64,000 nucleotides of DNA from a phage: the sequence record NC_135732.1; one strand, written 5' to 3'. This document shows positions 1 to 64,000 of the stretch, piece after piece. Within the stretch, counting starts at the first letter, position 1. The number at the start of each line of letters is the position of its first letter. The notes beneath the pieces were generated by a model. It worked only from the letters and a program-made list of their open reading frames with translations. It searched no databases and was not told the DNA's origin. The translations under genes were made by a program, and so were the position numbers.

Positions 1-157
1 AGGTGACACAACAGAGTTCCACTCGGCGATGATTCCCGCATTCATACTGTCAAGATTGTGATCATACTGAGATCTGTGTTTTTGACATGAATCAAACTCC
101 ATGACCCGCTGGTGGAGAAAGTGTGTGTCGCTTGTTACAAAGTATTTCATACATTCC

Positions 158-568
158 TCATTTAAGTTTAATGCAGTTTTTAAGCTGGCGTTCCATACGA
201 TCCACAACCTTGTCTGGAACATCATGAATGCTTTTATTACCGTGGCGGTTTTCAACCACGATCACGGTATAACTATACCCATGACTGATTGCCATGTCAA
301 CATATTCCTGCACATGTTTTTCTTTTGTAAACGTATTACTTACCACGATACGGTCGTATCCCATACGCATCATATCTTCTACGTTATCTTTGCACCATTT
401 TGCTGCGAGTGTTACTTTACTTGCATCCCAGTTGTAATTGCCGTCATCGTCATACCAGAACATGTCGTTCTCAAAATGTGGATACAGACCCTCTAAAGAT
501 AGCGCATTTGCCAGTGTTGATTTGCCAGACCCTGGTAGACCACGCACGATATATAGCATTTTAGACAT
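158..568 (-). CDS. P-loop kinase, polynucleotide-kinase-like (kinase domain only)
   Basis: Walker A GLPGSGKST near N-terminus; track ORF 158..625 trimmed to ATG at 568 preceded by GGAGGG. Confidence 0.55.
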   Translation of the reverse strand: MSKMLYIVRGLPGSGKSTLANALSLEGLYPHFENDMFWYDDDGNYNWDASKVTLAAKWCKDNVEDMMRMGYDRIVVSNTFTKEKHVQEYVDMAISHGYSYTVIVVENRHGNKSIHDVPDKVVDRMERQLKNCIKLK

Positions 569-689
569 AGTGACCCTCCGTTTTAATTTCAACGGTAGTA
601 TACCTAACTGTTTTGTTAATTTCAAGTGTTGACACTAGGTTATTTGTGTGGCAGGATAGACTGACAAAATGACAAATGAGGAACGTATA

Positions 690-1604
690 ATGAAGTATTT
701 TAATGCAGACGACCTGGTTGACAAAGGTCTTGTAACCAGTAGGTATTACCCAGATCTCGGGTTAAAGATCTATAAATATGCTAGAAAAGTATTTTACAAC
801 AATTTATGGCATTTGTCCCCTCGTTTACTGGAGTGCCGAGGCATTGTTGTAGGTAATGAAGGAAATGTTGTGGCATGGCCCTTCACAAAAGTGTTTAACT
901 TGGGAGAAAACTCCACCAACCTGCCTGACAATAAGCTTGTGACTGCGGTAGAGAAAAAGAACGGATTCCTTGGTGTGGTATCATCTCATAAAGGTGACCT
1001 ATTGTTCTCAACAACCGGGTCTCTTGATTCTCCATATTGTAACCTTGCAAAGGAAACCATCCAAGAGCAATGTGGTAATTTAGATCTTATCAAGAAGGTT
1101 ATGGGCAATGAAAACATGACATTCATGTTTGAAATTTGTCACCCTTCAGATCCGCATATTGTTCAAGAAGACCATGGCGCATATTTGATAGGTTGCAGAT
1201 ATAATGATTCTGGAATAATGCTACCAGAAGCAGCTTTAGATGGGATTGCCAAATACCTTGGTGCAAAACGTCCTCACACTGTGCGTGAAATCCCGTTCAG
1301 CTATGCAAAAGAATTAGCCGCAGAAACAAGGGGCGAAGGGTATATGATCCGTAAGCCTTACTACCCTTATGACCTGCAGCTGAAGATCAAGTCTCCATAC
1401 TACCTGGCACGGAAGGCCGTAATGAGGGGTAAAGCTTGGAAGATTTGGGATGATGATATCTTTAAACGTGTTGACGAAGAGTTTTACGGCATGGTAAACT
1501 TCATTCGTAACAATTACACAGAAGATGTGTGGAACTGCCTCCTGGAGCAGGAACGCCGTGAGATACTTGATTACTATTTCCACAACGAGAACTATATGCA
1601 ATGA
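690..1604 (+). CDS. RNA ligase, T4 RnlA-like (Rnl1 family)
   Basis: LECRGI, KVFNLGEN and EKKNGF (KxxG nucleotidyltransferase lysine) match T4 RNA ligase 1 as recalled; ATG 690 has GAGGAA RBS, alternative ATG 669. Confidence 0.7.
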   Translation: MKYFNADDLVDKGLVTSRYYPDLGLKIYKYARKVFYNNLWHLSPRLLECRGIVVGNEGNVVAWPFTKVFNLGENSTNLPDNKLVTAVEKKNGFLGVVSSHKGDLLFSTTGSLDSPYCNLAKETIQEQCGNLDLIKKVMGNENMTFMFEICHPSDPHIVQEDHGAYLIGCRYNDSGIMLPEAALDGIAKYLGAKRPHTVREIPFSYAKELAAETRGEGYMIRKPYYPYDLQLKIKSPYYLARKAVMRGKAWKIWDDDIFKRVDEEFYGMVNFIRNNYTEDVWNCLLEQERREILDYYFHNENYMQ

Positions 1605-1951
1605 AGAAGTTGATTGTGTGGCTGGATGACTTGAGAGATCCGTCAAATTATGGGCTCCCAGACGCTATTTGGCTAAAGAATTCCTCCGAGTTTATAGATT
1701 TTATTAACGATAGGGGAAAGCTCTACAGACGCGTTTCTGAGTGGCACATGGACAACGACCTTGGAGAGTTGTTCGAAGGGTACGATTGCCTATCTATGTT
1801 GGAGGAAAAATTTGTATTTGGTAAGCCCCCTGTAGTTGACAACGTGAAGATTTTCGTGCATACTTCTAACCCATCAGCGGCTCGTAAATTCATGCTTGCA
1901 GCTGACTCGTTTAAAAAGTTTGGAATAGAGATTAAACAAAACATCTACTGA
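1601..1951 (+). CDS. hypothetical protein
   Basis: ATG overlaps ligase stop (ATGA coupling); 116 aa. Confidence 0.5.
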   Translation: MKKLIVWLDDLRDPSNYGLPDAIWLKNSSEFIDFINDRGKLYRRVSEWHMDNDLGELFEGYDCLSMLEEKFVFGKPPVVDNVKIFVHTSNPSAARKFMLAADSFKKFGIEIKQNIY

Positions 1952-1959
1952 GGACACTT

Positions 1960-2721
1960 ATGCGACGACTGATTATTATCTCCGGTGCTGGTTTGAGCGC
2001 TGAATCTGGTATTCCCACTTTCCGATCTGGTAGCACTGCAATGTGGGAGAATTTCAGCATCGATGAGGTGTGCAACATCCACACCTTTGCCAAGAACTAC
2101 TACAAGGTGCATGACTTTTACAATGCACGTCGTGTAGCTCTAGGCGGTGTTGAGCCTAACCTTGCACATCTTCGGATCGCTGAGTGGTATTCCCGCTGGT
2201 CTGGTCGTGTGATCAACCTTACCACCAATGTAGATGATTTGCTGGAGCGTGCTGGTGTAAAACATGAAGATATTTTACATGTTCACGGGTATTTGCCAGA
2301 AATAGTCTATGAGGACGATGAAGGAAGTGACGTCATTAAGGACATTGGATACTCTGAGGTAGATGCAGGAAAGTATACCTGGGTTAAACCTAATGTGGTG
2401 TTCTTCGGAGAAGTAGCTCCGAAGTATACAGACATGTATGACCTGTTGACTTCTCTTACAAGCAATGATATGGTTATCCTTGTAGGGTGTTCCAACACAG
2501 TTATCAATTTTAACTGGGAGCTATTCCCTGCCTGCAATAAGGGCACCAAACTGCTGATCGTTAACAAATACGACTCACAGCATCTAGAGGAGAATGGCAT
2601 TTCACGTAGTGATATTTACCAGTACGAGGATCGCGGCATCCCGGTTTGGTTTAACGGGGCGGTTGACGCTTTCTCTGATAAAACATTCATTGAGACCGTA
2701 GAAAACTTTATGGAACTTTAA
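1960..2721 (+). CDS. Sir2-family NAD-dependent deacylase / NADase
   Basis: N-terminal GAGLSAESGIPTFR Sir2 signature; GAGGA RBS. Confidence 0.8.
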   Translation: MRRLIIISGAGLSAESGIPTFRSGSTAMWENFSIDEVCNIHTFAKNYYKVHDFYNARRVALGGVEPNLAHLRIAEWYSRWSGRVINLTTNVDDLLERAGVKHEDILHVHGYLPEIVYEDDEGSDVIKDIGYSEVDAGKYTWVKPNVVFFGEVAPKYTDMYDLLTSLTSNDMVILVGCSNTVINFNWELFPACNKGTKLLIVNKYDSQHLEENGISRSDIYQYEDRGIPVWFNGAVDAFSDKTFIETVENFMEL

Positions 2722-2734
2722 AAGGAGACCTTTA

Positions 2735-3448
2735 ATGCTGAATACTAAACTGATCGACAACCTGGAAAAACTGTCTCAGCCTGAAAACTATCTTTGGTCT
2801 GCCAACTGGGTGGAAAACTGGAACCGTGTGGCAGCTAAAGTGAAAAAATCATACACACCATTCGAATTACAGCTTAGCTTCATTGAGGAAGAGTTCAATG
2901 AGGTTTTGGAAGAGCTGGAGAAAGGTGATGGTGGAGATCACCTGCTAAAAGAGGCCTGCGATCTTCACGTTGTCACAAGTTATGCCGCTTATCTTGTTAA
3001 TGATAATCACGAAAAGTGGTCAAACCTGTTTGATAATCCACGAGGTCTTAAGTTCAAGATCGGTGAGTTCTATGATACACTGATCGCTGCGAAAAACACA
3101 TCCAAGCAAAGAGCGTCAGCTTACCGCTTAGCGGAGTTGTCAACAGCTTTGCTGTTCCAGCTTCGCGGCGATGTGTGTGGGATGATGCGGAAGGTTCTCA
3201 AATCCAATGACAGCAAGTTTGCACGGATCAACCATCTACGATATTCTCACGGTGCCAGTGCAGATATGTCTACTGAATTGCTCATAGAGTTAGAGATTGA
3301 AGATCTTGAGCGTCGTTTTGGTGGTCGCTACGAAGGTTTCGTTGCTAAAGAGGAGTTCTACAACGGTAATAAAGTTATTATATTCCTTGACAGTAAAGGT
3401 AAGATTATGAAGCCTTCGAGCTTCAAGGATGTAACAGAGTATATTTAA
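2735..3448 (+). CDS. putative MazG-like nucleotide pyrophosphohydrolase
   Basis: EEEFNEVLEELEK ... KEACDLH acidic helix pattern resembling all-alpha NTP pyrophosphatases; AAGGAGA RBS. Confidence 0.4.
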   Translation: MLNTKLIDNLEKLSQPENYLWSANWVENWNRVAAKVKKSYTPFELQLSFIEEEFNEVLEELEKGDGGDHLLKEACDLHVVTSYAAYLVNDNHEKWSNLFDNPRGLKFKIGEFYDTLIAAKNTSKQRASAYRLAELSTALLFQLRGDVCGMMRKVLKSNDSKFARINHLRYSHGASADMSTELLIELEIEDLERRFGGRYEGFVAKEEFYNGNKVIIFLDSKGKIMKPSSFKDVTEYI

Positions 3449-3454
3449 CAACAT

Positions 3455-3476
3455 AGCCGGGATTACCCGGCTTTAC
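3455..3476 (+). terminator. rho-independent terminator
   Basis: AGCCGGG-ATTA-CCCGGCT hairpin followed by T-rich tract. Confidence 0.55.
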
Positions 3477-3510
3477 TTATTATGGAAAGTATGCAGTGAG
3501 GTAGTTAGTT

Positions 3511-3819
3511 ATGTACAAGCATTCCAGAGATCTTGAAAAAGATGCTGTGTTTGGCGACCAGATGAAGGAGCTGATCAAACTTATAGGTAGAATGGAAGAT
3601 AAGTTTGACACTAAAATCTACATCGATAGCAAGATCTTCAACCACAAAATATGGACAAATGTGTGTGTTGGGCTACATGGTGATAAAGATATTGTAAATT
3701 TGGTTGTAATAAAGTTCATAGTGTGGCAGAATAGGACTATACGTTATTCCGATCCACACTTACTTGTTTATCCTATAAAAGACCTACTACAGAAGGAGGA
3801 CTGCAATGCCGTTATTTAA
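3511..3819 (+). CDS. hypothetical protein
   Basis: ORF with GAGG RBS. Confidence 0.5.
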   Translation: MYKHSRDLEKDAVFGDQMKELIKLIGRMEDKFDTKIYIDSKIFNHKIWTNVCVGLHGDKDIVNLVVIKFIVWQNRTIRYSDPHLLVYPIKDLLQKEDCNAVI

Positions 3820-4075
3820 TCTTGCTAAACCTGTAGAAGCACACCAGTTTGATGGAAGCTCTTCATCAGTATCTGATCTGCAACGGTGGATTGATACAGG
3901 TGTGTTTACATCGTCACCTGTTCGGACCAGAGATATTCGTCGCATGTGTGAGCTTGTTGAGCCGTTTGGCAACTTGGTTTTGTACCAGGGAGATTGGTTA
4001 GTTGACTTTATGGGAGACTGGTTGGTAATGAGTAAAGAAGAGATGTTTAAAATTTTTAAGGAAGAGGCCGAGTAA
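3806..4075 (+). CDS. hypothetical protein
   Basis: AAGGAGG RBS before ATG. Confidence 0.55.
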   Translation: MPLFNLAKPVEAHQFDGSSSSVSDLQRWIDTGVFTSSPVRTRDIRRMCELVEPFGNLVLYQGDWLVDFMGDWLVMSKEEMFKIFKEEAE

Positions 4076-5358
4076 TGCATCAAATCAAAACAACACTGTA
4101 CGCACTGAACAAAGATGGCAGCTACCAACAGTGGAAAGTATTCACTGATGGCGAAAAGGTTATCGTAGAGTTTGGCAAGCTTGACGGTAAATTGCAGTAC
4201 AAAGAGACGGTATGTACACCTAAAAACGTAGGTCGTGCCAACGAGACTACAGCTGAGCAACAGGCCGAGCTTGAGGCTATCAGCAAGTGGGAAAAACAAG
4301 TCCGTCTGGGGTATGTTGAAAACATGGAAGATTGCGAGCAGGGTGTTGATCTTTTACCTATGCTGGTGCATGACTACCTGAAGCGTGGCAAGGCACTTAA
4401 ATTACCTTGCTGGATCTTGCGTAAGTTAGATGGCCTTCGTCTGCTTGTTGTTTTCCAAAATGGTGAGCCTAAATTTATTTCCCGTGGTAATAAGTCCTAC
4501 CCTATTCAAGGAAAGCTTTTAGAGCAACTTCGTTCTTTCCATTCTACCACTGGGATTAAACAACTTGATGGGGAACTATACATTCATGGTCTTCCTTTGC
4601 AGAAAATAGTGTCTCTTGCTAAACGGTGGCGCACACAGGAAGAGATTCAGGCCGAGATCGATAAAGACTATGAGGCAGATAAAAAACGCCGTCATGCAGC
4701 AATTAAGGCAGGCTTATCAACATACAAAAACTTCAACAAGGTAGATATTCCTGTCGATGTTGAGCCTGTTCGTGATGATTTGCGTTACGGTGGATACTGT
4801 AGCTACGATCTGGAGTATCACATTTTTGATATTCCTAGCGACAAGGTGTGGTGGGATCCAGAAACAGAGTCTGGACGCTGCAAGGATCTTATGGATGCAG
4901 AGGATACCGTTACCACTCTGATGCTTGATCATATCAAGGTTGTTGACGCAGAGCTTGCGTACACAGTTGATCATTGCGAAGAATCTGTTGGTATATTCAT
5001 GTCCGAAGGATATGAAGGTACTATCATGCGTAATTTCTGCGGTAAATATGAGTATGGTCAGCGAACATCTGAAGCATTGAAATGGAAAAAGTTCAACGAC
5101 GCAGAGGTGAAAGTTATTGACGTTGAGAAAGATAAGAATGATGAAGGTGTTCTTATCTGTGTTGACAAGGAAGGTGTTGTTGTTAAAATGAAGATGAAAG
5201 GCACGCACGAGGAGCGTAGCTATGACAGAATGCAGGAAATGATCGGCAAGTTTGTCACCTTCAAATATCAAGCAAGGACAGAAGACAACAACTACCAATT
5301 CCCTGTCGGTATCTGCGTCCGAAATGTTAACCCAGACACTTGGGAGGTGCTTGAATGA
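4075..5358 (+). CDS. ATP-dependent DNA ligase
   Basis: Motif I KLDGLR (adenylation lysine), 427 aa; ATG overlaps upstream stop. Confidence 0.85.
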   Translation: MHQIKTTLYALNKDGSYQQWKVFTDGEKVIVEFGKLDGKLQYKETVCTPKNVGRANETTAEQQAELEAISKWEKQVRLGYVENMEDCEQGVDLLPMLVHDYLKRGKALKLPCWILRKLDGLRLLVVFQNGEPKFISRGNKSYPIQGKLLEQLRSFHSTTGIKQLDGELYIHGLPLQKIVSLAKRWRTQEEIQAEIDKDYEADKKRRHAAIKAGLSTYKNFNKVDIPVDVEPVRDDLRYGGYCSYDLEYHIFDIPSDKVWWDPETESGRCKDLMDAEDTVTTLMLDHIKVVDAELAYTVDHCEESVGIFMSEGYEGTIMRNFCGKYEYGQRTSEALKWKKFNDAEVKVIDVEKDKNDEGVLICVDKEGVVVKMKMKGTHEERSYDRMQEMIGKFVTFKYQARTEDNNYQFPVGICVRNVNPDTWEVLE

Positions 5359-5481
5359 TGTAGGAAGGTTCAGTAGGTAACGGTAGCCAATTGAATGATG
5401 GTTTTCAATCGGCACCTACATAACCACACTGTGTAGTGTTGTTGATCGTGTTAGTTATGAGTAAACTGGAGAGTATGAAAA

Positions 5482-5952
5482 ATGAAACTTGATAAAAATG
5501 TTCAACGAAAAGCTTTCTTGGACATGATCGCATATTCGGAAGGCACAGATAATGGTAGGCAACCCACTAAGGATCGGGGATACGATGTCATAGTTGGTGG
5601 CAAGCTGTTTAGCGATTACAGCAAGCATCCAGGTGTGTACGTTAAGCTAAATGCTAAACTTACCTCCTCCGCTGCTGGTCGTTACCAGGTTTTGGAGAAG
5701 TTTGCTAAACACTACATGGAACAGTTAGGATTGCCAGATTTTGGCCCCGCCAGTCAGGACAAGATTGCGTTGCAACTGATCCGTGAGTGCAAGGCTCTCG
5801 CCGACATTGACGAAGGGCGTATCCACGAGGCTATCCATAAATGCCGTTCCCGCTGGGCTTCGTTACCTGGTGCTGGATATGGTCAGCATGAACAGAAGAT
5901 CGAGAAGTTGATCGAGGTGTTTAAAAAGGCAGGCGGTGTTGTCCTTGATTGA
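5482..5952 (+). CDS. endolysin, lambda R-like lytic transglycosylase
   Basis: Near-colinear with lambda R as recalled: QRKAFLDM, AYSEGTDNGRQ, GYDVIVGG, RWASLPGAGYGQ. Confidence 0.9.
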   Translation: MKLDKNVQRKAFLDMIAYSEGTDNGRQPTKDRGYDVIVGGKLFSDYSKHPGVYVKLNAKLTSSAAGRYQVLEKFAKHYMEQLGLPDFGPASQDKIALQLIRECKALADIDEGRIHEAIHKCRSRWASLPGAGYGQHEQKIEKLIEVFKKAGGVVLD

Positions 5953-6015
5953 TCATTGACATAACCACACGGACGTGGTATTGTTACCTCATAAAATGTT
6001 TAGGAGGGCTTAACC

Positions 6016-6222
6016 ATGAAAGATTTTCTGTTGGCAATTTTGTTCATGGTAGCATGTCTGTCCTGTGGTGTCGTGTTTGCAGGTGAAACAGCGTATCTTG
6101 TCGATGTATATCGGGACAATGGTAAACGTATTTGCCTTTATGAGACAAGTCAAGGTGAGCTCTACGAGCTTGTGAAACAAGGTGAGGCAGGTTCCTGCCC
6201 TCGCACCCATTTCTTTGAATGA
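6016..6222 (+). CDS. small secreted or lipoprotein-like protein
   Basis: N-terminal hydrophobic signal-like segment LLAILFMVACLSCG; AGGAGGG RBS. Confidence 0.5.
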   Translation: MKDFLLAILFMVACLSCGVVFAGETAYLVDVYRDNGKRICLYETSQGELYELVKQGEAGSCPRTHFFE

Positions 6223-6232
6223 GGGAGAACAC

Positions 6233-6697
6233 GTGGAAGACGGACGTTTAATGAAGTCTGAACGCAGGCTTATTGTGCAACTGATCCCAGAAACAGCTTG
6301 GTATAATAACCTCCGAAACGCTGTGAAGAAGAGTGAGTGGGATAAGATACGTAAGAAGTGCTATAGAGAAGCCAACTACACTTGTGAGGTGTGCGGCGGT
6401 AAAGGCAGCAAACACCCAGTGGAGTGTCATGAACTTTACACTTTCGAAGAGGGAGTGATCCGGCTTGTCGGACTGATAGCACTGTGCCCGGATTGTCACA
6501 CATCGGTGCATCCTGGGTTAGCAAATATCCGTGGAAAGTATGCTCAGGCAGTTAATCAGTTGGCTAAGGTGAATAAGATCACCAAGAGTATGGCAGAGGC
6601 GTATTACCGAGACTGCTTTGCAGAGTGGCGTGAGCTTAGTAAAGTTCCAGAATGGAAGACTGACTTTTCGTGGATAGAGGGTTACCTTGATGGCTAA
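6233..6697 (+). CDS. HNH-family endonuclease
   Basis: CEVCGG...ECHELY...CPDCH Cys/His pattern; GTG 6233 after GAGGGAG, alternative ATG 6251. Confidence 0.5.
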   Translation: MEDGRLMKSERRLIVQLIPETAWYNNLRNAVKKSEWDKIRKKCYREANYTCEVCGGKGSKHPVECHELYTFEEGVIRLVGLIALCPDCHTSVHPGLANIRGKYAQAVNQLAKVNKITKSMAEAYYRDCFAEWRELSKVPEWKTDFSWIEGYLDG

Positions 6698-6980
6698 GAG
6701 ACCTGTAAAAGAGAAATTCGATAAGACAGCTTTTGTATTCGATACACCTCTGGACGACATCATTAGAGGTATGCAATCATTGTATCGGAAGGCTGAATCT
6801 GAGCAGCTGTCGGAATCAGAACTTTACTGGCTCGGTTGGTGGGAGTTAAACCTGCCTAAAGCTGAAAGTTCTTCTCTGAGAACTGTTAAAACGTGCGCCC
6901 AAGAAAACGCTGCACTTGGAATCTACCACAAAAGGAAAAGATCAACAAAAAGCTCTCCAAGAAAGACTAAAAAGTCTTGA
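6690..6980 (+). CDS. hypothetical protein, basic C-terminus
   Basis: ATG 6690 overlaps upstream stop; track start 6687 is TTG. Confidence 0.5.
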   Translation: MAKRPVKEKFDKTAFVFDTPLDDIIRGMQSLYRKAESEQLSESELYWLGWWELNLPKAESSSLRTVKTCAQENAALGIYHKRKRSTKSSPRKTKKS

Positions 6981-7006
6981 CAAAAGTGTTATTAATCTGA
7001 TATTAT
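6977..7006 (+). promoter_or_regulatory. sigma70-like promoter
   Basis: TTGACA, 18-nt spacer, TATTAT. Confidence 0.55.
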
Positions 7007-7039
7007 CGGTCAGATATCTATAAACTAGGAGAACTAGAT

Positions 7040-7348
7040 ATGCTTAAAATTTTTATTGTTGAAGATAAAGATATTGTCCAGTTGTATGCAAACGAGAATC
7101 ATAAAGGTATGATTCTGAAGAAGGCAAGCAACCTTCATGAAAACACAATTCAACCTGGCGATGTAATTAAGATCTGTGGTTATATGATACCAGACTCCTT
7201 GATGAAAATAACCCACCACTGGGGGTCTAATCCGTTCCTTTTTGAAAAGTATTGGGATGTTGAGTCACTTATTGCAGAGAGTGATGATGCATTCCATTAC
7301 AGCATCCAACCATCTTGCAGAATAACTAACAGGAGGGTCTTTGAGTAG
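7040..7348 (+). CDS. hypothetical protein
   Basis: AGGAGAA RBS. Confidence 0.55.
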   Translation: MLKIFIVEDKDIVQLYANENHKGMILKKASNLHENTIQPGDVIKICGYMIPDSLMKITHHWGSNPFLFEKYWDVESLIAESDDAFHYSIQPSCRITNRRVFE

Positions 7349-8480
7349 AGAATATCCACTTATTGAGTCCATAGATTGTCTGGCTGATCTTCTTGAACCT
7401 GACGCTATAGTTTATTATGACTTCGATCAGGTTGCATATCAAGCTGCAGCAAGTTGTGAAAAAAGGACAATTGAGGTAACACACAAAGCCTCCGGACGTA
7501 AGAAGATGTTTAAAACACGAACAGAGTTCTGGGGGCGGCAGAAGAACACAGTTGGTGGTTGGTTAAAAGCTGAGAATACCAACCGTGAAGCTGCATGTAA
7601 AAAGGCTGGCAAGGAGTTTATTCCGTGGACACGAGAAGATTTCGATGTCTTGGATATCCAAACCCCTGATCCTGTAGAGAACTGCTTGCACACAATTAAG
7701 TGTAAAGCGAATGCAGTCCTTAATTATCTCGGTATTCCGGAAGATCGGTGCGTGGGGGTACTTGGAGGCACAGGTAATTTCAGACTAGATCTTCCCATGC
7801 CGGAAAGATATAAAGCCAACCGTAACAATACTCTTCGACCACTGCTGCTTGGAGATGCAAGACAGTATCTCCAAAAGCAGTATAATGCTCAAGTGATCAA
7901 CGGTATCGAGGCTGACGACTGGTTAGCTATCCAGCAATTTGAAGGTTGGAACCACTACCAAAAAACAGGTAAGTTCAACAAGTTTATTATCTCTATTGAT
8001 AAGGACCAAAGAACACTGCCGGGGCTTGTGTTCGATCCCATGCGAAACGATAAGGGAGATTTTGTAAGGGAAACCCCTATGCTGATCGATAACGGTATGG
8101 GGAACATCTTCATGAAGCCTAATGGAGAGGTTGGTGGTTACGGAATGCTGTTCTTCGGATACCAAATGCTGTGTGGTGACTCTGCCGACAATATCAAGCC
8201 GTATCAAGGACTTATCGGTAAGGGTAAGTTCGGGGATGCCTCAGCATTCTACCTACTGTCTCAGTGCAGCACTCCAAAGGAGATGTGGGTGGCTATTATT
8301 GATCAGTACAAGAAGTGGTTCCCGAAAGGTGTTGTTAAGTATACTGACTTCAATGGTGTTGATCGTAGAATTTCCGTAGGTCAATGGATGAGTATAATTT
8401 TTGACTGTTTGTATATGAAGCGAACATTCAATGATCAAACAAAACTTGTTAACGTTCTCAGAAATGTTGGAGCAATTTGA
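7341..8480 (+). CDS. 5'-3' exonuclease / flap endonuclease (FEN family)
   Basis: GIEADDWLA and GDSADNIKPY acidic motifs typical of phage 5' nucleases; TTG start after AGGAGGG. Confidence 0.6.
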   Translation: MSREYPLIESIDCLADLLEPDAIVYYDFDQVAYQAAASCEKRTIEVTHKASGRKKMFKTRTEFWGRQKNTVGGWLKAENTNREAACKKAGKEFIPWTREDFDVLDIQTPDPVENCLHTIKCKANAVLNYLGIPEDRCVGVLGGTGNFRLDLPMPERYKANRNNTLRPLLLGDARQYLQKQYNAQVINGIEADDWLAIQQFEGWNHYQKTGKFNKFIISIDKDQRTLPGLVFDPMRNDKGDFVRETPMLIDNGMGNIFMKPNGEVGGYGMLFFGYQMLCGDSADNIKPYQGLIGKGKFGDASAFYLLSQCSTPKEMWVAIIDQYKKWFPKGVVKYTDFNGVDRRISVGQWMSIIFDCLYMKRTFNDQTKLVNVLRNVGAI

Positions 8481-8812
8481 TGACTAAAAATTCTGTAGAT
8501 AGTGCAATTATGGAAGCTGTTTTTGAGGATGATCATACAACAGGGACACTTAAAACAAAAAATACATTCGTTGTTGCCACAGGTATGTGGCGGTTGTATG
8601 AAGATGACACCATTTCATACATCCTGTACACTGATGATTACGCAGATGACCGTGTATGGTCTGCTGTTTTAAAAGAGGATTGTGAACTGATTGAGGGCGA
8701 GCGGTTATGCATGTTCACCAGTGTGGAAACAGATGTTAAGCTTTGCTCTCTCGTCTTGTTCAAAGATAAGGCTTATGCTCCTGATGAAGGAGAGGAGGAT
8801 GAGGAAGTATGA
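8480..8812 (+). CDS. hypothetical protein
   Basis: ATG 8480 overlaps upstream stop; GGAG RBS. Confidence 0.5.
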   Translation: MTKNSVDSAIMEAVFEDDHTTGTLKTKNTFVVATGMWRLYEDDTISYILYTDDYADDRVWSAVLKEDCELIEGERLCMFTSVETDVKLCSLVLFKDKAYAPDEGEEDEEV

Positions 8813-9438
8813 GAGAGCGTCTATTATCCATAGACCAGTCGTTGACACACACAGCTTGCGTTGTATGGGACGATGGAAAGCCTGTTCATAAGGTTGTGTT
8901 ACGAACTCAAAGCTCATCTGCAAAAGAGAAGAAACCAGGGACGGTTTCTTTTGCAACAGCTGCTGAGCGTATTGACTGGATCTGCAAACAGGTCAGATAT
9001 TATATCCACACGCATGGAGTTGACACCGTGGTTATGGAAGGACTTTCCTTCGGATCTCGCGGGGATGCCACACGTGAACTGGCTGGGTTGTTTTACGGTC
9101 TCGAAGTTATGCTTTGGGATGCTTTAGCTGATTGTGAAAATGACGGCCTGTTTAAGGTTCACACAGTGACACCAACAACTGCCAAAAAGTTTGCTCGTAG
9201 TCATCTTCCTGAAGAACTTGCTTTTGAGGAGAAGAAAAAGCTTGACAAAAAGACAGGTAAAGAGCATACTGTGAAGAAACCTGTTACGATGGATAAAAAG
9301 TTGATGGTTAAGGCCTGCGAAGTATCTGAACCAGGGTTCCTAGATGGGATCAATTTGGTACAAGGTAAGGCCGATCTCGCAGATGCTTATTGGATAGGCA
9401 GGGCGCATCTGGAGGGGTTATCGCAAAGCGTAAAATAA
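8809..9438 (+). CDS. RuvC-like Holliday junction resolvase
   Basis: LSIDQS...VVMEGLSFG...DLADAYWIGRA resembles RuvC catalytic acidic residues; GAGGAGGA RBS. Confidence 0.5.
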   Translation: MRERLLSIDQSLTHTACVVWDDGKPVHKVVLRTQSSSAKEKKPGTVSFATAAERIDWICKQVRYYIHTHGVDTVVMEGLSFGSRGDATRELAGLFYGLEVMLWDALADCENDGLFKVHTVTPTTAKKFARSHLPEELAFEEKKKLDKKTGKEHTVKKPVTMDKKLMVKACEVSEPGFLDGINLVQGKADLADAYWIGRAHLEGLSQSVK

Positions 9439-9995
9439 GAAAGAAAGCTGTCAAAGCCCCCGTTCATAGCGGGTGGCTAAAAGATTCTAAGGACATAGCC
9501 AACTTTCGAAAAGAATTGTCAGAGGAGCAGGATGGTCTTGATCCGATCTTGTGCGAGCCACTTCGTAAGCCTTGTTTAGATCATGATCATCTGACTGGTC
9601 GTTGCAGGGGTGTTTTGTCTCAGTGCACTAATACCTTTGAGGGGTATGTGCTTAAATACTGGATGAAATACTGTAACGAGTATACAGATTGCAGTTTATC
9701 AGAGGCGTTGCGCCGGATGGCTGACTATCTGGAGAAAGACTACAGCGACTTCCCGCTCCACAAAAACTACAGAGATGATATGACAAAGTTCTTGAGGAGA
9801 TGCTCTAAAGCTACGATTATTGCACGAGCAGAATCAGATCTCAATCTTGTCATTAATCCAGAGTGCACCAAGCATGAGGCTATTGAGTCCTACATGCAGG
9901 AGTTTATAAAGAAAACTGAGGAGAGAGATTTCTATGGGGATGAAAAAGGTATTCAATCCTTGCGACTCAGTCCTGATCAGGATGAAATACCGTAA
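9390..9995 (+). CDS. recombination endonuclease VII-like
   Basis: CLDHDHLTGRCRGVLSQCTN matches the endo VII zinc/His motif; TTG start, overlaps upstream gene. Confidence 0.65.
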   Translation: MDRQGASGGVIAKRKIRKKAVKAPVHSGWLKDSKDIANFRKELSEEQDGLDPILCEPLRKPCLDHDHLTGRCRGVLSQCTNTFEGYVLKYWMKYCNEYTDCSLSEALRRMADYLEKDYSDFPLHKNYRDDMTKFLRRCSKATIIARAESDLNLVINPECTKHEAIESYMQEFIKKTEERDFYGDEKGIQSLRLSPDQDEIP

Positions 9996-10155
9996 CTGGA
10001 AAGGTGCTGTTGCAGATCGCTGCGTTACTGAGCCTAATTTATGGTTTGGCTCTACAGAGTATCATAAAGAAGAGCAGTGGTTGATGCATGCCTTTGATGT
10101 AGACAAGGGCGAATATCGTGACTTCGCTTTAAAAGACATTCTTCAGTTTTACTAA
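9934..10155 (+). CDS. hypothetical protein
   Basis: GAGGAGAGAG RBS; overlaps 3' end of upstream gene by about 60 nt. Confidence 0.4.
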   Translation: MGMKKVFNPCDSVLIRMKYRNWKGAVADRCVTEPNLWFGSTEYHKEEQWLMHAFDVDKGEYRDFALKDILQFY

Positions 10156-10167
10156 GGAATTTTGACG

Positions 10168-11151
10168 ATGATGACAAAGTTAACTCTTGAGCAAATTTTA
10201 ACACTAAAGCAGCAGGGATACACTAATAGACAAATTGCTCGTGAATTTTTAGGCCGTGAGTCACGTGAGAGTTGGATCCGACTACAGCTTAAACGTGCAC
10301 AAGAGAATATGTCAGAGATTGTAGGAGAAGCAACGGAGCGCTTCCTTGAAGAACACAAAGGAGCTAAAGTTTGGGTGTATGATACAGAAACATCACCAAC
10401 AAACGGCTGGTTCTTTGGGCACTATAAGACCAACATTCAAACCTGCGGTATTGAAATTATGCCCTATATGCTAACTTTCGCAGGTAAGTGGTTAGACAGT
10501 CCTAGTGTGGTTGACTGCGCTCTTCCCGATTACAAAATGTGGGATGATGATATTCACAATGACCTCGAATTGATTCAGGACTTGTGGTATTATCTTGATA
10601 AATGTGATGTCGCAGTAGCCCACAATTCAGGTTTTGACTGTGGGTGGGCAAACCAACGATTTGCATTTCACGGGTTGCCTCCAACAAGCCCATACAAAGA
10701 GGTTGACACCCTTAAAATGATCAAGAAGGCATTCCGTTTGAATGCAAACACTTTGGAGTATGCATGCAAATACTTCCAACTTGCCCGACAGAAACTGATT
10801 GACCACACATTTGAAATGTGGATCAAGTGTGTTCATGGTGATCTTGAGGCGTTTAAACAGATGCGGGAGTACAATGTTGGTGATATCCTATCTCTGGAAG
10901 GCCTGTATTTGCTGGCACGCCCGTTTGCTAAGCAGCACCCCAACATGTCATTGTACTACCAGGATGAGGAGCCAAAAGTTCGTTGCCCACGCTGCGGTGG
11001 AGAACACCTTCACGAGGAAGAAGCTTTGGCGTATACTCAACTGAGTGCATTTAAAACATATCGCTGCGAAGGTTGTGGATCTGTTGTTCGTGACCGTAAC
11101 AACATCCGTACCAGAGAAGAAATGAAAAACACCCTGATTCAGATAATCTAA
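10168..11151 (+). CDS. DEDD-family 3'-5' exonuclease with N-terminal HTH
   Basis: VYDTETS and AHNSGFD exonuclease motifs; N-terminal GYTNRQIAREF helix-turn-helix; track TTG start moved to ATG 10168. Confidence 0.55.
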   Translation: MMTKLTLEQILTLKQQGYTNRQIAREFLGRESRESWIRLQLKRAQENMSEIVGEATERFLEEHKGAKVWVYDTETSPTNGWFFGHYKTNIQTCGIEIMPYMLTFAGKWLDSPSVVDCALPDYKMWDDDIHNDLELIQDLWYYLDKCDVAVAHNSGFDCGWANQRFAFHGLPPTSPYKEVDTLKMIKKAFRLNANTLEYACKYFQLARQKLIDHTFEMWIKCVHGDLEAFKQMREYNVGDILSLEGLYLLARPFAKQHPNMSLYYQDEEPKVRCPRCGGEHLHEEEALAYTQLSAFKTYRCEGCGSVVRDRNNIRTREEMKNTLIQII

Positions 11152-11160
11152 TCAAGTATA

Positions 11161-11188
11161 GGGAGGCTTGCGCCTCCCTTTTCCTTTT
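11161..11188 (+). terminator. rho-independent terminator
   Basis: GGGAGGC-TTGC-GCCTCCC hairpin then TTTTCCTTTT. Confidence 0.7.
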
Positions 11189-11197
11189 GGAGGCACT

Positions 11198-12016
11198 TTG
11201 AGCAAGAAAGAGTCCAACGACAAATATTACACAAACCCTGAGTATGCAGAATATCTTGTTGGTAAAGTAAAAGATAAGTATGGAAATTGTGCATACGTTG
11301 AGCCTTCTGCTGGAAGGGGTTCTTTTTCAAAACTATTTTCAGAGATACTGTCTTACGATCTAGTACCAGATCCTGAATTTGAAGGACCAACACCGTGCAT
11401 TCAGGCAAACTTCTTGGAGGTGCATCCCAAGGCAGATGTCTTCATAGGTAACCCACCATTTGGCAAGAATTCATCTTTAGCTTGCAAATTCTTTAACCAT
11501 TGTGCATCATTGCTAGAGCTTGGAGGGGCTATAGCCTTCATCTTGCCACGGACATTTGAAAAAATATTTTTTGCAAACAAACTGGACATGTCGATGCACC
11601 TTGTCTACAGTGAAAGGTGCCCTAAGAACTCGTTTCTACTTAATGGCAAACCTTATGACGTGCCGTGTGTTTTCCAAATTTGGGAGAAAAAGGCGTGCAA
11701 CAGGGATCCTGTAGAGATTGGGGAGAATAAGTTATTTTCTTTTAGCACTCCAGATGACTACGACTTCTGTGTAAGACGTGTTGGGTATAATGCTGGAAAA
11801 GTATTGGGGGAGGATGACCCAAAATCTGAAGAATCAACATATTTCATAAAATCTTTAGTTGACGGTGTTGACAGAGTGTTTGCTGAATGCTATTCTTCTT
11901 TTCAAGAAGAAGCAGGTAAGACTGCCGGAATGAAGAGTATAGGTAAGAAAGAACTACAATACATTTTGGAGACTAGGTATGATCAAAAGCATAGACTTGA
12001 CCAAAGAACTTACTGA
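11198..12016 (+). CDS. DNA N6-adenine methyltransferase
   Basis: Motif I VEPSAGRGSF and motif IV IGNPPFG; TTG start 5 nt after GGAGG. Confidence 0.65.
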   Translation: MSKKESNDKYYTNPEYAEYLVGKVKDKYGNCAYVEPSAGRGSFSKLFSEILSYDLVPDPEFEGPTPCIQANFLEVHPKADVFIGNPPFGKNSSLACKFFNHCASLLELGGAIAFILPRTFEKIFFANKLDMSMHLVYSERCPKNSFLLNGKPYDVPCVFQIWEKKACNRDPVEIGENKLFSFSTPDDYDFCVRRVGYNAGKVLGEDDPKSEESTYFIKSLVDGVDRVFAECYSSFQEEAGKTAGMKSIGKKELQYILETRYDQKHRLDQRTY

Positions 12017-12437
12017 TGCAAAAGCTTTTGGTGAGACAGCGGTACAAAGGGGGCAGGCGATGGGACTGGCACTACCTTTCGTATTAAAAGAGCACTTTAC
12101 AGATTTTCAACTTATCAAGGGTGATAAGGGAATGCTTATCCTGGAGCATAAGTTGAGTAAGAAACGCTATAAAGTTGTTTTTAATTCTAAAGCTCCAACA
12201 AAACTGGGATTCAGAACTTACAATCTTAACCCATCCTACACTAAGGGTGTTGGAAGGGTAGAACAACAGCATTTCAGTGCCAGAGCTTCTTTAGCCCCTT
12301 TGATGCTAAATTTCTCAGGGGTGGCTTTAGGATACCTTGATAAGAAAAGAGTTCTTCATGTCCGTTTCACAGACTTTGTAACGCTTCTAGCCAACAACGA
12401 GGTTGATGAAAAGGGACGTGTAAAAACAAACTTCTAA
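11979..12437 (+). CDS. hypothetical protein
   Basis: ATG ORF overlapping upstream 3' end. Confidence 0.5.
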   Translation: MIKSIDLTKELTDAKAFGETAVQRGQAMGLALPFVLKEHFTDFQLIKGDKGMLILEHKLSKKRYKVVFNSKAPTKLGFRTYNLNPSYTKGVGRVEQQHFSARASLAPLMLNFSGVALGYLDKKRVLHVRFTDFVTLLANNEVDEKGRVKTNF

Positions 12438-12464
12438 TAACGCATAGTATGATTGGAGAACGCA

Positions 12465-12656
12465 ATGACACTAAAGTTAACAATTCCAGACAGCTTTTCA
12501 GAAGACTTTATCCCAGAAATGATGGGTAAGATGCGATCATTGCTTGATCAGATCGAGGAAGCTGTTTGGGAAGACGATGCTGTAGTGGCTAACGAGCTGG
12601 TAGATAAGTGTAAAAGTATTATTGATGCAGTTGAAGAATACCACGGAGGTTTTTGA
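12465..12656 (+). CDS. hypothetical small protein
   Basis: ATG after GGAGAA; track start was TTG. Confidence 0.45.
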   Translation: MTLKLTIPDSFSEDFIPEMMGKMRSLLDQIEEAVWEDDAVVANELVDKCKSIIDAVEEYHGGF

Positions 12657-13270
12657 TGGATATTATTGTTCTTAACGCCCCACCCAGCAGTGGTAAGGAT
12701 CACATTGCAGATCTCTTGTTGGAAGCTATTCCTAACTCACACCACCGTGAGGTTAAGGAGATGCTCTTCAGTGTGGCAATTAAGGCAGCTGGTGTAACTC
12801 CTCAACTCTGGAATGCACTTTATGACCGCCACTACAAAGAAGAGCCTTGCCCTTTCTTAATGATAGACGGCAAGCATGTTTCTCCGCGAGAATGGATGAT
12901 CCATTGTAGTGAAAATCTGATTAAACCTATCTTTGGTGAAGATGCTTTCGGTAAAGCCGCAGTCGCATCTTTGAAGAAAGATTTCCCTAAAGGTAAAGGG
13001 GTTGTTGTTTACTCTGATGGTGGATTCAAAGAGGAGCTGGCATGCCTTAGCGAGTACGCGTACAGCACAGGTGGAGATCTGTTGTTGTTCCGTATTCACC
13101 GTGTCGGATATGACTGGGGAAATGATTCCAGAACCTATCTAAGTCTGGAAAAGAACGGAATAAAAGGAATTGAGTTCGATGTTGTAAACCCTGAAGGTGC
13201 ACCTTGGGAATGTGCATCGGAGATTGTGTGCAAGTATATTGATGCTAAAGAGGCCCAAGAAGAATGTTAA
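12656..13270 (+). CDS. putative deoxynucleoside monophosphate kinase
   Basis: N-terminal P-loop-like LNAPPSSGKD; GGAGG RBS; context of nucleotide-metabolism genes. Confidence 0.45.
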   Translation: MDIIVLNAPPSSGKDHIADLLLEAIPNSHHREVKEMLFSVAIKAAGVTPQLWNALYDRHYKEEPCPFLMIDGKHVSPREWMIHCSENLIKPIFGEDAFGKAAVASLKKDFPKGKGVVVYSDGGFKEELACLSEYAYSTGGDLLLFRIHRVGYDWGNDSRTYLSLEKNGIKGIEFDVVNPEGAPWECASEIVCKYIDAKEAQEEC

Positions 13271-13857
13271 TCGGTATTGATGTAGATTTGACACTGGTAG
13301 ATTCAGGAACAGCATGGTGGGAGTGGTTGGAGCGTTTATATGGTCCAGCCAGTAAGACAGTCACTAAACCTTCTAATGGGTTAATGTATTACGATCTGTC
13401 AAAGTATTGGCCTGATCGCCCCAAAGAAAACATCATAGGGCCTTTTGATTTCTGGAGTGACCCGTTCCTCTACGACTTTCTTAAGCCTGAAGAGGGGGCT
13501 ATTGAGGTTATGAAAGATTTGGTGGCTCGTGGTCACAAGCTTGCATTTATCTCGGTATGCAAGAAAGGTCACCTTGCATCTAAATCAAGGTTCTTAAAGC
13601 GTTGGACTAGTGATTTTATGGATCTGGACGATCACACCCAGGGTCACGGCTTCTACGCCACGCATTTCAAGGGAAATGTGGCTGTAGATGTTATAATTGA
13701 CGACAGGCATGAATACCTGAACCAATTCGCTTCACGCCCTGAAGTTATTAAAATCCTAAAAGATACGCCTTATGAGCAATTTGAGGAGTTAAAGGTCAGT
13801 GTTGACTATACCGCTAATAGCTGGTATAAAATAGGAAAGTTTTTAGAAGGTATTTGA
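13264..13857 (+). CDS. HAD-superfamily phosphatase, putative 5'-deoxyribonucleotidase
   Basis: N-terminal GIDVDLTL (DxDxT HAD motif I). Confidence 0.5.
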   Translation: MLIGIDVDLTLVDSGTAWWEWLERLYGPASKTVTKPSNGLMYYDLSKYWPDRPKENIIGPFDFWSDPFLYDFLKPEEGAIEVMKDLVARGHKLAFISVCKKGHLASKSRFLKRWTSDFMDLDDHTQGHGFYATHFKGNVAVDVIIDDRHEYLNQFASRPEVIKILKDTPYEQFEELKVSVDYTANSWYKIGKFLEGI

Positions 13858-13858
13858 A

Positions 13859-14059
13859 ATGGGCAGATGTTCTAAAGGTGGCGATCCTGTAGTCAGATAC
13901 GGTGACTGGCTAGAGGTGTATGATCTGGGAGGTAAGCTGGTGTATGCCTCCAGGATCACCCAAGACATGTGCTCCGATATGTTCAACAGATACCTTGCAT
14001 TTAAGGCCAACATAAACCCAGACGAAATTTCCAAAATTAAAACAAGGAGAGCTAAATAA
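13859..14059 (+). CDS. hypothetical protein
   Basis: AGAAGG RBS. Confidence 0.45.
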   Translation: MGRCSKGGDPVVRYGDWLEVYDLGGKLVYASRITQDMCSDMFNRYLAFKANINPDEISKIKTRRAK

Positions 14060-15042
14060 TGCTAAAACTGTGCACTGCAAAGATCATTGCTGACAGCATT
14101 TCCGAGAAAGGTAAGCGCATCACAACTTTTGAGCTAGAGTATCCTCGAATTATTCACTCAGAGCTTATGACGCACCGAGTGTTCAGCCGAAACGCCATGT
14201 CTTCCCGTGCAGTGCCTGTCGGAAAGATGCTGCAACAGATTGTGGAGAATCCGGCAATGCCAGTTCGCTTCGGTGTAAATAAGCGAGGAATGGAAGATGG
14301 TGGGGAACACGATCAAAAGATCCGTGTAGAGTACACTGATATGGAGCTAACTCCGGAAGAGTTTTGGAAAGAAGCTGCAAAAAACGCCGCTTGGCATGCA
14401 GAGAAGTTTGCCCTTGCTGGTTACCATAAGCAAGTATGTAACCGCTTAGTGGAGCCTTTTCAGCGCATGAAAACAGTTGTAACAAGCACCGAGTGGAATA
14501 ATTTTTTCCACCTCCGTTGCTGGCACGATGCGGATCCTACGATTCAGATGTTAGCTAATTGTATGTGGGAGGCTCTTGTGAATAGCACTCCTGAAATCCT
14601 TAAACCGGGTCAATGGCACACTCCATATGTAGAGCACGTTTATTTGGACGGGGAGTTTAACTACGCTGTACGTGACACAGAAGGAAAGCTCTGCATTCTC
14701 GATACTAAAGAAGCTCTGTCTATCAGTGCTAGTTGCTGTGCACAAGTATCTTATCGAAATATTGACAGCACGTTTGAAAAGGCAGACAGTGTGGCTAAAA
14801 AATTGATTGGTGGGGATCGTATTCATGCAAGCCCTTACGAGCACCAGGCAACACCTATGGATCACGATAACGCAATGGAACGTTTAAACTACTACCTGTC
14901 TTCATGTGAAATCACACAAGACATCAGTACTTGGCAGGAAGGTGTAACCCATCAAGACCGTGATGGTAAATTCTGGTCTGCCAACTTTTGTGGGTGGGTT
15001 CAGCACAGACAACTGCTTAATAACCACTTCGTGAAAGGTTAA
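14059..15042 (+). CDS. putative flavin-dependent thymidylate synthase (ThyX-like)
   Basis: THRVFSRNAMSSR resembles ThyX RHRx7S signature (first Arg replaced by Thr). Confidence 0.4.
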   Translation: MLKLCTAKIIADSISEKGKRITTFELEYPRIIHSELMTHRVFSRNAMSSRAVPVGKMLQQIVENPAMPVRFGVNKRGMEDGGEHDQKIRVEYTDMELTPEEFWKEAAKNAAWHAEKFALAGYHKQVCNRLVEPFQRMKTVVTSTEWNNFFHLRCWHDADPTIQMLANCMWEALVNSTPEILKPGQWHTPYVEHVYLDGEFNYAVRDTEGKLCILDTKEALSISASCCAQVSYRNIDSTFEKADSVAKKLIGGDRIHASPYEHQATPMDHDNAMERLNYYLSSCEITQDISTWQEGVTHQDRDGKFWSANFCGWVQHRQLLNNHFVKG

Positions 15043-15071
15043 TCCTATCACAGCGATAGGTAACTTTTGTG

Positions 15072-15100
15072 TTGACTAATAGTATTAGATAATCTATAAT
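15072..15100 (+). promoter_or_regulatory. sigma70-like promoter
   Basis: TTGACT, 17-nt spacer, TATAAT. Confidence 0.6.
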
Positions 15101-15128
15101 AATGGCTCACTTTGTTGGTGAGCCAGAA

Positions 15129-15602
15129 ATGGAGACAGATATGAGTAATGTTATGATTCCTAAAAAGACATTTATTTCAGTTACTTTGGATTTCCTATCT
15201 ACCGTTCCCGGGTTTAACGTTCGCACACGAAACGGTCTCCGAGCTGCACTCTTTGCCGTAGGGTTTGATTTAAAAAGTATTGATGTTCTTCGTGGAAAAA
15301 ACGTTCGATGCAAAAATAAGCCAACACATTATCGAAAGGCAGATGTATTTGCTGGTGTCATGCGTGCAGACTTTAGATACCCGCAAATGTATAACGGTGT
15401 AGATATTTTAGATGTGGATAAAGCACCTGGTGAGGCAATGCTTGTTCAAGATCTTCCGTATGATATTCCTGTAGAGGATCGTGTTAATGTAAGAAAGTAT
15501 ACAAAACAATCTGAAAAGGCTGAAGATATTCATATTGTTGATGAACCTTTCAATTTTGAAGATCTGCATCGCCTGGAAAAATTATTCGGTATTGAAAGCT
15601 AA
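15129..15602 (+). CDS. hypothetical protein
   Basis: ATG after GGTGAG; alternative leaderless ATG 15102. Confidence 0.45.
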   Translation: METDMSNVMIPKKTFISVTLDFLSTVPGFNVRTRNGLRAALFAVGFDLKSIDVLRGKNVRCKNKPTHYRKADVFAGVMRADFRYPQMYNGVDILDVDKAPGEAMLVQDLPYDIPVEDRVNVRKYTKQSEKAEDIHIVDEPFNFEDLHRLEKLFGIES

Positions 15603-15612
15603 GGTGGTGAAG

Positions 15613-15843
15613 ATGAGTCATAACTCCAAGTGGAAGGATCTTGGTTTTGCAAGTCGGTCAGAGTATGTTGGTTGGCTTTGGTTCAACGGCCTGACAAACG
15701 ATATTAAAATGTATGATGATGTTTATTATGACGAGTATACAGGCAAAATTATAAATATCTCTGTAGAAGAGGATACCTTTATCCAGCAAGATACTGATAC
15801 CTGCCTTGATAAATACGTTGATGAAGTGGAGGAAGCAAATTGA
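15613..15843 (+). CDS. hypothetical small protein
   Basis: AAGGTGGTGA RBS then ATG; track ORF began upstream at a non-ATG codon. Confidence 0.5.
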   Translation: MSHNSKWKDLGFASRSEYVGWLWFNGLTNDIKMYDDVYYDEYTGKIINISVEEDTFIQQDTDTCLDKYVDEVEEAN

Positions 15844-18155
15844 TCACCAAGGTAATTAAAAGCAACGGATGTGAAGTGGCATTCGATCCAGAACGTTTAA
15901 ATAAGGCAGCTATTTTCGGTGACGACGGTAACGGCAATTGGTCACATATTGCACTGGATGCATACAAACGACTGTATGATGGATGTACAACCAAAGAAGT
16001 TAACCAAGCTATCATAGACTCCTGTGTTAGCCGTAAAGACGAAGCACATTCCCGTATGGCTGGTCGTGTTCTTATTGGTCAGATTTATAAAGAGGCTTTT
16101 GGAGGGTTTACAAAGATCCCTTCCTTACCATCATTTTACAACGACATGGTTGAGAAAGGGTATTGGGAGGATATGGGATATAGCTTTACCGAGCTAAACA
16201 CTTTAGACGCTGTTATTGACCACAGTAAAGATCTCGGTTATGGCTATGCAGTCCTTAAACAGTTTCGCGACAAATACGGGATCAAGGATACTCTTAAAGA
16301 CACCTTGTTTGAATCTCCCCAGATGATGTTTATGGGGATAGCAATGGCTGTCATGAAGAATATGCCGAAAGAACGTCGTATCAACGATGTTGTAAAATTA
16401 TACACTTATCTGTCCGACTTAAAGATCAATGCCCCGACACCGTACTTAAACGGGCTGCGCACAGGTAAGACAGGGTATGCATCTTGTTGTGTAATAAAAG
16501 CTGACGATACAGCAAAATCTATTGGTGTGGCACGTGAAGTTGCGTACACAATGACGGTTAACCAAGCAGGTATCGGCTACTATTTATCATCAAGATCTGC
16601 AGGTGATGGTGTTCGCGGTAACACTATTAAACACATGGGTAAGATTCCATATTATCGAGGTATTGATGCTGGTGTTAAGGAGAACAGACAACAATCACGT
16701 GGCGGTTCTGCAACAGTATCATTCCTTGCACTGGACCCGCAGATTGATGAGCTAATCCGTTTGAGAAACCCTATGACTGTTGCTTCAAAAAGAATCAACA
16801 CCATGGACTACTCCATCGGTATTAATAGGTCGTTTATCAACCGTGTGGCTAAGAATTTAGATTGGATGCTTGTTTCTTATAAGCACGCTCCTCAACTGCA
16901 TGAGGGTATCTTCACCATGTCTATGGAGGAGTTTGATGCAGAGGTTGATCGTATTGCTAAAGATGACAGTATCCCTAAAACATGGATCCGAGCCAGAGAT
17001 CTTGCTGTTGAACTGATCACGCAGCGTACTGAGGTGGGAAGGCTGTATGTATACTGGACAGATGAGATGAATAGACATACACCTTTTAAAGATGTGATCT
17101 ATTCAAGTAACCTGTGTGCAGAAATAGCCCTCCCTACAAAAGGCTATTCAGATATGCGTAATATCTTCAAGTACGATGCTGATGATGGAGAGGTTGCATT
17201 GTGCTTCCTGTCATCTCTTGTAGCTGGAAGGGTTACTCCAGAGGAGTATGAGGATGTTGCATACTACACGGTGCTTATGATTGACAATGTTATGGAAATC
17301 ATGACATATCCGTATGAAAATATGGAAAGCACAGTTAAAAAACGCAGATCCATCGGGGTTGGCCTTACCAATGTTGCACATTTTATTGCCAGCCACAAGG
17401 TTACTTACGGATCTCCTGAAAGTAAACAGCTTGTTCACGATCTTGCAGAACTTCACAGCTACAGCTTGCATAAGGCAAGTTTACGGTTGGCAAAAGAGCG
17501 TGGTGTCTGCGAGTGGATGCATAAAACAAAATATCCAGAAGGTTGGTTACCAATCGACACCTATAACAAAGAGGTCGATAGCGTGGTGAAAGATCCTTCT
17601 CTTAAACAGGATTGGGAAGGGTTACGTAAAGAAATTATTGAAAATGGTGGGCTACGTAATAGCGTTCTTGAAGCATATATGCCTAATGAAAGCTCTTCGC
17701 TGGCAACAGACACCACTAACGGGGTTTATCCTGTCCGTGAGCACATTATCTTTAAAAAGTCGCCACAAGGGCAGGTGCTGTTTATCGTTCCTGACTATGA
17801 TGAGTTGAAAGAGTATTACACCTCGGCTTGGGACGTTGATACTAACGACATGATCGATATGTATGCTGTGATTCAAAAATTTACAGGTCAGGCAATCAGC
17901 GCGGATTTATACATAGACTACACCAAGTTGAAAGATGGTAAAATTTCAATGAAGGAGCAGCTAGGGTACCTTATCCGTGCCACTAAATTCGGGATGAAGA
18001 CATGGTATTATTTAAACTCCAGGGTTGGTGCTGGTGACTCATTGGCAGAGGAACTTCATGCCAAGAAACAGGCTGAAGATGAAACCAGAAAGAACTACCC
18101 TTTGATTGCAGATAGTTCGGTTGAAGATCCGTATTGCGAAAGTTGTGCACTATAA
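15840..18155 (+). CDS. nrdA: ribonucleotide reductase class I large subunit
   Basis: N-terminal ATP-cone, SNLCAEIALP active-site motif, 771 aa; TTG start after GGAGGAAG. Confidence 0.9.
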   Translation: MITKVIKSNGCEVAFDPERLNKAAIFGDDGNGNWSHIALDAYKRLYDGCTTKEVNQAIIDSCVSRKDEAHSRMAGRVLIGQIYKEAFGGFTKIPSLPSFYNDMVEKGYWEDMGYSFTELNTLDAVIDHSKDLGYGYAVLKQFRDKYGIKDTLKDTLFESPQMMFMGIAMAVMKNMPKERRINDVVKLYTYLSDLKINAPTPYLNGLRTGKTGYASCCVIKADDTAKSIGVAREVAYTMTVNQAGIGYYLSSRSAGDGVRGNTIKHMGKIPYYRGIDAGVKENRQQSRGGSATVSFLALDPQIDELIRLRNPMTVASKRINTMDYSIGINRSFINRVAKNLDWMLVSYKHAPQLHEGIFTMSMEEFDAEVDRIAKDDSIPKTWIRARDLAVELITQRTEVGRLYVYWTDEMNRHTPFKDVIYSSNLCAEIALPTKGYSDMRNIFKYDADDGEVALCFLSSLVAGRVTPEEYEDVAYYTVLMIDNVMEIMTYPYENMESTVKKRRSIGVGLTNVAHFIASHKVTYGSPESKQLVHDLAELHSYSLHKASLRLAKERGVCEWMHKTKYPEGWLPIDTYNKEVDSVVKDPSLKQDWEGLRKEIIENGGLRNSVLEAYMPNESSSLATDTTNGVYPVREHIIFKKSPQGQVLFIVPDYDELKEYYTSAWDVDTNDMIDMYAVIQKFTGQAISADLYIDYTKLKDGKISMKEQLGYLIRATKFGMKTWYYLNSRVGAGDSLAEELHAKKQAEDETRKNYPLIADSSVEDPYCESCAL

Positions 18156-18161
18156 TTTTAA

Positions 18162-18183
18162 AGGGGCTTCGGCCCCATTTTAG
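18162..18183 (+). terminator. rho-independent terminator
   Basis: GGGGC-TTCG-GCCCC hairpin then ATTTT. Confidence 0.6.
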
Positions 18184-18194
18184 AGGTTAGAATA

Positions 18195-19283
18195 ATGGCT
18201 GTATTTAATGCTGAGAACACCGCTCATAAAACTGGTGACTATCCGCTGTTTCTAGGACAGCAAATGGGTATGTATGACTCTATCAACAAAAAATATCCAC
18301 AACTGTTTGAACTATACAAAAAACAAAAAGAGCAAGATTGGGCAGAGGATGAAGTGGATTTGTCGCAATCTATTTCAGATTTTGTAACATGCTCCAAGTC
18401 AACTTATGACGTGATGGTGCAGACCTTGATGTGGCAATGGGAGGCTGATAGCGTTGCGGCAAGATCGATCATCTGCCTCTTTTCACCATTCATCACTAAT
18501 AGTGAGCTTTTCACTCTATTGATGAAACAGTCAGAGATTGAAGTTCTTCACGCACTAACTTACTCAGAGATTGTTAGACAATGCCTCCCCAATGCCCGTG
18601 AGATTATAGAAGAGATTCAGGAAAACCAAAACGTTCTGAGCAGATCTGGCGTTATTGTCAAATACATGCAAGAGCTTGAGGTTATTGGTGCAAAATACCG
18701 ACTGGATCCTTCTAGTGTTGAAGAAGATATTGTGCGGAAATGCATTCTTAGAGCGCTTTTTGCACTTTTAGCCCTGGAAAGTATTGAGTTTATTGCAAGT
18801 TTTGCATGCACTTTCGCAGTAGCTGAACAGGGTATTTTTGTTCAGGTGGCGCAGCTTGTTCAAAAAATCATGCTTGACGAAATGCTACACTCGAAAGGTG
18901 ATTTTGCCATCATTGATATCCTGCTTAATGATCCCACATGGGAGAAAAGCTTCCTTGAGATAAAGGGGGAGTTAAAAGAGATTCTTGATGAAGTACGAAC
19001 CAAAGAGTACGGTTGGAGTGACTATATTTTCAGCGAAGGAAGGGCGATTATAGGTCTTAACTCACCGTTGCTTAAAGAATGGGTTGACTATAACTGCTCA
19101 CCGATTTATGATTACTACGACATCGACAAAGACTTTGTGCCGCCAACAAAGGACCCGCTACCGTTTATGCAGGTGTGGATGAAACCTTCATTGCAACAGA
19201 CGGCGAACCAAGAAATGTCGAACACTGACTACCGCGTCAACACAACTGTTAACGACGCTGAAGAAGAAATTTGGGAGTTTTAA
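18195..19283 (+). CDS. nrdB: ribonucleotide reductase class I small subunit
   Basis: R2-like layout, 362 aa, immediately downstream of nrdA. Confidence 0.85.
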   Translation: MAVFNAENTAHKTGDYPLFLGQQMGMYDSINKKYPQLFELYKKQKEQDWAEDEVDLSQSISDFVTCSKSTYDVMVQTLMWQWEADSVAARSIICLFSPFITNSELFTLLMKQSEIEVLHALTYSEIVRQCLPNAREIIEEIQENQNVLSRSGVIVKYMQELEVIGAKYRLDPSSVEEDIVRKCILRALFALLALESIEFIASFACTFAVAEQGIFVQVAQLVQKIMLDEMLHSKGDFAIIDILLNDPTWEKSFLEIKGELKEILDEVRTKEYGWSDYIFSEGRAIIGLNSPLLKEWVDYNCSPIYDYYDIDKDFVPPTKDPLPFMQVWMKPSLQQTANQEMSNTDYRVNTTVNDAEEEIWEF

Positions 19284-19286
19284 TAT

Positions 19287-19565
19287 ATGAGCTGCGAAAA
19301 ATCTTTTTTCATCATCATTTACGGTAAGGATAACTGCCCACATTGTGTCAGAGCAAAAGAATTTGCAATCAGCAAAGGTCTGCCTTTTGTATATAAGACA
19401 CTTGGCGAGGGCTACACAAAAGAAGAGCTTATTGAGAAGTGTAGTCCAATCGTCCCCCGAACGTTGCCGCAGATCTTCTTAGAAAGCGATCTTGACAGTA
19501 TCCATATAGGCGGTGCCGACGATTTCATCTCTTTTGTTAAGAATGGTTTTGGAGAGAAAAAGTGA
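19287..19565 (+). CDS. glutaredoxin / NrdH-like redoxin
   Basis: CPHC active site (YGKDNCPHCVRAK). Confidence 0.7.
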   Translation: MSCEKSFFIIIYGKDNCPHCVRAKEFAISKGLPFVYKTLGEGYTKEELIEKCSPIVPRTLPQIFLESDLDSIHIGGADDFISFVKNGFGEKK

Positions 19566-20422
19566 AAGTTGTAAAACGGGACGGTAGAGAAGAGTTCTAT
19601 AACGGAATTAAGGTGATCAAGGCGGCAGAGTCCGCCTTACTTGAGTCTGGACATACTGAAGAAGAAGCTTACCGGATCGCCTGCGCGGTTAATGAAGTTG
19701 TTGCTAACAATCTACCAACCGACCAGTGCACAATCTCTGTAAAAAATATCCATATCCTTGTTGAAGATGCTCTTATGGATATGGGTTTAAAATGTGCAGC
19801 CAGAGAATACATCCAGTATAGACAGACAAGAGATAATAACAGAGAGGCAGGTGGAAAACTGCTTGCAGATATTAGTGGCTTCTTGGATCGAACTTGTGAT
19901 GAATTTACAAAAGAAAACGCAAATAAGCCTACTAATCATGTACACACTCATCGCGACCTGCTTGCAGGTATTCTTAGCAAACACCTTGCATCAACACAGA
20001 TCCTGCCAGACCGTGTCTCCGAAGAGCACAATAAAGGCTTCATCCATGTGCATGATCTTGACTACTTGATCAGTCCGTTAACAAACTGTTGTTTGGTAAA
20101 TTATCCAGATATGTTGGAAAACGGATTCAACATTGGTAACGCCCATGTCAGTAAGCCGAAGTCAATAGGGGTTGCAACAACAATCCTTAGCCAAATCTCT
20201 AGTGCGGTAGCTAGTGCTCAATATGGGGGTCAGACTATGAGCCATATTGATCATTATCTGGCACAGTATGCTGAAGCGACCTATGAGAAGAACCTTAAAT
20301 TTTGCCAGGAACATTGGTTGCCAGATGCTGAGACTGTTGCAATGCAAATGACAGATAAAGACGTATTTGACAGCATGCAGACTTTGCTCTATCAAATCAA
20401 TACATTAACTTCTGTCAACGGT
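19562..20422 (+). CDS. nrdD: anaerobic ribonucleotide reductase NrdD, exon 1
   Basis: ATP-cone start MKVVKRDGREE (GTG start); frame ends at TAA 20423, which is the proposed first intron codon. Confidence 0.7.
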
Positions 20423-21219
20423 TAACAAACTGGCCGTTGTAAAACTCTCCTAACCTCATAAGAGGGGTCGGTAAATCCGGCTAACGGGGAACGCTAAGGC
20501 GAAAGCTATGCCAATCCCGTGACTAGTTCTTACAGGAGTTGGAACGGTTGTAACGACTAACGAAAGGCAGAAATGCTTGACAAACATTTCTGAACCAAGT
20601 AGTGTAGGGGTTAGTTGAAATACTAACTTCGAAATGGAGAGGCTCTATGAAAAAGATCATTCTTAATGGTGAAGAATCAAACTATGTGATTGATGAGGTT
20701 GGAAACGTATACGGAAAACGTGGAATGCTACACCCAATATTGTGGGGAGGTTATGGAAAAGGTAACAAGCATGTTAAACGCCGTTATATGTACTCTTTCG
20801 ACCACAAAGGTAAAAAGATTCGAATCCAAACCTCAAGGATTGTTGCCTTGTATTGTTTGCCGGATGTCCCAGAAGACCCTGAAAACTGGGAAGTGAATCA
20901 TAAAGATGGCAATACATTGAATGATCATCCGTCTAACCTAGAGTGGGTTTTGCCGGAAGATAATAAGAGACATGCTTTCCGAACAGGACTTTGTCCAGGT
21001 AAGTGCTATAGGAAAGTGCAGGCATACAAAGGGAAAACCTTGGTGGGTGAATATCCTTCACTCTATGCCTGTGCAAAAGCCTTAAATTTGAACGTAGGTA
21101 ACGTTCATAGGGCTATTGAAGGAAATGCCGAAGGTAAGCATCTCACAATAAAGGGTTATTATCTTATTGAAGTAGAGTAAGAGATAGTCTGGCCCTGTGG
21201 AAACACAGGGAGGAGACAG
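20423..21219 (+). mobile_element. group I self-splicing intron in nrdD (boundaries approximate)
   Basis: P/Q/R/S-like core elements AACGGGGAAC 20483-20492, CAATCCCGTG 20512-20521, GTAACGACTAACG 20550-20562, GAGATAGTCTGG 21181-21192; P9 hairpin 21193-21210; P1 pairing of exon CAACGGT with GCCGTTG 20433-20439. Confidence 0.65.
20647..21180 (+). CDS. HNH homing endonuclease (intron-encoded)
   Basis: VNHKDGNTLNDHPSNLEWV HNH motif; GGAGAGG RBS; inside the intron. Confidence 0.75.
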   Translation: MKKIILNGEESNYVIDEVGNVYGKRGMLHPILWGGYGKGNKHVKRRYMYSFDHKGKKIRIQTSRIVALYCLPDVPEDPENWEVNHKDGNTLNDHPSNLEWVLPEDNKRHAFRTGLCPGKCYRKVQAYKGKTLVGEYPSLYACAKALNLNVGNVHRAIEGNAEGKHLTIKGYYLIEVE

Positions 21220-22482
21220 CAGACTCCATTCATCACATTAAGTTTAGGACTGGATACCTCGGTCTTTGGTAGAATGATTACCAAAAATTACTTGAAAGTC
21301 CACAAAATGGGTCTTGGTGAAGAACGGATCACACCTGTGTTCCCTAAAGTGCTGTTCTTCCTAGAAGAGGGTGTCAACATGAACCCTGGAGATCCTAACT
21401 ATGATTTGAAACGATTAGCTCTGGAATGCTGTGCAGAACGTATCTATCCTGACTTCGTATCTGTACCACTAAATAGGAAAGTGACAGGCTCGACAGATGG
21501 CAAAGTAACGAGCATGGGTTGCCGGAGTTTTCTTAGCAAATACAATGACTTGGAAACAGGCGAGGAGAAATACCTTGGCAGATTTAACTTAGGCGTTGTT
21601 AGCCTTAACCTGCCAATGATTGCGGCAAAAGCTAAGACGGAAGGTGTTGATTTCTTTGCAGTTCTTGACGAATACTTGGATCTTGCATACGAGGCTCACC
21701 TTGTAAGGGTTAACCGTCTAAAAGGAACAAAGGCAGGGCAGAACCCCATCATGTGGTGTGAAGGCGCTCTTGCTCGCCTGGATCCTGAAGAAAGTATTGA
21801 TAAACTCTTCTATGATGGGTACGCTTCCATCAGCATTGGGTATATTGGTGTGTATGAAACCTGTCAGATTTTGGGCAGAGAAGGTGACAAGGCTTTAGCT
21901 CTTGGAATCCTTCAGCACATGAGAGATGCTTGTGAGCGGTACAAGAAGGAAAGTAGACTAGCATTTAGCTTGTACGGCACTCCTTCTGAGAGTCTATGCT
22001 ATAAAGCTGCAACCTGTCTGGATCGTGAATATCCTGAAGTGTTGAAGCACGAGCATGAATATCTCACCAACAGTTTCCATCAGCCAGTATGGATAAATAG
22101 CTCTCCTTTTGATAAGTGGGAGTATGAGGAAGGTTTTGCTATGATCTCCTCTGGTGGCAACATCGGATACGTAGAAACACCTAACCTGAAAAACAACCTG
22201 GATGCTTTAGAGGCTCTTGTTGACTTCGGGTATAAACACATTATGTATTTTGGTATTAACCAACCTGTGGATAAATGTCTCAAGTGTGGTTTCTCTGGTG
22301 AGTTCAGTGCAACAGCTAAAGGCTTTGTATGCCCAGAGTGTGGAAACCATGAAGAGGGAACGATCAGTGTAATTCGACGTGTGTCTGGATACCTTTCCAG
22401 TCCTAACTCCCGTCCTTACAATAAAGGTAAGCAAGCGGAAGTTATCGAGCGAGTTAAGCACTACGGAAGTTGTGGTTGCTGA
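21220..22482 (+). CDS. nrdD: anaerobic ribonucleotide reductase NrdD, exon 2
   Basis: C-terminal glycyl-radical region RRVSGYLSSP and Cys cluster CLKCG...CPECG; frame open from 21181; 3' splice site after G 21219 (alternatives 21210-21261). Confidence 0.65.
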   Translation, partial: QTPFITLSLGLDTSVFGRMITKNYLKVHKMGLGEERITPVFPKVLFFLEEGVNMNPGDPNYDLKRLALECCAERIYPDFVSVPLNRKVTGSTDGKVTSMGCRSFLSKYNDLETGEEKYLGRFNLGVVSLNLPMIAAKAKTEGVDFFAVLDEYLDLAYEAHLVRVNRLKGTKAGQNPIMWCEGALARLDPEESIDKLFYDGYASISIGYIGVYETCQILGREGDKALALGILQHMRDACERYKKESRLAFSLYGTPSESLCYKAATCLDREYPEVLKHEHEYLTNSFHQPVWINSSPFDKWEYEEGFAMISSGGNIGYVETPNLKNNLDALEALVDFGYKHIMYFGINQPVDKCLKCGFSGEFSATAKGFVCPECGNHEEGTISVIRRVSGYLSSPNSRPYNKGKQAEVIERVKHYGSCGC

Positions 22483-22545
22483 TTCTTGACAAAAGCCACA
22501 AGGATGTGGCATATTATTGACACACAGTGAGCTAGGAGGTGTAGT

Positions 22546-22662
22546 ATGTCATCAGGTATTTATAAAATTTGCAAGTGCGGCTGTAGTTGTAATCTTCGTT
22601 GGTGCAAGGCACTAGACGATTTTATTTGGCATTGCCCTAAATGTGATGCGGAGTATCTATGA
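22546..22662 (+). CDS. small Cys-rich peptide (38 aa)
   Basis: AGGAGG RBS then ATG; CKCGCSC...CPKC; stop overlaps nrdG start; below track length cut-off. Confidence 0.4.
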   Translation: MSSGIYKICKCGCSCNLRWCKALDDFIWHCPKCDAEYL

Positions 22663-23132
22663 ACATTGCTGGATACACAGAAATATCTTACACCGAAGGA
22701 CCAGGTATTAGAACTGCCTTGTGGGTATCTGGGTGCCCACACGCTTGCCCTGGTTGCTTTAATCAGGCATTTTGGTCAAAAGATAAGGGGAGGGAGTTCA
22801 CTGAAGAAGACTTGCAAAAAATCTTGTCAGATTTAGATAACCCGTCTGTGTGCGGTATCTCTCTACTGGGTGGAGAACCCTTAGCATACTATAATGAGCC
22901 AGATATTATTAGCCTGATGGAGAAAATTAAGGAAAAATTTGGTGACAAGAAAACTATTCTTGTATATACTGGGTTCACATTTGACCATATCTCTAGTGAT
23001 GTTCTTAAACTGGCTGATATCATCATTGACGGTAAGTATGTAAAAGATTTACCAACCAAGAAACCGTTCCGAGGCAGTGATAACCAAAGAATGTTTAAAA
23101 AAGTATCAGGCGGTTGGGTTCAGGTAGACTAG
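22659..23132 (+). CDS. nrdG: anaerobic RNR activating enzyme (radical SAM)
   Basis: GPGIRTALWVSGCPHACPGCFN cluster typical of NrdG. Confidence 0.85.
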   Translation: MNIAGYTEISYTEGPGIRTALWVSGCPHACPGCFNQAFWSKDKGREFTEEDLQKILSDLDNPSVCGISLLGGEPLAYYNEPDIISLMEKIKEKFGDKKTILVYTGFTFDHISSDVLKLADIIIDGKYVKDLPTKKPFRGSDNQRMFKKVSGGWVQVD

Positions 23133-23135
23133 TTG

Positions 23136-23165
23136 TTGACAAAGCTTTGTTGAGTTGGTTATAAT
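23136..23165 (+). promoter_or_regulatory. sigma70-like promoter
   Basis: TTGACA, about 18-nt spacer, TATAAT. Confidence 0.6.
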
Positions 23166-23194
23166 TGCCGTAATGAAAGCAGAGGAGGTGCCAA

Positions 23195-23308
23195 ATGGCT
23201 AAAAAAGCCTTGAAGAAGGCGTACAAGAAAGAGATTGCGCTTGAGCTTAAGAAAAAACACAAGCGTGAAAAGAAACATCATGAAGATGAAGAGGGGGTGC
23301 AACAGTGA
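23195..23308 (+). CDS. small lysine-rich basic peptide (37 aa)
   Basis: AGGAGG RBS, ATG 23195; stop overlaps GTG of next ORF; below track cut-off. Confidence 0.4.
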   Translation: MAKKALKKAYKKEIALELKKKHKREKKHHEDEEGVQQ

Positions 23309-23655
23309 CACAAGAACGTATCGATTTGGCTAATAAGTTTGTAGACCTCATTTTGCCACGGTTAGTTACTCAACATGCAGATGCTATTTCTACTAATCTT
23401 GATGGCTTACGCCTAATGCTGAATCGCACAGATGACCCTCGTATTCGGGCTGATTTAGAAGCCTCTGCCAACAAACTGGAAAAGTTCTTGCAAGTAGACA
23501 CGCAAGAAGCCTTGCACAAGATTATGGTGGAAGGTTTCTCTAAAGAATTTACCATTAAAGAGCTTAAGGAGCTGATCCACCAAGAAGAGATGAATATCCG
23601 AGTTCAGGCTGTTGCAAGCAGCATGGAAGCGGCTATTGAAAAACTGTTGCAGTAA
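23305..23655 (+). CDS. hypothetical protein
   Basis: GTG start after GAGGGGG. Confidence 0.5.
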   Translation: MTQERIDLANKFVDLILPRLVTQHADAISTNLDGLRLMLNRTDDPRIRADLEASANKLEKFLQVDTQEALHKIMVEGFSKEFTIKELKELIHQEEMNIRVQAVASSMEAAIEKLLQ

Positions 23656-23693
23656 AAGTACTTGGCACATCTCAATCTGAAAGGAGTCCCAAC

Positions 23694-24482
23694 ATGGGTC
23701 GAGCTAAAGAAACAAAACGCATGCGTGATGAAGCTAGAGAGGCTCGCAAATCTGATCGCCTGCGTAAGGCTGCTGAGAAATTTGCTGACGAAAGAGAGCA
23801 CACCGCTCCAGCTCTCCGACCAATGAATAAGAAGCAGCAAAAGTATCTTGATTATCTAGGGTCACGTAAGATTATTATTGTAAACGGTGTGTTTGGATCC
23901 GGTAAGACATTCATGGCATCTGCATATGCAGGTGATCTTCTGCGTAAGAACGAGATTGATAAGATTATTGTTGCACGTCCTTACGTTCAGACAGGAAAGA
24001 CTTCAGGATTTAAACCTGGAAATGCAATGCAGAAACTGTGGCCCTATCTTCGAAGCATGATGGACACGATTTGTCGTCGTGTTGGCAAAGGTGCTTTTGC
24101 CGCAATGCTGGGAGACGGTCAGAACAGCCGTATCGAGATTTGTGAAGTTGAAAGCATTCGTGGTCGTAGTTTCGATGAGCGATGCTTTGTCCTGATTGAC
24201 GAGGCACAGCAAACTAACCCTGAAGAAATGTTGTCAATTATCACAAGGATCTCTGATCAAGCCACCCTTGTAATTATGGGTGATAATAGCCAACGTGACA
24301 TCCCTGGTAAATCTGGCCTTGCATGGGTGACGGATTTCTTTACTCGTCATCCAGATCCTGAGGTTGGAATGATCAGCTTTGATAGTCCAGACGATGTCGT
24401 TCGTTCTGGGTTGGGCCGTCAGATCGCACTCAATCTTATTGAGGATCGTGCAAATCATATTTGGACCCCTGTTTCCGAGTAA
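23694..24482 (+). CDS. PhoH-like ATPase
   Basis: Walker A GVFGSGKTF and LIDEAQ Walker B; AAGGAG RBS. Confidence 0.7.
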   Translation: MGRAKETKRMRDEAREARKSDRLRKAAEKFADEREHTAPALRPMNKKQQKYLDYLGSRKIIIVNGVFGSGKTFMASAYAGDLLRKNEIDKIIVARPYVQTGKTSGFKPGNAMQKLWPYLRSMMDTICRRVGKGAFAAMLGDGQNSRIEICEVESIRGRSFDERCFVLIDEAQQTNPEEMLSIITRISDQATLVIMGDNSQRDIPGKSGLAWVTDFFTRHPDPEVGMISFDSPDDVVRSGLGRQIALNLIEDRANHIWTPVSE

Positions 24483-24526
24483 TACAGAAGGGTGGTTATT
24501 CCACCCTTAAATATCTAAAACAGTTG

Positions 24527-24555
24527 TTGACAAATAGGTAAGCTTTAGATATTAT
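24527..24555 (+). promoter_or_regulatory. sigma70-like promoter
   Basis: TTGACA, 17-nt spacer, TATTAT. Confidence 0.6.
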
Positions 24556-24583
24556 TATCGGACAAAACAGAGAGAAGGACAGT

Positions 24584-24895
24584 ATGGCTACAATACAAGA
24601 GAAACTGAATAAAATATACTGCCTGTTTGTCTATAACGGCGAGACAATTTTGGCAAATAAAGGATCCAAGAATGTGTGGATCAAGGACAGCGGTGGTAAC
24701 ATAATCAACTTAGCGTTGCTACGTGAGCGCCGACACAGATTCTTTATCGAGTCTCGAATTATTGAAAGCAGCATCTGCTACAGAACAGGCGATAAAGTAA
24801 TTGTTGACAATGATACGTGGTATGTGGTAGACTGGCAATCATTGAGTTGTGATGCTTCTGACAATCGTAAGTATTCCATAGTAATTGCTAAATAA
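24584..24895 (+). CDS. hypothetical protein
   Basis: AGAAGGA RBS. Confidence 0.5.
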   Translation: MATIQEKLNKIYCLFVYNGETILANKGSKNVWIKDSGGNIINLALLRERRHRFFIESRIIESSICYRTGDKVIVDNDTWYVVDWQSLSCDASDNRKYSIVIAK

Positions 24896-24955
24896 AGGTA
24901 AATGTGAATCAGGTTTAAATAAATAGCTTTCAACTTCCAATATTAAGGATTTCTC

Positions 24956-26005
24956 ATGAATTTAACACCTCGCAGCACCATGGTACACGGCATGAAAGAA
25001 AAACAGAACGGTTTCGAACCTATGAGTAATAAAATGTTTGGTATGCCGGGTGGTATTATGGAAACATACAGCTACCCAACACCTGTTGTTGACCACGTTC
25101 TTTATATCGACGATTTGGAGGACCTGCAGGATCATATGTCTCGTCTGCAGACGATCCGTATGGCTCAGCCGGAAGAAAGCATTCGTGTGATCATCAATAG
25201 CCCTGGGGGTTGCGTGCACATTGCAATGGCTTATCTACAGGCATTCCGCGAGTCTCAGGCAAGCGTTGTTGCACATGCTGAAGGGATGTGCTGCTCTGCT
25301 GGAACAATCCTATGGCTGGGTTGCAAAGAACGCACTGTGGCTCCGGACACAGAGTTTATGTTCCACTACTATCAAGGCGGCACTTATGGCAATGGTGTGA
25401 ACATGAATACTCAGGTCAGCTACTGGAAAAAACGTTTCGAACGCCTGATCGAAAAATACTACGGTTGGGTGCTGACAGAAGATGAGATCGCATCCATCAC
25501 AGCGGGTGGCGAAGTGTGGTTGGACGGAGAGGAGCTGGCAGCTCGAACTGGAGCTATCATTCTGGATGAAGGCAACATACAACGCATCCAGAACGGACAA
25601 AAACCTAAAAAGCTTTTGGCAAAAGGTGATGAAGAAGGTGTGCTAGGTGAAGCAGGTCTTCCGGAGATTCACCAGTGCACCTCTTTAGATGAGCTAGTTC
25701 ATGCTGTTGAATCTGCAAAAGCGGGTGGTTCGAAAGGTGATGTTCACACTGTGTTCCTGAACCTGCAGATGGAAAGTGGTGAGACCGTTAAGATTGCCTT
25801 AGGCGAGATTACCTCAGAAGATCTGCAGCGATTCTCTGTCGTTGAACTTCAAGACATTCTGTCCCAATTGAAGACAACCCTGAACGGCGGTGAAGAGGTT
25901 AAGGTAAAAGATAAGACTCGCAAGCGTCTGGTGGACAATATTATTAAAACAGCAAAAGAGCTCAATGAAAAAATCCTGGGTGCAGGAATTGTCGAAGAAG
26001 CTTAA
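24956..26005 (+). CDS. ClpP-like serine protease with C-terminal extension
   Basis: INSPGG motif, candidate nucleophile in GMCCSAG and His in FMFHYYQG; roughly 150-aa acidic C-terminal extension. Confidence 0.55.
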   Translation: MNLTPRSTMVHGMKEKQNGFEPMSNKMFGMPGGIMETYSYPTPVVDHVLYIDDLEDLQDHMSRLQTIRMAQPEESIRVIINSPGGCVHIAMAYLQAFRESQASVVAHAEGMCCSAGTILWLGCKERTVAPDTEFMFHYYQGGTYGNGVNMNTQVSYWKKRFERLIEKYYGWVLTEDEIASITAGGEVWLDGEELAARTGAIILDEGNIQRIQNGQKPKKLLAKGDEEGVLGEAGLPEIHQCTSLDELVHAVESAKAGGSKGDVHTVFLNLQMESGETVKIALGEITSEDLQRFSVVELQDILSQLKTTLNGGEEVKVKDKTRKRLVDNIIKTAKELNEKILGAGIVEEA

Positions 26006-26016
26006 ACATTAATTCT

Positions 26017-26040
26017 AAAGCCCTCTTCGGAGGGCTTTTA
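26017..26040 (+). terminator. rho-independent terminator
   Basis: AAGCCCTC-TTCG-GAGGGCTT hairpin then TTTA. Confidence 0.55.
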
Positions 26041-26056
26041 TGATCTGGAGATTTGC

Positions 26057-26590
26057 ATGACTTGTGCTCGAAAACCTGATGAACAACGTAACGCCTACGA
26101 TGAGTATGTGACACCGGAGTGGTGTGCAGAAGGGCTGTATGACCTTATTCCGTTCCCAGAAGACTGGACCTACTTAGAGCCTTGCAGGAATAGTGCCTCA
26201 GGTGTGTTCTACTCCCGTATGCCGTTAGGATCTGCATGGGGAGAAATCCAAGAAGGTGTTGACTATCTGAATACAGAATACAACCATGTTGACTGTATTA
26301 TCACCAACCCACCATACAGTTTGGCTCGTGAGTTTGTAGACAAGGCGTTGAAAGATGCTGACGTAGTTATTATGCTTTTGCGTCTTAATTTTCTGGAAAG
26401 CAAAGCCAGATTTGAATGGTGGCTTGATAATGCACCTACCACTGTGATCACAATATCTAAGCGTCCATCTTTTCAATCAAATGGCAGAACTGACGGGCAA
26501 GCATATGCATATTTTGTGTGGGATAAGAAAAACCGTTTAGGCTTGCCGCCATTTATGTGGTTGGCACCACCAGAGGTAGACCTGAAATGA
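26057..26590 (+). CDS. putative DNA methyltransferase (NPPY motif)
   Basis: DCIITNPPYS motif IV; small 177 aa. Confidence 0.45.
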   Translation: MTCARKPDEQRNAYDEYVTPEWCAEGLYDLIPFPEDWTYLEPCRNSASGVFYSRMPLGSAWGEIQEGVDYLNTEYNHVDCIITNPPYSLAREFVDKALKDADVVIMLLRLNFLESKARFEWWLDNAPTTVITISKRPSFQSNGRTDGQAYAYFVWDKKNRLGLPPFMWLAPPEVDLK

Positions 26591-26871
26591 AAATGAGTGC
26601 TAAGGACAAATTACACCAGTTAGCGCTAAAACGTCCTGTAACGCTCCCTGACGAGCTTAACTCCATTTATGATGCGATTGTAGGGGAGATACAAAATAAA
26701 GCGTTAGCAGGCTTTCTGGGGTGCGGATTTTCGATAAATCTACCCTCGCATCTCTCAGATTACTTCCCGCACATTGTTGGAGATTTAAGGGCAGGAGGTC
26801 TGCAGGTAGATGTTGTTGGCATCTCCCCAGAGAAAAATAATACGGTTGCCTACTTGACAGTAACCTGGTAG
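26587..26871 (+). CDS. hypothetical protein
   Basis: ATG overlaps upstream stop. Confidence 0.45.
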   Translation: MKMSAKDKLHQLALKRPVTLPDELNSIYDAIVGEIQNKALAGFLGCGFSINLPSHLSDYFPHIVGDLRAGGLQVDVVGISPEKNNTVAYLTVTW

Positions 26872-26907
26872 TTGTGTATTGTTGTTTTCAACAAGAGGGG
26901 GTCATTT

Positions 26908-27147
26908 ATGTACAAGTCATTTTCAATCTACTCAAGACAGGCGAAACACTACACAGAGATCCTGATCACTCAGAAAAAATCTGTGGAAGGTGAGTGGGAA
27001 TATCACCATAAAATGTTGCGTCCAGACTGGGTTTTTGATAGACTTATTGCTATGATCCCTCTCGGAGAAGTATACCCTCTGACAGCCCATCGCGATGCTT
27101 GGGATTTAATTGATTACATAGATTCATTTAAGGAGCCTAGATTATGA
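26908..27147 (+). CDS. hypothetical protein
   Basis: AGAGGGGG RBS then ATG. Confidence 0.45.
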   Translation: MYKSFSIYSRQAKHYTEILITQKKSVEGEWEYHHKMLRPDWVFDRLIAMIPLGEVYPLTAHRDAWDLIDYIDSFKEPRL

Positions 27148-27542
27148 AGATTGAGATTACTAAAGAAGGTAAGAAAGTGTCCGGCAACTATGCAACAGTA
27201 ATTCGGGATTTAATGTTTGAAGCCACCAAGATCGGTACATCTAAAGTTGGTCAAACTGTTAGTGTGAAAAGTAATATCGCCACAGGAGAGAAGGTATTCA
27301 TTGTGGTCAAAGGGCAGGATCCCGTGGAAGGAACAGTGGGCCGAGGTGGCTACCTGTGCATTTCTGAAGAGCCGCGTATGTTAGTGGCTGACGCTACTAT
27401 GGGTGGGAAACGTGTGTGCGAGGCGGATGAGGTAATGATTATCCAACCTGTTGATCCAGATGACCCAGCAACTTGGGTGGTAGGAAATGAAATCTTCTCT
27501 TTAGAAGAGTTATCCTTCCCAGCACCGCGCTCTGTTCAGTAA
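27144..27542 (+). CDS. hypothetical protein
   Basis: AAGGAG RBS. Confidence 0.5.
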   Translation: MKIEITKEGKKVSGNYATVIRDLMFEATKIGTSKVGQTVSVKSNIATGEKVFIVVKGQDPVEGTVGRGGYLCISEEPRMLVADATMGGKRVCEADEVMIIQPVDPDDPATWVVGNEIFSLEELSFPAPRSVQ

Positions 27543-27579
27543 TAATTTATCTTACCAGGGACGGTAGGTAGGAGGTAGC

Positions 27580-27813
27580 ATGAAAGTTAAATTTCTTACA
27601 GATTTAGGGTACCCTTCCTTGGTTGACTGTGTTGGTAAAATTGTGGAAGCAAAACGGCTATCTGCAAACGAGAATGTTGTCCTGGTTAAAGGGAAGGATT
27701 TACTAGCTGCAGGTGCAGAGTCTGGCAGGATCTCTCCTGATTATATGTATTACCTATCTTTAAGTAATCTGCCAGAGCGAGGCGGTAAAGGCCTTGAAGT
27801 TGTGGAGGAGTGA
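27580..27813 (+). CDS. small acidic protein, MKVK...VEIVEE paralog family
   Basis: AGGAGG RBS; KGKDLLAAGAESG and C-terminal LEVVEE shared with 31239 and 31453 ORFs. Confidence 0.55.
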   Translation: MKVKFLTDLGYPSLVDCVGKIVEAKRLSANENVVLVKGKDLLAAGAESGRISPDYMYYLSLSNLPERGGKGLEVVEE

Positions 27814-27818
27814 CAGGT

Positions 27819-28343
27819 ATGCTTCTGATTAACTGGGAAGACCTCTATGGGGACAAAGACCCTGTTGCGTTTGTTGATCGTAGGTGGAGATACACTGAAG
27901 AACAACTGGCGGCAAAAAATTTAACTGCAAAACGCAGAAAGATCATCCAGTGCAAGTACAAATACGCACAGTTTGCTGCAAAAGTGTCTCCACAAATCGA
28001 GAGCTTTGTGCTTAAATTGTATGACGAGTACCTCAAATTCAAATTGGATTTTGTGCAGGTGTACCGTGCACAGGTACGACCAGATACCAACATATGTAGA
28101 TGGGAGGTTGTTTGTGAAGGTAAAGATTTGCCGCTCAGCTTGACAATTGAGTGGCGTTATGGGTATCATGAGTGTGGTCTGTATGATATTTGGGATGTCA
28201 TTGTAGATCCTGCTAAGCATCTGAACACAGAGGAGCTGGAATATATCAATAAGGTTATTCTCGATATGTTTTTCAGCTACACACATGAAAACTCTGAGAA
28301 AGAACGGGATAATTTTCTTGACACCCTCAGCGACCATTTGTAG
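27819..28343 (+). CDS. hypothetical protein
   Basis: GGAGGAG RBS then ATG. Confidence 0.5.
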   Translation: MLLINWEDLYGDKDPVAFVDRRWRYTEEQLAAKNLTAKRRKIIQCKYKYAQFAAKVSPQIESFVLKLYDEYLKFKLDFVQVYRAQVRPDTNICRWEVVCEGKDLPLSLTIEWRYGYHECGLYDIWDVIVDPAKHLNTEELEYINKVILDMFFSYTHENSEKERDNFLDTLSDHL

Positions 28344-28373
28344 TATACAATTTAACCTACAAAGGGAGGACCA

Positions 28374-28601
28374 ATGAGTATAAATGTTGTGCTAATAGGT
28401 TACCTGGTAATGTCCGTTATAACAGCGGTATTCTTGACAGGTGTATGCATCGTGTCCAGACGAAGGGTGAAGTTTGATGATTTTATCACCATCATCACTG
28501 CTGCACCTTTTTGGCCTGTTGTTATCTTCATCGTAATAATGTGCCTAGTTGATTACTACAAGAATATCAGGAAGGAGAGTAGGGATGGAGACCGCACCTA
28601 A
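28374..28601 (+). CDS. small membrane protein (two hydrophobic segments)
   Basis: AGGGAGGA RBS; hydrophobic helices. Confidence 0.5.
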   Translation: MSINVVLIGYLVMSVITAVFLTGVCIVSRRRVKFDDFITIITAAPFWPVVIFIVIMCLVDYYKNIRKESRDGDRT

Positions 28602-28737
28602 AACTATCTATACTGTTCTTAAAGAGATTGCGTTCTACGCAGATCTTAGCCAGGCACCTTTATGGGAAAAGAGCATGTATTTAAAATGGTGCGTTAATTT
28701 AGGGAGACCTTCCAGTGTTTCAAGCCATGTTTATTGA
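28585..28737 (+). CDS. hypothetical small protein
   Basis: AAGGAGAG RBS then ATG; overlaps upstream gene. Confidence 0.35.
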   Translation: METAPKTIYTVLKEIAFYADLSQAPLWEKSMYLKWCVNLGRPSSVSSHVY

Positions 28738-28820
28738 GATGCTATCTGGGATATTGTTACTGGTAGCCATCTTAGGTGGTGCAGTTCTGATGTATAACTA
28801 TCTTGAAAAAGGAGACAGCA

Positions 28821-29006
28821 ATGGTAAAAAATAAATCTTTAGAGCAGGCTGAAAACCTTCTCCACGAGCTGGTAAAGGAGTGGAAAGTTGAATACTCAGA
28901 TTTTAATGCACGAGAGGGTGAAGATTATTGGCCTACGGAGCGCTCAGAGGGCGAATGGTATCAAGATTTTATAGAGTGGTTATATCAGACGTGCGATGAG
29001 GGGTGA
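28821..29006 (+). CDS. hypothetical small protein
   Basis: AAAGGAGA RBS then ATG. Confidence 0.45.
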   Translation: MVKNKSLEQAENLLHELVKEWKVEYSDFNAREGEDYWPTERSEGEWYQDFIEWLYQTCDEG

Positions 29007-29008
29007 CG

Positions 29009-29473
29009 ATGTTTGTTAAATATGTAAAAACGTGCCTCAACAGTCTTGGCAGAGAGCATTGGTACACCTTGCTTGAAAAAGGGGAAATTTTAACAAAATC
29101 TGGAAAGATAACTTTGATACCTCTTGATAGTAAAGGTAAAGACCCGTCACGACTTGTTATAGATGATTACGTTACAGGTGTGACGTTCGAGGTCTCTGTG
29201 GAGAGGTTAATACGCAGAGCTGGCGGCCCTTATGACCGAAGAGAGTATGTTTTCGATTCCGTTACAGAGATGGGGGAGCATCCGTCTTTAATGTTCAGGA
29301 TGGTAATCAGAGATATGAGGTCATCTATAGATAGGATCGTAAAGGACATTAAGGAACCTTTTAGAGTAAAAGTTAAGAAGTTTTTCGATTCTAAGATTAA
29401 CATACTCGCCGTTGCACTAGGTGTAGTTCAACTTCTGTTAATTTTGCACTATTTTGAACTACTATTTAAGTAG
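29009..29473 (+). CDS. hypothetical protein, C-terminal hydrophobic segment
   Basis: GAGGGG RBS then ATG. Confidence 0.5.
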   Translation: MFVKYVKTCLNSLGREHWYTLLEKGEILTKSGKITLIPLDSKGKDPSRLVIDDYVTGVTFEVSVERLIRRAGGPYDRREYVFDSVTEMGEHPSLMFRMVIRDMRSSIDRIVKDIKEPFRVKVKKFFDSKINILAVALGVVQLLLILHYFELLFK

Positions 29474-29535
29474 TAGTTGAGATATGGCACAAAGGATGTG
29501 CCATAGTGAAATAAACTAAGAAAGAGGTAGAGAGA

Positions 29536-29883
29536 ATGCCAAAGATTAAAACGTTATTACTGTGGGTAGCTGTTTTAGCTTTTATAGGGTACTGGACTTG
29601 GGAAACTGAATTAAAAGATATCGGATATACCAGTCTTGAGAGCAAGGCGTGCATTGGCATAACCGATGCGTTCAGGCAAAATGCTCTGGATCACGAATGT
29701 GTTGATGCAGATATAGATGAGAAACTGTCTAAGGACAAAGATTTTTACCATGGGCATGCTTTACTTGATAGTGGTGACACTGTAGAGTTCTGGTCGTGGT
29801 TTCGTGAAGATGGAACAATAAAAACAGCAGTAAAGATCTCTAACAAAGAGTTAATGCTGTTGCAGCAAAAGGAGGCTCAATGA
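29536..29883 (+). CDS. hypothetical protein, N-terminal membrane anchor
   Basis: RBS; N-terminal LLLWVAVLAFIGYW. Confidence 0.5.
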   Translation: MPKIKTLLLWVAVLAFIGYWTWETELKDIGYTSLESKACIGITDAFRQNALDHECVDADIDEKLSKDKDFYHGHALLDSGDTVEFWSWFREDGTIKTAVKISNKELMLLQQKEAQ

Positions 29884-30167
29884 TCTGGATATCCTATGCT
29901 GATGGCACCATGCTGTATACTGCAGGTACCAGATATGAAGTTCAGGAGAACGATAAAAAATTTATCGTAAAAACATTTGACAAGGACGACAACCTTTTGC
30001 TAGAATTGACTTACAAAGTTGGAGAGGTATCCAATATCCAGTTGGATTGTGGTCATAAAGATAATCCACTCAAAAAACCTGGAGTAGGTAAGGCTTCAGA
30101 AGAACGTCTGTCTCGTATTGCAGAAAGCGTTTCTCCCCAAAAATCTAAGAAGAGGACTAGAAAATGA
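29880..30167 (+). CDS. hypothetical protein
   Basis: AAGGAGG RBS. Confidence 0.5.
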   Translation: MIWISYADGTMLYTAGTRYEVQENDKKFIVKTFDKDDNLLLELTYKVGEVSNIQLDCGHKDNPLKKPGVGKASEERLSRIAESVSPQKSKKRTRK

Positions 30168-30358
30168 AAAACTTACGTTTTAACACTTATTACTACAACA
30201 CATTGAATGATTTGTATTATATTGTTCGAAGTAAAAGTCCTGAAACAGTCCTATTCTGCCGCGAACCTTTCAAAGGGGAGGAAGTAGAGTCTGAGATGAA
30301 TGTTAGCCAGATCACCTCTTTGTTGCTCTCAGGCGCAATGGAAGAAGCAATATTCTAA
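30164..30358 (+). CDS. hypothetical small protein
   Basis: AGAGGA RBS. Confidence 0.45.
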   Translation: MKNLRFNTYYYNTLNDLYYIVRSKSPETVLFCREPFKGEEVESEMNVSQITSLLLSGAMEEAIF

Positions 30359-30377
30359 ACCGGGCGGGAGGGTTTTT

Positions 30378-30563
30378 ATGAAGCACTATTGTCTGTCTGG
30401 TAGAATGGGTGCAGATTGTGATTGGGTTTTCTTAAAACTTGTCAGTATTCGAGAGTTCATCCCAGAGGAAGAGCAAGAAAGTGAGCTGATGTCATGGATC
30501 AACCATTACGGTAACACTTTTCGGCATGTTAAGGTAGAAGAGTTGCCAGGCGAGGCTGATTGA
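30378..30563 (+). CDS. hypothetical small protein
   Basis: GGGAGGG RBS then ATG. Confidence 0.45.
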   Translation: MKHYCLSGRMGADCDWVFLKLVSIREFIPEEEQESELMSWINHYGNTFRHVKVEELPGEAD

Positions 30564-30658
30564 CTATGATTGCATCAATATTAACGTTTATGGGTGGCGT
30601 GTCATTCGGATTCATTGTTTGCCTATTTATAGTGATTATGTCTATGCGGGGCTGAATT

Positions 30659-30955
30659 ATGAAACTTTTTGAGTGGTTTAAAAAGTTTAAATATAAAGCT
30701 GTAGCCATCGTGCCGTGGTCAATTCAGTGGGTTGATGAAGGTGGTCTACCGATACCTGGTGACAAAGATACTGGGTACTGGATTATGATGGAGAACGGGT
30801 TTGGAAAGCGAAAGTATACGTGCACAAACTCTACTCGATCTGCACTTAATAGAGTGCCTGGTTATAAACTTATGGTTGTGTGGAAAATGTCAGGCGTGCC
30901 TCCAGCCAATGCTCAATTTCTTACTGACAATCCGACCACGGTAGAGGGAGATTGA
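30659..30955 (+). CDS. hypothetical protein
   Basis: ORF with ATG start. Confidence 0.45.
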   Translation: MKLFEWFKKFKYKAVAIVPWSIQWVDEGGLPIPGDKDTGYWIMMENGFGKRKYTCTNSTRSALNRVPGYKLMVVWKMSGVPPANAQFLTDNPTTVEGD

Positions 30956-30957
30956 TA

Positions 30958-31239
30958 ATGAAAAAGATTAACAGTAGTGAAGTAGAGTTTAAACTTGTCG
31001 GAAAAGGCACTTACTGGGAAGTTCGTCAAAAGGTATATTTGTTCGGTCTTATTCCCTACTGGTCTAAATTCTACTGGGGAGCTAACGAGTGGGGAAGATA
31101 CGCCACCAAATCAATGGCACTTGTTGGTATAGCAGAGTACATTGCAGCCCGAGATAGGGTTGGAACCACTTATTACTACACTGCTGACGATATTCGTAAC
31201 AGTGTTTACGTCCCACAACCGCCTGAGGGAGACCGTTGA
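30958..31239 (+). CDS. hypothetical protein
   Basis: GAGGGAG RBS then ATG; track start was TTG. Confidence 0.5.
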   Translation: MKKINSSEVEFKLVGKGTYWEVRQKVYLFGLIPYWSKFYWGANEWGRYATKSMALVGIAEYIAARDRVGTTYYYTADDIRNSVYVPQPPEGDR

Positions 31240-31463
31240 TGAAAGTTAAAGTTTTAGATTCAAGCTTCTATATTGGTCAGGAGCCCTTAGTGGGGAAAGT
31301 GTTTACCGCTATCCCTAACGAAGATTATCCTGACCTTTTAAAAATAAAAGGTGCAGATCTTATTGCCGCTGGTGCATCTCAGGACTGCTTTGACAGCCAG
31401 TGGACCTACAACTTTGCCCTTGGTGAGGATGTAGAGATAGTGGAGGACGAGAATGAAGGTTAA
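31239..31463 (+). CDS. small acidic protein, MKVK...VEIVEE paralog family
   Basis: GAGGGAGA RBS; KGADLIAAGASQD and DVEIVEDE tail. Confidence 0.55.
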   Translation: MKVKVLDSSFYIGQEPLVGKVFTAIPNEDYPDLLKIKGADLIAAGASQDCFDSQWTYNFALGEDVEIVEDENEG

Positions 31464-31707
31464 AATTCTTGATTCTAACGTCTACTTGGGACAATCCTTC
31501 CTGAAGGGAAAGGTTGTACCTGCGGTGTACTTTGAATGGTTGCCTGACAACGATCCTGTGCGTCAGAAGCATTCCACTGTATCACACGGTGTGGTATTTA
31601 TTCGCGGGTTAGATCTGATCAAAGCGGGTGTCCCCAAGTATTACTTTGGGGAAGAACATTACTATGCCTTCGGTGTAGGAACAGACGTAGAGATTGTAGA
31701 GCGGTAG
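31453..31707 (+). CDS. small acidic protein, MKVK...VEIVEE paralog family
   Basis: GGAGGA RBS; MKVKILDSNVYLGQ and DVEIVER tail. Confidence 0.55.
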   Translation: MKVKILDSNVYLGQSFLKGKVVPAVYFEWLPDNDPVRQKHSTVSHGVVFIRGLDLIKAGVPKYYFGEEHYYAFGVGTDVEIVER

Positions 31708-31708
31708 T

Positions 31709-32107
31709 ATGAAGAACAAGCTTTTCAAAGTAACAATGAAAATTCGCGGAGCTTGGAGCGTAAAGCAAGGGCGTATTCCGGAATTTGAGAAAGACTTCTA
31801 CGTAGTCTCCACCTCGGAGGAGGCTGCATGCTGGCAGGCTGGCTATGCCTATGCAAGAACCTGGTACGAAGGATACCAGACTGGGGGCTATGACGGAGAA
31901 ATTATCAGCAAGGGTGTAGAAGAAATTAATGTGTTGACAAGTGAAAAAGTTTTTGTTATAGTGCATCCAGATTCCAGAGTGAAGCATTACTGGAATGCCA
32001 GAACAAAAACTTGGACACCGTTTGCAGATTCTGCTACGCCACTTTTAAACCAGAAAGCTCTTGACTCTGCCCCAAGTTATGGGGTTGTTGAAGAAAAGCT
32101 AAACTGA
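31709..32107 (+). CDS. hypothetical protein (paralog of 33919 ORF)
   Basis: VIVHPDSRVKHYWNARTKTWTPF resembles VMRHPHSNIAYYWDVLNNEWTPDL in 33919 ORF. Confidence 0.5.
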   Translation: MKNKLFKVTMKIRGAWSVKQGRIPEFEKDFYVVSTSEEAACWQAGYAYARTWYEGYQTGGYDGEIISKGVEEINVLTSEKVFVIVHPDSRVKHYWNARTKTWTPFADSATPLLNQKALDSAPSYGVVEEKLN

Positions 32108-32124
32108 AACAGTGAGGTGTCACC

Positions 32125-32415
32125 ATGATGGATTTAATTCTAAATATTGATAACGCAGAAGAGTTTAAAGACGATGGTGTAACAAGCATGGACAAACCCT
32201 GCTCTGCTAAGGTTGACTCAAAATGGACCTACAAGTTTGACGGAGAGATCTTCGCAAATGATGAGAAGGTTGTAGATGCTGCAGCCATTTTAAACGCTCT
32301 AGGGTACGACCCTGTGAATTCTTTGATCAAGGATCCTGTTGAGTTTGCAGAGTATGTTCGAAAAATGGCAGATCTTGCTGTGGATATTTTAAAAACTATC
32401 GACAACAAGCTGTAA
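32125..32415 (+). CDS. hypothetical protein
   Basis: GTGAGGTG RBS. Confidence 0.5.
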   Translation: MMDLILNIDNAEEFKDDGVTSMDKPCSAKVDSKWTYKFDGEIFANDEKVVDAAAILNALGYDPVNSLIKDPVEFAEYVRKMADLAVDILKTIDNKL

Positions 32416-32421
32416 AAACTG

Positions 32422-32450
32422 TTGACACAACGCTTCAGATTTAGTATCAT
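32422..32450 (+). promoter_or_regulatory. sigma70-like promoter
   Basis: TTGACA, 17-nt spacer, TATCAT. Confidence 0.5.
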
Positions 32451-32499
32451 TGTTTTCAAAGAGAGATAGTTATTCCCTCTTCCTTAAAAGGAACACGTT

Positions 32500-32820
32500 A
32501 TGCAAATTGAAATCACTGGCAACAATGTAGAAATCACAGAAGGTATGGTATCTTTTATTTCCCGCAAAATGTCCAAGCTGGAGCGTTTACATCCCTCTGT
32601 TAACTATGCACGTGTGAGTGTAAAAGTTGAAAATGATCACCAGGAAGTTATGGCGTTCATTTTTGACAATTCTGGAAAAGAAGTTATTGCCAAGGCTAAA
32701 GGCAGTGATGCTTACGAGGCAACTGACCGTATGGTAGATGTTGCAGCACGTCAGCTGGCTAAATGCGGTGGAAAGAAAGGTAAGGGGAAAGGCAAAGTAA
32801 AGATTGACTTTGGAGAATGA
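32500..32820 (+). CDS. hpf: ribosome hibernation promoting factor homolog (HPF/RaiA family)
   Basis: MQIEITGNNVEITEGM...VSVKVEN...ARQLAK matches E. coli HPF as recalled; AAAGGAAC RBS. Confidence 0.7.
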   Translation: MQIEITGNNVEITEGMVSFISRKMSKLERLHPSVNYARVSVKVENDHQEVMAFIFDNSGKEVIAKAKGSDAYEATDRMVDVAARQLAKCGGKKGKGKGKVKIDFGE

Positions 32821-32957
32821 GGTGCTACAATGGGTGTGATTAAGAAATTAGTCCCAAATGTAGAGATTGCATGCTTTGAAATTATGTTTGCAATCGCAGT
32901 TGTAGTTAATGTGTTAGGTTACGGCTATTAATATCAAATAATTGAGGAGACCTCTAA

Positions 32958-33227
32958 ATGAAAATTAAATTATTCAAAACTGAGCTGGCAGACAAAAATT
33001 GTGGTCTGGTTGAAGGCATGATTGTTGAAGCACAACCAGTGGACTATATGAAGGTGGTTCGTGATGCCCTGGGTGAAGGTTTTGATCTGATGGAGCCAGC
33101 TCTGCGAGAAGATGTTATCGAGATGGCTAAAAAGCACACACCTGAGGGTTTGGTGGTGTTTGTTGCACCTGGTAATGGAGAAGAGTTGATTGTAACTCCT
33201 GATGTGTATGAGATTGTAGAGGAATAA
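32958..33227 (+). CDS. small acidic protein (VEIVEE-tail family)
   Basis: GAGGAGA RBS; C-terminal DVYEIVEE. Confidence 0.5.
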   Translation: MKIKLFKTELADKNCGLVEGMIVEAQPVDYMKVVRDALGEGFDLMEPALREDVIEMAKKHTPEGLVVFVAPGNGEELIVTPDVYEIVEE

Positions 33228-33318
33228 TCCTGCTTGGATTAGCATACTTCCTCGCTAAGGAAGATTTGTAATTATTTGTGGGAAAGGAATCCCAATATCT
33301 TACCAGAGGTGATATTAT

Positions 33319-33582
33319 ATGATTGTTTATTTTAAAACTTCAGGTGGATACCCTGATTCTCAAAGCTTGATCGGAAAAACGTGCACAGCATACTCACCTC
33401 TTGATGAGGAGGTAAGTGATATTCTACGAAATATGTATCGGATTGACCCCCAAGAAGCTTTTGATCAAAACCTTGTATTTGTCAAGGGCTCAGACATGAA
33501 GTCTTTGGGAGCATTCCCTGAAGCAGATGATGATGCCGTTTATTCGTTCATGACTCCTTTTGAAGCTATGGTTGTTGGGTGA
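33319..33582 (+). CDS. small acidic protein (family-like)
   Basis: GAGGTGA RBS; LVFVKGSDMKSLGAF resembles family core. Confidence 0.5.
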   Translation: MIVYFKTSGGYPDSQSLIGKTCTAYSPLDEEVSDILRNMYRIDPQEAFDQNLVFVKGSDMKSLGAFPEADDDAVYSFMTPFEAMVVG

Positions 33583-33586
33583 TAAT

Positions 33587-33919
33587 ATGAAAGTACGCTT
33601 TATTGGTGAAACAATTCCTGTGCATCTCCGGTCTCCTGAGGATTCTGCAGATCTTGCATCTCAAAAGGCGAGAGGTTATGATAAGAAAGTAACCTCAACC
33701 GATGTAGTGCTTGAGGCTACTAGTCTACCTGACCCTGCTGCATTCTTTAATCATTATGGGTACTATTTCAGCAATCTGATGAATATCGGTGAGCTTGTGT
33801 TTATTAGTGGTGGAGAAATTGTTAGCAAGCTTGGCGGAGATCCGGATGTCTTTCATGAAACCTGTCCTTTTGCATTTGTGGTGGGTTCAGATGTGGAAGT
33901 TATTGAGGAGGTGCGGTAA
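33587..33919 (+). CDS. small acidic protein (VEIVEE-tail family)
   Basis: ATG 33587 (MKVRFIG); C-terminal DVEVIEEVR. Confidence 0.5.
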   Translation: MKVRFIGETIPVHLRSPEDSADLASQKARGYDKKVTSTDVVLEATSLPDPAAFFNHYGYYFSNLMNIGELVFISGGEIVSKLGGDPDVFHETCPFAFVVGSDVEVIEEVR

Positions 33920-34314
33920 TGGTAAGCCTATACCGTGTTGAGTATAGCTCAGATACTGTATACAACGTAAGAAGCAAAGATCGCAGCGACAGAGTGCAAG
34001 AAATGTACGTTCTTGCCGACAGTCCGTTATCTGCAGCGTTCAAGGCAGGGGCTCTTGCATCTCGTTGGAAATTTGAAGGTGGATCTTTCTATGAAGAAAC
34101 CCTTGAAGATTCTGTTGTTATTTCTTCTGTAGAGGTTTCAGATGACTACGAAGGGAAAAAGTTCGTAATGCGGCACCCACACAGCAATATTGCGTACTAC
34201 TGGGATGTTCTGAACAACGAGTGGACCCCAGATCTTCAGAAGGCTACTGTGCTAACACCGTTTTTGGCAGATAAGTTCCCACCAGAAGGTAATTTATCTG
34301 CACTGTTTCAGTAA
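33919..34314 (+). CDS. hypothetical protein (paralog of 31709 ORF)
   Basis: GAGGAGG RBS; shared HP..YW...WTP motif. Confidence 0.5.
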   Translation: MVSLYRVEYSSDTVYNVRSKDRSDRVQEMYVLADSPLSAAFKAGALASRWKFEGGSFYEETLEDSVVISSVEVSDDYEGKKFVMRHPHSNIAYYWDVLNNEWTPDLQKATVLTPFLADKFPPEGNLSALFQ

Positions 34315-34393
34315 TTTTCTTGCACACAGGTGTTGACAACGCCAACCCTGTGTGAAATAATACCTTCATCTTAACAAGACAGGAGACCGATTG

Positions 34394-34651
34394 ATGAAGA
34401 TTAAATTGAAAAACCTTGAAACGGCAGAGATTCAGGACGGTGTTGATTTCCGTTCTAAAGATGGTGACATCTTAGAGGTAAATATTCCAACCTACGAGCT
34501 GATCAAAGGTTTTGGCAACGTCCCCGAGGAAGGTATCGCAGACGTTCTTCTAATGTTAATCGTTAGTGGGACAGTGTTCTTGGGTGAAGGTGAGAACGCT
34601 ATTGCAATCCCAAGCCATTTTTATGAAGTAGTTGACGAAGAGGTGCTGTAA
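34394..34651 (+). CDS. small acidic protein (VEIVEE-tail family)
   Basis: ATG after TTG; C-terminal FYEVVDEEVL. Confidence 0.5.
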   Translation: MKIKLKNLETAEIQDGVDFRSKDGDILEVNIPTYELIKGFGNVPEEGIADVLLMLIVSGTVFLGEGENAIAIPSHFYEVVDEEVL

Positions 34652-35002
34652 ATGAAAGTAGAAATTACTGGTTTTGATGTGAATGTGGTTCCGGAAGATA
34701 TTTTAGCTAAACTCCCGGAAGGTTTTGGTAACGGTGTTGTGGTGGATGCTGTTCCTCCTACCAAAGACATTCTGCTGCAGTATGGTGTAGCAGAGGAAGA
34801 TGTCGATAAAGTTCTTACAATGATGGCAATCGATCGTGTTGTCGTTGTTAAAGGTCTCGATAATTTTGAGAGTGATCCCCTGATTATTCGTGGAGATGAC
34901 TATAAAATCATCGATAATGAAGGCCAAGAGTTCTATGAGCCTTGTGCAGAAGATATTCTTAGCTTATTACTGGAAGCAGGTACCGAAGAGGAGGACGAAT
35001 AA
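34652..35002 (+). CDS. small acidic protein
   Basis: GAGGTG RBS; MKVEITGFDV. Confidence 0.5.
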   Translation: MKVEITGFDVNVVPEDILAKLPEGFGNGVVVDAVPPTKDILLQYGVAEEDVDKVLTMMAIDRVVVVKGLDNFESDPLIIRGDDYKIIDNEGQEFYEPCAEDILSLLLEAGTEEEDE

Positions 35003-35331
35003 TGAAGATTGACCCGTTACTGAAGGCTCGTGCAGAAAAAGCGTACACCATTAAGCTGACCAACCTGGTTCCTACTTGTCATCCAGATGTAGGTTGGCCT
35101 GAAGGTCTGGTAGAGGGGACTGTAACAGCTGCATACCTCCCTAACATCAAATACCTTATGGAAATCTTGGAGCTGGATGAGGAAACGGCAGAAGAGTTCC
35201 AGTTGGACATGAAACAAAGTGGGACTCTGGTTATTCACGGGTGGTATAATACTAAAGACGCAGAAGACCCTCTTGTAACTTCTAATCTGGCATATGAAAT
35301 CTTAGGACCTTTGAACCTGGGGGAAGACTAA
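35002..35331 (+). CDS. hypothetical acidic protein
   Basis: GAGGAGGA RBS. Confidence 0.5.
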   Translation: MKIDPLLKARAEKAYTIKLTNLVPTCHPDVGWPEGLVEGTVTAAYLPNIKYLMEILELDEETAEEFQLDMKQSGTLVIHGWYNTKDAEDPLVTSNLAYEILGPLNLGED

Positions 35332-35618
35332 TGAAAGATCTGGTTAAGATTAAGATTAAAGATACCAACGGCGAACTCAGCCATTTTGGAATTAATGATG
35401 GTGACGAGCTGATCGCACACCTGCCTACCAAGGAAGTTGTAAGCAAAGCAGTTGCCGGAGAAGAAGATGCAATGCAGGCTGCAGGTGTGGATGAAAACTA
35501 TGTAGCCATGTGCATGTGCCGAGACCAGGTTGTTCTGTATAAAGCGTATCGACCAAACGGAGCCACGGAGTGGCTTGTATTCCGACCCGAAGGATATGAA
35601 ATCTTAGAGGCACTATGA
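35331..35618 (+). CDS. hypothetical acidic protein
   Basis: GGGGGAAG RBS. Confidence 0.5.
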   Translation: MKDLVKIKIKDTNGELSHFGINDGDELIAHLPTKEVVSKAVAGEEDAMQAAGVDENYVAMCMCRDQVVLYKAYRPNGATEWLVFRPEGYEILEAL

Positions 35619-35707
35619 TAAATCTTGCCAAGGTTGCAACGGTACTGTTAATTATTTGCTGGTCAGTAACCTTAACACTGTGTCTTGTATTTCAGTAAGG
35701 TGCTTAT

Positions 35708-35971
35708 ATGAACATCCTGATGTGGGTTGTAGCAGTGGCGTTTGTTGCATGTTTTTGCTGCTGGGTTGCGGTGAGGATTTCTGTAGCTACCCTTCGGAAG
35801 TTGGGGTTCTCAGAGTGGGATATTAATATCCTTTCTTTTCGCAATGAAACAATCTCAGCCGCCCTGCTCTGTAAGAAATTCAAGTGGGAACCTTGCGAGG
35901 TCATGAACTATCTAAGAACGGGAGATATCCCTGAAAGATTTAAAAAAGTTCTTGACGACAAGGATAAATGA
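35708..35971 (+). CDS. small membrane protein
   Basis: AAGGTG RBS; N-terminal hydrophobic helix. Confidence 0.45.
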   Translation: MNILMWVVAVAFVACFCCWVAVRISVATLRKLGFSEWDINILSFRNETISAALLCKKFKWEPCEVMNYLRTGDIPERFKKVLDDKDK

Positions 35972-36126
35972 TAGTATAGTGACTAACAAGAGGTGAGGAA
36001 TGACTGATTTTACTGAAGCTTTAATGATGGCCTTGTCTGTTTTAGCGCTATCGGTGTGTTTTGGGGCGTTATTCACATCTCTGGTTAAAGTTTTACATAC
36101 AGTATTATTACCCAAGGAGCGCAGTA

Positions 36127-36378
36127 ATGACGAAGATTGACTTGAATGCTGGCGATCATGTTGTTGTCAAATGCATTGGAGATTATCTTGGATTCACAAT
36201 CGGCAATACTTACGAGGCGGTAGTGGCGAAGGTTTACTATGATAAAGTCCTCAGTCTTGTATTTGACTGCGATGATGATGGGGATGACCGATACGTCTGT
36301 GAGGTGCTGGCACGAGACGATAGTGAAGACCAGAAATTCCTGGTTATTGAACTGAACGGTATTTTTGTAGAACGTTAA
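36127..36378 (+). CDS. hypothetical small protein
   Basis: AAGGAG RBS then ATG 36127; track ORF started upstream. Confidence 0.45.
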   Translation: MTKIDLNAGDHVVVKCIGDYLGFTIGNTYEAVVAKVYYDKVLSLVFDCDDDGDDRYVCEVLARDDSEDQKFLVIELNGIFVER

Positions 36379-36406
36379 TTTAAAACAACATAAGGAGACT
36401 CTTACT

Positions 36407-36712
36407 ATGGCTAAATCTAAAGTTGAACTGTTCACCTCTCTTCCTTCTGACACTGCAGAGCGTGATCGCCTTCGCAAAACAATCGAAGAACTGGTAGAAC
36501 TCCAACTTCAGATTAAAGATCTGAAAGATGCCATTAAGGATATCATTCTCGTTGAGAAGCAGGATCACCTGTATTCTCCTAAATTCATCAAATCTCTGGT
36601 GGCTACCGAGTTCGATATTCGCTATGAGGCTGAAAAACGTCGCGCTAAAATCGAAGAAGAGGTTGAGCACATGTCTGAGGCAGACATTCTGTTCAAACGC
36701 TCTGTAGAATAA
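36407..36712 (+). CDS. hypothetical protein (charged, helical)
   Basis: AAGGAGA RBS. Confidence 0.5.
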   Translation: MAKSKVELFTSLPSDTAERDRLRKTIEELVELQLQIKDLKDAIKDIILVEKQDHLYSPKFIKSLVATEFDIRYEAEKRRAKIEEEVEHMSEADILFKRSVE

Positions 36713-36718
36713 TGACAA

Positions 36719-36746
36719 AGAGGGGGGCTTGGGCCCCTCTTTTTTC
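36719..36746 (+). terminator. rho-independent terminator
   Basis: GAGGGGGG-CTTG-GGCCCCTC hairpin then TTTTTTC. Confidence 0.7.
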
Positions 36747-36767
36747 TATCTATGAAGGAGATTTGAG

Positions 36768-37094
36768 ATGGGTATACCGATTACTGTAAAAGAGCTAAAT
36801 GAACGTGATGCAGGTGGTCTATGGCCTGCACGAAAAATCCGCTGCGTCTATATGAAAGAGAATCTTGAACATCTTGATCAACAGATAAAGGTCGGCGATA
36901 TTTTCGAGGTCTTCTATTCCAATCGTCGCAACTGGGAAACCATTCAACCTTCCGGTTTTGTTCTTGCTAAGCTCGACACTGGAGAAGTGATTATCCCAGG
37001 GTTGGATATTGTCTTCGAAATTATCCAGGAGTGGGATCCGGATAAGATTAGATACGAAGAGTTATTCGGTAAAGGTATTATCAAACCTGTGTGA
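36768..37094 (+). CDS. hypothetical protein
   Basis: GAAGGAGA RBS. Confidence 0.5.
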   Translation: MGIPITVKELNERDAGGLWPARKIRCVYMKENLEHLDQQIKVGDIFEVFYSNRRNWETIQPSGFVLAKLDTGEVIIPGLDIVFEIIQEWDPDKIRYEELFGKGIIKPV

Positions 37095-37402
37095 GGTGGA
37101 TTATGTCTACAAAGGCGGCTAAATACTCTTACATGCCATCAACCTCTGCAGAGGTAGACTTTAGTTTCGATGTGTTTCCACTGTTTGAGGTGGTTCTGGC
37201 ATACCCAACAATACTATCTACTCCTGAATCACTTGTGCCTGTTAAATTGCAGAACGCTATGCATTCTATGCACTACAACAATAAATGTAGGCACAGATGG
37301 TGTCAGGACGAGGAAAAAGATTTAGATAGTTTGAGAGATTTTGACAGTCACCTTTTGACACCTTTCAGCTACTCCAACCTTGATAAGCCCTCATGGGTAT
37401 AG
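37091..37402 (+). CDS. hypothetical protein
   Basis: GAGGTGGA RBS. Confidence 0.45.
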   Translation: MRWIMSTKAAKYSYMPSTSAEVDFSFDVFPLFEVVLAYPTILSTPESLVPVKLQNAMHSMHYNNKCRHRWCQDEEKDLDSLRDFDSHLLTPFSYSNLDKPSWV

Positions 37403-37427
37403 CAAAATATCAAATTTAAGACACCTA

Positions 37428-37455
37428 GGACGCTCTGTGGCGTCCTTTTCTTTAT
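37428..37455 (+). terminator. rho-independent terminator
   Basis: AGGACGC-TCTGTG-GCGTCCT hairpin then TTTCTTT. Confidence 0.7.
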
Positions 37456-37615
37456 CTGGTGCACGATTGCATACCTTGGACAGATAATCTCATTACAGAG
37501 CGTTTAAGAGCTTCCTACAAACAAATCTCTCTTTCGAGCGTAGCGAGAACGCACGTCCGTTTTGACCCAAATCACCATACGCTCGGATTTTAACCAAACC
37601 CTCGCGGCGTTTCTG

Positions 37616-37644
37616 TTGACACATTACCGCTCTCGTGATAGTAT
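37616..37644 (+). promoter_or_regulatory. sigma70-like promoter
   Basis: TTGACA, 17-nt spacer, TAGTAT. Confidence 0.5.
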
Positions 37645-37664
37645 CCACACATCGTTTGGAGAAT

Positions 37665-37766
37665 ATGGAATACACAATGAGAACATTGTCTGAAGTTTTA
37701 GTGGTGATCCTGATGATCATTACATCCATAGCGGCTGTTGCCGGAATACTCACAGGTGGAACATGA
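37665..37766 (+). CDS. small hydrophobic peptide (33 aa)
   Basis: GGAG RBS; MEYTMRTLSEVLVVILMIITSIAAVAGILTGGT; stop overlaps next ATG; below track cut-off. Confidence 0.35.
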   Translation: MEYTMRTLSEVLVVILMIITSIAAVAGILTGGT

Positions 37767-37978
37767 TCAACACACATGCATCTGAAGAGACATCCGAAGG
37801 AGTGACGACCATATGTAACCTGGCTGAGCCAGTGAAAGAGGAAAACTTCGATTCTGAAGATTCTCCATCTTCGCTCCAGGTAGACCCTGAGGCTGATGAC
37901 CTGACGTGGGAGGACATCGTAGACATCTGGTTCTCTATTATGCCTGAGCACGAAGAGTTCAGAGGTGGTAGACTATGA
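37763..37978 (+). CDS. small acidic protein
   Basis: GGTGGA RBS; ATG overlapping upstream stop. Confidence 0.45.
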   Translation: MINTHASEETSEGVTTICNLAEPVKEENFDSEDSPSSLQVDPEADDLTWEDIVDIWFSIMPEHEEFRGGRL

Positions 37979-38098
37979 AGCACCGAGCCCACACAGGTTC
38001 CTCATGCTAAAGCATGACCTGAAGAGGCAAACGTGCATAATTCCTGTGCATTGAAACGTATAAACCCTGTTCACACTCTCATTCACAGAGGAGATTTC

Positions 38099-38314
38099 AT
38101 GAAGATAGAAATATTTGGTGGGGCTGACAACACTCGTGGCCTGATTTACCTTGAATTCGATGAATCATACCTGCCAGAGGTGTTAAATATAGACTCTGTT
38201 GCTGAGGCTTTGGGAGTAAACCCTAAAGAACTCCACTCTTGTGCTGAGATCGATGGTTGGGAAGAGACCATGAACATTGATTTCAGTGAAGTAGAGGATG
38301 AACCGCTGGACTGA
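38099..38314 (+). CDS. small acidic protein (MKIEI family-like)
   Basis: AGGAGA RBS then ATG 38099; track ORF started upstream. Confidence 0.5.
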   Translation: MKIEIFGGADNTRGLIYLEFDESYLPEVLNIDSVAEALGVNPKELHSCAEIDGWEETMNIDFSEVEDEPLD

Positions 38315-38443
38315 CACACAATTAGCTGCCCGGCTAAAGTGCTGGAAGCGCACCTATAACACATATTTCAACTAAATTTCCCACCACCACAATCACTTAC
38401 CTACCACACGTGACTGTTTGCTTGTTTAGTGAGCAGTCATGCC

Positions 38444-38471
38444 TTGACATTCTTGCCTATCCTGATAAAAT
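38444..38471 (+). promoter_or_regulatory. sigma70-like promoter firing into non-coding region
   Basis: TTGACA, 16-nt spacer, TAAAAT; no credible ORF downstream. Confidence 0.4.
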
Positions 38472-39791
38472 TAAGTTCTTCTCTTTTCTTTTACCGAGTA
38501 ATTCGGGTTTTCTGTTCTCTTCGGTTTGAAGGGGTATGGAGATACACCTGAGTGAACAGGGTGAACAACCGAACCATTAGCTATGGCATTAGCATGGCGA
38601 AGCGGACGGGTGACGAAAGAGGGGCCGGAGGACACCAGTCACTGCCATATGATATATGGGTGATAACCTGAAGAGTCTGAATAAGTGTTTAAGTACCAGT
38701 CAGAGGAAAAGGTGAATGGTAGCCGAAGGGGGAGGGGGGGTTTCTTGTATCTTTAATTTGTATATTATGTATACACTTGTAAACCAATTTCATATGAATC
38801 TGTTTACCACACAAAGTGGATTGAGACAAATATTACCTATTAAACTTGAATTATTTATAGAAAATACCACAACACACCTTAAGTCTTTGATTTTACACAT
38901 AAATCTTACAGATATTCAACCTCCATATTTAACATACTTGTAACATATCCTATACCACACCTGCCTGATCAATTCCCCCAACTACATCCTCTATATTTTC
39001 CCTGTCTGTACTACCCCATCCCCGCCGGGAGTCCCGTCATATCTGGCTTTCCAGCAAATATCACACCCACAAATATCATTGCCTGAAGAGGGTTTCATCC
39101 TCTAATACCTGCCTTACCTGAAGAGCGCTTCATACACCACGTAAATTTTTTAATTGACCTGCAATTTTCCCGTCATGACCCCCTGCCCCGCCGGAGAGGT
39201 TGGCTTTTCCCACACAGACCTGAAGAGTCAGCCAGAAATATCTGAACAGGCCCAATTCTACCACGATTTTGACCTGACCTACAGGAGTGCTGCCAGGCGG
39301 ACGAAATGGGAATACTTCTCATTCTTATAATAATTCTCAAATATCGAGGCAGTGAAGCAAATTAATAGGTGAGGCCGTTCACATAGTGGCACAACATTTG
39401 CAATCTATTTTGTGTGGGGGAATGAGAATACCTATCATTGTGAGAACTGTTATCATTACGGGCAATTTAACATAATACCCATTATGCGCACCACTGGCGA
39501 TACATACAGGGATTGATAACATGAGTTACTGTTTACGCATATAACAATTATATTTATTACTATTTGTGTGGGATATAGTTAGCAGCCGATAGATTAGATA
39601 TTGACCTGCGGACTTCTGACCGTCTAGACGTCTAAACGCCCACACAGCAAGAGTTATACATACATCGCTGAATGTAAACAGGGCCGCAAAAATGCTACCA
39701 TACCAGTTTGTAAATTTTTCATGCAGCACTTGACAAAGAGGAGAAAAACTTGTCTGACATAATGTGACCTAACTGACACAACATGACACTT

Positions 39792-39875
39792 TTACACACC
39801 TATTAGTTTACACACTGGATTGTTTACATTCCTGATTGTTCACATGCTAACCATTTACATGATTGACTGTTTACA
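39792..39875. repeat. iteron-like array of TTTACA(C/T)A motifs
   Basis: Six copies at about 15-16 bp spacing (39792, 39807, 39823, 39838 variant, 39854, 39870). Confidence 0.6.
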
Positions 39876-39888
39876 CACCGATAATCAG

Positions 39889-40138
39889 CCATGCCATTCG
39901 TTTGCATGACAATAATTATACATGACAATAATCGCACTGATTATAATTAGCATGACATAATATAAAAGCAGGGCAACTATTAGCAGATCTATAGTTGCCT
40001 TGCTTGTTATGTCATGATTAACTAAATACAAGGCAACTATGATCTGATTAATAGTTTGCAGACAAACTATCACGGGGGTGATGGTTACTGCTTTTATATT
40101 ATGTCGCGACTCCGTCGCGCCATGCCATTCGTTTGCAT
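39889..40138. repeat. symmetric element: 18-bp direct repeats flanking inverted repeats
   Basis: CATGCCATTCGTTTGCAT at 39890 and 40121; inverted arms 39950-39971 and 40089-40111; internal hairpin 39971-39998. Confidence 0.6.
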
Positions 40139-40763
40139 AGTTGCCTTATTGTTACAGATAAAATAATTGTATTGTTAATTATTTCTTATCTTTCTATTAG
40201 TCATCTAATGATTTCAGTTAATATAGTAACGTACAGTAAACATTAGACGACTAAAGATTTCTCTGCTTATGGTAACCTAACGTGACAATTCCAGACTGTT
40301 TACGAAAAATGTTGACACCTGGGCCGATTTATGTTATGCAGTTTACACGAATAATTATTTTATGCAGGTATTGACTATTCCGTTATTCTACGGTTGGAAT
40401 AAATGCTTAGCAGGCTATAGAATGGCGAGCGTACGTAAATTCTGAGATCTGGCGGCTATAGTTATACTCGATTTTTCACGTAGAAAACGCTTTTGTAGTT
40501 ATGTAAGTGTATGACTTATAAGAATTTTTAGTTGTTGACAAGCTATTGAAGATATGCATCAGGTTAAATTTTGTGCAAATGCTGCATTACGTGCAATTTT
40601 GGAAGGAAAAACGTGTAAAAATGGCCCTGCTACCACACAATGAAAAATTATGCAATAGTTATTTTATATGTATGTTTGTACAGTGGGGTTAATTGCTGGC
40701 TTGTTGATTATTCCATTTGCCAGGCGGGGCCATTTGTGGTAGGAAAAGAGGAGACAAAAAGAA

Positions 40764-40788
40764 AGGGGCTTTAAGCCCCTGACCGTGC
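40764..40788 (-). terminator. rho-independent terminator for minus-strand block
   Basis: GGGGC-TTTAA-GCCCC hairpin followed on the minus strand by TTTCTTTTT. Confidence 0.6.
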
Positions 40789-40799
40789 ACCTTGTTGTA

Positions 40800-41064
40800 T
40801 TATTTGTTGCTCATCCAGTTTTCCCAAGCTGCCTGATAATCTGCCTCACTACGGCGGATCTCTTCTTGCTCTTCAAGGCGGATCTCTTCTTCCAGGTACC
40901 CCAAGATGTCAGCCTTTTTGGTCTGGCGTAACATCCAATCATCTTTTTTTACGAGTGAAGATCTTATAAGCTTTCTCGCAAACCTCTTTTTTGCTACCTT
41001 TCTGGACTTCAAGAATTCTGTAGGCCATGTACTGAACTAATTTAAGCTGATCCAGACGTTTCAT
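40800..41064 (-). pseudogene. small basic protein gene with apparent 1-nt frameshift at an A7 tract
   Basis: ATG 41064 frame stops at 40939; downstream frame (track ORF 40800..41012, TTG start) continues; junction at homopolymer 40944-40950. Confidence 0.4.
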
Positions 41065-41141
41065 GATGTTTCCTCTTTATGTGGTTCGTTTTGATTAGTT
41101 GATAATACAGCAGTTCGCAGATCAGTCTTTAGCAATTCATG

Positions 41142-41360
41142 CTATTTACTCACAACGGTGTCGAAAACAAATTTTTCTTTATTGTCTAAACTCACGTATC
41201 CGATTCGACCACGCAAGCCGCAAGTAGTGCCGTACTCGTAACCATTAAGGCCTTTAACCTTCCAATCCGTACCCATTAAAACCGCATTATATTCCTGACC
41301 AACTACAAAAGCGCCCCCAGTCGATTCAATGCAAACAACTTTAATTTTACGGGTTGTCAT
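41142..41360 (-). CDS. hypothetical protein
   Basis: ATG 41360 with AGAAAG upstream. Confidence 0.5.
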   Translation of the reverse strand: MTTRKIKVVCIESTGGAFVVGQEYNAVLMGTDWKVKGLNGYEYGTTCGLRGRIGYVSLDNKEKFVFDTVVSK

Positions 41361-41420
41361 TTTCTTTCTCTCTTTGTGTGGTTCTGATTAGTGGGCCTTT
41401 TGGCCCGTGTCATTATCTTA

Positions 41421-41693
41421 TTACTTACGGCGGCAGAATTCAAGCGTTTTTAATTGATAATCTTCCTCAGCCTGGAGTACAACCGCCTCGATCATTTCGT
41501 TGGCATTGTTGAAGCCATACCCTTTAGCGAACTCATCCGCACCACCTTCGTGATCATGTTCTGCGTTCATCGCTTCCACGAAATGGAATTCAAGATTATT
41601 GAGATAAGGGCTTGATGTTCCGTCCTCTTTTTCGATGAGATCCCAAATAGCATTAAAACGTGATTCGACTTCTTGATTAATCCAGCTTGACAT
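41421..41693 (-). CDS. hypothetical acidic protein
   Basis: GAGGAAAAC RBS. Confidence 0.5.
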   Translation of the reverse strand: MSSWINQEVESRFNAIWDLIEKEDGTSSPYLNNLEFHFVEAMNAEHDHEGGADEFAKGYGFNNANEMIEAVVLQAEEDYQLKTLEFCRRK

Positions 41694-41946
41694 AATGTTT
41701 TCCTCTCTTCTGGTTGTTGTGTGGGCACTTTTGCCCCTTCAAGATAAATGTTACCCCACCCCATGGCAGATGTCAACGGTTTTTATAGTTCTTATATGAC
41801 AGGCAGGCCCGGTGATTTGCGATCATAGTGATTCCTCCAGATCTTCCCGAACCTTTTCGGTTTATTCAGTTTATTGTTACGCTGGCGGCGTTCTGGCAGC
41901 TCTTCGGAATCGTGGGGGCGCTTTACAATTTTTTCGAAATTAATTT

Positions 41947-42294
41947 TCATAAATTTCCCCCTTTACTAATTTCAATATTTGCCTGAATCGCCCGGATACG
42001 ACGTTTTATGACCTCCTGATCCTTGCAATCATATCCCCAAAAGTCTACGATCTTTGCGCCTCCGGCCTTTAGGCGGTATAGTGTTTCCTGCATCTTGTAA
42101 GCTGGGATCGGTCGCGGTGTTACCTGGTCGCCTCTCTCATCTTTGTACTTGATTATGTAGTCTTCGTTGTCGTTGAATACCCAAAATGGGTATTCTGTGA
42201 GCGCGTTGCTATCTTTTTCGTTTTTAGATTGGATCTTGTTTACAATTAAAGCCGTAGCAATAGCGCCAATAATAAAACTTGCCCCGCTGATCAT
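41947..42294 (-). CDS. hypothetical protein, N-terminal membrane anchor
   Basis: ATG 42294; N-terminal hydrophobic helix. Confidence 0.5.
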   Translation of the reverse strand: MISGASFIIGAIATALIVNKIQSKNEKDSNALTEYPFWVFNDNEDYIIKYKDERGDQVTPRPIPAYKMQETLYRLKAGGAKIVDFWGYDCKDQEVIKRRIRAIQANIEISKGGNL

Positions 42295-42368
42295 GTACTT
42301 TCTCCTTTCATGGTGTTAATAAATTATCTTTATAGATGGCCCTGCAACCAGGACCACCGAAAAAATAA

Positions 42369-42614
42369 CTATTTCACAATGCCTACAAAACAGATCCCGC
42401 CTTCACCTATATAAGCAATATCGGTCACTTTATAACTTGTCAAGATCTGCTTATTTAGTTCATTAATAAAATCGGTCATTGCGTTGGTGTAGTTGTCTTC
42501 CGTGTCTAAGGCATAATCCCAAGTGTACACCTTTTTACGTCCGAAGCCTTTTACCATGATACGGGCGCTTTTGGTGTTGGTAGGGGCATAATATTTGGTG
42601 ATTAGTGCTGCCAT
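42369..42614 (-). CDS. hypothetical protein
   Basis: GGAG RBS. Confidence 0.5.
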   Translation of the reverse strand: MAALITKYYAPTNTKSARIMVKGFGRKKVYTWDYALDTEDNYTNAMTDFINELNKQILTSYKVTDIAYIGEGGICFVGIVK

Positions 42615-42703
42615 GGTTTTAACTCCTATGCATTAGTTCAGTGTTAACAGTATAAAGTTTACTTTATTGATGGCCCTGGTGTCAAGGCCATCTAAAAATA
42701 AGC

Positions 42704-43045
42704 TTACTCGTTTTCTTCCAGCTCCGCAAGCTCTTCTTTTGCTTCTTCTAACTCTGTCTGTAATTCCTGGTATTCTTCATCGTCCTCAATATCCAGGCTG
42801 TCGATGTAGTCGCTAAATCCGCAGCGGTAAGCGATAGGATCTAGCTCCTTGAGGATACGCGACGGAAGAAAAGAAATGTTTCCGATCATAATTTCGCCGT
42901 AGATCTCGTCTAACCATTCATCATAGTTTTCGTCGTACTTGTCCTCGTCGATTTCAAAGTTATCGATCTTATTCTCAAGGTCTGCGATCTGTTTTTTCAG
43001 TTCAGCGATCTGCATAGCTTTTTCTGAGGCGGTCATAGTAGTCAT
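42704..43045 (-). CDS. acidic coiled-coil protein
   Basis: AAGGAGAAAAAC RBS; heptad-like QIAELKKQIADLENKI and acidic C-terminus. Confidence 0.5.
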   Translation of the reverse strand: MTTMTASEKAMQIAELKKQIADLENKIDNFEIDEDKYDENYDEWLDEIYGEIMIGNISFLPSRILKELDPIAYRCGFSDYIDSLDIEDDEEYQELQTELEEAKEELAELEENE

Positions 43046-43096
43046 GGTGTTTTTCTCCTTTTGTGTGTTCTGGGAAGTTTTCCCGTTTATGTGCTT

Positions 43097-43124
43097 ATTA
43101 TATCGATTTAAGTTAGCTTGTCAA
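43097..43124 (-). promoter_or_regulatory. sigma70-like promoter (minus strand)
   Basis: Minus-strand TTGACA, 16-nt spacer, TATAAT upstream of 43045 gene. Confidence 0.55.
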
Positions 43125-43307
43125 TTAAAAGTTTAAGAAAAATTTTGCGACACCGTTGGCGCTACCCATCAACATTTGCGCCAGGATGTACCCAATGATG
43201 CAAACGATGATGGTTACCTTTGTGTGCTGGCGGGAAACATTCCCGCCTTTTGTGTCTAGTTTACTTAAATTTTGCAGCGTGTCAATGATTTTTATTCGTG
43301 GGCGCAT
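43125..43307 (-). CDS. small membrane protein
   Basis: ATG 43307 with no clear RBS, possibly coupled; hydrophobic core. Confidence 0.35.
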   Translation of the reverse strand: MRPRIKIIDTLQNLSKLDTKGGNVSRQHTKVTIIVCIIGYILAQMLMGSANGVAKFFLNF

Positions 43308-43690
43308 GTTACAATGTGCTTTTTATAGCCCAGGTGGTCAGCAAGTGCCGACAAAAACTCTTCTTCGTAGATCCAGCCGTCGGCAGTGATCCCCATAGCA
43401 TTTAATGCGCTCTCAAGTGCTGCGTTAGCTTTATCATAACCGTGACCGCTCGCCTTGCCGCCAGTATAGCCGTACTTATTGTTCTTGTTGTCGTGAATCC
43501 AAAACACGCAGTAGTGAGTGTTCCCGCTGGCGGCGGCATAATACCGGATCTCAGCTACTTCGTGCAAATTATTGTCATCGTCCAGGCCCACCAGATTATA
43601 AGCCTTGTAAAATCCACGATCACGGCGGCAGTTCTTGACATCAGAAAAAGAAAAGTCCGCATTATCAAAATTAAAGGTAGTGGTTTTCAT
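43292..43690 (-). CDS. hypothetical protein
   Basis: AAGAGGA RBS; GYTGGKASGHGYDK motif, function unknown. Confidence 0.5.
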   Translation of the reverse strand: MKTTTFNFDNADFSFSDVKNCRRDRGFYKAYNLVGLDDDNNLHEVAEIRYYAAASGNTHYCVFWIHDNKNNKYGYTGGKASGHGYDKANAALESALNAMGITADGWIYEEEFLSALADHLGYKKHIVTCAHE

Positions 43691-43754
43691 GATTTTATCC
43701 TCTTAGTGTCTTTTGTGCTTTTAGTGTATTTGGTGTCGGACTATATGTCAATAC

Positions 43755-43952
43755 TTATTTTTTATTAAACCAGTGGTTGATCTGTCCTTTTGTCAGGGCG
43801 CAACGATTAAGCTGTTGCCGGGTATAGCTCTGACCGCGACGGAATTTATAAAGGCCTTGCCCGTTGTTGATGGTTACGTCCACCTGGCAAACCATTTGAT
43901 CGGTGACCACCTGGCGAGTGTTGCGACGTACTTTGATCCCGTATGCGTTCAT
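43755..43952 (-). CDS. hypothetical small basic protein
   Basis: AGAGGA RBS then ATG 43952; track ORF extended upstream to a TTG. Confidence 0.45.
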   Translation of the reverse strand: MNAYGIKVRRNTRQVVTDQMVCQVDVTINNGQGLYKFRRGQSYTRQQLNRCALTKGQINHWFNKK

Positions 43953-44392
43953 AAATTTATCCTCTTTACTGGTTAGTGCGGTGTTGTTCACCTTGTAGGG
44001 TAATAATACCATGATTAACCTTGTTGTCAACGATTATTTTAAATTATTTTTATGATAGAATCCACCTGCCGCCCCCGCCAGGTTAACCACCATTTTTCGT
44101 ACTCTTCTTTATGTTCCCGCGCTTCTGTATCATTAATCACTACATTTCCCAGGTGAGTAGCATTACCTTTCATTTTTGTACCTCCTCTTCAATTGTTTAC
44201 CCTACAGCATGGGCCTACCAGGTTTGCAAGATTTCACCCTCTCCCACCTGGTCAGTTAGGTCCTGCCAGGCTGGCCCCGCCAGGTTGCAACGGTTAGCGC
44301 ATCAGGTTAGAAAAATTTTTTGAAAAGGTGTTGACAGCGGCCCCGCCAGGGGGCACAATATACCTATCGAAAGGACGGCAGGCACCGGTGAC

Positions 44393-44590
44393 GGGGGAGA
44401 CAACCACCGGGGATGGGCGCTGCATAAAATGAGAACGGTTATCATTATCATTTAAAAATTTATGCAAAAAATCCTTGCCTTCTTTGTCCTGTGTGATACT
44501 ATAATAACAAGCCGGGGCAACAGGGGCCGGGAGACAATCACCGGGCCTGCCCGTTATTCTGCAAACGAGAATGATTATCATTCAAAATTC
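44393..44590. repeat. two copies of a roughly 65-nt repeat
   Basis: GAGACAA(C/T)CACCGGG...GAGAA(C/T)G(G/A)TTATCATT...AAAATT at 44393-44460 and 44527-44590. Confidence 0.55.
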
Positions 44591-44786
44591 TAAATGAGAA
44601 CTCCTCGCATTTAATAAATTTAATTAGCATGCTAATTACCCTCCGTAACAATTTCCTATAAAACAGTATCCCATAAAATATTCCCATATAGAAATTTTAA
44701 AAATCCATTTCTGAAAACGAAAAATCGATTTCGTCCCCAAAAATTTCAGGTCGAGAGCTGGAACGATTTCCAGAAAATCCGATTCA

Positions 44787-44882
44787 GAAAACGAAAAACA
44801 GATCGAGTACTTGGAAATTTATCGAGAAAAATTTTCAGAAAATTCAATCTTTGAAACGAAAAACAGATCGAGTACTTGGAAA
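44787..44882. repeat. tandem direct repeats, about 66-bp period
   Basis: AACGAAAAACAGATCGAGTACTTGGAA identical at about 44790 and 44856; degenerate third copy near 44711. Confidence 0.6.
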
Positions 44883-45187
44883 GCTGTACCGCAACTTCAA
44901 GATAGTGGTTAGATTATTACCATAAAAGGTCAAGGGTAAGTGGAGGAAGTTCTAGTAGAAGGATGTGAGCATGTGCGGGAAATCTGTAATGGTGGTCTGG
45001 AATATGGTGCAAACGATAGGATGAGCGATTCAGCTTGTCGCGCCTACTCTGAAAAATCCATTTTAGTTTTCGATCCATTTTCTGATTTTCTAAGAATTTT
45101 AAAATATCTGGTCCGGTTAAATATCAAAAGGAGGAAATCCATTTTAGAAATCCTCCTGATCTCTAGCAACCTGATAACTTAAAAATA

Positions 45188-45520
45188 TCAGGTGCCCAGT
45201 TTGTTCTTTCCTTTATACAACCGTAAGGGTATAGTTTTTGTAACAGTCCATCTCCCCAGCCCTTCCCAGTTCCAGTTGTAGGCATGGTACCCGGTTACGC
45301 ATGCACTGCTAGAGTGGTCATAGGCATAAGAGAACGCTATACGCACCAAATGGAACCAGTCTTTCCACGGTTGTGGTCCGTAAGCTTTTCTCCAACACCG
45401 ACACAAACTAAATGTCTCAAGAATAGGCAGGATAACAAATCCATACACCGCCACCAGAATAGCCAACGCAATGATTGTCAGGAATACATACCCTGCAGTT
45501 GAAACGATGATCTCTGTCAT
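45188..45520 (-). CDS. membrane protein
   Basis: GGGGA RBS; N-terminal transmembrane helix. Confidence 0.5.
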   Translation of the reverse strand: MTEIIVSTAGYVFLTIIALAILVAVYGFVILPILETFSLCRCWRKAYGPQPWKDWFHLVRIAFSYAYDHSSSACVTGYHAYNWNWEGLGRWTVTKTIPLRLYKGKNKLGT

Positions 45521-45715
45521 TTGTCGTCCCCTTTCTTACGGATATAGATGTGAGAGCCTGCCTGTATATAAATTTCTCGACCATCTTCTGCAAAGATATG
45601 AAATACACGATCACCTTCATACTCGATACGTGATATCTTCATAATGGTCTTTCCACCTGGGATGCGGATCTCGTCCCCCACAGCGATGTTCCATGCAGAT
45701 TTAAGCTTAAACATC
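45517..45715 (-). CDS. hypothetical small protein
   Basis: GGAGG RBS then ATG 45715; track start was GTG. Confidence 0.5.
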
Positions 45716-45952
45716 TGCACCCTCCTTTGGGAGCTCTAACTCTGGCATAGCCATATACGCCACAACAGGGTTGTAATCAAAGTAGAAATGGCCGTTAATT
45801 ATCCCAGTTTTGTGAGCATAGTCACCAGATCCTGCAAGAACAACCTCGCAAACTCCGAAATCCACCTTGCCATTCTCATCTGCCATGGCTACAATATACT
45901 TTCCTAGAGGCATGTTTTCAACGCCGTCTACAAATGTCCACCCTTTGTTCAT
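45707..45952 (-). CDS. hypothetical protein
   Basis: AGGAGA RBS. Confidence 0.5.
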   Translation of the reverse strand: MNKGWTFVDGVENMPLGKYIVAMADENGKVDFGVCEVVLAGSGDYAHKTGIINGHFYFDYNPVVAYMAMPELELPKEGADV

Positions 45953-45972
45953 ACTTTATCTCCTGCATTCTC

Positions 45973-46305
45973 TTAAGGTAACCAGTAAACAATCTCGCCT
46001 TTCAGCTTCATGTCGTTTCCAACATAAATTTGCCAGCCATCCATCTTAGCAGCTGCAGGCCCAAAGTCATCCGCACCCCTTACCTCTTTCCAGGCCCAGT
46101 AGTCAGGCTGCCAGATGTAAAATCCACCTTCTTTGTCCCATGCTCCATACACTACGTTTAACAAGTTTCCCATTGCAACAATAGTGGGCCGTGGGAACAA
46201 TGCATCTACAGATGCGCCACAATTTCTGGTATCTTTTAAGTTGCAATCCCAAAAGATGTCTGCCAGTGTGGCGGCGATAGCTTTACGTCTTTCCAATGTT
46301 ACCAT
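45973..46305 (-). CDS. hypothetical protein
   Basis: ATG ORF, weak RBS. Confidence 0.45.
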   Translation of the reverse strand: MVTLERRKAIAATLADIFWDCNLKDTRNCGASVDALFPRPTIVAMGNLLNVVYGAWDKEGGFYIWQPDYWAWKEVRGADDFGPAAAKMDGWQIYVGNDMKLKGEIVYWLP

Positions 46306-46312
46306 ATCATAC

Positions 46313-46504
46313 TCACTTGTTGTTAATAAGTTCTAAAACTTTCTGTCTTACTTTGTCAAGGTCTGTGGATTCAAAAACTGTACGGTATCCCCAACTTTGC
46401 CCATAGGAGTGACTGCAATCCCCGTAGCACCATTGCTCAATTTGATAGTATTCAAGGAACGGGTGCTGTCTAACTATGATACTATCCCGGTTAAAAATTA
46501 CCAT
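46313..46504 (-). CDS. hypothetical small protein
   Basis: ATG ORF. Confidence 0.45.
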   Translation of the reverse strand: MVIFNRDSIIVRQHPFLEYYQIEQWCYGDCSHSYGQSWGYRTVFESTDLDKVRQKVLELINNK

Positions 46505-46567
46505 AATACATCGCTCTCTGTTAGTTTATGCGTATATTATACACTGCAGTTTTCAGATGTCAACCTC

Positions 46568-46762
46568 TTACAGATTGCTCCAGTACAATCGGCATTTACA
46601 TTTTGGGCAATGAGGTTCTTTTATGTAATAACCATCAGTCTTTGGAACACTTTTTGGTGCAGTTTTAAGATTGTACCTGGTAAAACATCGGAAGCAGGTT
46701 ACCTCTCCCACCTGTTGATCGTTGATCCACTCACCAGAGTAAAGCTCTTTCTTGTTTCTCAT
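46568..46762 (-). CDS. small zinc-ribbon-like protein
   Basis: GGAGAG RBS then ATG 46762; CFRC...CPKC pairs. Confidence 0.5.
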   Translation of the reverse strand: MRNKKELYSGEWINDQQVGEVTCFRCFTRYNLKTAPKSVPKTDGYYIKEPHCPKCKCRLYWSNL

Positions 46763-47013
46763 AATTCTCTCCCAAATCATCTGCAATCTTATACCAAAAT
46801 CTCCAGCCAGAAAGCACACGGGAACACTTTGAGGATTGAATCTTTACTTGGCTCGGAAGTTCTTTTTCCGTATGGTAGGTAGAAATACCCTCCTGCAGAT
46901 TCGAATATAGCTCCTTCGGTTGTATCTACCACAGCAAGAATTAAGATTTTAGTCTCCACAGTGCTCTCCTCTCTTAGTTGTTGTGGAAACTATATCACCT
47001 CAGAAGATGGTCG

Positions 47014-47472
47014 TCAACACTTTTTGTACTCCACCACGATAATATCCATATCAAAAGTGGCAAGGTTAATAACGTCCTCTACGTGCTCCCACTTCAAACC
47101 GCCTATGCCGCACCCGATCTTAGGGATGTAGAATGGTAAAGTCGATCCACCGAATACCTCGTTGACTAGCTCAAAGCCTTTCAGGATTGAGAAATATTCA
47201 GCATTAGGTCCTGGGTAGAACTGAGTATACAGATTGATTCCGTAGACAATACCTCTCGGAGATAAGTGCTCCCATCGGGAGAATGCACCCAGTTTACTTA
47301 GGCAACCGTGTCTAGTCTCTTTGTCGGCTGACAATGCTTGAGGGAACTCACGGGCAATATCTTTCGCTATGCCTGCACCCATTGTGTGAAAGCAGTTACA
47401 ACCGTGGATCATGTGTCCTGCCCCTTTCTTGAAAAGGGAGATTAGATCTCCTTCTACAGTATCAATAATCAC
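47014..47472 (-). CDS. macro-domain protein (ADP-ribose binding / processing)
   Basis: VEGDLISL...MIHGCNCFHTMGAGIAKDI...PKIGCGIGGL resemble macro-domain motifs; start uncertain (GTG 47472 overlapping upstream stop; alternatives ATG 47553, GTG 47571). Confidence 0.55.
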   Translation of the reverse strand: MIIDTVEGDLISLFKKGAGHMIHGCNCFHTMGAGIAKDIAREFPQALSADKETRHGCLSKLGAFSRWEHLSPRGIVYGINLYTQFYPGPNAEYFSILKGFELVNEVFGGSTLPFYIPKIGCGIGGLKWEHVEDVINLATFDMDIIVVEYKKC

Positions 47473-47887
47473 GGTATGCCAGCTCCTCTTCCGCAATTTC
47501 AAAAAACTCAGTCCAGCACTGTGGCATATTGGAGTTACCGAAGTGGCTTTCATAGTAAAGGTTCTCACCACTCGGGAGATAGAAATCTGTTACCTCATAG
47601 AATCCACAATCGTCGCACTCACCTTCTTCAAACTTGGCCTCGACCTTAATACCGAGGAAGGTGAAAAGTTTATGGATATCTTCAGTTTCGAACTCCCAGT
47701 GAATGTTGTTTTCCGCATCGGTGTAGAACTGGATCAGCAGACCATTGTCCAGTTTACCAAAATACTCTGTGAAGTAACTTCCTTCCCAGAAATCTTTATG
47801 ACAAATAATATCCATGCGTTTGCCCATAATAATGGTGTGAGCGTTTTGGGCATCATCACGAATCAGTTTTGGCATTTCATAGATCAT
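47462..47887 (-). CDS. hypothetical protein
   Basis: GGAG RBS. Confidence 0.5.
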   Translation of the reverse strand: MIYEMPKLIRDDAQNAHTIIMGKRMDIICHKDFWEGSYFTEYFGKLDNGLLIQFYTDAENNIHWEFETEDIHKLFTFLGIKVEAKFEEGECDDCGFYEVTDFYLPSGENLYYESHFGNSNMPQCWTEFFEIAEEELAYRDY

Positions 47888-47955
47888 CTTAGTTCTCCGG
47901 GTTCAACAGGTGGTGGTGCTACAGGAAGATCATAAAACATGGCTATCACAGTCTC

Positions 47956-48153
47956 TTACACAGGAATTGCTTCAAATAGACCGTTATCTATACCGTCCTT
48001 CAGATAGAGATTATATTCTATATCGGTATCTGTATAAAGGGCAGCATCCAGCATTCTATCTGTGAGTCCATCCATCGGGTGGAGAAACCACCACCCACGC
48101 CAGTCAAAGTAACAGCCTGGTGCATCTTCTCTTACACGGATTCTATAAATCAT
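47956..48153 (-). CDS. hypothetical small protein
   Basis: AGGAGG RBS. Confidence 0.5.
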   Translation of the reverse strand: MIYRIRVREDAPGCYFDWRGWWFLHPMDGLTDRMLDAALYTDTDIEYNLYLKDGIDNGLFEAIPV

Positions 48154-48249
48154 GGGCAGTGGCCTCCTGTTAGTTATACATCCCAGTTTTCTTCGTTCAT
48201 CACGTCCTCCCGTTCTATGAAGTTATAATTACACACCTTTCAACTTGTG

Positions 48250-48666
48250 TCAACAGAAAACTTCAACAAATTCTTCCACAGTTTTAATGTCGTGTGAAAA
48301 AGGTTTACGGCTATAACGGGCAATAGCACTATCAACCACCGCCCGGTACTCCAAATCTTCAGAATATTTCATGAAGCATTGCAGCGTCTCTGGGCAGATA
48401 GCTAAATAGCTCCACCACCCCTCTTCAGATTGGTAGTCGAATCCCATACTCTCCAACCATGAAGCATATACGCCTGCACCCTCAAGCCAGTGAGTATTTT
48501 CATCCAGAAACTTGTTAATAGACATGTGAGCTTCTAAGCATTTATCCAGCTCTTTTCCGTTAACCAGCCACGCACTGACCGTGGCGCATCCAAAGTCTAC
48601 AGATTGAGTTGACAGGTTGTATTGGTCATAGTTCTCAGGTTTAACAATGATATCTTCTAATGTCAT
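48250..48666 (-). CDS. hypothetical protein
   Basis: AGGAGA RBS. Confidence 0.5.
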   Translation of the reverse strand: MTLEDIIVKPENYDQYNLSTQSVDFGCATVSAWLVNGKELDKCLEAHMSINKFLDENTHWLEGAGVYASWLESMGFDYQSEEGWWSYLAICPETLQCFMKYSEDLEYRAVVDSAIARYSRKPFSHDIKTVEEFVEVFC

Positions 48667-48685
48667 TTTTCAGATCTCCTTATAC

Positions 48686-48714
48686 AAAAATGCCCCACCC
48701 TTTCGGGCAGGGCT
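48686..48714 (-). terminator. rho-independent terminator (repeated element)
   Basis: Minus-strand CCCTGCCC-GAAA-GGGTGGGG hairpin then U-run; same 20-nt core recurs at 59681-59700. Confidence 0.6.
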
Positions 48715-48728
48715 ATGTTAACTAGATG

Positions 48729-49955
48729 TTAGAATGGGATGTCATCATCAAAGGCGTACTGTGCTGGATTCTGATCCATCGGGTCATCTTCCTCGTCATT
48801 TACAGGAGGAGCGTCTACAGTATTTTGCTGTGAAGCAGCTTCCTGTTTGGCAGCTTGAGGTTCTTGATGGTCAGTGGACCCAGCACCGTTCTTGATCCAA
48901 TCGTACAACGGCTCAGCCAGATTAGTCAAGACATCTTTTGCTTCTGCAGTAATTGCCGCTGCAAAATCATCAACTTTCGTTTTCTTGTCAATACGGCGAC
49001 AAGCGTTCAACACCGCATTACCGACACTGGCACCTACTTCATCTTCAGTTCGGTTGGTGGCTTGAGCATACTCTTTCTTAAGCTCAATAGTGACTACGTG
49101 CAGTGTTTTAGCCACACCTAGTGGGTCGTCTACCTTAAACCCGCGATCCAGGATGATTTGCAACGCATTGATGCTATGTCCCGTCTCCACACCAATAGGG
49201 TCGTAAGAGGATTTACGCTTGCCACCAGAGCCTTGAGTGCCGTTCTCTGCCTTAGGTGGATAGGCTTTGAAACCACTGATAATGTTTCCGGTGTCTTTGT
49301 CAACAATGGCTGCAACACGACCACCTACCACCAGGTCTTTAAGCTGCTCATCAGTAACAACCATGGCACCTTCGCCAATCTTGTGGTCATTAACAGTAAC
49401 CACGTTGCCAACAATCTGAGTCACATCGCCATAGATGCGTAAAACGTCCTGATTGGCATTCTGCTGAGGTTTCTGCTTCTGGCCTTGTGATTGTGCACCT
49501 TGTTGCTGTTTTTGCTGCTGAGTCGCTGCTGGAGCCTCTCCTGCACCCAGCTTGACCATCTTAGCCAGTGAGCCTTTGTAATAGGTCTTACCGTTATGCT
49601 CGTTTGCCTTCAAAGGGATATTTACGATCCATCCCGGCGTTACGGTTTCCCACTTGTCATCAATCTTAACAGAGACAGAGTCTTGATGACCAGGTTTAAG
49701 CAGCTTATCACCCATACTGATCCAAACTTCTTCACCACCTTGAAGCAGGTTATCAGAGGAATCCAGTTCAGAAATCAGTAAAGAGATGGTGTGGCTGGAT
49801 TCAATTTTCTTACCTTGCCACACAGTGGTTTTAATACCTGTTGTAGGATCAGCACCTTTGATAGGTTTGATGCTGACACGTTTAATCATGCCGTGAGCCA
49901 GTAAAACAGTTTCACGCGGATTCATCGGGTTAGCGAATTGTTGAATAACGCTCAT
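48729..49955 (-). CDS. SSB-like protein with C-terminal acidic DDDIPF tail
   Basis: C-terminus ...AFDDDIPF as in bacterial SSB; Gln-rich linker; AGGAGA RBS; N-terminal domain not assigned. Confidence 0.5.
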   Translation of the reverse strand: MSVIQQFANPMNPRETVLLAHGMIKRVSIKPIKGADPTTGIKTTVWQGKKIESSHTISLLISELDSSDNLLQGGEEVWISMGDKLLKPGHQDSVSVKIDDKWETVTPGWIVNIPLKANEHNGKTYYKGSLAKMVKLGAGEAPAATQQQKQQQGAQSQGQKQKPQQNANQDVLRIYGDVTQIVGNVVTVNDHKIGEGAMVVTDEQLKDLVVGGRVAAIVDKDTGNIISGFKAYPPKAENGTQGSGGKRKSSYDPIGVETGHSINALQIILDRGFKVDDPLGVAKTLHVVTIELKKEYAQATNRTEDEVGASVGNAVLNACRRIDKKTKVDDFAAAITAEAKDVLTNLAEPLYDWIKNGAGSTDHQEPQAAKQEAASQQNTVDAPPVNDEEDDPMDQNPAQYAFDDDIPF

Positions 49956-50320
49956 TATTTGTCTCCTTGTTCTTCGTTAGTGTTTGCCGTGTGTGCAAAC
50001 CCTGCTTGAATTAATTTGTCCTGAACTTGAGCCAACAGGCCCATTGCAAAACTTGTGGTCCCAGAGAGGGCCATCAACATATCTCGTTGTTGAGCTACCC
50101 AACCTAAGGCATAGTCCAAACGACGATATTTTTCTTCTTCACGCAGAGCCTGAAATAATTGTTCAGCCTCCGGTTGTTGTGTGAGCTCCTGAAGTCTTCC
50201 CATGAAAGAAGAAAGCACTAGCAAAAGAGACACTTGATCTTTACTTAACCCTAAGAAAAATTCTTGAGGTTGTTCTTGCTCGTTCATCGCAACCGACGCT
50301 TGATCGTTCATTTGTTCCAT
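49955..50320 (-). CDS. hypothetical protein
   Basis: GGAGA RBS. Confidence 0.5.
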   Translation of the reverse strand: MEQMNDQASVAMNEQEQPQEFFLGLSKDQVSLLLVLSSFMGRLQELTQQPEAEQLFQALREEEKYRRLDYALGWVAQQRDMLMALSGTTSFAMGLLAQVQDKLIQAGFAHTANTNEEQGDK

Positions 50321-50403
50321 TATGGAATCTCCGATTTTATTTGAACAACATAGAAGGAGACACTATTTTAGCATCCCCTTCTGTAAATTACAATAGATAT
50401 TTG

Positions 50404-50649
50404 TTAGCCAATCACTTCAAAAGTTCCCCAATTCCCGTCCAGCAGGCAGGTGATCGGATCCCCATCGTCGTCAAAGATTTCAAAGTTTTCAGCATCCAGG
50501 ATGTGGCCCTCGAACACAATACTTTCGTCGCCACCACCAGAAATAACAGCGTATTCCTTACCTTGAGTCAAGTTTTGACACCCTTTGCCACCAAAACCTA
50601 CTTCAACACAACGTACTTTCTGTCCTGCGCGAGCAACTACTCCAGTCAT
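50404..50649 (-). CDS. hypothetical protein
   Basis: AGGAGA RBS. Confidence 0.5.
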   Translation of the reverse strand: MTGVVARAGQKVRCVEVGFGGKGCQNLTQGKEYAVISGGGDESIVFEGHILDAENFEIFDDDGDPITCLLDGNWGTFEVIG

Positions 50650-50666
50650 CTTAAGGTCTCCTGATA

Positions 50667-50969
50667 TTAATCGTCAAGTTCAAAATAGATTTTAACAGCT
50701 TCATCAAAGATTGGAATCCCGATGTTGTTGATAAGCTGCCAAACTACCATATCTTTACCTGGGTCTGGGAGAATGTCAACCTTTCTCCATGCGCTGTATA
50801 TCCAGTTCGGACCACCTTCTGCACTAACTGGCAGATTTTCACCAGCCTCCTGCAGATACTTATACAGCAAAAGATATTCTGGATACTCTAGAACACTGTC
50901 CTCTGTAGTATATAGCAGTTCACGGTATACTTTTAAGAACCCTGCGGGGGTGATGTTTTCAGTCTTCAT
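50667..50969 (-). CDS. hypothetical protein
   Basis: AGGAGA RBS then ATG 50969. Confidence 0.5.
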   Translation of the reverse strand: MKTENITPAGFLKVYRELLYTTEDSVLEYPEYLLLYKYLQEAGENLPVSAEGGPNWIYSAWRKVDILPDPGKDMVVWQLINNIGIPIFDEAVKIYFELDD

Positions 50970-51348
50970 TTGCTGCTTCTCCTGCATTCATCAGATCTGC
51001 CATAGCGTCACCCACGAAGAGAACAACCACATCGTTGATCGCGTCAGCATCATCTTTGTTGACGTTGCTGAATTTAGGACACACAGCAATGATCATATAG
51101 ACACCGTTACCAACCTGGACTGTCCGTGTGGTGCACATCATGGCGGTATTTGTGCCTTCTTTGAAGGCGAAGCCTTGAAGACGCTCCTCTAAAGTGTTAC
51201 CGGTAGATTTCAGAAGCGCCAGCTCGTCCAAGGCATAGATGATATCTCCGGAAGTTAGTGTTGCCTTGCCATCAGACACCATAATCACTCCATCAGCACC
51301 GTCAAGCTTAGAGGCTTCAAAGATATCAATATCCCAAATATTTTTCAT
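50959..51348 (-). CDS. hypothetical protein
   Basis: GAGGAA RBS. Confidence 0.5.
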   Translation of the reverse strand: MKNIWDIDIFEASKLDGADGVIMVSDGKATLTSGDIIYALDELALLKSTGNTLEERLQGFAFKEGTNTAMMCTTRTVQVGNGVYMIIAVCPKFSNVNKDDADAINDVVVLFVGDAMADLMNAGEAANED

Positions 51349-51620
51349 TACGCTTCCTCGTCGTCTAAGTAATCATCAAGAGAGGTGAAGATTTCACCGA
51401 AGTATTCTAAGATTGCTAGCTCACGTGTGGTGCAGCAAACATAATCGCCTTGGTCGTCCTTAATAGTGGCCTCTTTACCCAGAACATGCACTTCAAATTC
51501 ATCGTTCAGCAGGACGGCCCCTGTGTAAACTTTGTCAGCTGTGCAGTCCCGAAAAGCAGAGTCCTTTTCCAGATAGTCTGGCTTAACCTTGGCTTTAATT
51601 CGTTGATATTGTTTGGTCAT
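51348..51620 (-). CDS. hypothetical protein (paralog of 51684 ORF)
   Basis: GGGGA RBS then ATG 51620; AFRDCT and KDDQGDYVCCT shared with neighbour. Confidence 0.5.
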   Translation of the reverse strand: MTKQYQRIKAKVKPDYLEKDSAFRDCTADKVYTGAVLLNDEFEVHVLGKEATIKDDQGDYVCCTTRELAILEYFGEIFTSLDDYLDDEEA

Positions 51621-51683
51621 TGCTGTGGTCCCCTTTCGTTTTGATAGGGCCATTATATTAGGCCCTATCACTGTTGTCAAGTA

Positions 51684-51938
51684 TTAATGTTCAGGTTTTA
51701 CAAAAACTACTTCATTAACAGTGCACCAGACAGAGTCTCCTTCGTCATCTTTAAAGGTAAGGCACTGTGCTGAGTTTTCCAGCTCATCAATCTCTTCTTG
51801 TGATAAAGGAGCCCCTTCTTCCAGAAGGGCTTTTACCAAAGGGTTCTCACAAAACTCTGCTTCATAAACTACACCGATTGTGCAATCTTTAAAAGCTCGG
51901 TCATTTTCAACGCATTCTGGCTTCAGAGTAATTTTCAT
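51684..51938 (-). CDS. hypothetical protein (paralog of 51348 ORF)
   Basis: AGGAGA RBS; AFKDCT and KDDEGDSVWCT. Confidence 0.5.
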   Translation of the reverse strand: MKITLKPECVENDRAFKDCTIGVVYEAEFCENPLVKALLEEGAPLSQEEIDELENSAQCLTFKDDEGDSVWCTVNEVVFVKPEH

Positions 51939-52014
51939 CTTGGCAGTCTCCTTAATTATTTAAAAATCAACTCTTTGTTTGTGTGAAACATCTTATACCT
52001 AATCTTACTTCTTG

Positions 52015-52386
52015 TCAACGACTATTTTCAATCATCCACCAAGGATCAAGGTAGGTTTGTTGACTTTTTGCCCACTGGCAAACATCTTCGTACATCTGAA
52101 CTTCGTTTTCAGTCAGTTCGCGAATAGGCTCATCTATACCCTCATTTTTGTGGTAATCCCAGCTGGCATCGATTTCCCATAGCCACGGTTTGTTATTTCC
52201 ACGTTTACGTACACAGAAGTCACCGGGACGGCCTGCCAATGCATTTAAGAACTCGTTCTCCGCTCGCTCCTGAAGAATACTAAGGAGCAAAACGTTGGAG
52301 CATGACCGTAAAATATGCTTCAGCTCACAATCATCAATCTCAACTTCAATACGTTGTTTGACTGTGTGGGTACCTTTTACTAACAT
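52015..52386 (-). CDS. hypothetical protein
   Basis: AGGAGG RBS then ATG 52386. Confidence 0.5.
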   Translation of the reverse strand: MLVKGTHTVKQRIEVEIDDCELKHILRSCSNVLLLSILQERAENEFLNALAGRPGDFCVRKRGNNKPWLWEIDASWDYHKNEGIDEPIRELTENEVQMYEDVCQWAKSQQTYLDPWWMIENSR

Positions 52387-52396
52387 CCTACCTCCT

Positions 52397-52591
52397 CTAA
52401 ACGAACTCTGCAAGGGTTGTGTTGTTCACTGCACCGCAGTAAATGGAGTATCCCAGCCCATTAGAGTGCAGAAACCACGGCGTGCCGAAATTATCTTTCA
52501 CGTAGACATCGCCGTTGCTTGTAAAGGGCCAATATTCTTCACCAAGGGTGAAATACCTACTCATACCCTCAGCCAGATACTTTACTTTCAT
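52397..52591 (-). CDS. hypothetical small protein (three-member paralog set)
   Basis: GAAGAGGA RBS; WFLHSNGLGYSIY resembles neighbours. Confidence 0.5.
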   Translation of the reverse strand: MKVKYLAEGMSRYFTLGEEYWPFTSNGDVYVKDNFGTPWFLHSNGLGYSIYCGAVNNTTLAEFV

Positions 52592-52815
52592 AGGTCCTCT
52601 TCAACAGCTACAAACTTGGCAAGCAGGGTGGTTCCGTAGATATGATACTCACCGTTTGCCAGATGGGAGATAAACCAGGCAATCCCTTCCTCGTCTTTAA
52701 TCATCTTGTTTGCACGATTTTTATCGTAATAAACCTCGTAGGTCTTTCCTTCTTTAAAGAAGGACAGGTCTGTCATCTTTTCTTCTACAAAAGTAGCTTT
52801 AACCAAAGTTGTCAT
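52588..52815 (-). CDS. hypothetical small protein (paralog set)
   Basis: AAGGAGA RBS; WFISHLANGEYHIY. Confidence 0.5.
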   Translation of the reverse strand: MTTLVKATFVEEKMTDLSFFKEGKTYEVYYDKNRANKMIKDEEGIAWFISHLANGEYHIYGTTLLAKFVAVEEDL

Positions 52816-53096
52816 TGATCGGTCTCCTTCTTGTTAAGTCTGAATACTGCAATAATAGCATTCCCAAGGTGCAGTGTCAAATCATTTCCAAGATACCACA
52901 GCATCCCACGGTCATCTTTAATGAAAGGGTGACAATCTGGTGCCTTCCAGACATTGTACACTTTCCCAACCTGAAAGAAATCAGGCCCTGTCGGGATTTT
53001 GGTGCCTGGCCACACTTGAGATACCTGAACACACTCCACCTGCATAATAACAGGGATAGTCATGGATGTAAATGTTTTTGTTGGCTCTACTACCAT
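52812..53096 (-). CDS. hypothetical protein (paralog set)
   Basis: AAAGAGGAGA RBS then ATG 53096; track start was GTG 53186. Confidence 0.5.
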   Translation of the reverse strand: MVVEPTKTFTSMTIPVIMQVECVQVSQVWPGTKIPTGPDFFQVGKVYNVWKAPDCHPFIKDDRGMLWYLGNDLTLHLGNAIIAVFRLNKKETDQ

Positions 53097-53145
53097 AAAA
53101 GTCTCCTCTTTGCTCAACAACACTTCCATGTGTTGATAGTTTACA

Positions 53146-53499
53146 TTAGTGACAATCACCCCAATTACGACCACACAAGTATTCACCTGTGATCTGGAAC
53201 GGGACTCCCATCATTTTAGAAGCTTGCCAGAAGCAATGCACCACCATTTCACCCACCGGGCTCCAGATAAGTTCAAGCTTCCCGTCATCGTTCAGGATAG
53301 GATCGTACACCGTGTTTCCGTCTCTGTCAACCACTTCGTTTCCGTTCTCATCCTTGCGTGCCTTTTTGTACTTATGACCGTCAAACACATGAAGTTTGGC
53401 TTCCTGCTCTGCCTTAAATGCTTCCAATTCTTCAATTGTGTCGAAGGTGTACACAGTCTTATACTTAGGCGTGTCAGGGACCTGAAGTTGGTACTCATC
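53146..53499 (-). CDS. DNA polymerase family A, exon 2
   Basis: Begins DEYQ (completes motif C YHDE with exon 1); ends ...VPFQITGEYLCGRNWGDCH like Pol I / T7 gp5 C-termini; no in-frame ATG. Confidence 0.7.
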   Translation of the reverse strand, partial: DEYQLQVPDTPKYKTVYTFDTIEELEAFKAEQEAKLHVFDGHKYKKARKDENGNEVVDRDGNTVYDPILNDDGKLELIWSPVGEMVVHCFWQASKMMGVPFQITGEYLCGRNWGDCH

Positions 53500-54341
53500 C
53501 AATAGTTCAGGTAGGTCGTTAAGCTACCCCGCACCATTACGTGCACAGCCATACGGTTTCCTGTATGGATCGGACTATCTCACTACCTTGTTACCAAGGC
53601 ACCTCTCATTTCGACCGCACTTGCTGGCCTACTCTACTCGCTTCTTCACACCAAACTATGTTGGAGCTATGCTTTCGATAGTCTCTGAACGTTACTACCA
53701 GGTGTAGTTTTTAGAGATATGTTTCCACTGTCTTCTTTGCTTTATGGCTCTGACCGTCTCATAAGGATACCCAAGATCCCTAATCTCGCATTGTCGTAGA
53801 CCACTCTGCAACAGTTCGCAAATCTCCGTTACCTCATCCTCGGTCAGCACAGCGTTGGCATTATACTCACCGACTGGCCTTACTCTGAGTTCATTATCGT
53901 AGGCGTGTTTGATATTTCCACCAGGGGTAGTCCATTCCAGGTTCCAGTGTGCATTGTTGTACTTATTTCCATCCTTATGGTTCACCCATGTGAGCTTTTC
54001 AGGATCAGGGTTCGGTACAAAGCATTCAGCAACCAAGTGGTGGACACCTTTTGTGCACTGCTTCCCCTCGATGAGCATGGTTACGCAAAGGTAACCTCTA
54101 CCATTATCAAAACAAAACATTGTTGTATGATCACGTTTCGATAAAGGTATTGTTCCATCATCAAACACGGTATACCCGTGATAATCAGCTGATCTAGCCA
54201 TTTTAACTACACCCCTTTAGTCTTCGCTGCGGATTAGCATATTAAGCTTTTACCATGTTCAGGTGTAAAAGTCAACTTAGCCTTCCCGTCAATTAAAGAG
54301 GTTTTCGACGTGCATCACTGCACGAAGCCACAATGTTATTT
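53500..54341 (-). mobile_element. group I self-splicing intron in DNA polymerase gene
   Basis: Minus-strand P AATTGACGGGAAGG (54294-54281), Q TAATCCGCAGCG (54236-54225), R GTTCAGAGACTATC (53690-53677), S GAGATAGTCC (53581-53572), P9 hairpin with GAAA loop; guide sequence CATTGTGG (54335-54328) pairs exon 1 end CCAT and exon 2 start GATG. Confidence 0.75.
53695..54201 (-). CDS. HNH homing endonuclease (intron-encoded)
   Basis: HHLVAECF...VNHKDGNKYNNAHWNLEW HNH motif; AAGGGGTG RBS; between Q and R elements. Confidence 0.75.
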   Translation of the reverse strand: MARSADYHGYTVFDDGTIPLSKRDHTTMFCFDNGRGYLCVTMLIEGKQCTKGVHHLVAECFVPNPDPEKLTWVNHKDGNKYNNAHWNLEWTTPGGNIKHAYDNELRVRPVGEYNANAVLTEDEVTEICELLQSGLRQCEIRDLGYPYETVRAIKQRRQWKHISKNYTW

Positions 54342-56765
54342 ATGGTAATAAATAATACGACGAACACCTTCATCGTACCACCCGCGCTTCACCATTTGGT
54401 GGTGCATGAGTATCCCAACTAAGTCACACAACGATGCACCACCATTCTGTTGGTATGCATTAAGTAAAGAGTGTTTAGATCGGGTCCAGATAGCATGACC
54501 ATCAAAAGAGTAGATAAACTTCTTACCCGTTGCTTCCCAGAATTTCTCCAGATCTTCTTTACGCCCCTTAAGACCGGGGTTGGCATCCCAAAGTGCATCG
54601 ATTACCCTTTGTCCCAACTCTGGGGAGATATCCAGCATGTCTGCAACTTTGTCTTTTTGTGCCCCATACATAACCCCATACGTGATAGGTTTACCGTCGT
54701 TACGAGACACCTCTCTGCCTGCTACTTTTGTATATGCCTCAGCATTGTTTTGGTGTGCGTCCCCGTTACTTACAACATCATAATACAAGCCGTTGTCGAA
54801 CTCAAAGGCACCCCAAGCCCCGATAAGCTGCTCTAAGTTGGACCCGTCAATACCGATCTCAAAGTATCCCGGAGGAACACCCCACAGACTACGCATCTCT
54901 TTACCCATAACAACTTTAGGAGATGGTTTAGGCATGTTTGCACAAATACTGTGTTTCTGTCTGGAAGTGTTTGTTAATCCAGAGCTTTTAGCAGGAAGCT
55001 TATGGTCAATCTTCAAACGTGGGTGATTAAGAAGACCAGTGTCAACCTTATCCTCCTTGATTGGATCAAGTACCGATCTGCGGTTTCGCAATGATAACCA
55101 CAAGACGATATCTTTAGCCATCTCTCCGTTCAATTTTTCAAGATTCGGGCACAGGTGTCCAAACGTATCTTTCAGTTGCGGAGAAGTAATAAGTGCCCTA
55201 GCTTTTCTACGTATTTTCCCGAATACTTCCTTTTTAATCCTTTCGGAGTTAGGAAAGCTTCGGAACTTGTGCACGGTTGTCTGGAACTTAGCATCAGTTT
55301 TGTTCCAGAAGTTGATAATTAGATCACAATACTCTGACTCTAAAAGCTCGTCCATATATGCATATACTCGTGCATCAACATCTGCATCAGGTAGAGCTTT
55401 CTTCTTGCTGTCTTTAGTTACATCCTTAGTTCTCCACATTGTCGGAAGCCAACCAGCACTGATCAGATACCGCTTAATGTCGTCCTGATTGCTGATTTTC
55501 ATAGGTATCTTGCAGTCCGGCATTCGCTTCTGCTGTAGATCACTTATTGCCTGATCCATTAGCTCTTTAGGTAAAGGTTGTGGTGTGGAGGTGCCCTTAA
55601 TATAGCCTCTCAAGAAATCAGCCATCTTATCTGGGTCTTTGCAGCCCATCTCTTCACACCATTTTATCCCCATCTTACTGACATCTCCTGTGGAGGTAAA
55701 TGCTCGCTTAGGCGGGGCTTTGAACTCTAAAGCACTCATGTCTACAGGATAGCCAAGCTTATCTTTTAACCATTTCCAACCATTATTGGAAATTGTCCCA
55801 TCTTGGTTAAATGGCTTTTCAGGGAACTTGGGCCGCTGAGACATTGACAGCTCTTTTAAAGGTAGTTGTGGTTCAACACGATCAGCGATTTCTTTCATCC
55901 ACGCATCGCAACGGTCACGTAAAGCAATAGCTCCATCTATGTCAAAATACACACCCTGACGGGCCTGCAGCTCCATCAGGAAGTGCTGCAGCATGCCTCG
56001 GCGCAATGCGTTCTTCCAGGTGATTTTCTTGAACCCTTTCGGCTTCTCTTTGGCTGGATCGTACATAAAGTTCTGCATGTCAGATTTGCCGTAGAATACA
56101 CCTTTTGATTCCGCTACCAGCTCTTTCCAGAGCAGCTCCTGGATGATAACGTCCTCGAATACACGATCCACATACTTCCACAACGGAAGATCGCGCCAGT
56201 CATCAATTTGAACTTTCTGGTTACCAAGGGCGTAGCCCCATGCCATAAGGCCGTGAGGACCAACAGGCTGCATTTTCTTAGTAACCGGGTTGAATACAGA
56301 GTCCGGACAACCTTTTGGTAAAGGGCGATCAGGCCACAAGATTCTGCTCATCGCCAACGTATCAAACAGGTTAACCTGGTGGTCGTTGATAGTCCCCATG
56401 CATTTAGGATCACGGAACATATCAAAATGAATACCGGATAATCTTTCCATCAGCATAAAGTCATAACTGTAGCAGTTATGGCAGTTCAAAGCTGTTGGTG
56501 ACCAGTCGGAATTGCCTGTAAGCCAACCTTCCAACTCCGAAAAATCTGCTATGCGAACTTCAAAATCTTTATGAAGAGTTTTCTTTGCCAGAATAAAGTT
56601 CTTAGCCTTCTCTATATCCTCTTCGGAGTAGTGTGTGCGGTCATTTAGAGGAAGGAACAGCATAAAACGGTTCTTATTCAGCTCTTTAAACAGGCCGCAG
56701 TGATAATAAAGATCTGGATCTTCCAGCAAACCGGATGACTCAAAGTCGAACGACCACATGCTCAT
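54342..56765 (-). CDS. DNA polymerase family A, exon 1
   Basis: Motif A FEIGIDGSNLEQLI, motif B RNDGKPITYGVMYG; AAGGAGA RBS; frame reaches stop 2 codons into the intron. Confidence 0.8.
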
Positions 56766-56823
56766 ATACAGTTCTCCTTAAAGGGGAGGCGGTTGTACTA
56801 CCCCTCCCACTCTTTGTTAAACA

Positions 56824-58902
56824 TTAAAAAGGTGTTTCATCATCCTCAAAACCAGGGACCGGATCAGAGGATGGATCATCGTATTGGAGGTCTTCCTGCG
56901 TGTCAATAGGCTTGACAGTGGGTGTTACAACCTTATCAGCCACAACCTTGCCCATAGGTGTTTCTACAACTGCATGCTCCTGATCCTCAAACATAGCCTG
57001 AGGTCTCCAAACAACCTCCCCACCTTCTCCGTCTGTAAACATCTGCATTTCTTTGTCCCAGTACCAATTACTGGCATCATGGAACTTACCTGTATGCGGA
57101 TCCATAACTAAAGTGTCAGCAATACCTAAAGTTTTTGCTGGACGGTTTTTAAGACCTACCAGACGGACACGTCCACGAGAACGATCCACCATTTCTTCGG
57201 CCTCGACACCTATGACTACCCAACTCAACTGTTCAAGCCCAGCCGATCCTCGCAAATTCTCTTTTCGCACAGGATACCAGAAAGGTAATGGGTTACCATC
57301 CTTGTCCTTAGGGGGCACAATCTCTGTACGTTTGAGGTGAGCGATCACCAAGATAAACACGTTAAACTGCTTACAAAACGCAGCCAGTTGGGTCATAGCC
57401 ATGTCCAGTTCTTTTCGCTCATCCTTAACATTAAGCCCTGAAATTACCATGGACAGGTGATCCAGCACAATATAACGACAATGGTACAGGCAAACCATTT
57501 GCTTAAGCTTGGTAATCAACTCGTCCACTGGAATAGACCCGAAATGTTTGAACACTTTGATTTTTCCAGCTTTTGCCCATGATTGGTGAATCTCTGCGTG
57601 TTCTTGATCAGTTAAAAACTGGCTAGGATCTTCAACAAACTCTTTAACATCAAACCCTAACTGGTTTGCATACAAGGAGTTAATTGCTTCCTCTGGGTCC
57701 TCCTCAAGATGGATCATACATAGACGATCATCCTCTTCATAGTCATCAGCCTTCGGGCATGTTGGGTCCATTAGGTATCTTGCAATACAATGTTCCAGTT
57801 TTTTAGCTACGGTTGTTTTACCGCCACCTGATGGGCCTGTAAGCATTACAAGTGTCCCCTTGTGCAAGCCTTTTAACATTTTTTGCAGTTTTGGGAACTC
57901 TGCACTGATATCTACCCCGTTGGAAGTCTTTTTCCGCAAAGACTCGATAGAGAAGTCTTCTAAGTCCGACACAGCATCAGGCACATATTTAACAGGATGC
58001 CGGAACATGTTGACAATATCTTCCAGCTTTTTAGCCTTCAGCATGTCACGGATATCTTTTACCCCGTCAGGGTCATTTACTTCACCAGGGTATTCTACGT
58101 GGTAAACGTTATCAGCCATCAAAAATGCTGCGATATTGTGCGTGGCCTCAACACCTTTAATGACGTGTTTTTGCTTCTCTACCTCGTTGGCTGCATCGTT
58201 ATCCATTGCCAGCACAACTGTTCCATAGCTACGGATAAACTTCTCATTGTTTGCAAAAGTATCTACTGCGTTTGCACATCCACAGTTAATTCCAACAAAA
58301 GGTAGGCAGGGTTTTCCTGCCAGATCACCACCGTTGATAACTGCATCGATCCCGTCCTGGACCTCTTTAGCCCACTGTTTCACCTTTGCCGGGGCTTTAG
58401 CATTGGTGAGAATCCCTTTTACTTGTATCTGATATGCAGCCTGCCATGCTGCAATAACATCGCCTTCCCCCTCACAAACGTTAATCTGCTTACGGTTGTT
58501 AGAAGATGCACACAGCTTTTGCCCAAACATTTGGGAGTTAGCCTTTACGATCCCAACCGTCGTAAAGTGCCCACGTTGCTCTTTGGGGATCGTCCAGTCA
58601 CGCTTTTTGAAACCGGACAGATTCCCGTAGCGGTCGTAATATGGGAAATATGTTGCAGTAACTGTCACACCGTCTTCTTGGGACAATGCTGATCGCACAC
58701 CAAAATATTGTGCAGCCATCAGACCGATATTTTGTTGTGGGACAGGGACAATTTTAGTATTTTCTAAAACAGTCTCTACAGTTTCAACTTCTTTTTCATC
58801 ACGATAGTCTCGTTTCACACTTCCCCCACTTTTATACTTAGTTGCTTTCGGGTTTGGCTCACCGAAACGGTTGTATGCAGATGCCATAAATTTACTTCCC
58901 AT
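56824..58902 (-). CDS. primase-helicase (T7 gp4-like)
   Basis: TOPRIM-like CEGEGD and AMDNDAANE, Walker A LTGPSGGGKTT, Walker B IVLDHL; acidic tail ending DDETPF. Confidence 0.8.
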   Translation of the reverse strand: MGSKFMASAYNRFGEPNPKATKYKSGGSVKRDYRDEKEVETVETVLENTKIVPVPQQNIGLMAAQYFGVRSALSQEDGVTVTATYFPYYDRYGNLSGFKKRDWTIPKEQRGHFTTVGIVKANSQMFGQKLCASSNNRKQINVCEGEGDVIAAWQAAYQIQVKGILTNAKAPAKVKQWAKEVQDGIDAVINGGDLAGKPCLPFVGINCGCANAVDTFANNEKFIRSYGTVVLAMDNDAANEVEKQKHVIKGVEATHNIAAFLMADNVYHVEYPGEVNDPDGVKDIRDMLKAKKLEDIVNMFRHPVKYVPDAVSDLEDFSIESLRKKTSNGVDISAEFPKLQKMLKGLHKGTLVMLTGPSGGGKTTVAKKLEHCIARYLMDPTCPKADDYEEDDRLCMIHLEEDPEEAINSLYANQLGFDVKEFVEDPSQFLTDQEHAEIHQSWAKAGKIKVFKHFGSIPVDELITKLKQMVCLYHCRYIVLDHLSMVISGLNVKDERKELDMAMTQLAAFCKQFNVFILVIAHLKRTEIVPPKDKDGNPLPFWYPVRKENLRGSAGLEQLSWVVIGVEAEEMVDRSRGRVRLVGLKNRPAKTLGIADTLVMDPHTGKFHDASNWYWDKEMQMFTDGEGGEVVWRPQAMFEDQEHAVVETPMGKVVADKVVTPTVKPIDTQEDLQYDDPSSDPVPGFEDDETPF

Positions 58903-59656
58903 TAATTCTGCTCCTTACTACAGGCTCGTTTGCTAAGAATACGGCTTTTGCCCAGCCACGTGGTGTGAGGCTTCGGATCATCTTCGTTCTTGCACTCTTC
59001 CCACCCAGCTTGGCGTGTTGCATGGAATACCCGCTAACCGCGTCAACTATTTGCGGGACAGGTTTTGTGGCCGGGATTATAAATCCATTACCTATCCAGC
59101 CGCAAGTTATTTTTGGATAGGCATCACGTGGAGCTATAAATTCAGGAAACCAGGGGTTTACATCATCCTCCGGTAAATACCCGCCATAGTCAGAAGGATG
59201 AAAACGGTAATCAGGTTTGCGCCACAGTGTGGACATAACACCAACAGGATTCTCTACATGCCACGGGCAATCGTAAATCTCTCCCAGCTCTTCCGCAACC
59301 CGAGCATCCTTTACAGCATTAATTTGGATCAAAGGATCCTTAGCCAGCTTTTTCTTAAAATGTGCAGCACCTGATACCGCTAAATGCGTGCACGGAGGAA
59401 ATGCAAGAATAAAGTCTGGAGCTGGATACATGCAAAAAGTTTCCTGAGGGAACCATGGGTCAATCCAATAATCCACATAGTGAATGTTAGGATGATCGGT
59501 TATCACCTCTGCATAACTGCCGTGGTCAGCACCTTCTGCATTAAAGCACAGGCACAGGTACCCAGCTTTTGCCCAGTCAATAACTGCACCACCAGACCCG
59601 TCAAATAGACTCCACACAACACCTTTGTGGTAGTGTTCTTTGTAGATGAATTTCAA
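58892..59656 (-). CDS. DNA cytosine-5 methyltransferase-like
   Basis: Motif I LFDGSGG, motif IV FPPCTH, motif VI HVENPVG; start uncertain: track GTG 59686 lies inside terminator hairpin, TTG 59656 follows GGAG. Confidence 0.5.
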   Translation of the reverse strand: MKFIYKEHYHKGVVWSLFDGSGGAVIDWAKAGYLCLCFNAEGADHGSYAEVITDHPNIHYVDYWIDPWFPQETFCMYPAPDFILAFPPCTHLAVSGAAHFKKKLAKDPLIQINAVKDARVAEELGEIYDCPWHVENPVGVMSTLWRKPDYRFHPSDYGGYLPEDDVNPWFPEFIAPRDAYPKITCGWIGNGFIIPATKPVPQIVDAVSGYSMQHAKLGGKSARTKMIRSLTPRGWAKAVFLANEPVVRSRINGK

Positions 59657-59673
59657 TTTGCTGTCTCCTAATG

Positions 59674-59702
59674 CAAAAAGCCCCACCCTTTCGGGCAGGG
59701 CC
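59674..59702 (-). terminator. rho-independent terminator (second copy of repeated element)
   Basis: Same CCCTGCCC-GAAA-GGGTGGGG hairpin then U-run as at 48693. Confidence 0.6.
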
Positions 59703-59707
59703 TAGTG

Positions 59708-60190
59708 TTAAACCCGGATACCTATTGTATACTCGGTGGATACCAATGTCAAATCTAAATTTAAAATTTCTTGCATCTCATAATATGCGTCCAGGGTTAG
59801 ATACATTTCCCCATCCTTTTCTACATACTTGTCCAAGTGCTTGAGGCATTTCGGATAACTATCAAGTGCAGCTTTCAGGCACTCAAACTCTGTGCTGTTG
59901 ATGAATCCTTCCATCTTGGCTACCCGTTCTGGGGTAATGATAGCACTGTAGTGAGATTTAGCTTCCTGAATGCAATGGGTCCAAGCATCAACCTTCTCTT
60001 CGAAAAGTCCAAAGAACTTCTTTTTGGTGAGCTTCAGATTCTTTAAGTGCTTAAGCACTCGGTTGCCGATTACAGCCACATCACGAAACTTAAGGATCAC
60101 CTTGTCGATATCCTCGCGGCCTATTTTCACAAAGCAGGCTTCGCACATTTCAGGGGCTGCGTAACCTACTTTCCACATAAAATCTGACAT
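59708..60190 (-). CDS. hypothetical protein
   Basis: AAGGAGAAGG RBS. Confidence 0.5.
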   Translation of the reverse strand: MSDFMWKVGYAAPEMCEACFVKIGREDIDKVILKFRDVAVIGNRVLKHLKNLKLTKKKFFGLFEEKVDAWTHCIQEAKSHYSAIITPERVAKMEGFINSTEFECLKAALDSYPKCLKHLDKYVEKDGEMYLTLDAYYEMQEILNLDLTLVSTEYTIGIRV

Positions 60191-60202
60191 ACCGCCTTCT
60201 CC

Positions 60203-60598
60203 TTATTCCTTAAAAGCTATGATATCATAGGAACTTGCAGATGATTCTGGTGAAGAATGACTCCAGTCCAGGTCATCAGAATAGTCAGCGTACTGTGCAC
60301 CACTACGTAGTTTATATTTTACCCACTTACCTGGTGCAGGGTTTTCACCACCTTCCCATACTTCCCAGCCTTCTGGCAGGCCGTCCTGGGGATAGTCATC
60401 CACCTCACTAATAATCTTAGGGTTTGGCACCAAGATCCCTGCAGGCTCTTCCTTCCGGATAAGTGTCCACACAACGTAGGTGTCTGAGCAGGCGCATGAT
60501 AGCAAAGTATATCCACTATTCAGAACTTCTGCAAGCTCTTTTTCAGCATCTTCCAATTTGGTTAAGTGGTATTGGATAATCTTCACACCTGTAATCAT
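60203..60598 (-). CDS. hypothetical protein
   Basis: GGGAGG RBS. Confidence 0.5.
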   Translation of the reverse strand: MITGVKIIQYHLTKLEDAEKELAEVLNSGYTLLSCACSDTYVVWTLIRKEEPAGILVPNPKIISEVDDYPQDGLPEGWEVWEGGENPAPGKWVKYKLRSGAQYADYSDDLDWSHSSPESSASSYDIIAFKE

Positions 60599-60903
60599 CA
60601 GAAACCTCCCACTTCTTCAGCAAATGCAGCTGCTGTCGTCGCTGCATCCAGATAGGACTCTAGTTCACGGGCTGCACGTTTGTAAATTGAGTGGCGCATA
60701 TCGTTTGGCAGTTGGTGGAAGTCCACCTCTTCACCGTTGTGGTAAACATGCACATCGGTGATTTGTCTAAATCCGTAACAGTCAACATCAGAATCCCGGC
60801 ACTCCGGATCTGGCAACTGAACAACTGCCTGAGCTTCCACAGTAAACATATCGTCAAGTTCGAAATCGATTTCAAAAGTGTATGGTTTATAACGTTTCAT
60901 CAT
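60598..60903 (-). CDS. hypothetical protein
   Basis: ATG ORF, likely coupled to upstream gene. Confidence 0.45.
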   Translation of the reverse strand: MMKRYKPYTFEIDFELDDMFTVEAQAVVQLPDPECRDSDVDCYGFRQITDVHVYHNGEEVDFHQLPNDMRHSIYKRAARELESYLDAATTAAAFAEEVGGF

Positions 60904-60916
60904 TTGATTGTACTCT

Positions 60917-62242
60917 TTATTGATCAGAATTATCTTTCGTAATTAAGGTCTGGGTAAGTTTGTAATAGCGGAAGCCACCGCCACCTTGCCAGCTTGCAGA
61001 CTTAGAAATACCACCTTGATCTTCACCATCAATCACTTTTTGCAAGCGAGGGATAATATGGGTATGACAATGATCACCCAGTTCGATCAAGATCCAACGT
61101 CTTTTCATCTTGTGGGCTACAGCAGCAGTAGTTCCCGAACCGCCGAATGAATCCAATACCAAATCACCTTCTCGCGTACACATTTCGAGAATCCGCTTCA
61201 AAAGCGCTTCTGGTTTTTTTCCATTTTTGAAACTAACGCCGCCTTCATTTGCTATTCCATTCCAACTAATGTCTGTCCAAACATCAGTTATTAGTTCCGC
61301 AGGTTGCATCTCACCGTCAATTTCCAAAAGCCTGTTGGAGTAAAAGACCATTTGCCTACCATTTGCGATATAAAATCCTTCAACATCCTCATTCGGATGT
61401 ACATAAACCTTATCCCTATCTTTCTTTGACTTCTCGATAGTTTCTTTTCTCTTTATTTTAGCGCCACCACCAATTGCAACAGATTGAAATACACGTTCTG
61501 CATTATCAATTGCGAATTGTGCTAATTCATCATCGAATGTGTCAGGCAGTTTTTTCTTAGCTTCTTTTGCATCTTTATAGCCATTGGCCTTTGCAAACGC
61601 ATCGGCAATACCGCACCACGTCCAATTTTTATAATGGTCATCCGGGTTTAATAGGTATTTGTTATATCCTGTATCATACCCTTTAGTTATATAGATTTTG
61701 TTAAGCGGTTTCTGGTTGCGATCTTTTGCATATACAAGCAAAAAGTTTGCTGTGGAGAAAACTGTGGCTCCTGTTGCCTTAAATCCCGAAGGGGAATTTG
61801 TGGTCATCGATATGGTATTTAGCTGATTTGCACGACCAAAAATCTCGTCCATCAAAACTTTTAAATACGCCATTTCGCAACCATCTAAGTGAACGAATAT
61901 TACCCCATCATCACTCAGAAGATTACGAATTATTTCTAACCTATCCCTCATTAAGCCCAGCCAAATGGAATGCTCCAGACTATCATCGTAGTGCTCAAAA
62001 GCCCTTCCGGTATTGAATGGTGGGTCTATGTAAACACACTTCACTTTGCCTGCATACTCTTGCTCTAGCGCCTTCAATGCTAATAAGTTATCTCCAAAAA
62101 TCAGCTTATTATCAAAAATATCGTTTTCGGTCACTTTCTGGCTGTGGTAAGACTTGCTCGAATCTTCTAACAAAGTGTGCGGCTCTAGCTTTTTGCGCTC
62201 GTTTTTACCTATCCAGGTGAGTTCTAATTTGGTTTTGCTCAT
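60917..62242 (-). CDS. DNA amino-methyltransferase (N6-adenine or N4-cytosine, beta class)
   Basis: Motif IV VYIDPPFNTG precedes motif I DSFGGSGTT (circularly permuted order). Confidence 0.7.
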   Translation of the reverse strand: MSKTKLELTWIGKNERKKLEPHTLLEDSSKSYHSQKVTENDIFDNKLIFGDNLLALKALEQEYAGKVKCVYIDPPFNTGRAFEHYDDSLEHSIWLGLMRDRLEIIRNLLSDDGVIFVHLDGCEMAYLKVLMDEIFGRANQLNTISMTTNSPSGFKATGATVFSTANFLLVYAKDRNQKPLNKIYITKGYDTGYNKYLLNPDDHYKNWTWCGIADAFAKANGYKDAKEAKKKLPDTFDDELAQFAIDNAERVFQSVAIGGGAKIKRKETIEKSKKDRDKVYVHPNEDVEGFYIANGRQMVFYSNRLLEIDGEMQPAELITDVWTDISWNGIANEGGVSFKNGKKPEALLKRILEMCTREGDLVLDSFGGSGTTAAVAHKMKRRWILIELGDHCHTHIIPRLQKVIDGEDQGGISKSASWQGGGGFRYYKLTQTLITKDNSDQ

Positions 62243-62303
62243 AGTTTGGTGCTCTCCTTAGTTTTTGTGGGGAGGAGTGCCTCCCCTTTAGACTCACATC
62301 TTA

Positions 62304-62645
62304 CTACTGAAGGTCTTCACAGTCAAGCTCAAAAAGAATCAAACTGTGCATGCCTGCAGAGAGATCGACACACCCTGCAACAATAAGGGTCTGATAGTAA
62401 GGTTCAGCACCCTCGATGTCTTCGTTAAAATCCACAACAAGATAGTCACCTTTGTTAAAGGTGTATTTGTCCGATGTAAACGCAAAACCTGCCCAGTCCC
62501 CTACTGCAGGATCTTTATCAGTCACCTTTGTCAGCAGTAGATCTTTTTCACGAGATCTTTTAGTAAAATCGTGAATCACAACATCCTTCTCCTCAGGAGT
62601 TGGATTGCCACACACGTAGTTAACTATATTTCTCCACAAACTCAT
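62304..62645 (-). CDS. hypothetical protein
   Basis: ATG ORF overlapping helicase stop. Confidence 0.5.
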   Translation of the reverse strand: MSLWRNIVNYVCGNPTPEEKDVVIHDFTKRSREKDLLLTKVTDKDPAVGDWAGFAFTSDKYTFNKGDYLVVDFNEDIEGAEPYYQTLIVAGCVDLSAGMHSLILFELDCEDLQ

Positions 62646-63961
62646 ACGTCCCCCTCTTCTGCTCTGGTTTCAAAATCTTTCCTGACAATTTTGTCTAAGT
62701 CAGGAAAGGTTGTATTGTAAAACTCTACGACTCGCGGGTCAACAATAATGTCAACTTCTCTTAGTGGACGCAACAAGTTTATTCCTTGTATTGTCTTAAC
62801 TCGACTCAAAGCAACATACGTCATCCCAGGAGAGAAAGCTCCGTTCTTTCCAAGGTCCAGGTTGTAACAATCTAGCGTAAGTCCTTGACTTTTATGAGAT
62901 GTTACGGCGTACCCAGATTTCAGAGGGAGTTGCTTGTATGATCCAATCACTACCCTCTCTATAAACTTCTCCATCTTCCTTTCTGCAATGTTGTATCTTT
63001 GAGATGGCTTATACTCGTTATTCTCCCACAACCTTTGTTCTATGTCAACCTGTGTTCCATCTTCAAGCTCCACCACCACCGCCTTGTTCTTAAATTTAAC
63101 AATTGTGGCACGTGTTCCGTTAACATAATAAGGTACTTTGTGCGTCGGGTCAACATCGTTGGCGGTTATCATAACTTTCATGCCAATTTTCAACTTCATC
63201 TCCTGCTCAACTGGCAAGGTGGAGGGAAACTTACCCTTCATTTCACCAGTGTATACCTTCTCTGGGGCGTTGATGGCATCATAGAACCTTCTGTTCACTT
63301 CCTCTGCTTGTTTGTTGGTGGCGCAAATTGTGAGAGCGTCTGTTGGTACACCTCCTTTGTAACAGCGAGCATTAAGTTCTGCTACAACCTCTTTTATACG
63401 ACGACCCTCACGAACACAGTTGAGCATTGTAGCAAATCGAATAGACTCCTGTCGGAACTGATCTATTAGGGCTATGTTGTGGAGGTCAAGCTCTTTCCAA
63501 GATTCGGTATAGCAACACAAGTCCGTATGGTAGAAGTTGAAGTAGGCTTCCTTCTCCATAGAAGAGACAACAGGAGGTGCCTGGTAAAAATCGCCAAACA
63601 ATATGACCTGTATGCCTCCGAAAGGTTTGTCATTTTTTCGAAGGAAGCGGAGTTTCCTATCCATCTCTATAAACTTATCAGCACGGATCATAGAGATTTC
63701 ATCGATAATTAGGATGGTAAATGCCTTGCTTTTCAAAGGCTTTGCTGTTTTTGCCCTTATTGCGGTCCAGTCCGACTCCATGCTCACACCTGCTGCAAGA
63801 TCGAAGGTTCGGTGTGCTGTTGCTCCATTAACGTTTAAAGCGGCTACCCCTGTCGGGGCAACCGTTATGCAAGAGTCTCCATACATTGACTGGATCATGT
63901 TGATGAGGTACGTCTTCCCACAACCTGCGGGTCCTGAAACGAAGACATTCTCACCGCTCAT
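62642..63961 (-). CDS. SF1 DNA helicase, Dda/RecD-like
   Basis: Walker A VSGPAGCGKT, Walker B ILIIDEISM, GDFYQAPPV and VTSHKSQG motifs. Confidence 0.75.
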   Translation of the reverse strand: MSGENVFVSGPAGCGKTYLINMIQSMYGDSCITVAPTGVAALNVNGATAHRTFDLAAGVSMESDWTAIRAKTAKPLKSKAFTILIIDEISMIRADKFIEMDRKLRFLRKNDKPFGGIQVILFGDFYQAPPVVSSMEKEAYFNFYHTDLCCYTESWKELDLHNIALIDQFRQESIRFATMLNCVREGRRIKEVVAELNARCYKGGVPTDALTICATNKQAEEVNRRFYDAINAPEKVYTGEMKGKFPSTLPVEQEMKLKIGMKVMITANDVDPTHKVPYYVNGTRATIVKFKNKAVVVELEDGTQVDIEQRLWENNEYKPSQRYNIAERKMEKFIERVVIGSYKQLPLKSGYAVTSHKSQGLTLDCYNLDLGKNGAFSPGMTYVALSRVKTIQGINLLRPLREVDIIVDPRVVEFYNTTFPDLDKIVRKDFETRAEEGDV

Positions 63962-64000
63962 GATTGCAACGAGGGCAGCATCTGTGCCTACATCATACTG

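Follow-up and report, generated by a model that had tools for sequence, protein, structure and literature searches.

The gene cluster at the left edge of the window (the whole 64,000-nucleotide stretch of the phage record NC_135732.1 that was analysed) is genuine and most likely a module for RNA heal-and-seal, and judging from its gene families we consider it rather probable that it holds the RNA break-repair genes of Vequintavirus phages, with tRNA as the likeliest target. The phage itself is a Vequintavirus (rV5-like), the whole window being 99.9% identical to Escherichia phage ime, and the cluster has already been described in silico in rV5-like E. coli phages. More than 100 sequenced phages keep the cluster region at at least 90% identity, and the open reading frames are therefore real genes and not chance. 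The five open reading frames of an earlier sequence-only reading were all recovered at the same coordinates, and four of its five family calls, namely kinase, RNA ligase, Sir2 and MazG-like (the last at the level of the MazG/HisE superfamily only), were upheld. A sixth cluster gene, interrupted by the window edge, encodes a calcineurin-like phosphoesterase.

The cluster is arranged in two divergent, tightly packed units, a leftward one of kinase and phosphoesterase genes and a rightward one running from the ligase to the MazG-like gene, with an intergenic region between them (569..689). The kinase and phosphoesterase genes are separated by 7 nt, the ligase stop and the cREC start overlap as ATGA, and gaps of 8 nt and 13 nt lie between cREC and Sir2 and between Sir2 and the MazG-like gene, respectively. 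By consensus match only, a sigma70-like site was located on the minus strand (625..597) and a TTGACA on the plus strand (629-634); the intergenic region showed no convincing -10 element on the latter strand. A GC-rich hairpin with a T-rich tract (3455..3472, plus strand; AGCCGGGATTACCCGGCT, then TTACTTATTA), 7 nt past the MazG-like stop, is the likely terminator of the ligase-cREC-Sir2-MazG unit.

For the Pnk-like P-loop kinase (136 aa; 158..568, minus strand) the likeliest start is 568 (MSKM..., with GGAGGG ahead of it), not 625. The kinase matched Pfam AAA_33 (1e-10) and the PHROGs families phrog_2071 (1.8e-58) and phrog_505, ‘polynucleotide kinase’ (4.8e-10). Its best PDB profile match was the RNA-repair kinase Pnkp1 (4xrp, 2.6e-4), followed at lower rank, amid gluconokinases and other P-loop proteins, by T4 Pnk (0.027) and the kinase domain of C. 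thermocellum Pnkp (0.035). Alignment to the T4 PseT kinase domain (1-147) using hhalign gave a probability of 95.5% (E=1.3e-8), and the P-loop GxxGxGKS is invariant among homologues. For the Rnl1 (T4 RnlA) family ATP-dependent RNA ligase (304 aa; 690..1604, plus strand) the frame is open from 669 and the start most likely lies at 690 (MKYFN..., preceded by GAGGAA), as in homologues and GenBank records. The ligase matched Pfam PF09511 (1.1e-14), phrog_562 (2.8e-66) and, using hhalign, residues 47-265 of T4 RnlA (probability 95.4%, E=1.7e-8). Its KxNG, FEI, EGY and KIKS sequences line up with the T4 RnlA motifs, and K96, N98, G99, E155, E223, G224, K239 and K241 (311-aa numbering) are invariant among homologues; the protein has all catalytic motifs. 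That kinase and Rnl1-type ligase form a pair for RNA repair like that of T4 is supported by the hhalign matches to PseT and RnlA at about 95% probability and E values of about 1e-8.

The kinase had also been described as lacking a fused phosphatase domain, which is correct, but it does have a phosphatase partner, the metallophosphoesterase gene lying 7 nt downstream. Only the first 50 codons of this 184-aa gene fall in the window (150..1, minus strand), where the translation starts MKYFVTSDTHFLHQ; the remainder lies to the left. The full protein (MN850576, 9110-9664) matched Metallophos_2 (1.2e-6) and Metallophos (3.9e-6), both past the cut-off, and the motifs DxH, GD, GNHD and GHxH are visible; it is predicted to heal RNA 3' ends (2',3'-cyclic, 3'-P or 2'-P). 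The HAD phosphatase at 13264, which had been pointed to as a separate partner of the kinase, is instead an NT5C-family 5'-deoxynucleotidase beside ThyX.

The genes for phosphoesterase, ligase and kinase make up a conserved, portable core: they are neighbours also in phages of Pseudomonas and Vibrio, distant ones with little else in common with the phage of NC_135732.1. In Pakpunavirus MAG1 the three are adjacent (kinase 43% identity; the ‘phosphoesterase’ adjoining the ligase, 34%), and in Vibrio phage VPT02 the ligase adjoins a kinase homologue (43% identity) and the pair a gene named ‘serine/threonine protein phosphatase’, a third member by annotation only. In relatives, PVP-SE1-like phages among them, the trio stays together with its gene order changed, and in the Pseudomonas and Vibrio phages it adjoins genes annotated as ribose-phosphate pyrophosphokinase and nicotinamide phosphoribosyltransferase. 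The cREC and sirtuin genes are lineage-specific additions in enterobacterial phages. Among 50,697 phage records, Sir2 was found in 975, the ligase in 758 and cREC in 347, the sirtuin being about three times more widespread than cREC. Sirtuin genes have a much wider spread than the ligase, occurring in hundreds of T5-like phages without a ligase of the NC_135732.1 type; in Salmonella phages Sir2 was found in 287 and the ligase in only 14. Ligase genes occur in Pseudomonas (177) and Streptomyces (127) phages, two genera not among the ten commonest listed for Sir2 and cREC. The distance between the sirtuin and cREC genes is about 31-34 kb in four contigs of 97-153 kb.

The 116-aa protein (1601..1951, plus strand), which had been thought to carry no recognisable motif, contains a receiver-fold cREC (cyclic-phosphate-processing receiver) domain (PF20274 cREC_REC, E=8.3e-15, 55.7 bits, cut-off 27) and is predicted to process cyclic or terminal phosphates. 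The neighbourhoods of distant cREC genes point only thinly to NAD or RNA ends; of 51 neighbouring families, the 25 commonest included no RNA ligase.

The sirtuin (253 aa; 1960..2721, plus strand) is CobB-like (class III) and belongs to a large clade so far seen in phage records only. It matched PF02146 (5.5e-27) and E. coli CobB (1s5p, 4.1e-21), with CobB and SIRT5 as top sequence matches, and conserves GAGxSxxSG..FR, Y54..R57/58, N90, D92 and H109-G110; the catalytic residues His, Asn and Asp are intact. Of the two features by which the sequence-only reading would have recognised a working Sir2, the catalytic His is kept and the Zn-binding Cys are not: all four are absent, no CxxC pairs occur, and the loss coincides with an 8-residue deletion in a module that jumbo-phage relatives retain. 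In sirtuin structures the acyl-peptide cleft is bounded on one side by the zinc module. The protein is unlike defence-type Sir2 NADases, and it had no match in PADLOC. We take it as a putative active NAD+-consuming enzyme with a remodelled substrate site, the Tyr/Arg pair by which class III sirtuins bind anions being retained; Y54/R57 align with CobB Tyr92/Arg95, reported as important for desuccinylation (PMC6636992). Three unrelated folds are represented among the phosphate-end enzymes to which sirtuin genes are linked (metallophosphoesterase and cREC in the present cluster, HAD_SAK_2, and Rnl1): in T5 and a second T5-like contig they stand beside a HAD_SAK_2 ‘Swiss-army-knife RNA repair’ phosphatase (4e-20 and 1.3e-20, respectively), and in a 607-kb jumbo-phage contig an Rnl1 ligase (2.7e-28) lies about 1.2 kb upstream.

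In the pathway proposed here a host or competitor ribonuclease would cut RNA, by analogy with T4 and PrrC, to leave a 2',3'-cyclic phosphate and a 5'-OH. The phosphoesterase, possibly with cREC, would open and remove the 3'-end phosphate, the kinase would phosphorylate the 5'-OH, as suggested by its homologues, the Pnkp kinases of T4 and bacteria, and the ligase, again by homology, would close the nick. Hypothetically, the likeliest job of the sirtuin would be to transfer ADP-ribose to phosphate in a Tpt1-like removal of RNA 2'-phosphate, as predicted by Iyer, Burroughs, Anand, de Souza and Aravind (Viruses 2022; PMC9503650), and the cyclic ADP-ribose phosphate formed as by-product would be disposed of by cREC and/or the phosphoesterase; no experimental test of this prediction was found in the literature. 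The co-transcribed MazG-like NTP pyrophosphohydrolase would probably act on the nucleotide pool, outside repair. Since phosphoesterase, kinase and ligase would form a complete heal-and-seal set, there is no obvious need for a Tpt1-like step; E. coli also has a KptA of its own. RNA repair is supported by the families and motifs of the single genes, the operon anatomy, the adjacent trio, the linkage of the sirtuin to phosphate-end enzymes and the published prediction. Against it count the very different distributions of Sir2, cREC and ligase, the unlinked sirtuin in four contigs, the MazG-like gene that keeps to the DNA ligase where RNA ligase, kinase and Sir2 are absent nearby, the thin signal from neighbours of distant cREC genes, and the continued defence that the tRNA-cleaving retron Eco2 mounts against Vequintavirinae (PMC12916289). 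Given the annotated neighbours of the trio in Pseudomonas and Vibrio phages, a counter-defence flavour of the cluster is plausible.

It is possible, if on balance unlikely, that only the phosphoesterase, kinase and ligase serve RNA repair and that the sirtuin, placed here by inherited gene order, is a CobB-type lysine deacylase (e.g., a desuccinylase) reprogramming host or phage proteins. The CobB and SIRT5 matches, the full set of NAD-binding and catalytic residues with the class III YxxR, the wider spread of the sirtuin, also in T5-like phages without ligase, and the four contigs in which it is unlinked from the cluster are in keeping with this; however, the zinc module has been lost, the score is far under the CobB equivalog cut-off (102.7 vs 320 bits), and independent lineages place the sirtuin by phosphate-end enzymes.

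Improbable in our view is that cREC, sirtuin and MazG-like protein act on NAD-derived or nucleotide immune signals or by-products (ADP-ribose phosphates, cyclic ADP-ribose variants or cyclic oligonucleotides), the rightward operon then being a counter-defence unit centred on NAD or nucleotides and adjoining RNA repair. The Prs-like and NAMPT-like genes that follow the trio in Pakpunavirus and Vipunavirus are, by annotation only, typical of NARP1 NAD+-reconstitution counter-defence genes; cREC is placed by Iyer et al. among processors of ADPr derivatives (PMC9503650); and phages use for NAD+ counter-defence a homologue of Poa1p, a yeast phosphatase from the pathway that handles the by-product of tRNA splicing (bioRxiv 10.64898/2026.01.28.702374). 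NADAR, NAD synthase and NAD-dependent DNA ligase occur beside distant cREC genes, but such neighbours are few (about 5/29 loci). Moreover, a sirtuin uses up NAD+, which is hard to square with countering NAD+ depletion, and no cluster component matched PADLOC or a known anti-defence family, apart from weak generic P-loop matches of the kinase.

The MazG-like protein (237 aa; 2735..3448, plus strand) is an all-alpha NTP pyrophosphohydrolase with a small C-terminal beta-hairpin extension whose model is nearest in shape to dimeric dUTPases, and probably works on the nucleotide pool, like a dUTPase, instead of taking part in repair. In two loci (L010 and L014) its gene stays with the DNA ligase, and RNA ligase, kinase and Sir2 are absent within 7 kb. 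Downstream lie orf102 (3511-3819) and orf89 (3806-4075), which match only PHROGs of unknown function, and an ATP-dependent DNA ligase (4075-5358; PF01068, PF14743), all on the plus strand; they accompany the cluster, reordered, in PVP-SE1-like and other relatives as syntenic companions of uncertain membership. T4 Pnkp acts on DNA and RNA alike. A block for DNA-end processing, in which kinase and phosphoesterase clean nicks for the DNA ligase, the MazG-like protein is a dUTPase and the RNA ligase a side activity, would suit the constant presence of the DNA ligase in relatives (its start abutting the sirtuin stop in PVP-SE1-like phages), a weak likeness of the phosphoesterase to the ligase-associated DNA-damage phosphoesterase PdeM (2.6e-4, well below cut-off), the dUTPase-like model, and the near-identical MaxBurger genome, which has ThyX and ribonucleotide reductases yet no annotated dUTPase, but is quite unlikely given that the invariant, directly adjoining partner in Pseudomonas, Vibrio and enterobacterial phages is an Rnl1 RNA ligase, that the best structural matches of the kinase include RNA-repair kinases (Pnkp1, C. 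thermocellum Pnkp), and that no member of the MazG-like family matches Pfam dUTPase_2.

As a putative RNA-repair module the cluster shares its heal-and-seal logic with T4, where Pnkp (PseT) and Rnl1 (RnlA) repair tRNA and so counter the anticodon nuclease PrrC; the kinase domain and the ligase are homologous, the ligase with the same catalytic motifs. In T4, however, kinase and phosphatase (a HAD domain) are fused, whereas the phosphatase of the cluster is a separate calcineurin-type metallophosphoesterase, and the T4 pathway is without cREC or sirtuin. The cluster ligase has about 65 residues past motif V, compared with about 130 in T4 RnlA (374 aa), so the C-terminal domain of the latter is without counterpart. 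C. thermocellum Pnkp and the Capnocytophaga Pnkp1-Rnl-Hen1 system likewise combine kinase, binuclear metallophosphoesterase and ligase, but as fused domains with a ligase of another family and a Hen1 methyltransferase partner; the phage cluster lacks Hen1 and has three separate small proteins, the ligase among them being of Rnl1 type. Fungal and plant tRNA splicing uses Trl1 (cyclic phosphodiesterase, kinase and Rnl1-like ligase) with the NAD+-dependent 2'-phosphotransferase Tpt1/KptA; the sirtuin is not homologous to Tpt1, nor cREC to the 2H phosphodiesterase, and any likeness is functional and conjectural. From CobB and human SIRT5, with which it shares the NAD pocket, catalytic His and YxxR, the phage sirtuin differs in the missing zinc cysteines, the deletion in the zinc module and its score far below equivalog cut-offs. 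The closest precedent is the sirtuin-centred RNA-repair neighbourhood type 2, ‘prototyped by Escherichia phage V5 and Proteus phage Mydo’ (PMC9503650, section 3.7.3), of which the NC_135732.1 cluster is a member with no essential difference, the common set being a T4-like tRNA ligase, cREC, nucleotide kinase, sirtuin, MazG-superfamily pyrophosphatase and calcineurin-like phosphoesterase. To that description the present analysis adds a sirtuin clade that has lost its zinc site and kept YxxR, a MazG-like protein structurally nearest to dimeric dUTPases, a portable phosphoesterase-ligase-kinase core, and disparate phyletic spreads of cREC, sirtuin and ligase.

Positions 1-6000 of the window match 128 phage records by megablast against phage genomes, the best being Escherichia phage ime with 99.9% identity across the full 6 kb, and the close matches all are Vequintavirus (rV5-like) phages. 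The ORF listing of the same 6 kb agrees with the sequence-only reading in that all five ORFs named there are present, as called at 158-625 (-), 669-1604 (+), 1601-1951 (+), 1960-2721 (+) and 2735-3448 (+). Since homologue N-termini and GenBank records agree on other starts for the first two, the kinase gene most likely begins at 568 (MSKM, with GGAGGG upstream) and the ligase gene at 690 (MKYFN, with GAGGAA upstream). The genes are arranged in two compact divergent units, with the kinase and a phosphoesterase reading leftward and the ligase, a 116-aa protein (cREC), the Sir2-family protein and a MazG-like protein reading rightward. The ligase stop and the cREC start overlap in an ATGA, 8 nt separate cREC from Sir2 and 13 nt separate Sir2 from the MazG-like gene, the stop of which is followed by a GC-rich hairpin with a T-rich tail (3455-3472). 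No convincing sigma-70 promoter for the rightward unit was found in the sequence upstream of the ligase gene.

The kinase (158-568, -) was matched by AAA_33 in Pfam (1e-10, 42.5 bits against a cut-off of 27) and by phrog_505 'polynucleotide kinase' in PHROGs, and was aligned by hhalign with residues 1-147, the kinase domain, of T4 PseT (probability 95.5%, E=1.3e-8), which bears out its first description as polynucleotide-kinase-like; the T4 proteins used with hhalign were taken from the T4 genome. With a profile of 8 kinase homologues the top PDB match was the RNA-repair kinase Pnkp1 (4xrp, 2.6e-4), and T4 Pnk and the C. thermocellum Pnkp kinase domain followed more weakly (to 0.035), amid gluconokinases and other P-loop proteins. 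Single-sequence PDB searches with the kinase and with the ligase returned noise only. The GxxGxGKS P-loop is invariant among the kinase homologues. In T4 Pnk the catalytic residues are D35, R38 and R126; the invariant D36 of the phage kinase stands opposite the Asp of 'NRDDF' in Pnkp1 and is placed elsewhere by the T4 hhalign alignment, and an invariant R109 lies in the lid region, in a register that is uncertain.

The ligase (690-1604, +) was matched by RNA_lig_T4_1 (PF09511; 1.1e-14, 55.3 bits against a cut-off of 28.3) and phrog_562 (2.8e-66). Its relationship to T4 RnlA surfaced only by hhalign against the T4 protein itself (residues 47-265, probability 95.4%, E=1.7e-8), and a PDB search with a profile of 8 ligase homologues gave no match. 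Residues K96-x-N98-G99, E155, E223-G224 and K239-x-K241 are invariant in the 8 homologues, and the KxNG, FEI, EGY and KIKS motifs align with KEDG, FEF, EGY and KIKS of T4 (motifs I, III/IIIa, IV and V). With PF09511 above threshold, the alignment to RnlA and all nucleotidyltransferase motifs in place, the RnlA-like label given to this ORF is upheld. The strict T4-RnlA equivalog TIGR02308 was not reached (38.7 against 242 bits), and the protein is therefore placed as a distant Rnl1 family member. Judged from their motifs and profile alignments, both kinase and ligase are distant yet genuine members of the T4 families, and the ligase motifs predict ATP-dependent sealing of 3'-OH/5'-P RNA ends.

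The sequence-only reading had described a kinase lacking a fused phosphatase domain. It was correct that the fused HAD 3'-phosphatase domain of the T4 Pnkp architecture is absent, the 136-aa protein being a kinase domain alone, and it had missed that a separate metallophosphoesterase gene adjoins. In annotated records a 184-aa 'putative phosphoesterase' on the same (-) strand starts 7 nt downstream of the kinase, of which the window contains the first 50 codons only (150..1). The full protein scores above the cut-offs of Metallophos_2 (29 bits against 27) and Metallophos (27.9 against 21.5), and its translation carries the metal-binding motifs DxH/GD/GNH[DE]/H/GHxH as SDTHF, HLGDIA, RGNHD, MSHY and GHAHG. 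With a calcineurin-like phosphoesterase gene 7 nt away the kinase has an adjacent partner of phosphatase type, which presumably supplies the phosphatase function.

The HAD protein at 13264, which had been put forward as the separate phosphatase, was rejected as the partner of the kinase. It is a 5'-deoxynucleotidase of the NT5C family (13264-13857, 4e-6) next to ThyX (14059-15042, 3e-9), which points to nucleotide metabolism. Just before it lies a 205-aa ORF (12653-13270) labelled 'putative P-loop NTPase' in the BASEL annotation of MaxBurger, a near-identical Vequintavirus genome, with no Pfam or NCBIfam match; the stretch 12653-15042 forms a nucleotide-metabolism block.

The Sir2 protein (1960-2721, +) was matched by PF02146 at 5.5e-27 (95.3 bits against 24), with E. 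coli CobB as its best PDB match (4.1e-21) and SIRT5 as the second. In an alignment of 30 diverse clade members GAGxSxxSG..FR, N90, D92 and H109-G110 are invariant. Y54-N-A-R57 aligns with FYNARR of CobB, Y54 being invariant and R57 or R58 conserved; CobB Tyr92 and Arg95 have been reported as important for desuccinylation (PMC6636992). The four-cysteine zinc module is absent: the stretch from H109 to K143 has no Cys pairs, and eight residues are deleted where the second CxxC would stand. Thus, of the residues by which the sequence-only reading proposed to judge this protein, the catalytic His (H109) is kept and the zinc-binding Cys are lost, all four. The sirtuin looks catalytically competent with a remodelled substrate module. 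Since two relatives from jumbo phages (L111 and L112 among the fetched comparison loci) retain both CxxC pairs, the zinc-less proteins are placed as a derived clade. The pairs present in these two have been lost in the clade of rV5, T5 and PVP-SE1 type. In L111 (607 kb) Sir2 lies at 6986-7708 with an Rnl1 ligase gene and an arginase-family gene directly upstream, the ligase (2.7e-28) about 1.2 kb away, and in L112 (279 kb) Sir2 (7001-7711) is directly followed by a nucleoside 2-deoxyribosyltransferase-like gene.

The CobB equivalogs were not reached (NF040867, 102.7 against 320 bits; NF001753, 122.4 against 243). A Sir2 NADase of the defence type (ThsA, DSR, SIR2-HerA or pAgo-associated) was rejected, since none of the PADLOC defence-system Sir2 models matched at E<=0.01; PADLOC likewise gave no match for cREC, the ligase, the phosphoesterase or the MazG-like protein. 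Among the top 120 clusters of Sir2 homologues every informative source name is a phage, and two clusters bear no more than the label 'hypothetical protein' from E. coli or Salmonella; the long contigs are for the most part about 100-155 kb in length. The sirtuin of T5 (T5.102) is 58% identical and lies in one operon with a HAD_SAK_2 'Swiss-army-knife RNA repair' phosphatase (4e-20), a pairing found again in another T5-like locus; within the 7-kb flanks of Sir2 in T5 and the T5-like locus there is no copy of the present ligase.

The 116-aa ORF (1601-1951, +) had been described as without recognisable motif, wrongly, as it is matched above cut-off by cREC_REC (PF20274, 'cyclic-phosphate processing receiver domain'; 8.3e-15, 55.7 bits against 27). 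The same model matches all 53 full-length cREC homologues among the 56 proteins found. The protein has a receiver (CheY-like) fold with a conserved acidic pocket, Thr/Ser and Lys, and the annotation of MaxBurger lists no histidine kinase. The family was named in 2021 by the group of Iyer et al. and is now in Pfam; its cyclic phosphodiesterase/phosphatase activity is a prediction for every member (PMC9503650). Here and in relatives of this phage cREC has RNA-repair neighbours. Farther afield, 142 neighbours from 29 distant viral loci were compared with Pfam after crude ORF calling, and among the 25 commonest of the 51 families no RNA ligase was seen; the linked families were HAD_SAK_2 (two loci), NADAR (two), NAD-dependent DNA ligase (two) and NAD synthase (one). 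Ten cellular cREC loci were obtained (one a 354-bp fragment), and no RNA-repair family was matched among the ten neighbours from seven of them that were scanned with Pfam; a metallophosphoesterase homologue near cREC occurs in one of the ten. That locus (L120) is from a Clostridia MAG, with the metallophosphoesterase one gene from cREC, and in four viral contigs of 97-153 kb (L010, L012-L014) a metallophosphoesterase gene lies about 300-500 nt downstream of cREC. In the loci sampled here cREC is linked to the phosphoesterase more frequently than to the ligase, and as a test of the published tie between cREC and RNA ligase the distant loci show only a thin link, to NAD or RNA ends.

The protein at 2735-3448 (+) was matched by no Pfam family when searched singly and by phrog_671 'nucleotide pyrophosphohydrolase' at 5.7e-22. 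It has a four-helix-bundle core with an EExxE ... D metal-binding motif, and EExxE, D76 and SNxxK are common to nine syntenic homologues. PRA-PH (HisE) matched 39 of 39 family members at E<=1 (best 3e-7) and MazG matched 8, and dUTPase_2 is absent from the 25 commonest of the 26 Pfam families matched by these members at that threshold. A PDB profile search of the family gave one marginal match (HisE, E=0.1), so that structure prediction was needed, and the top structural neighbours of the predicted model are dimeric dUTPases. The MazG-like call holds at the level of the superfamily: the protein is an all-alpha NTP pyrophosphohydrolase (MazG/HisE/dimeric dUTPase superfamily). No dUTPase is annotated in MaxBurger (99.1% identical, fully annotated), which does encode ThyX and ribonucleotide reductases. 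For this protein, house-cleaning in the manner of a dUTPase is at least as likely as a part in RNA repair.

For the comparative analysis viral loci around relatives of cREC (60) and of Sir2 (50) were fetched, and homologues of the window proteins were mapped by jackhmmer. The locus scans used short peptide patterns and mechanical ORF calling and are non-exhaustive, so that absence from a contig is weak evidence. In rV5-like phages the order is phosphoesterase and kinase leftward, and ligase, cREC, Sir2, MazG-like, orf102, orf89 and DNA ligase rightward. In PVP-SE1-like phages orf102, phosphoesterase, ligase, cREC, kinase, Sir2, DNA ligase, orf89 and MazG-like follow one another on one strand. 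In some relatives phosphoesterase, ligase, kinase and Sir2 occur together and no cREC lies within 7 kb. Two contigs (97 and 150 kb) have cREC, phosphoesterase, ligase and kinase together and Sir2 about 33 kb off; in two others (149 and 153 kb) cREC is accompanied by phosphoesterase, DNA ligase and MazG-like alone, RNA ligase and kinase being absent within 7 kb, and Sir2 is about 31-32 kb off. Where the phages are related, a common gene order may stem from common descent and not from a common function.

The immediate surroundings of the cluster were also recorded. The genes orf102 (3511-3819, phrog_7684) and orf89 (3806-4075, phrog_14585), of 102 and 89 aa, have no Pfam family; they travel with the cluster, rearranged, in PVP-SE1-like and other relatives and may be part of the module. 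The ATP-dependent DNA ligase (4075-5358) is a constant neighbour: in PVP-SE1-like phages the stop of Sir2 abuts the start of the DNA ligase (L084, 7001-7777 and 7777-9078), and in another lineage (L110) a 141-aa ORF stands between Sir2 (6824-7750) and the DNA ligase downstream (8241-9626). To the left of the window, downstream of the phosphoesterase, lies a gene for a small HTH protein (MN850576 8712-9062; 3198-3548 of the fetched region, L001), variously annotated as transcriptional regulator or replication initiation protein; DUF6945 and HTH_36 match it just under threshold, and it might regulate the leftward unit. Upstream in the same region (L001 1-657, MN850576 5448-6171), about 3.4 kb left of the window start, is a tRNA cluster (Thr-UGU, Ser-UGA, Tyr-GUA, Arg-UCU and others), including one 99-nt gene to which ARAGORN assigns a 4-base anticodon and whose homologue in MaxBurger is annotated as a 97-nt tRNA-Lys. 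Given its nearness to the repair cluster, the phage may both replace tRNAs and repair them. The cumulative GC skew reaches its maximum near 37 kb and declines afterwards (about 36000-40000), which is consistent with a change of main coding strand in the window's second half. The cluster is also present in about 20 'Campylobacter phage' records (e.g. A140, 140.9 kb), with proteins about 93% identical to those of E. coli Vequintavirus, and the host labels there look doubtful.

Across 50,697 phage records Sir2 was found in 975, cREC in 347 and the present ligase in 758, with host spectra that are very unlike. The ligase is common in phages of Pseudomonas (177) and Streptomyces (127), two genera that do not figure among the ten listed as commonest for Sir2 or cREC. 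In the Pseudomonas phage MAG1 (a Pakpunavirus, L128) and in VPT02 (a Vibrio phage, L129) the ligase is flanked by a kinase gene and one of phosphatase type. Each kinase homologue has 43% identity to the kinase described here, and the phosphoesterase of MAG1 has 34% identity to its counterpart; the VPT02 gene, annotated as 'serine/threonine protein phosphatase', is likened to the phosphoesterase by annotation alone. After the trio, both phages carry genes annotated as ribose-phosphate pyrophosphokinase and nicotinamide phosphoribosyltransferase, labels typical of NARP1, a counter-defence pathway that reconstitutes NAD+. The arrangement suggests that RNA-repair and NAD+ loci are repeatedly associated in phages, with the likeness to NARP1 coming from annotation only.

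From homology and context, the portable adjacent unit is the phosphoesterase, the Rnl1 ligase and the Pnk-like kinase, predicted to form a complete kit for end healing and sealing, and with fair confidence we take the trio to be a repair system for broken RNA. In the enterobacterial phages cREC and the sirtuin are add-ons. That the sirtuin serves strictly in ligation is at odds with four observations: the trio suffices by itself, the sirtuin is frequent where the ligase is rare (287 records against 14 among Salmonella phages, where cREC has 14), in some relatives the sirtuin lies apart from the cluster, and Vequintavirinae are still sensitive to the tRNA-cleaving retron Eco2 (PMC12916289). Iyer et al. 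(2022, PMC9503650) conjectured a Tpt1-like sirtuin, removing RNA 2'-phosphates with NAD+, and the resolution of cyclic phosphates by cREC/phosphoesterase. The present protein, a sirtuin by sequence, stands outside the Tpt1 family; its features and neighbours are compatible with the conjecture, and it recurs beside phosphate-end enzymes of three unrelated folds. A joint reading, which we regard as unlikely, is that the zinc-less CobB derivative, seen only in phages, is not a protein deacylase but an NAD+-dependent enzyme directed at nucleic acids or nucleotides and cREC a new phosphoesterase, the two making up a 2'-phosphate branch of RNA repair. The sirtuin would then be an analogue of the Tpt1 RNA 2'-phosphotransferase, its class III Tyr/Arg pair holding a phosphate instead of the succinyl carboxylate, and cREC would be a receiver-fold phosphoesterase acting probably via an aspartyl-phosphate intermediate. 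If true, enterobacterial phages would have a fungal- or plant-style 2'-phosphate branch of RNA repair built from unrelated folds.

Iyer et al. (2022, PMC9503650) published this very neighbourhood, taking 'Escherichia phage V5' as its prototype, together with the Tpt1-like interpretation; cREC is a Pfam family, and kinase, phosphoesterase, ligase and sirtuin already have their labels in the BASEL annotation. The finding is thus genuine, interesting and already known in silico. Added here are the missed phosphoesterase, the loss of the zinc site with YxxR kept, the dimeric-dUTPase-like shape predicted for the MazG-like protein, the identification of the core trio and the discordant phyletic distributions. 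No experiments on phage sirtuins, on cREC or on RNA repair by Vequintavirus phages turned up in the literature searched. As the idea is in print, the gap is one of experiment and not of recognition. The cluster occurs in hundreds of sequenced phages of E. coli, Klebsiella and Salmonella, including laboratory-model phages of the BASEL collection, and would open three questions accessible to direct test: a portable three-protein heal-and-seal kit, the first enzymatic activity of a cREC protein, and a possible new sirtuin chemistry.

Defences that cut tRNA are widespread (PrrC, RloC, retrons, PARIS and Cas13), and to our knowledge T4 is essentially the sole phage with an experimentally studied RNA-repair countermeasure. 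T4 RnlA has a C-terminal domain of about 120 aa implicated in tRNA specificity. The ligase described here shares the catalytic motifs of RnlA, whereas this long domain has no counterpart, since about 65 residues only follow motif V and the hhalign alignment ends at T4 residue 265 of 374. The trio as a whole is homologous to the T4 system in two of its parts, and in its architecture it is similar to the bacterial Pnkp enzymes.

Follow-up and report, generated by a model that had tools for sequence, protein, structure and literature searches.

In the coliphage rV5, a σ70-type promoter was predicted between the lysozyme gene (ORF 89) and ORF 90, where it is listed as P090 (Table S4/Additional file 4 in Kropinski et al., 2013, Virol J 10:76, PMC3606486); in the rV5 record it occupies positions 72049-72077 and is annotated as 'Sigma70-type promoter; P90' (NC_011041). 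The same record notes a transmembrane domain for ORF 90. Thirty-one other σ70-type promoters are published for rV5, as is a putative late motif, TggTAaAAtA, most high-scoring matches of which are on the opposite strand, the site of the structural genes. Two other described groups of promoters bear a likeness to the locus analyzed here: the extended −10 promoters of Escherichia coli (TGnTATAAT), and promoters with an operator between the −35 and the −10 elements, such as tetO and the operators of P22 Arc/Mnt (see below).

Here, we analyze a stretch of phage DNA of 64,000 nucleotides (NC_135732.1; hereafter, the window), in which an earlier note had pointed to a conserved motif of roughly 28 nt on both sides of a lysozyme gene, and had proposed that it could be a phage-specific late or middle promoter, or else a recombination footprint marking the lysozyme as an inserted cassette. 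We consider it likely that no functional element is common to the two copies, that downstream of the gene being the equivalent of P90, an ordinary host-type promoter, and the upstream copy a look-alike in the lysozyme leader which would not be a promoter, and whose resemblance to P90 would be a coincidence or an old remnant.

The source phage and the genes around the lysozyme

To judge from its sequence, the source phage is a Vequintavirus, an rV5-like coliphage. Over the 5 kb compared (positions 4000-9000 of the window), the identity to Escherichia phage ime is 99.9%, about 130 other Vequintavirus records match, and position 1 of the window corresponds to about position 9515 of ime. For genome-wide motif counts, a genome of about 131 kb was rebuilt from the window and phage ime. 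A search of IMG/VR with the ligase protein returned one relative only, and the other relatives were therefore drawn from the phage records in GenBank. Many near-identical GenBank records are labelled 'Campylobacter phage' though they are Vequintavirus genomes. The window is also without about 6.1 kb present in phage ime (MN850576), somewhere between window positions ~13000 and 57800.

The genes of the region are all on the + strand. Upstream of the lysozyme is the gene for an ATP-dependent DNA ligase (4075-5358), followed by the lysozyme gene itself (5482-5952), by the gene for a 68-residue protein with a hydrophobic N-terminus, equivalent to rV5 ORF 90 (6016-6222; PHROG 4641, function unknown), and by that for an HNH endonuclease (6233-6697), after which more genes follow. 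The lysozyme, or endolysin, is of the lambda R type and 156 residues long; it matches PDB entries 1AM7 (E = 3e-56) and 3D3D (E ~1e-56) and belongs to PHROG 90 (endolysin). The first of these structures and the PHROG assignment show that the gene had been correctly called as a lambda R-like lysozyme. In YP-6, related HNH genes precede the lysozyme; in isim, FV3, RudolfGeigy and ECML-10, they follow it.

ORF 90, the first gene 3′ of P90, codes for a protein which, of 123 matching records, has at least 94% identity in 119; outside Vequintavirus, the matches are weak (34-37% identity), and the protein is nearly restricted to the genus. Cysteines are present in it (MKDFLLAILFMVACLSCGVVFAG...). Because the gene adjoins that of the lysozyme, a role of the ORF 90 protein in lysis or in a membrane function is possible.

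The repeated 12-mer

The sequence found on both sides of the lysozyme gene is an exact 12-mer, ACATAACCACAC, at 5418-5429 and 5959-5970; both copies are intergenic and on the + strand, with 64 nt from the start of the first to the ATG of the lysozyme (5482) and 57 nt from the start of the second to the next ATG (6016). They are the sole exact copies in the window and in the rebuilt genome of ~131 kb. Beyond the 12-mer, an ungapped alignment of the two copies yields background identity, and TTGTT can be brought into register only by opening a 1-nt gap; in the best local alignment, 12 matches in 12 positions are followed by nine matches over 15 columns, including one gap. Thus, of the ~28-nt motif originally described, the exact 12-mer is present at both places, but the remainder aligns only with a gap and several mismatches.

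As a repeat in excess of chance, the 12-mer is a borderline case. In Markov-1 random sequence of matching composition, the expected number of isolated exact pairs of 12-mers at most 1 kb apart is 5.7 ± 3.2 per window, and the window does have other such pairs, several in number. Shuffling of the two intergenic regions gave p ~6e-4 for the similarity of the two copies. This similarity ranks second among the 54 adjacent intergenic pairs and fifth to sixth among the 1653 same-strand intergenic pairs, where the scores form a continuous tail (28, 28, 27, 27, 26...). When up to two or three mismatches were allowed, no copies beyond chance were found in the window or in the ~131-kb genome; the latter holds two exact copies and four with at most one mismatch, and the near-matches are without extended similarity, several of them being inside annotated genes. 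The genome-wide search by which recurrence of the motif was to be checked returned no other copy in ~131 kb. A scan of IMG/VR for ACATAACCACAC-N4-6-GTG gave 76 single matches, mostly in unrelated contigs, a number that looks like chance for such a pattern; no more than two of the contigs have the size of a Vequintavirus genome.

Repeats of other kinds were also noted in the window. A cluster of direct repeats at 44699-45136 has a unit of ~30 nt (GAAAACGAAAAACAGATCGAGTACTTGGAAA) at a spacing of 65 nt, together with AAATCCATTTTAG repeats; an exact direct repeat of 20 nt (GCCATGCCATTCGTTTGCAT) is found at 39888-39907 and 40119-40138, 231 nt apart, and a 15-nt repeat at 40853 and 40877. Two intergenic regions, at 48675-48713 and 59664-59701, have in common a 39-nt stretch that ends in a GC-rich hairpin (GCCCCACCCTTTCGGGCAGGGC) and is probably a shared terminator.

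The downstream copy and promoter P90

The downstream copy of the longer motif (5959-5987, + strand) falls largely within a σ70-type promoter, the equivalent of rV5 P90, at 5956-5984 (+ strand), recognized by a consensus scan, by a position weight matrix (PWM) and from the prior annotation. The promoter is formed by a −35 element, TTGACA (5956-5961), a spacer of 17 nt (5962-5978) with the dinucleotide TG at 5976-5977, and a −10 element, TATTGT (5979-5984). The 12-mer at 5959-5970 corresponds to the last 3 nt of the −35 element plus the first 9 nt of the spacer, and the remainder of the copy to the rest of the spacer, the −10 element and 3 nt past it. Transcription is predicted to start near A5991. 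With a PWM trained on the 31 other published rV5 σ70-type promoters, P90 having been left out, the site scores 17.0 bits, compared with a training median of 17.7 bits; the score is reached by 0.013% of genome positions, a fraction computed on a reconstruction of the genome with ~6 kb duplicated.

P90 is kept in all of the 15 relatives read, with the −35 element, a match to TTGACA at six of six positions, and the 17-nt spacing both invariant. The −10 element has A at −11 and T at −7, and reads TATTGT here, TACTGT in ECML-10 and TATTTT in rV5. The promoter is conserved even in V18 and YP-6, next to a lysozyme of only ~77% identity, and in the IMG/VR relative the flanks have diverged and the 29-nt promoter is unchanged. 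The 12-mer within P90 has variants: isim, RudolfGeigy and NHEP1 have ACATGACCACAC, and Aya has ACACAACCACAC.

This promoter is already known, having been predicted and annotated in rV5, where it is at the orthologous position, between the lysozyme gene and ORF 90 as here. The two sites, both of them computational predictions, differ in the −10 element only (TTGACATAACCACACGGACGTGGTATTTT in rV5 versus ...TATTGT in the window). In relation to the extended −10 promoters of E. coli, the downstream copy is alike in the perfect −35, in the 17-nt spacing, in the TG at −15/−14 and in the A at −11 and T at −7 of the −10 element; it is unlike them in that the −10 matches at four of six positions, and in that the spacer carries a conserved inverted repeat (see below). 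The upstream copy, in contrast, shares none of the features of these promoters. In the literature searched, no transcriptome or start-site study of a Vequintavirus was found, and both the activity of P90 and the inactivity of the upstream copy are predictions.

The suggestion that the motif is a promoter is thus borne out for the downstream copy, which is of the host σ70 type, but not for the upstream copy, at which no promoter is recognizable. A phage-specific late or middle promoter, the form in which the suggestion had been made, finds no counterpart here, as the P90 score is that of a host-type promoter and the late motif is at neither copy. For the rV5/T4-like late motif (TggTAaAAtA/TATAAATA), the best scores are 0.4 bits in the ligase-lysozyme region and 2.0 bits in the lysozyme-ORF 90 region, and the published rV5 late-motif sites score 11.4-18.5 bits; P90 shares GTGGTA with the motif. 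The MotA box of T4 middle promoters, (a/t)(a/t)(a/t)TGCTTtA with its center near −30, is not represented, there being no TGCTT in 5359-5481 or 5953-6015, and the motif does not recur in the ~131 kb in front of many genes, as does the conserved sequence of ~20 nt in the T7/SP6-like class of promoters for a phage RNA polymerase. The scan for intrinsic terminators (GC-rich stem followed by a T-run) gave none at either copy. Rfam gave no match at gathering scores in the whole window, and none at E up to 1 in 5300-6100.

The upstream copy and the lysozyme leader

The upstream copy (5418-5446, + strand), formed by the 12-mer (5418-5429) and then TGTGTAGTGTTGTTGAT, is in the 5′ untranslated region of the lysozyme. 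Read in the register of P90 it would be CCTACA-16-TGTTGT, which scores −8.1 bits as opposed to 17.0 for P90. The best σ70-like site within 30 nt of this copy scores 2.7 bits and is not conserved, and transcription from it would start past the ribosome-binding site. No pair of −35 and −10 hexamers at a spacing of 16-18 nt was found at the copy, the candidate −10 hexamers differ among relatives (TAGTGT, TGCAGT, CACAGT), and a usable −35 or −10 is lacking at this position in each of the 14 relatives with this intergenic region. As RNA, the copy folds no better than shuffled sequence (z = 0.17), and the ligase-lysozyme leader has no significant structure in the window (z = −0.44). Regulation of the kind known for T4 gene e, with a ribosome-binding site masked in early transcripts and a late promoter in the hairpin, was considered and rejected, as there is neither a late motif nor a stable occluding structure.

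Just 3′ of the ligase stop codon, and 5′ of the upstream copy, a hairpin with a 10-bp stem, GCCAATTGAA-tgatggtt-TTCAATCGGC (5386-5413, + strand), can be read from the sequence; it has no U-tract, and the stem is kept in relatives. The IMG/VR relative has a different, GC-rich hairpin at this place.

Relatives differ in this region. In V18 there is no ligase-lysozyme intergenic region and the two genes overlap, and in FV3, JES2013, Mangalyan, Aya and YP-6, 28 extra bases are present directly 5′ of the position of the 12-mer (hereafter, the long form), this 28-nt indel being flanked by ACATA-like repeats. At the 12-mer position the long-form relatives have ACATAGCCACAC, ACCTAGCCACAC, ACATAACCATGC or ATATACCCATGC, which match the 12-mer at 8-11 of 12 positions; the short-form relatives have the 12-mer exact at the upstream copy except NHEP1 (11/12). 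Of 116 relatives, about 95 are of the short form, and these 95 are all close to one another. The long-form region folds into a hairpin (z = −1.7 to −2.4) with the homologue of the 12-mer in the loop, and in the short form of the window the 5′ arm of this hairpin has been lost. In FV3, a long-form relative, the 11/12 match at the homologous position is followed by GTGGT, as in P90, which implies that the similarity of the two copies is older than the deletion, and that it could stem from an early duplication. In any one genome, however, the copies have drifted independently of each other, and their similarity is non-significant in NHEP1, Aya, YP-6 and JES2013 (p 0.07-0.13).

Hence, when conservation is checked in relatives, the upstream copy turns out to be absent or altered in the divergent ones. 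The earlier note had itself set out that a lack of recurrence elsewhere upstream of late genes, together with a lack of conservation in relatives, would refute its reading of the motif, and both were found, the former for the genome as a whole and the latter for the upstream copy in divergent relatives.

The lysozyme gene is probably transcribed from upstream, either by read-through or from a promoter-like site within the ligase gene. A candidate for such an internal promoter is a σ70-like site at 5162-5189 (+ strand), inside the 3′-end of the ligase gene and ~320 nt 5′ of the ATG of the lysozyme; it reads TTGACA-16-TAAAAT, has an extended −10 TG and scores 18.5 bits. Its hexamers are kept in relatives and the third-codon (synonymous) positions of its spacer vary, although the numbers are too small for a statistical decision.

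An inverted repeat in the spacer of P90 and at two other sites

The spacer of P90 contains an inverted repeat, ACCAC-ACGGAC-GTGGT (5964-5979, + strand), with a folding energy of −10.4 kcal/mol (z = −2.4), and the conservation of the spacer is probably due to this repeat. Two related sites were found on the + strand of the window. The site at 22486-22515, intergenic between nrdD and nrdG, reads TTGACA-aaag-GCCACA-AGGA-TGTGGC, with the repeat at 22495-22510 overlapping CATATT, and is conserved in 10C2, PDX and WalterGehring. That at 29477-29507 reads TTGAGA-tat-GGCACA-AAGGA-TGTGCC, with the repeat at 29486-29502 overlapping CATAGT; its orthologues in FV3, BP9 and EPFV3 have kept the hairpin but not the −35-like hexamer. 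Each of the three sites (5956, 22486 and 29477) is intergenic, is on the + strand and starts at most a few bases from the stop codon of the gene before it. A −35-like hexamer, TTGACA or TTGAGA, is present in each, together with an inverted repeat with a GGA-containing loop; the 3′ arm of this repeat (GTGG/GTGC) runs into a −10-like hexamer, TATTGT, CATATT or CATAGT, with a 1-base overlap at two of the three. From site to site, both bases are changed in two of the six stem pairs. A profile made from the three sites finds those three only in the genome; it does not find the upstream copy of the 12-mer, and there is no fourth member.

We raise, tentatively and with considerable doubt, the reading that a GGA-loop hairpin which follows a stop codon and overlaps an extended −10 promoter may be a small, undescribed regulatory element of Vequintavirus and, jointly with this, that the conserved part of the downstream copy may be the spacer inverted repeat and not the 12-mer. 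Such an element could be an operator, or a signal for RNA 3′-end formation or processing. The three sites are like tetO and the Arc/Mnt operators in having an inverted repeat in the spacer; they are unlike them in that their loops vary from 4 to 6 nt, a variation that is easier to reconcile with a hairpin than with a fixed dimer site. The NrdR box, CRP and other E. coli operators are not known to agree with these inverted repeats in both arm spacing and orientation.

A link of the three sites to homing endonuclease genes was rejected, since the gene upstream of 29477 matches a virion structural family, not HNH. Between nrdD and nrdG there is a cysteine-rich ORF of 38 residues (22546-22662; PHROG 20137), the stop codon of which overlaps the nrdG start (ATGA); the hairpin that precedes this ORF is directly followed, in WalterGehring, by an inserted gene for a homing endonuclease.

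Discussion

In comparison among the relatives, the lysozyme emerges as a variable module, richer in GC, within a hotspot of homing endonuclease genes. At least three or four alleles occur in Vequintavirus, of 156 residues here and of 165 in ECML-10, besides one type in V18/YP-6 and another in isim, the latter with a 3′-end of its own; the gene has a GC content of 47.6% versus 43.0% for the window, within the top 3.4% of equal-sized windows, and its DNA is 67-77% identical to that of lysozymes of Salmonella siphoviruses. These features can be cited for the 12-mers being direct repeats produced by insertion of a lysozyme cassette (a target-site duplication or att-like sites), or sites of allele exchange, and so can the return of identity to V18 and YP-6 at ~5956, the start of P90. 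Such an origin of the 12-mers is nevertheless highly improbable. V18 has kept a lysozyme, fused to the ligase stop codon, without the upstream copy; the left breakpoint of homology to ECML-10 is inside the lysozyme gene, at ~5510, away from the upstream 12-mer; no empty site, with the ligase next to ORF 90 and no lysozyme, was found among 286 matching records; and no recombinase, transposase, integrase or terminal inverted repeats were found at the boundaries, the neighbours being the ligase, ORF 90 and an HNH homing endonuclease. Homing endonucleases work via double-strand-break repair and leave no direct repeats. The return of identity at ~5956 is no more than the border with the strongly conserved ORF-90 block. 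The idea of an inserted cassette thus survives as regards the variability, the base composition and the setting of the gene, but not as regards the 12-mers, which are not supported as its footprint.

That the upstream copy descends from a duplication of the P90 region, for instance as a former lysozyme promoter which lost its −35 and −10 elements and is now functionless, would account for the 12/12 identity with its gapped extension, for the FV3 sequence, and for the common strand and the similar distance to a start codon. We regard it as unlikely, as no usable −35 or −10 is left in any of the 14 relatives that keep the region, similarity does not extend into the flanks, what can be aligned in most relatives is the 12-mer alone or even less, and unrelated intergenic pairs reach an equal score. 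Alternatively, ACATAACCACAC could in both places be the binding site of a single factor, from the phage or the host, or define a phage-specific class of middle or late promoters, and in this way co-regulate the lysozyme and the downstream operon, a proposal for which the same orientation of two intergenic copies that flank a lysis gene can be cited, as well as a conservation of the P90 spacer that exceeds the need of a plain σ70 spacer. However, there are two sites only in ~131 kb, and they are not in the same register, the 12-mer being at −32 to −21 of P90 versus −28 to −17 of the sole −10-like hexamer near the upstream copy, a shift of 4 nt. Moreover, the upstream copy is variable or absent in relatives in which the lysozyme is retained, the 12-mer of the downstream copy varies (ACATGACC, ACACAACC) without matching changes upstream, and a match to the late motif is absent. 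We therefore hold a common regulatory role of the two copies to be very unlikely.

The reading that we favor is that of two unlike elements which happen to have 12 bases in common. P90 would be used by the host RNA polymerase with σ70; transcription would start ~25 nt upstream of the ORF 90 gene, and would drive this gene and the + strand genes after it. The upstream copy would be non-promoter DNA in the untranslated leader of the lysozyme; in relatives, this stretch appears as the loop region of a longer hairpin, and the short form in the window looks as though 28 nt had been deleted between two ACATA repeats. The identity over 12 bases would then be a coincidence or, at most, the remnant of an old shared sequence, and would not be maintained by selection. 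Against coincidence we count the p value for the pair (~6e-4), the same strand and similar distances to the start codons (64 and 57 nt), and the 11/12 match in FV3.

It follows that the motif which brackets the lysozyme is not to be annotated as a promoter class or as a cassette boundary. Two by-products of the analysis are the lysozyme locus as a variable module and homing endonuclease hotspot, and a spacer hairpin common to three promoter-like sites. For Vequintavirus as a whole, the published, predicted promoter P90 of rV5 is confirmed as conserved across the genus.

Follow-up and report, generated by a model that had tools for sequence, protein, structure and literature searches.

The stretch of DNA analysed here (64,000 nucleotides, referred to as the window) represents about half of the genome of a Vequintavirus (rV5-like) phage of E. 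coli and shares 95–99.6% nucleotide identity with deposited phages. On balance, we consider it probable that this phage deploys four solitary DNA methyltransferases (MTases A–D) that confer motif-specific protection and carry a cost in retron sensing. Newly made phage DNA would be methylated at a few short motifs, with B adding m6A at GATC, A adding m6A at GTAC and C adding 5-methylcytosine (5mC) at a Dcm-like site. D, a truncated type III Mod, would, we infer, pre-methylate the asymmetric site of its source type III system without assembling with Res. The net effect would be protection from nucleases reading unmethylated GATC, GTAC and Dcm-like sites and from one type III system, while such phage methylases would also trigger retron defences.

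The window encodes four genuine DNA methyltransferase genes. All four open reading frames (ORFs) proposed by the initial annotation were found where it had placed them, with intact catalytic motifs and with supporting motif and family matches. They represent four families but only three classes, rather than the four suggested, since A and B share a gamma-type motif order and are remotely homologous (hhalign probability 97%, E = 4.8e-11). Scanning the window for [DNS]PP[YFW] in a credible ORF, or for PPC together with ENV, revealed no further ORF with these motifs. The finding of four MTases is mostly known, as all four genes were annotated as methyltransferases beforehand in the BASEL records and two target motifs have been measured in the sister phage Bas51. 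The four genes sit inside replication and nucleotide-metabolism modules (operons). A, B and C belong to the core gene set of the genus. Each is carried by about 116–120 phage records, and none has a DNA homologue among 5426 E. coli genomes. D, carried by about 87 phage records, is an accessory gene recently derived from the host. Comparison with EmilHeitz gave dN/dS values of 0.03 (B), 0.04 (C) and 0.13 (D), pointing to purifying selection on all three.

MTase B (26057–26590, plus strand; 177 aa) is a minimal gamma-type N6-adenine MTase that lacks a separate target-recognition domain (TRD) and is the predicted GATC methylase. Its catalytic motif is T83-N-P-P-Y (TNPPY), of which NPPY is invariant in the family. 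It matched phrog_799 ‘DNA methyltransferase’ (5.5e-67), and a fold search with its AlphaFold2 model (pLDDT 87.5) retrieved the gamma-class N6-adenine MTases HsdM, M.BseCI and CamA. Scores against Pfam PF05869 Dam (19.2 bits, cut-off 28.1) and TIGR01712 phage_N6A_met (16.1 bits, cut-off 97) were below threshold, with weak PF05869 matches in 16 of 25 family members. B is Dam-like in function, yet belongs to a separate family, phrog_799, outside PF05869 and TIGR01712. The phage orphan Dams (T4 Dam and T1/HP1 Dam, PF05869) resemble B in being solitary and in methylating the GATC adenine, and the small T1/HP1-type Dam has no separate TRD. With the T1-like Dam of KarlJaspers, B has the NPPYS segment alone in common.

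The activity of B can be read from Bas51 (WalterGehring), which is 96–99% identical to the window and for which nanopore data, comprising 6mA calls only, have been published (PMC12548924). We took the counts of methylated adenines from Fig. 4f of that study and compared them with the numbers of GATC and GTAC adenines that the Bas51 genome contains. The Bas51 ‘N6 adenine methyltransferase’, which triggers Retron-Asa1 and Retron-Squ1 (PMC12548924), is the orthologue of B. It lies at the same position beside a ClpP-like protease and is identical at 176 of 177 residues, with no difference of substance; moreover, of the three Bas51 N6-adenine MTases, it alone carries the residues altered in PMC12548924 (D69, D79 and T83). 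On the published calls and our genome count, 1405 of 1406 GATC adenines were methylated in wild-type Bas51 and 35 in the T83P mutant, while GTAC adenines were methylated at 509/516 in the wild type and 511/516 in T83P, on both strands. In total, the 140 kb of Bas51 carry some 1900 m6A or more. The proposal of heavy genome methylation is thus borne out by essentially every GATC and GTAC adenine in Bas51, and the full methylation of GATC is the work of the phage enzyme, not of host Dam. Given the experimental result for its 99%-identical orthologue, B is expected to methylate GATC (m6A).

Methylation of GTAC was independent of B and, by elimination from the Bas51 methylome, is most probably the activity of MTase A (11198–12016, plus strand; 272 aa), a solitary gamma-type N6-adenine DNA MTase of the type II restriction-modification (R-M) family. 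Its motifs appear in the order X (DKYYTNP), I (VEPSAGRGSF) and IV (GNPPFG), all invariant among 25 homologues; an alignment with homologues at 39–86% identity has 34 invariant columns. Profile searches against Pfam and NCBIfam gave sub-threshold matches only, while A matched phrog_5172 (2.5e-129) and the PADLOC MTase_II model PDLC03255 (E = 1.3e-33; residues 8–253 on positions 2–249 of 269). Among the best 80 bacterial loci, 10 encode an REase_II-like partner immediately downstream of the A homologue, and some homologues adjoin an IS1595 transposase; the phage gene has no REase_II-like partner downstream. Of the palindromic 4-mers in the window, GTAC shows the strongest depletion (observed/expected 0.60, z = −7.4), and GATC is undepleted (observed/expected 1.04). 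No characterised GTAC MTase was found among the relatives of A. M.HpyAXII, M.PabI and M.CviQI yield GTm6AC, the modification present on Vequintavirus DNA, and DNA methylated by GTAC-specific adenine MTases is resistant to RsaI (PMC2588503). We detected no sequence relationship between A and these three enzymes, the hosts of which are absent among the best 80 A-family genome loci; M.HpyAXII is also longer, at 331 aa.

MTase C (58892–59656, minus strand; 254 aa) is a minimal ‘Dcm-like’ C5-cytosine MTase, the 3′ end of which overlaps a primase/helicase gene by 11 bp. It contains LFDGSGG (motif I), FPPC (IV) and ENPV (VI), with C89 and E135 invariant, and matched phrog_757 (5e-87). C itself did not match PF00145, with 12 of 25 family members matching at E ≤ 0.1 (best 1.3e-6). 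The DNMT3A/3B catalytic domains were the best Foldseek matches to its AlphaFold2 model (pLDDT 87.4; probability 1.0, TM 0.5–0.58). Translation starts at a TTG at 59656 with AGGAG just before it; directly upstream, at 59657–59700 on the minus strand, a terminator-like hairpin, GCCCTGCCCGAAAGGGTGGGGCTTTTT, is followed by this AGGAG ribosome-binding site. A GTG at 59686 was rejected as the start, as it falls within the hairpin.

The ‘Dcm’ of K42/KarlJaspers makes 5mC and triggers retron Ec86/Eco1 (bioRxiv 10.1101/2023.08.16.553469). C shares 54% identity with the KarlJaspers enzyme (E = 2e-86), and both are proteins of about 236–254 aa with a DNMT3-like fold and aligned catalytic Cys and Glu residues, C89/E135/K182 of C aligning with C82/E128/K175 of K42. 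By analogy, C would make 5mC, probably at a Dcm-like site. However, the GNGF and GGKS segments flank a variable loop that is of the GYSxQH type in C and of the DNPGW type in K42, and K182-I183 of C corresponds to K175-K176, so that one of the two active-site lysines is Ile in C. Because of these differences, the specificity of C may differ from that of the K42 enzyme.

A, B and C could instead mainly serve phage physiology rather than defence evasion, by marking DNA for replication, repair, packaging or gene timing, or by distinguishing phage from host DNA. Their conservation over Vequintavirinae and relatives at 48–66% identity, a depth unusual for arms-race genes, is consistent with such roles, as are their conserved neighbours (a ClpP-like protease beside B, helicase/primase genes beside C) and their place in replication and nucleotide-metabolism operons. 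GATC, moreover, is undepleted, and it is the phage enzyme, not host Dam, that methylates it fully. Nonetheless, we regard this reading as unlikely. Bas51 D69G, D79G and T83P mutants reached about a third to half of the wild-type titre on a retron-free host (PMC12548924 S4 table), a loss that is modest at most, so GATC methylation is non-essential in the laboratory. In addition, the depletion of GTAC points to restriction pressure.

MTase D (60917–62242, minus strand; 441 aa) is a beta-class N6-adenine MTase derived from a type III Mod and lacking the Mod C-terminal domain (CTD). The permuted, beta-class motif order proposed initially was recovered, with DPPF at residues 73–76 in the N-terminal part and FGGSGTT at 365–371 in the C-terminal part. 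D matched PF01555 (E = 1.5e-42), PADLOC MTase_III (2e-199) and EcoP15I Mod (2e-24). Like EcoP15I-type Mods, it combines an N-terminal ELTWxGK, DPPF, a central TRD and FxGxG in beta order; unlike them, it is a phage accessory gene whose presence varies between isolates.

The origin of D can be traced to the host. Over 438 aa, D shares 95% amino-acid identity with WP_024226319.1, an E. coli Mod of 568 aa whose gene adjoins a Res gene (WP_024226320.1) in a selC defence island; this mod-res pair occurs in 24 of 5426 complete E. coli genomes (0.44%). Local blastn and inspection of both junctions located the DNA homology to host mod at 60908–62255 (minus strand; 93.5% identity). The phage copy begins 13 nt before the start codon and extends to host codon ~450, corresponding to the 5′ 79% of the E. 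coli gene, with the phage stop codon arising from a ~15-nt deletion; the capture end points in EmilHeitz are identical. As a result, D lacks ~127 aa from the C-terminus of the host Mod and ends at the equivalent of EcoP15I D520, the EcoP15I CTD spanning 539–644. In EcoP15I, the CTD contacts Res, while the N-terminal and MTase domains mediate dimerisation (PDB 4ZCF; PMC4490356). D retains the N-terminal dimerisation region, the catalytic domain and the TRD, with only three substitutions relative to the host Mod in the TRD-equivalent region. No res gene was found near D in the phage. Thus, D is a Mod-derived but incomplete Mod, having neither an adjacent res nor the Res-contacting CTD. That a captured host mod should lack what, by EcoP15I equivalence, appears to be exactly the Res-contacting domain is a new observation. 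A related event has reportedly been described by Hill and colleagues (1991), in which the lactococcal phage phi50 gained part of the LlaI methylase of plasmid pTR2030; a virulent phage is thereby said to have acquired a working portion of an R-M methylase gene from its host and so to escape that system. The methylase acquired by phi50 was a plasmid-borne type IIA enzyme, whereas the source of D is a chromosomal type III Mod and its protective effect is predicted.

An intact full-length D ORF is present in about 85 phage records at 92–99.9% identity. Bas48 and Bas51 carry it intact, it is cleanly absent from Bas59, and in EmilHeitz (Bas49) a run that is five T here (62112–62116, minus strand) is six T long, shifting the frame after codon ~42. 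This variation, the loss of the C-terminal ~127 aa and the like behaviour of Bas48 (D intact) and Bas49 (D broken) on six R-M systems would all fit a non-functional remnant, now decaying, of a chance recombination event involving a host gene. We consider that explanation improbable, since the intact ORF persists in so many records, its dN/dS is 0.13, its catalytic motifs are all intact with the TRD-equivalent region nearly unchanged, and the truncation takes precisely the Res-contact domain while sparing the dimerisation and catalytic parts. A functional, solitary Mod derivative remains our preferred view of D. Defence against a single rare host system (0.44%) may not explain its retention, because the cognate system is rare yet D occurs in about 87 phage records.

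A more speculative possibility, and one we hold to be rather unlikely, is that D is a ‘Res-blind’ stolen Mod that pre-methylates the site of that system and may also heterodimerise with the host Mod, poisoning assembly of the restriction complex. Such poisoning is conceivable because D keeps the dimerisation surfaces without the Res-contact domain. If true, D would act both as a methylase and as a dominant-negative anti-restriction protein, and an ongoing arms race, or a cost such as Mrr-type or retron sensing, would account for its presence/absence and frameshift polymorphism.

The initial annotation had further suggested that the four methylases jointly provide broad protection against R-M systems. 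Four intact MTases and methylation as dense as that of Bas51 speak for this; however, it is largely refuted for the six R-M systems assayed on Bas48 and Bas49, and we consider it very unlikely. Close relatives of the phage are strongly restricted by EcoRI, with an efficiency of plating (EOP) of about 5e-4 to 1e-3 for Bas48 and Bas49, and by EcoRV, on which both give no plaques (Maffei et al. 2021 raw data). Both are also partially restricted by type III systems (EOP 0.02–0.5 on EcoCFT_II and 0.1–0.8 on EcoP1), and Vequintavirinae were termed ‘exceptionally susceptible’ to R-M systems (Maffei et al. 2021). In line with this, the window retains 7 EcoRI and 21 EcoRV sites, general site avoidance being slight. 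Protection can be motif-specific only, covering GATC, GTAC, a Dcm-like site and one type III site, and does not amount to general immunity.

Least probable of all is that A is an RNA (rRNA/tRNA) m6A MTase of the METTL5/Ta1320 type, with GTAC methylation then coming from D: the A family finds its best PDB profile matches in Ta1320 (E = 0.002) and METTL5 (0.14), with which it has LDQFYT, FDIDP and NPPFG motifs in common, one homologue matches the rRNA adenine dimethylase Pfam family and some carry the JGI label ‘predicted RNA methylase’, but PADLOC type II DNA MTase models cover full-length A, bacterial homologues lie directly upstream of a conserved REase_II-like partner, some of them beside an IS1595 transposase, and type III Mods methylate one strand at asymmetric sites (EcoP15I), whereas GTAC is methylated on both.

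Taken together, these analyses provide a gene-to-motif map, in which B to GATC is shown (for the orthologue) and A to GTAC and C to 5mC are predicted, while Bas48, Bas51, Bas49 and Bas59, all from a public collection, provide a natural series of D alleles. With their broad host range, Vequintaviruses are candidates for use in phage therapy and biocontrol, and the type of methylation they carry bears on which systems restrict them, which retron defences they trigger and by what route they can be engineered. The general picture, that solitary phage methylases serve motif-specific evasion, is unchanged.

All four methyltransferase ORFs were found where the initial annotation had placed them: A (11198-12016, + strand, 272 aa), B (26057-26590, + strand, 177 aa), C (58892-59656, - strand, 254 aa) and D (60917-62242, - strand, 441 aa). 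In A, motifs X (DKYYTNP), I (VEPSAGRGSF) and IV (GNPPFG) follow the gamma-class order and are invariant across 25 aligned homologues of 39-86% identity. B contains an invariant TNPPY along with Y-x-TP, and its SAM loop (EPCRNSASG) is partly degenerate; C carries LFDGSGG, FPPC and ENPV, with invariant Cys and Glu. D matches PF01555 (E 1.5e-42), and its DPPF precedes FGGSGTT, the beta-class order. A, B and C gave no Pfam or NCBIfam match above threshold, PF26055 being precomputed for many A homologues and PF00145 touched by 12 of the 25 members of the C family. PDB searches with the single sequences of A, B and C returned nothing useful, and a profile search with C gave at most marginal DNMT3B and HaeIII matches. 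AlphaFold2 models B (pLDDT 87.5) as a minimal Rossmann methylase whose nearest structures are type I HsdM, M.BseCI and CamA, with a resemblance to KsgA/Dim1 as well; the closest matches to the C model (pLDDT 87.4) are the DNMT3A/3B catalytic domains. The proposal that all four belong to different classes holds for C and D but not for A and B, which share a class: their family profiles align across all of B (probability 97%, E 4.8e-11), and A is in effect a B-like core with a conserved C-terminal extension of ~100 residues. No fifth methylase candidate was found in the window.

The entire window is phage DNA, with small, tightly packed genes in two converging blocks. Megablast with 10-kb and 18-kb pieces returned >110 near-full-length matches (95-99.6% identity) to Vequintavirus (rV5-like) E. 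coli myoviruses, including nomo, ime, pangalan and the BASEL phages; the window spans the half of a ~137-kb genome that serves nucleotide metabolism and replication. In BASEL records, the label 'putative N6 adenine methyltransferase' is given to the orthologues of A, B and D, and 'Dcm-like C5 cytosine methyltransferase' to that of C, and annotation in other records is much alike; neither methylation nor restriction is mentioned in the rV5 genome paper. Separately, 13-21 unannotated 'Campylobacter phage' records (MG0656xx) giving C. jejuni as host are 96-98% identical to E. coli Vequintaviruses over the regions compared; the recorded host is probably erroneous, owing to coliphages that were contaminants or were co-isolated.

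GATC methylation can be attributed to B. A 2025 study isolated escapers of BASEL phage Bas51 (WalterGehring) from two retrons, Retron-Asa1 and Retron-Squ1, both triggered by the Bas51 B orthologue (PMC12548924). Among the three Bas51 N6A methylases, only this orthologue, identical to B at 176/177 residues, carries D69, D79 and T83. By nanopore sequencing, wild-type Bas51 has 1405 methylated adenines in GATC, 509 in GTAC and 576 elsewhere, against 35, 511 and 349, respectively, in the T83P mutant (PMC12548924). The Bas51 record, which we assembled and counted, holds 703 GATC and 258 GTAC sites (1406 and 516 adenines, respectively, counting both strands), indicating that essentially all are methylated, as the initial annotation had anticipated in proposing heavy genome methylation. 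The fall to 35 in T83P shows that GATC methylation depends on B and that host Dam adds little, while the unchanged GTAC count shows that GTAC methylation does not. The Bas51 B orthologue is toxic in E. coli (PMC12548924). A premature stop, R87*, in a Bas51 'putative glycosidase' put an end to defence by Retron-Asa1 while leaving that by Retron-Squ1 in place (PMC12548924); its orthologue lies 1.2 kb downstream of B (27819-28343, + strand) and has a marginal PADLOC REase_II match (E 0.008).

No enzyme of E. coli K-12 is known to methylate GTAC adenines, so this activity must come from A or D. GTAC is palindromic and modified on both strands, whereas type III Mods, as in EcoP15I, modify one strand of an asymmetric site (PMC4490356), which argues against D. 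GTAC methylation is thus putatively assigned to A, by elimination. Curated type II restriction-modification (R-M) methylase models align with the whole of A (PADLOC, 1.3e-33), and this evidence outweighs the weak similarity of A to Ta1320 and METTL5, making an RNA methylase the less likely reading. In 10 of the 80 best genome loci, bacterial A homologues are directly followed by a conserved partner of ~200-216 aa with a match to a type II restriction-enzyme model (5e-11), and IS1595 transposases lie beside some of the modules; no host of M.HpyAXII or M.PabI was among these 80 loci. In Poseidonibacter and Paracoccaceae (loci L008, 5001-6404; L015, 3030-5438; L016, 90-2498), an A-like methylase and a REase_II-like partner (phrog_6892) form a two-gene module, lying directly after an IS1595-family transposase gene in Paracoccaceae and ~4 kb from one in Poseidonibacter. 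The module looks like a transposon-borne type II R-M system, possibly specific for GTAC. The ORF downstream of A (11979-12437) was rejected as a restriction partner, having no similarity to the bacterial one and no Pfam match, and A is therefore solitary.

GTAC is also the most depleted palindromic tetranucleotide of the window (121 observed versus 202 expected, z -7.4), while GATC occurs as often as expected, consistent with long-standing pressure from GTAC-reading nucleases. CTAG is depleted too and CCWGG mildly so (0.77), although such k-mer statistics alone do not disclose methylase specificities.

D resembles type III Mod subunits (EcoP15I Mod, 2e-24; PADLOC MTase_III, 2e-199). D-like DNA (~94% identity) was present in the chromosomes of 24 of 5426 complete E. 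coli genomes, a set in which A, B and C had no DNA match. The host homologue is a 568-aa Mod (WP_024226319.1, carried by E. coli 2014C-3011; PADLOC MTase_III, 7e-285), with a 912-aa Res (WP_024226320.1; PF04851; REase_III, 9e-191) encoded immediately after it. The two host genomes examined carry the pair in the same defence island (L017, 3115-12464; L018, 919-11464), ordered as MAD1 HTH, DrmD-like SNF2, AbiD, AIPR or a short hypothetical protein, Mod and Res, with an ArdA remnant and broken integrase genes nearby; the L017 island adjoins tRNA-Sec (selC). This defence island is compact and mobile, and D derives from it. The homologous segment begins 13 nt before the start codon and ends near host codon 450 (window 62255-60908), where a ~15-nt deletion created the phage stop codon, and the same end points in EmilHeitz (Bas49) point to a single capture event.

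D and the host Mod share 95% identity across 438 residues and differ by just three substitutions in the region equivalent to the target-recognition domain (TRD), so D is expected to share the host target site. Aligned to EcoP15I Mod, D ends at D520, past the methyltransferase domain (to 516) and before the C-terminal domain (CTD, 539-644). In EcoP15I, the N-terminal and methyltransferase domains build the Mod dimer, a methylase on its own, while the CTD of ModA makes extensive contacts with Res (PMC4490356). D thus keeps the parts that recognize and methylate DNA and lacks the part that binds Res. It is an accessory gene, found in 87 phage records versus ~116-120 for A, B and C. In EduardKellenberger (Bas59) it is cleanly missing, the neighbouring gene taking over its ribosome-binding site and ATG context, and in Bas49 it is frameshifted (T5 to T6), whereas Bas48 and Bas51 carry it intact. 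Where intact, D is under purifying selection (dN/dS 0.13, compared with 0.03 for B and 0.04 for C). The small ORFs flanking D and C contain no methylase or nuclease domain that we could find. One of them, an acidic 101-aa ORF just 3' of D (60598-60903, - strand) that is also present in D-less Bas59, weakly matches a PHROG labelled 'DNA methyltransferase' (2.4e-6); it lacks methylase motifs and any Pfam match and is unlikely to be a methylase.

C starts at TTG 59656, after an AGGAG site, GTG 59686 lying within a terminator hairpin. Its family exceeds 3500 protein clusters and spans 1503 phage records (Drexlerviridae, Dhillonvirus, Webervirus and others), with members often adjoining replication helicases. 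A characterized member, the Dcm of Drexlerviridae phage K42 (itself related to KarlJaspers), is 236 aa long and by LC-MS places 5mC on retron Ec86 msDNA, requires a CCWGG site and thereby triggers the retron; its catalytic residues are C82, E128, K175 and K176 (bioRxiv 10.1101/2023.08.16.553469). KarlJaspers Dcm is 54% identical to C (E 2e-86), with C89, E135 and K182 of C aligned to C82, E128 and K175 of the K42 enzyme. However, in C the loop between the GNGF and GGKS segments differs and Ile replaces the second lysine, leaving its specificity uncertain.

In the window, C and the start of the primase/helicase gene share 11 bp (58892-58902); EmilHeitz has a homing-endonuclease gene inserted precisely between these genes. 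A stretch of ~2.7 kb at the strand switch (38400-41100), where GC-skew changes sign near 38 kb, has no ORF of ≥80 aa and is likewise without annotation in BASEL records. Within it are a perfect 18-nt inverted repeat (39954-39971/40088-40105), a perfect 20-nt direct repeat (39888-39907/40119-40138) and GGCAACTAT-type repeats, and no tRNA or Rfam family was found there. This stretch may be a replication origin or a divergent control region.

The predicted broad anti-restriction protection is contradicted by published data, in which Vequintavirinae are 'exceptionally susceptible' to RM systems (Maffei et al.). For CarlMeissner (Bas48), the closest BASEL relative as to D, efficiency of plating was 4e-4 to 1e-3 with EcoRI, 0.02-0.09 with EcoCFT_II and 0.09-0.56 with EcoP1, with no plaques on EcoRV, and Bas49, in which D is broken, behaved the same on RM systems (Maffei et al. 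raw data). Methylation by the four enzymes can block only nucleases that read GATC, GTAC, a Dcm-like site or one type III site. The initial observation was confirmed and its interpretation half right.

Most of this content was already known from GenBank annotations and two recent papers. Our additions, testable but incremental, are the mapping of the published Bas51 retron trigger to B, the arithmetic showing that GATC and GTAC are completely methylated, the putative assignment of GTAC to A by elimination, the A-B relationship, and the host origin, CTD-less architecture and natural allelic series of D.

Methylation also carries a price: B sets off two retrons, and a 54%-identical homologue of C sets off retron Ec86/Eco1. 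A, B and C are kept across related genera at 48-66% identity with their neighbours conserved, and this deep conservation leaves room for a physiological role alongside defence evasion. Speaking against such a role, GATC-less Bas51 mutants reach ~1/3 to 1/2 of wild-type titre in a retron-free host (PMC12548924), a laboratory defect that is modest at most.
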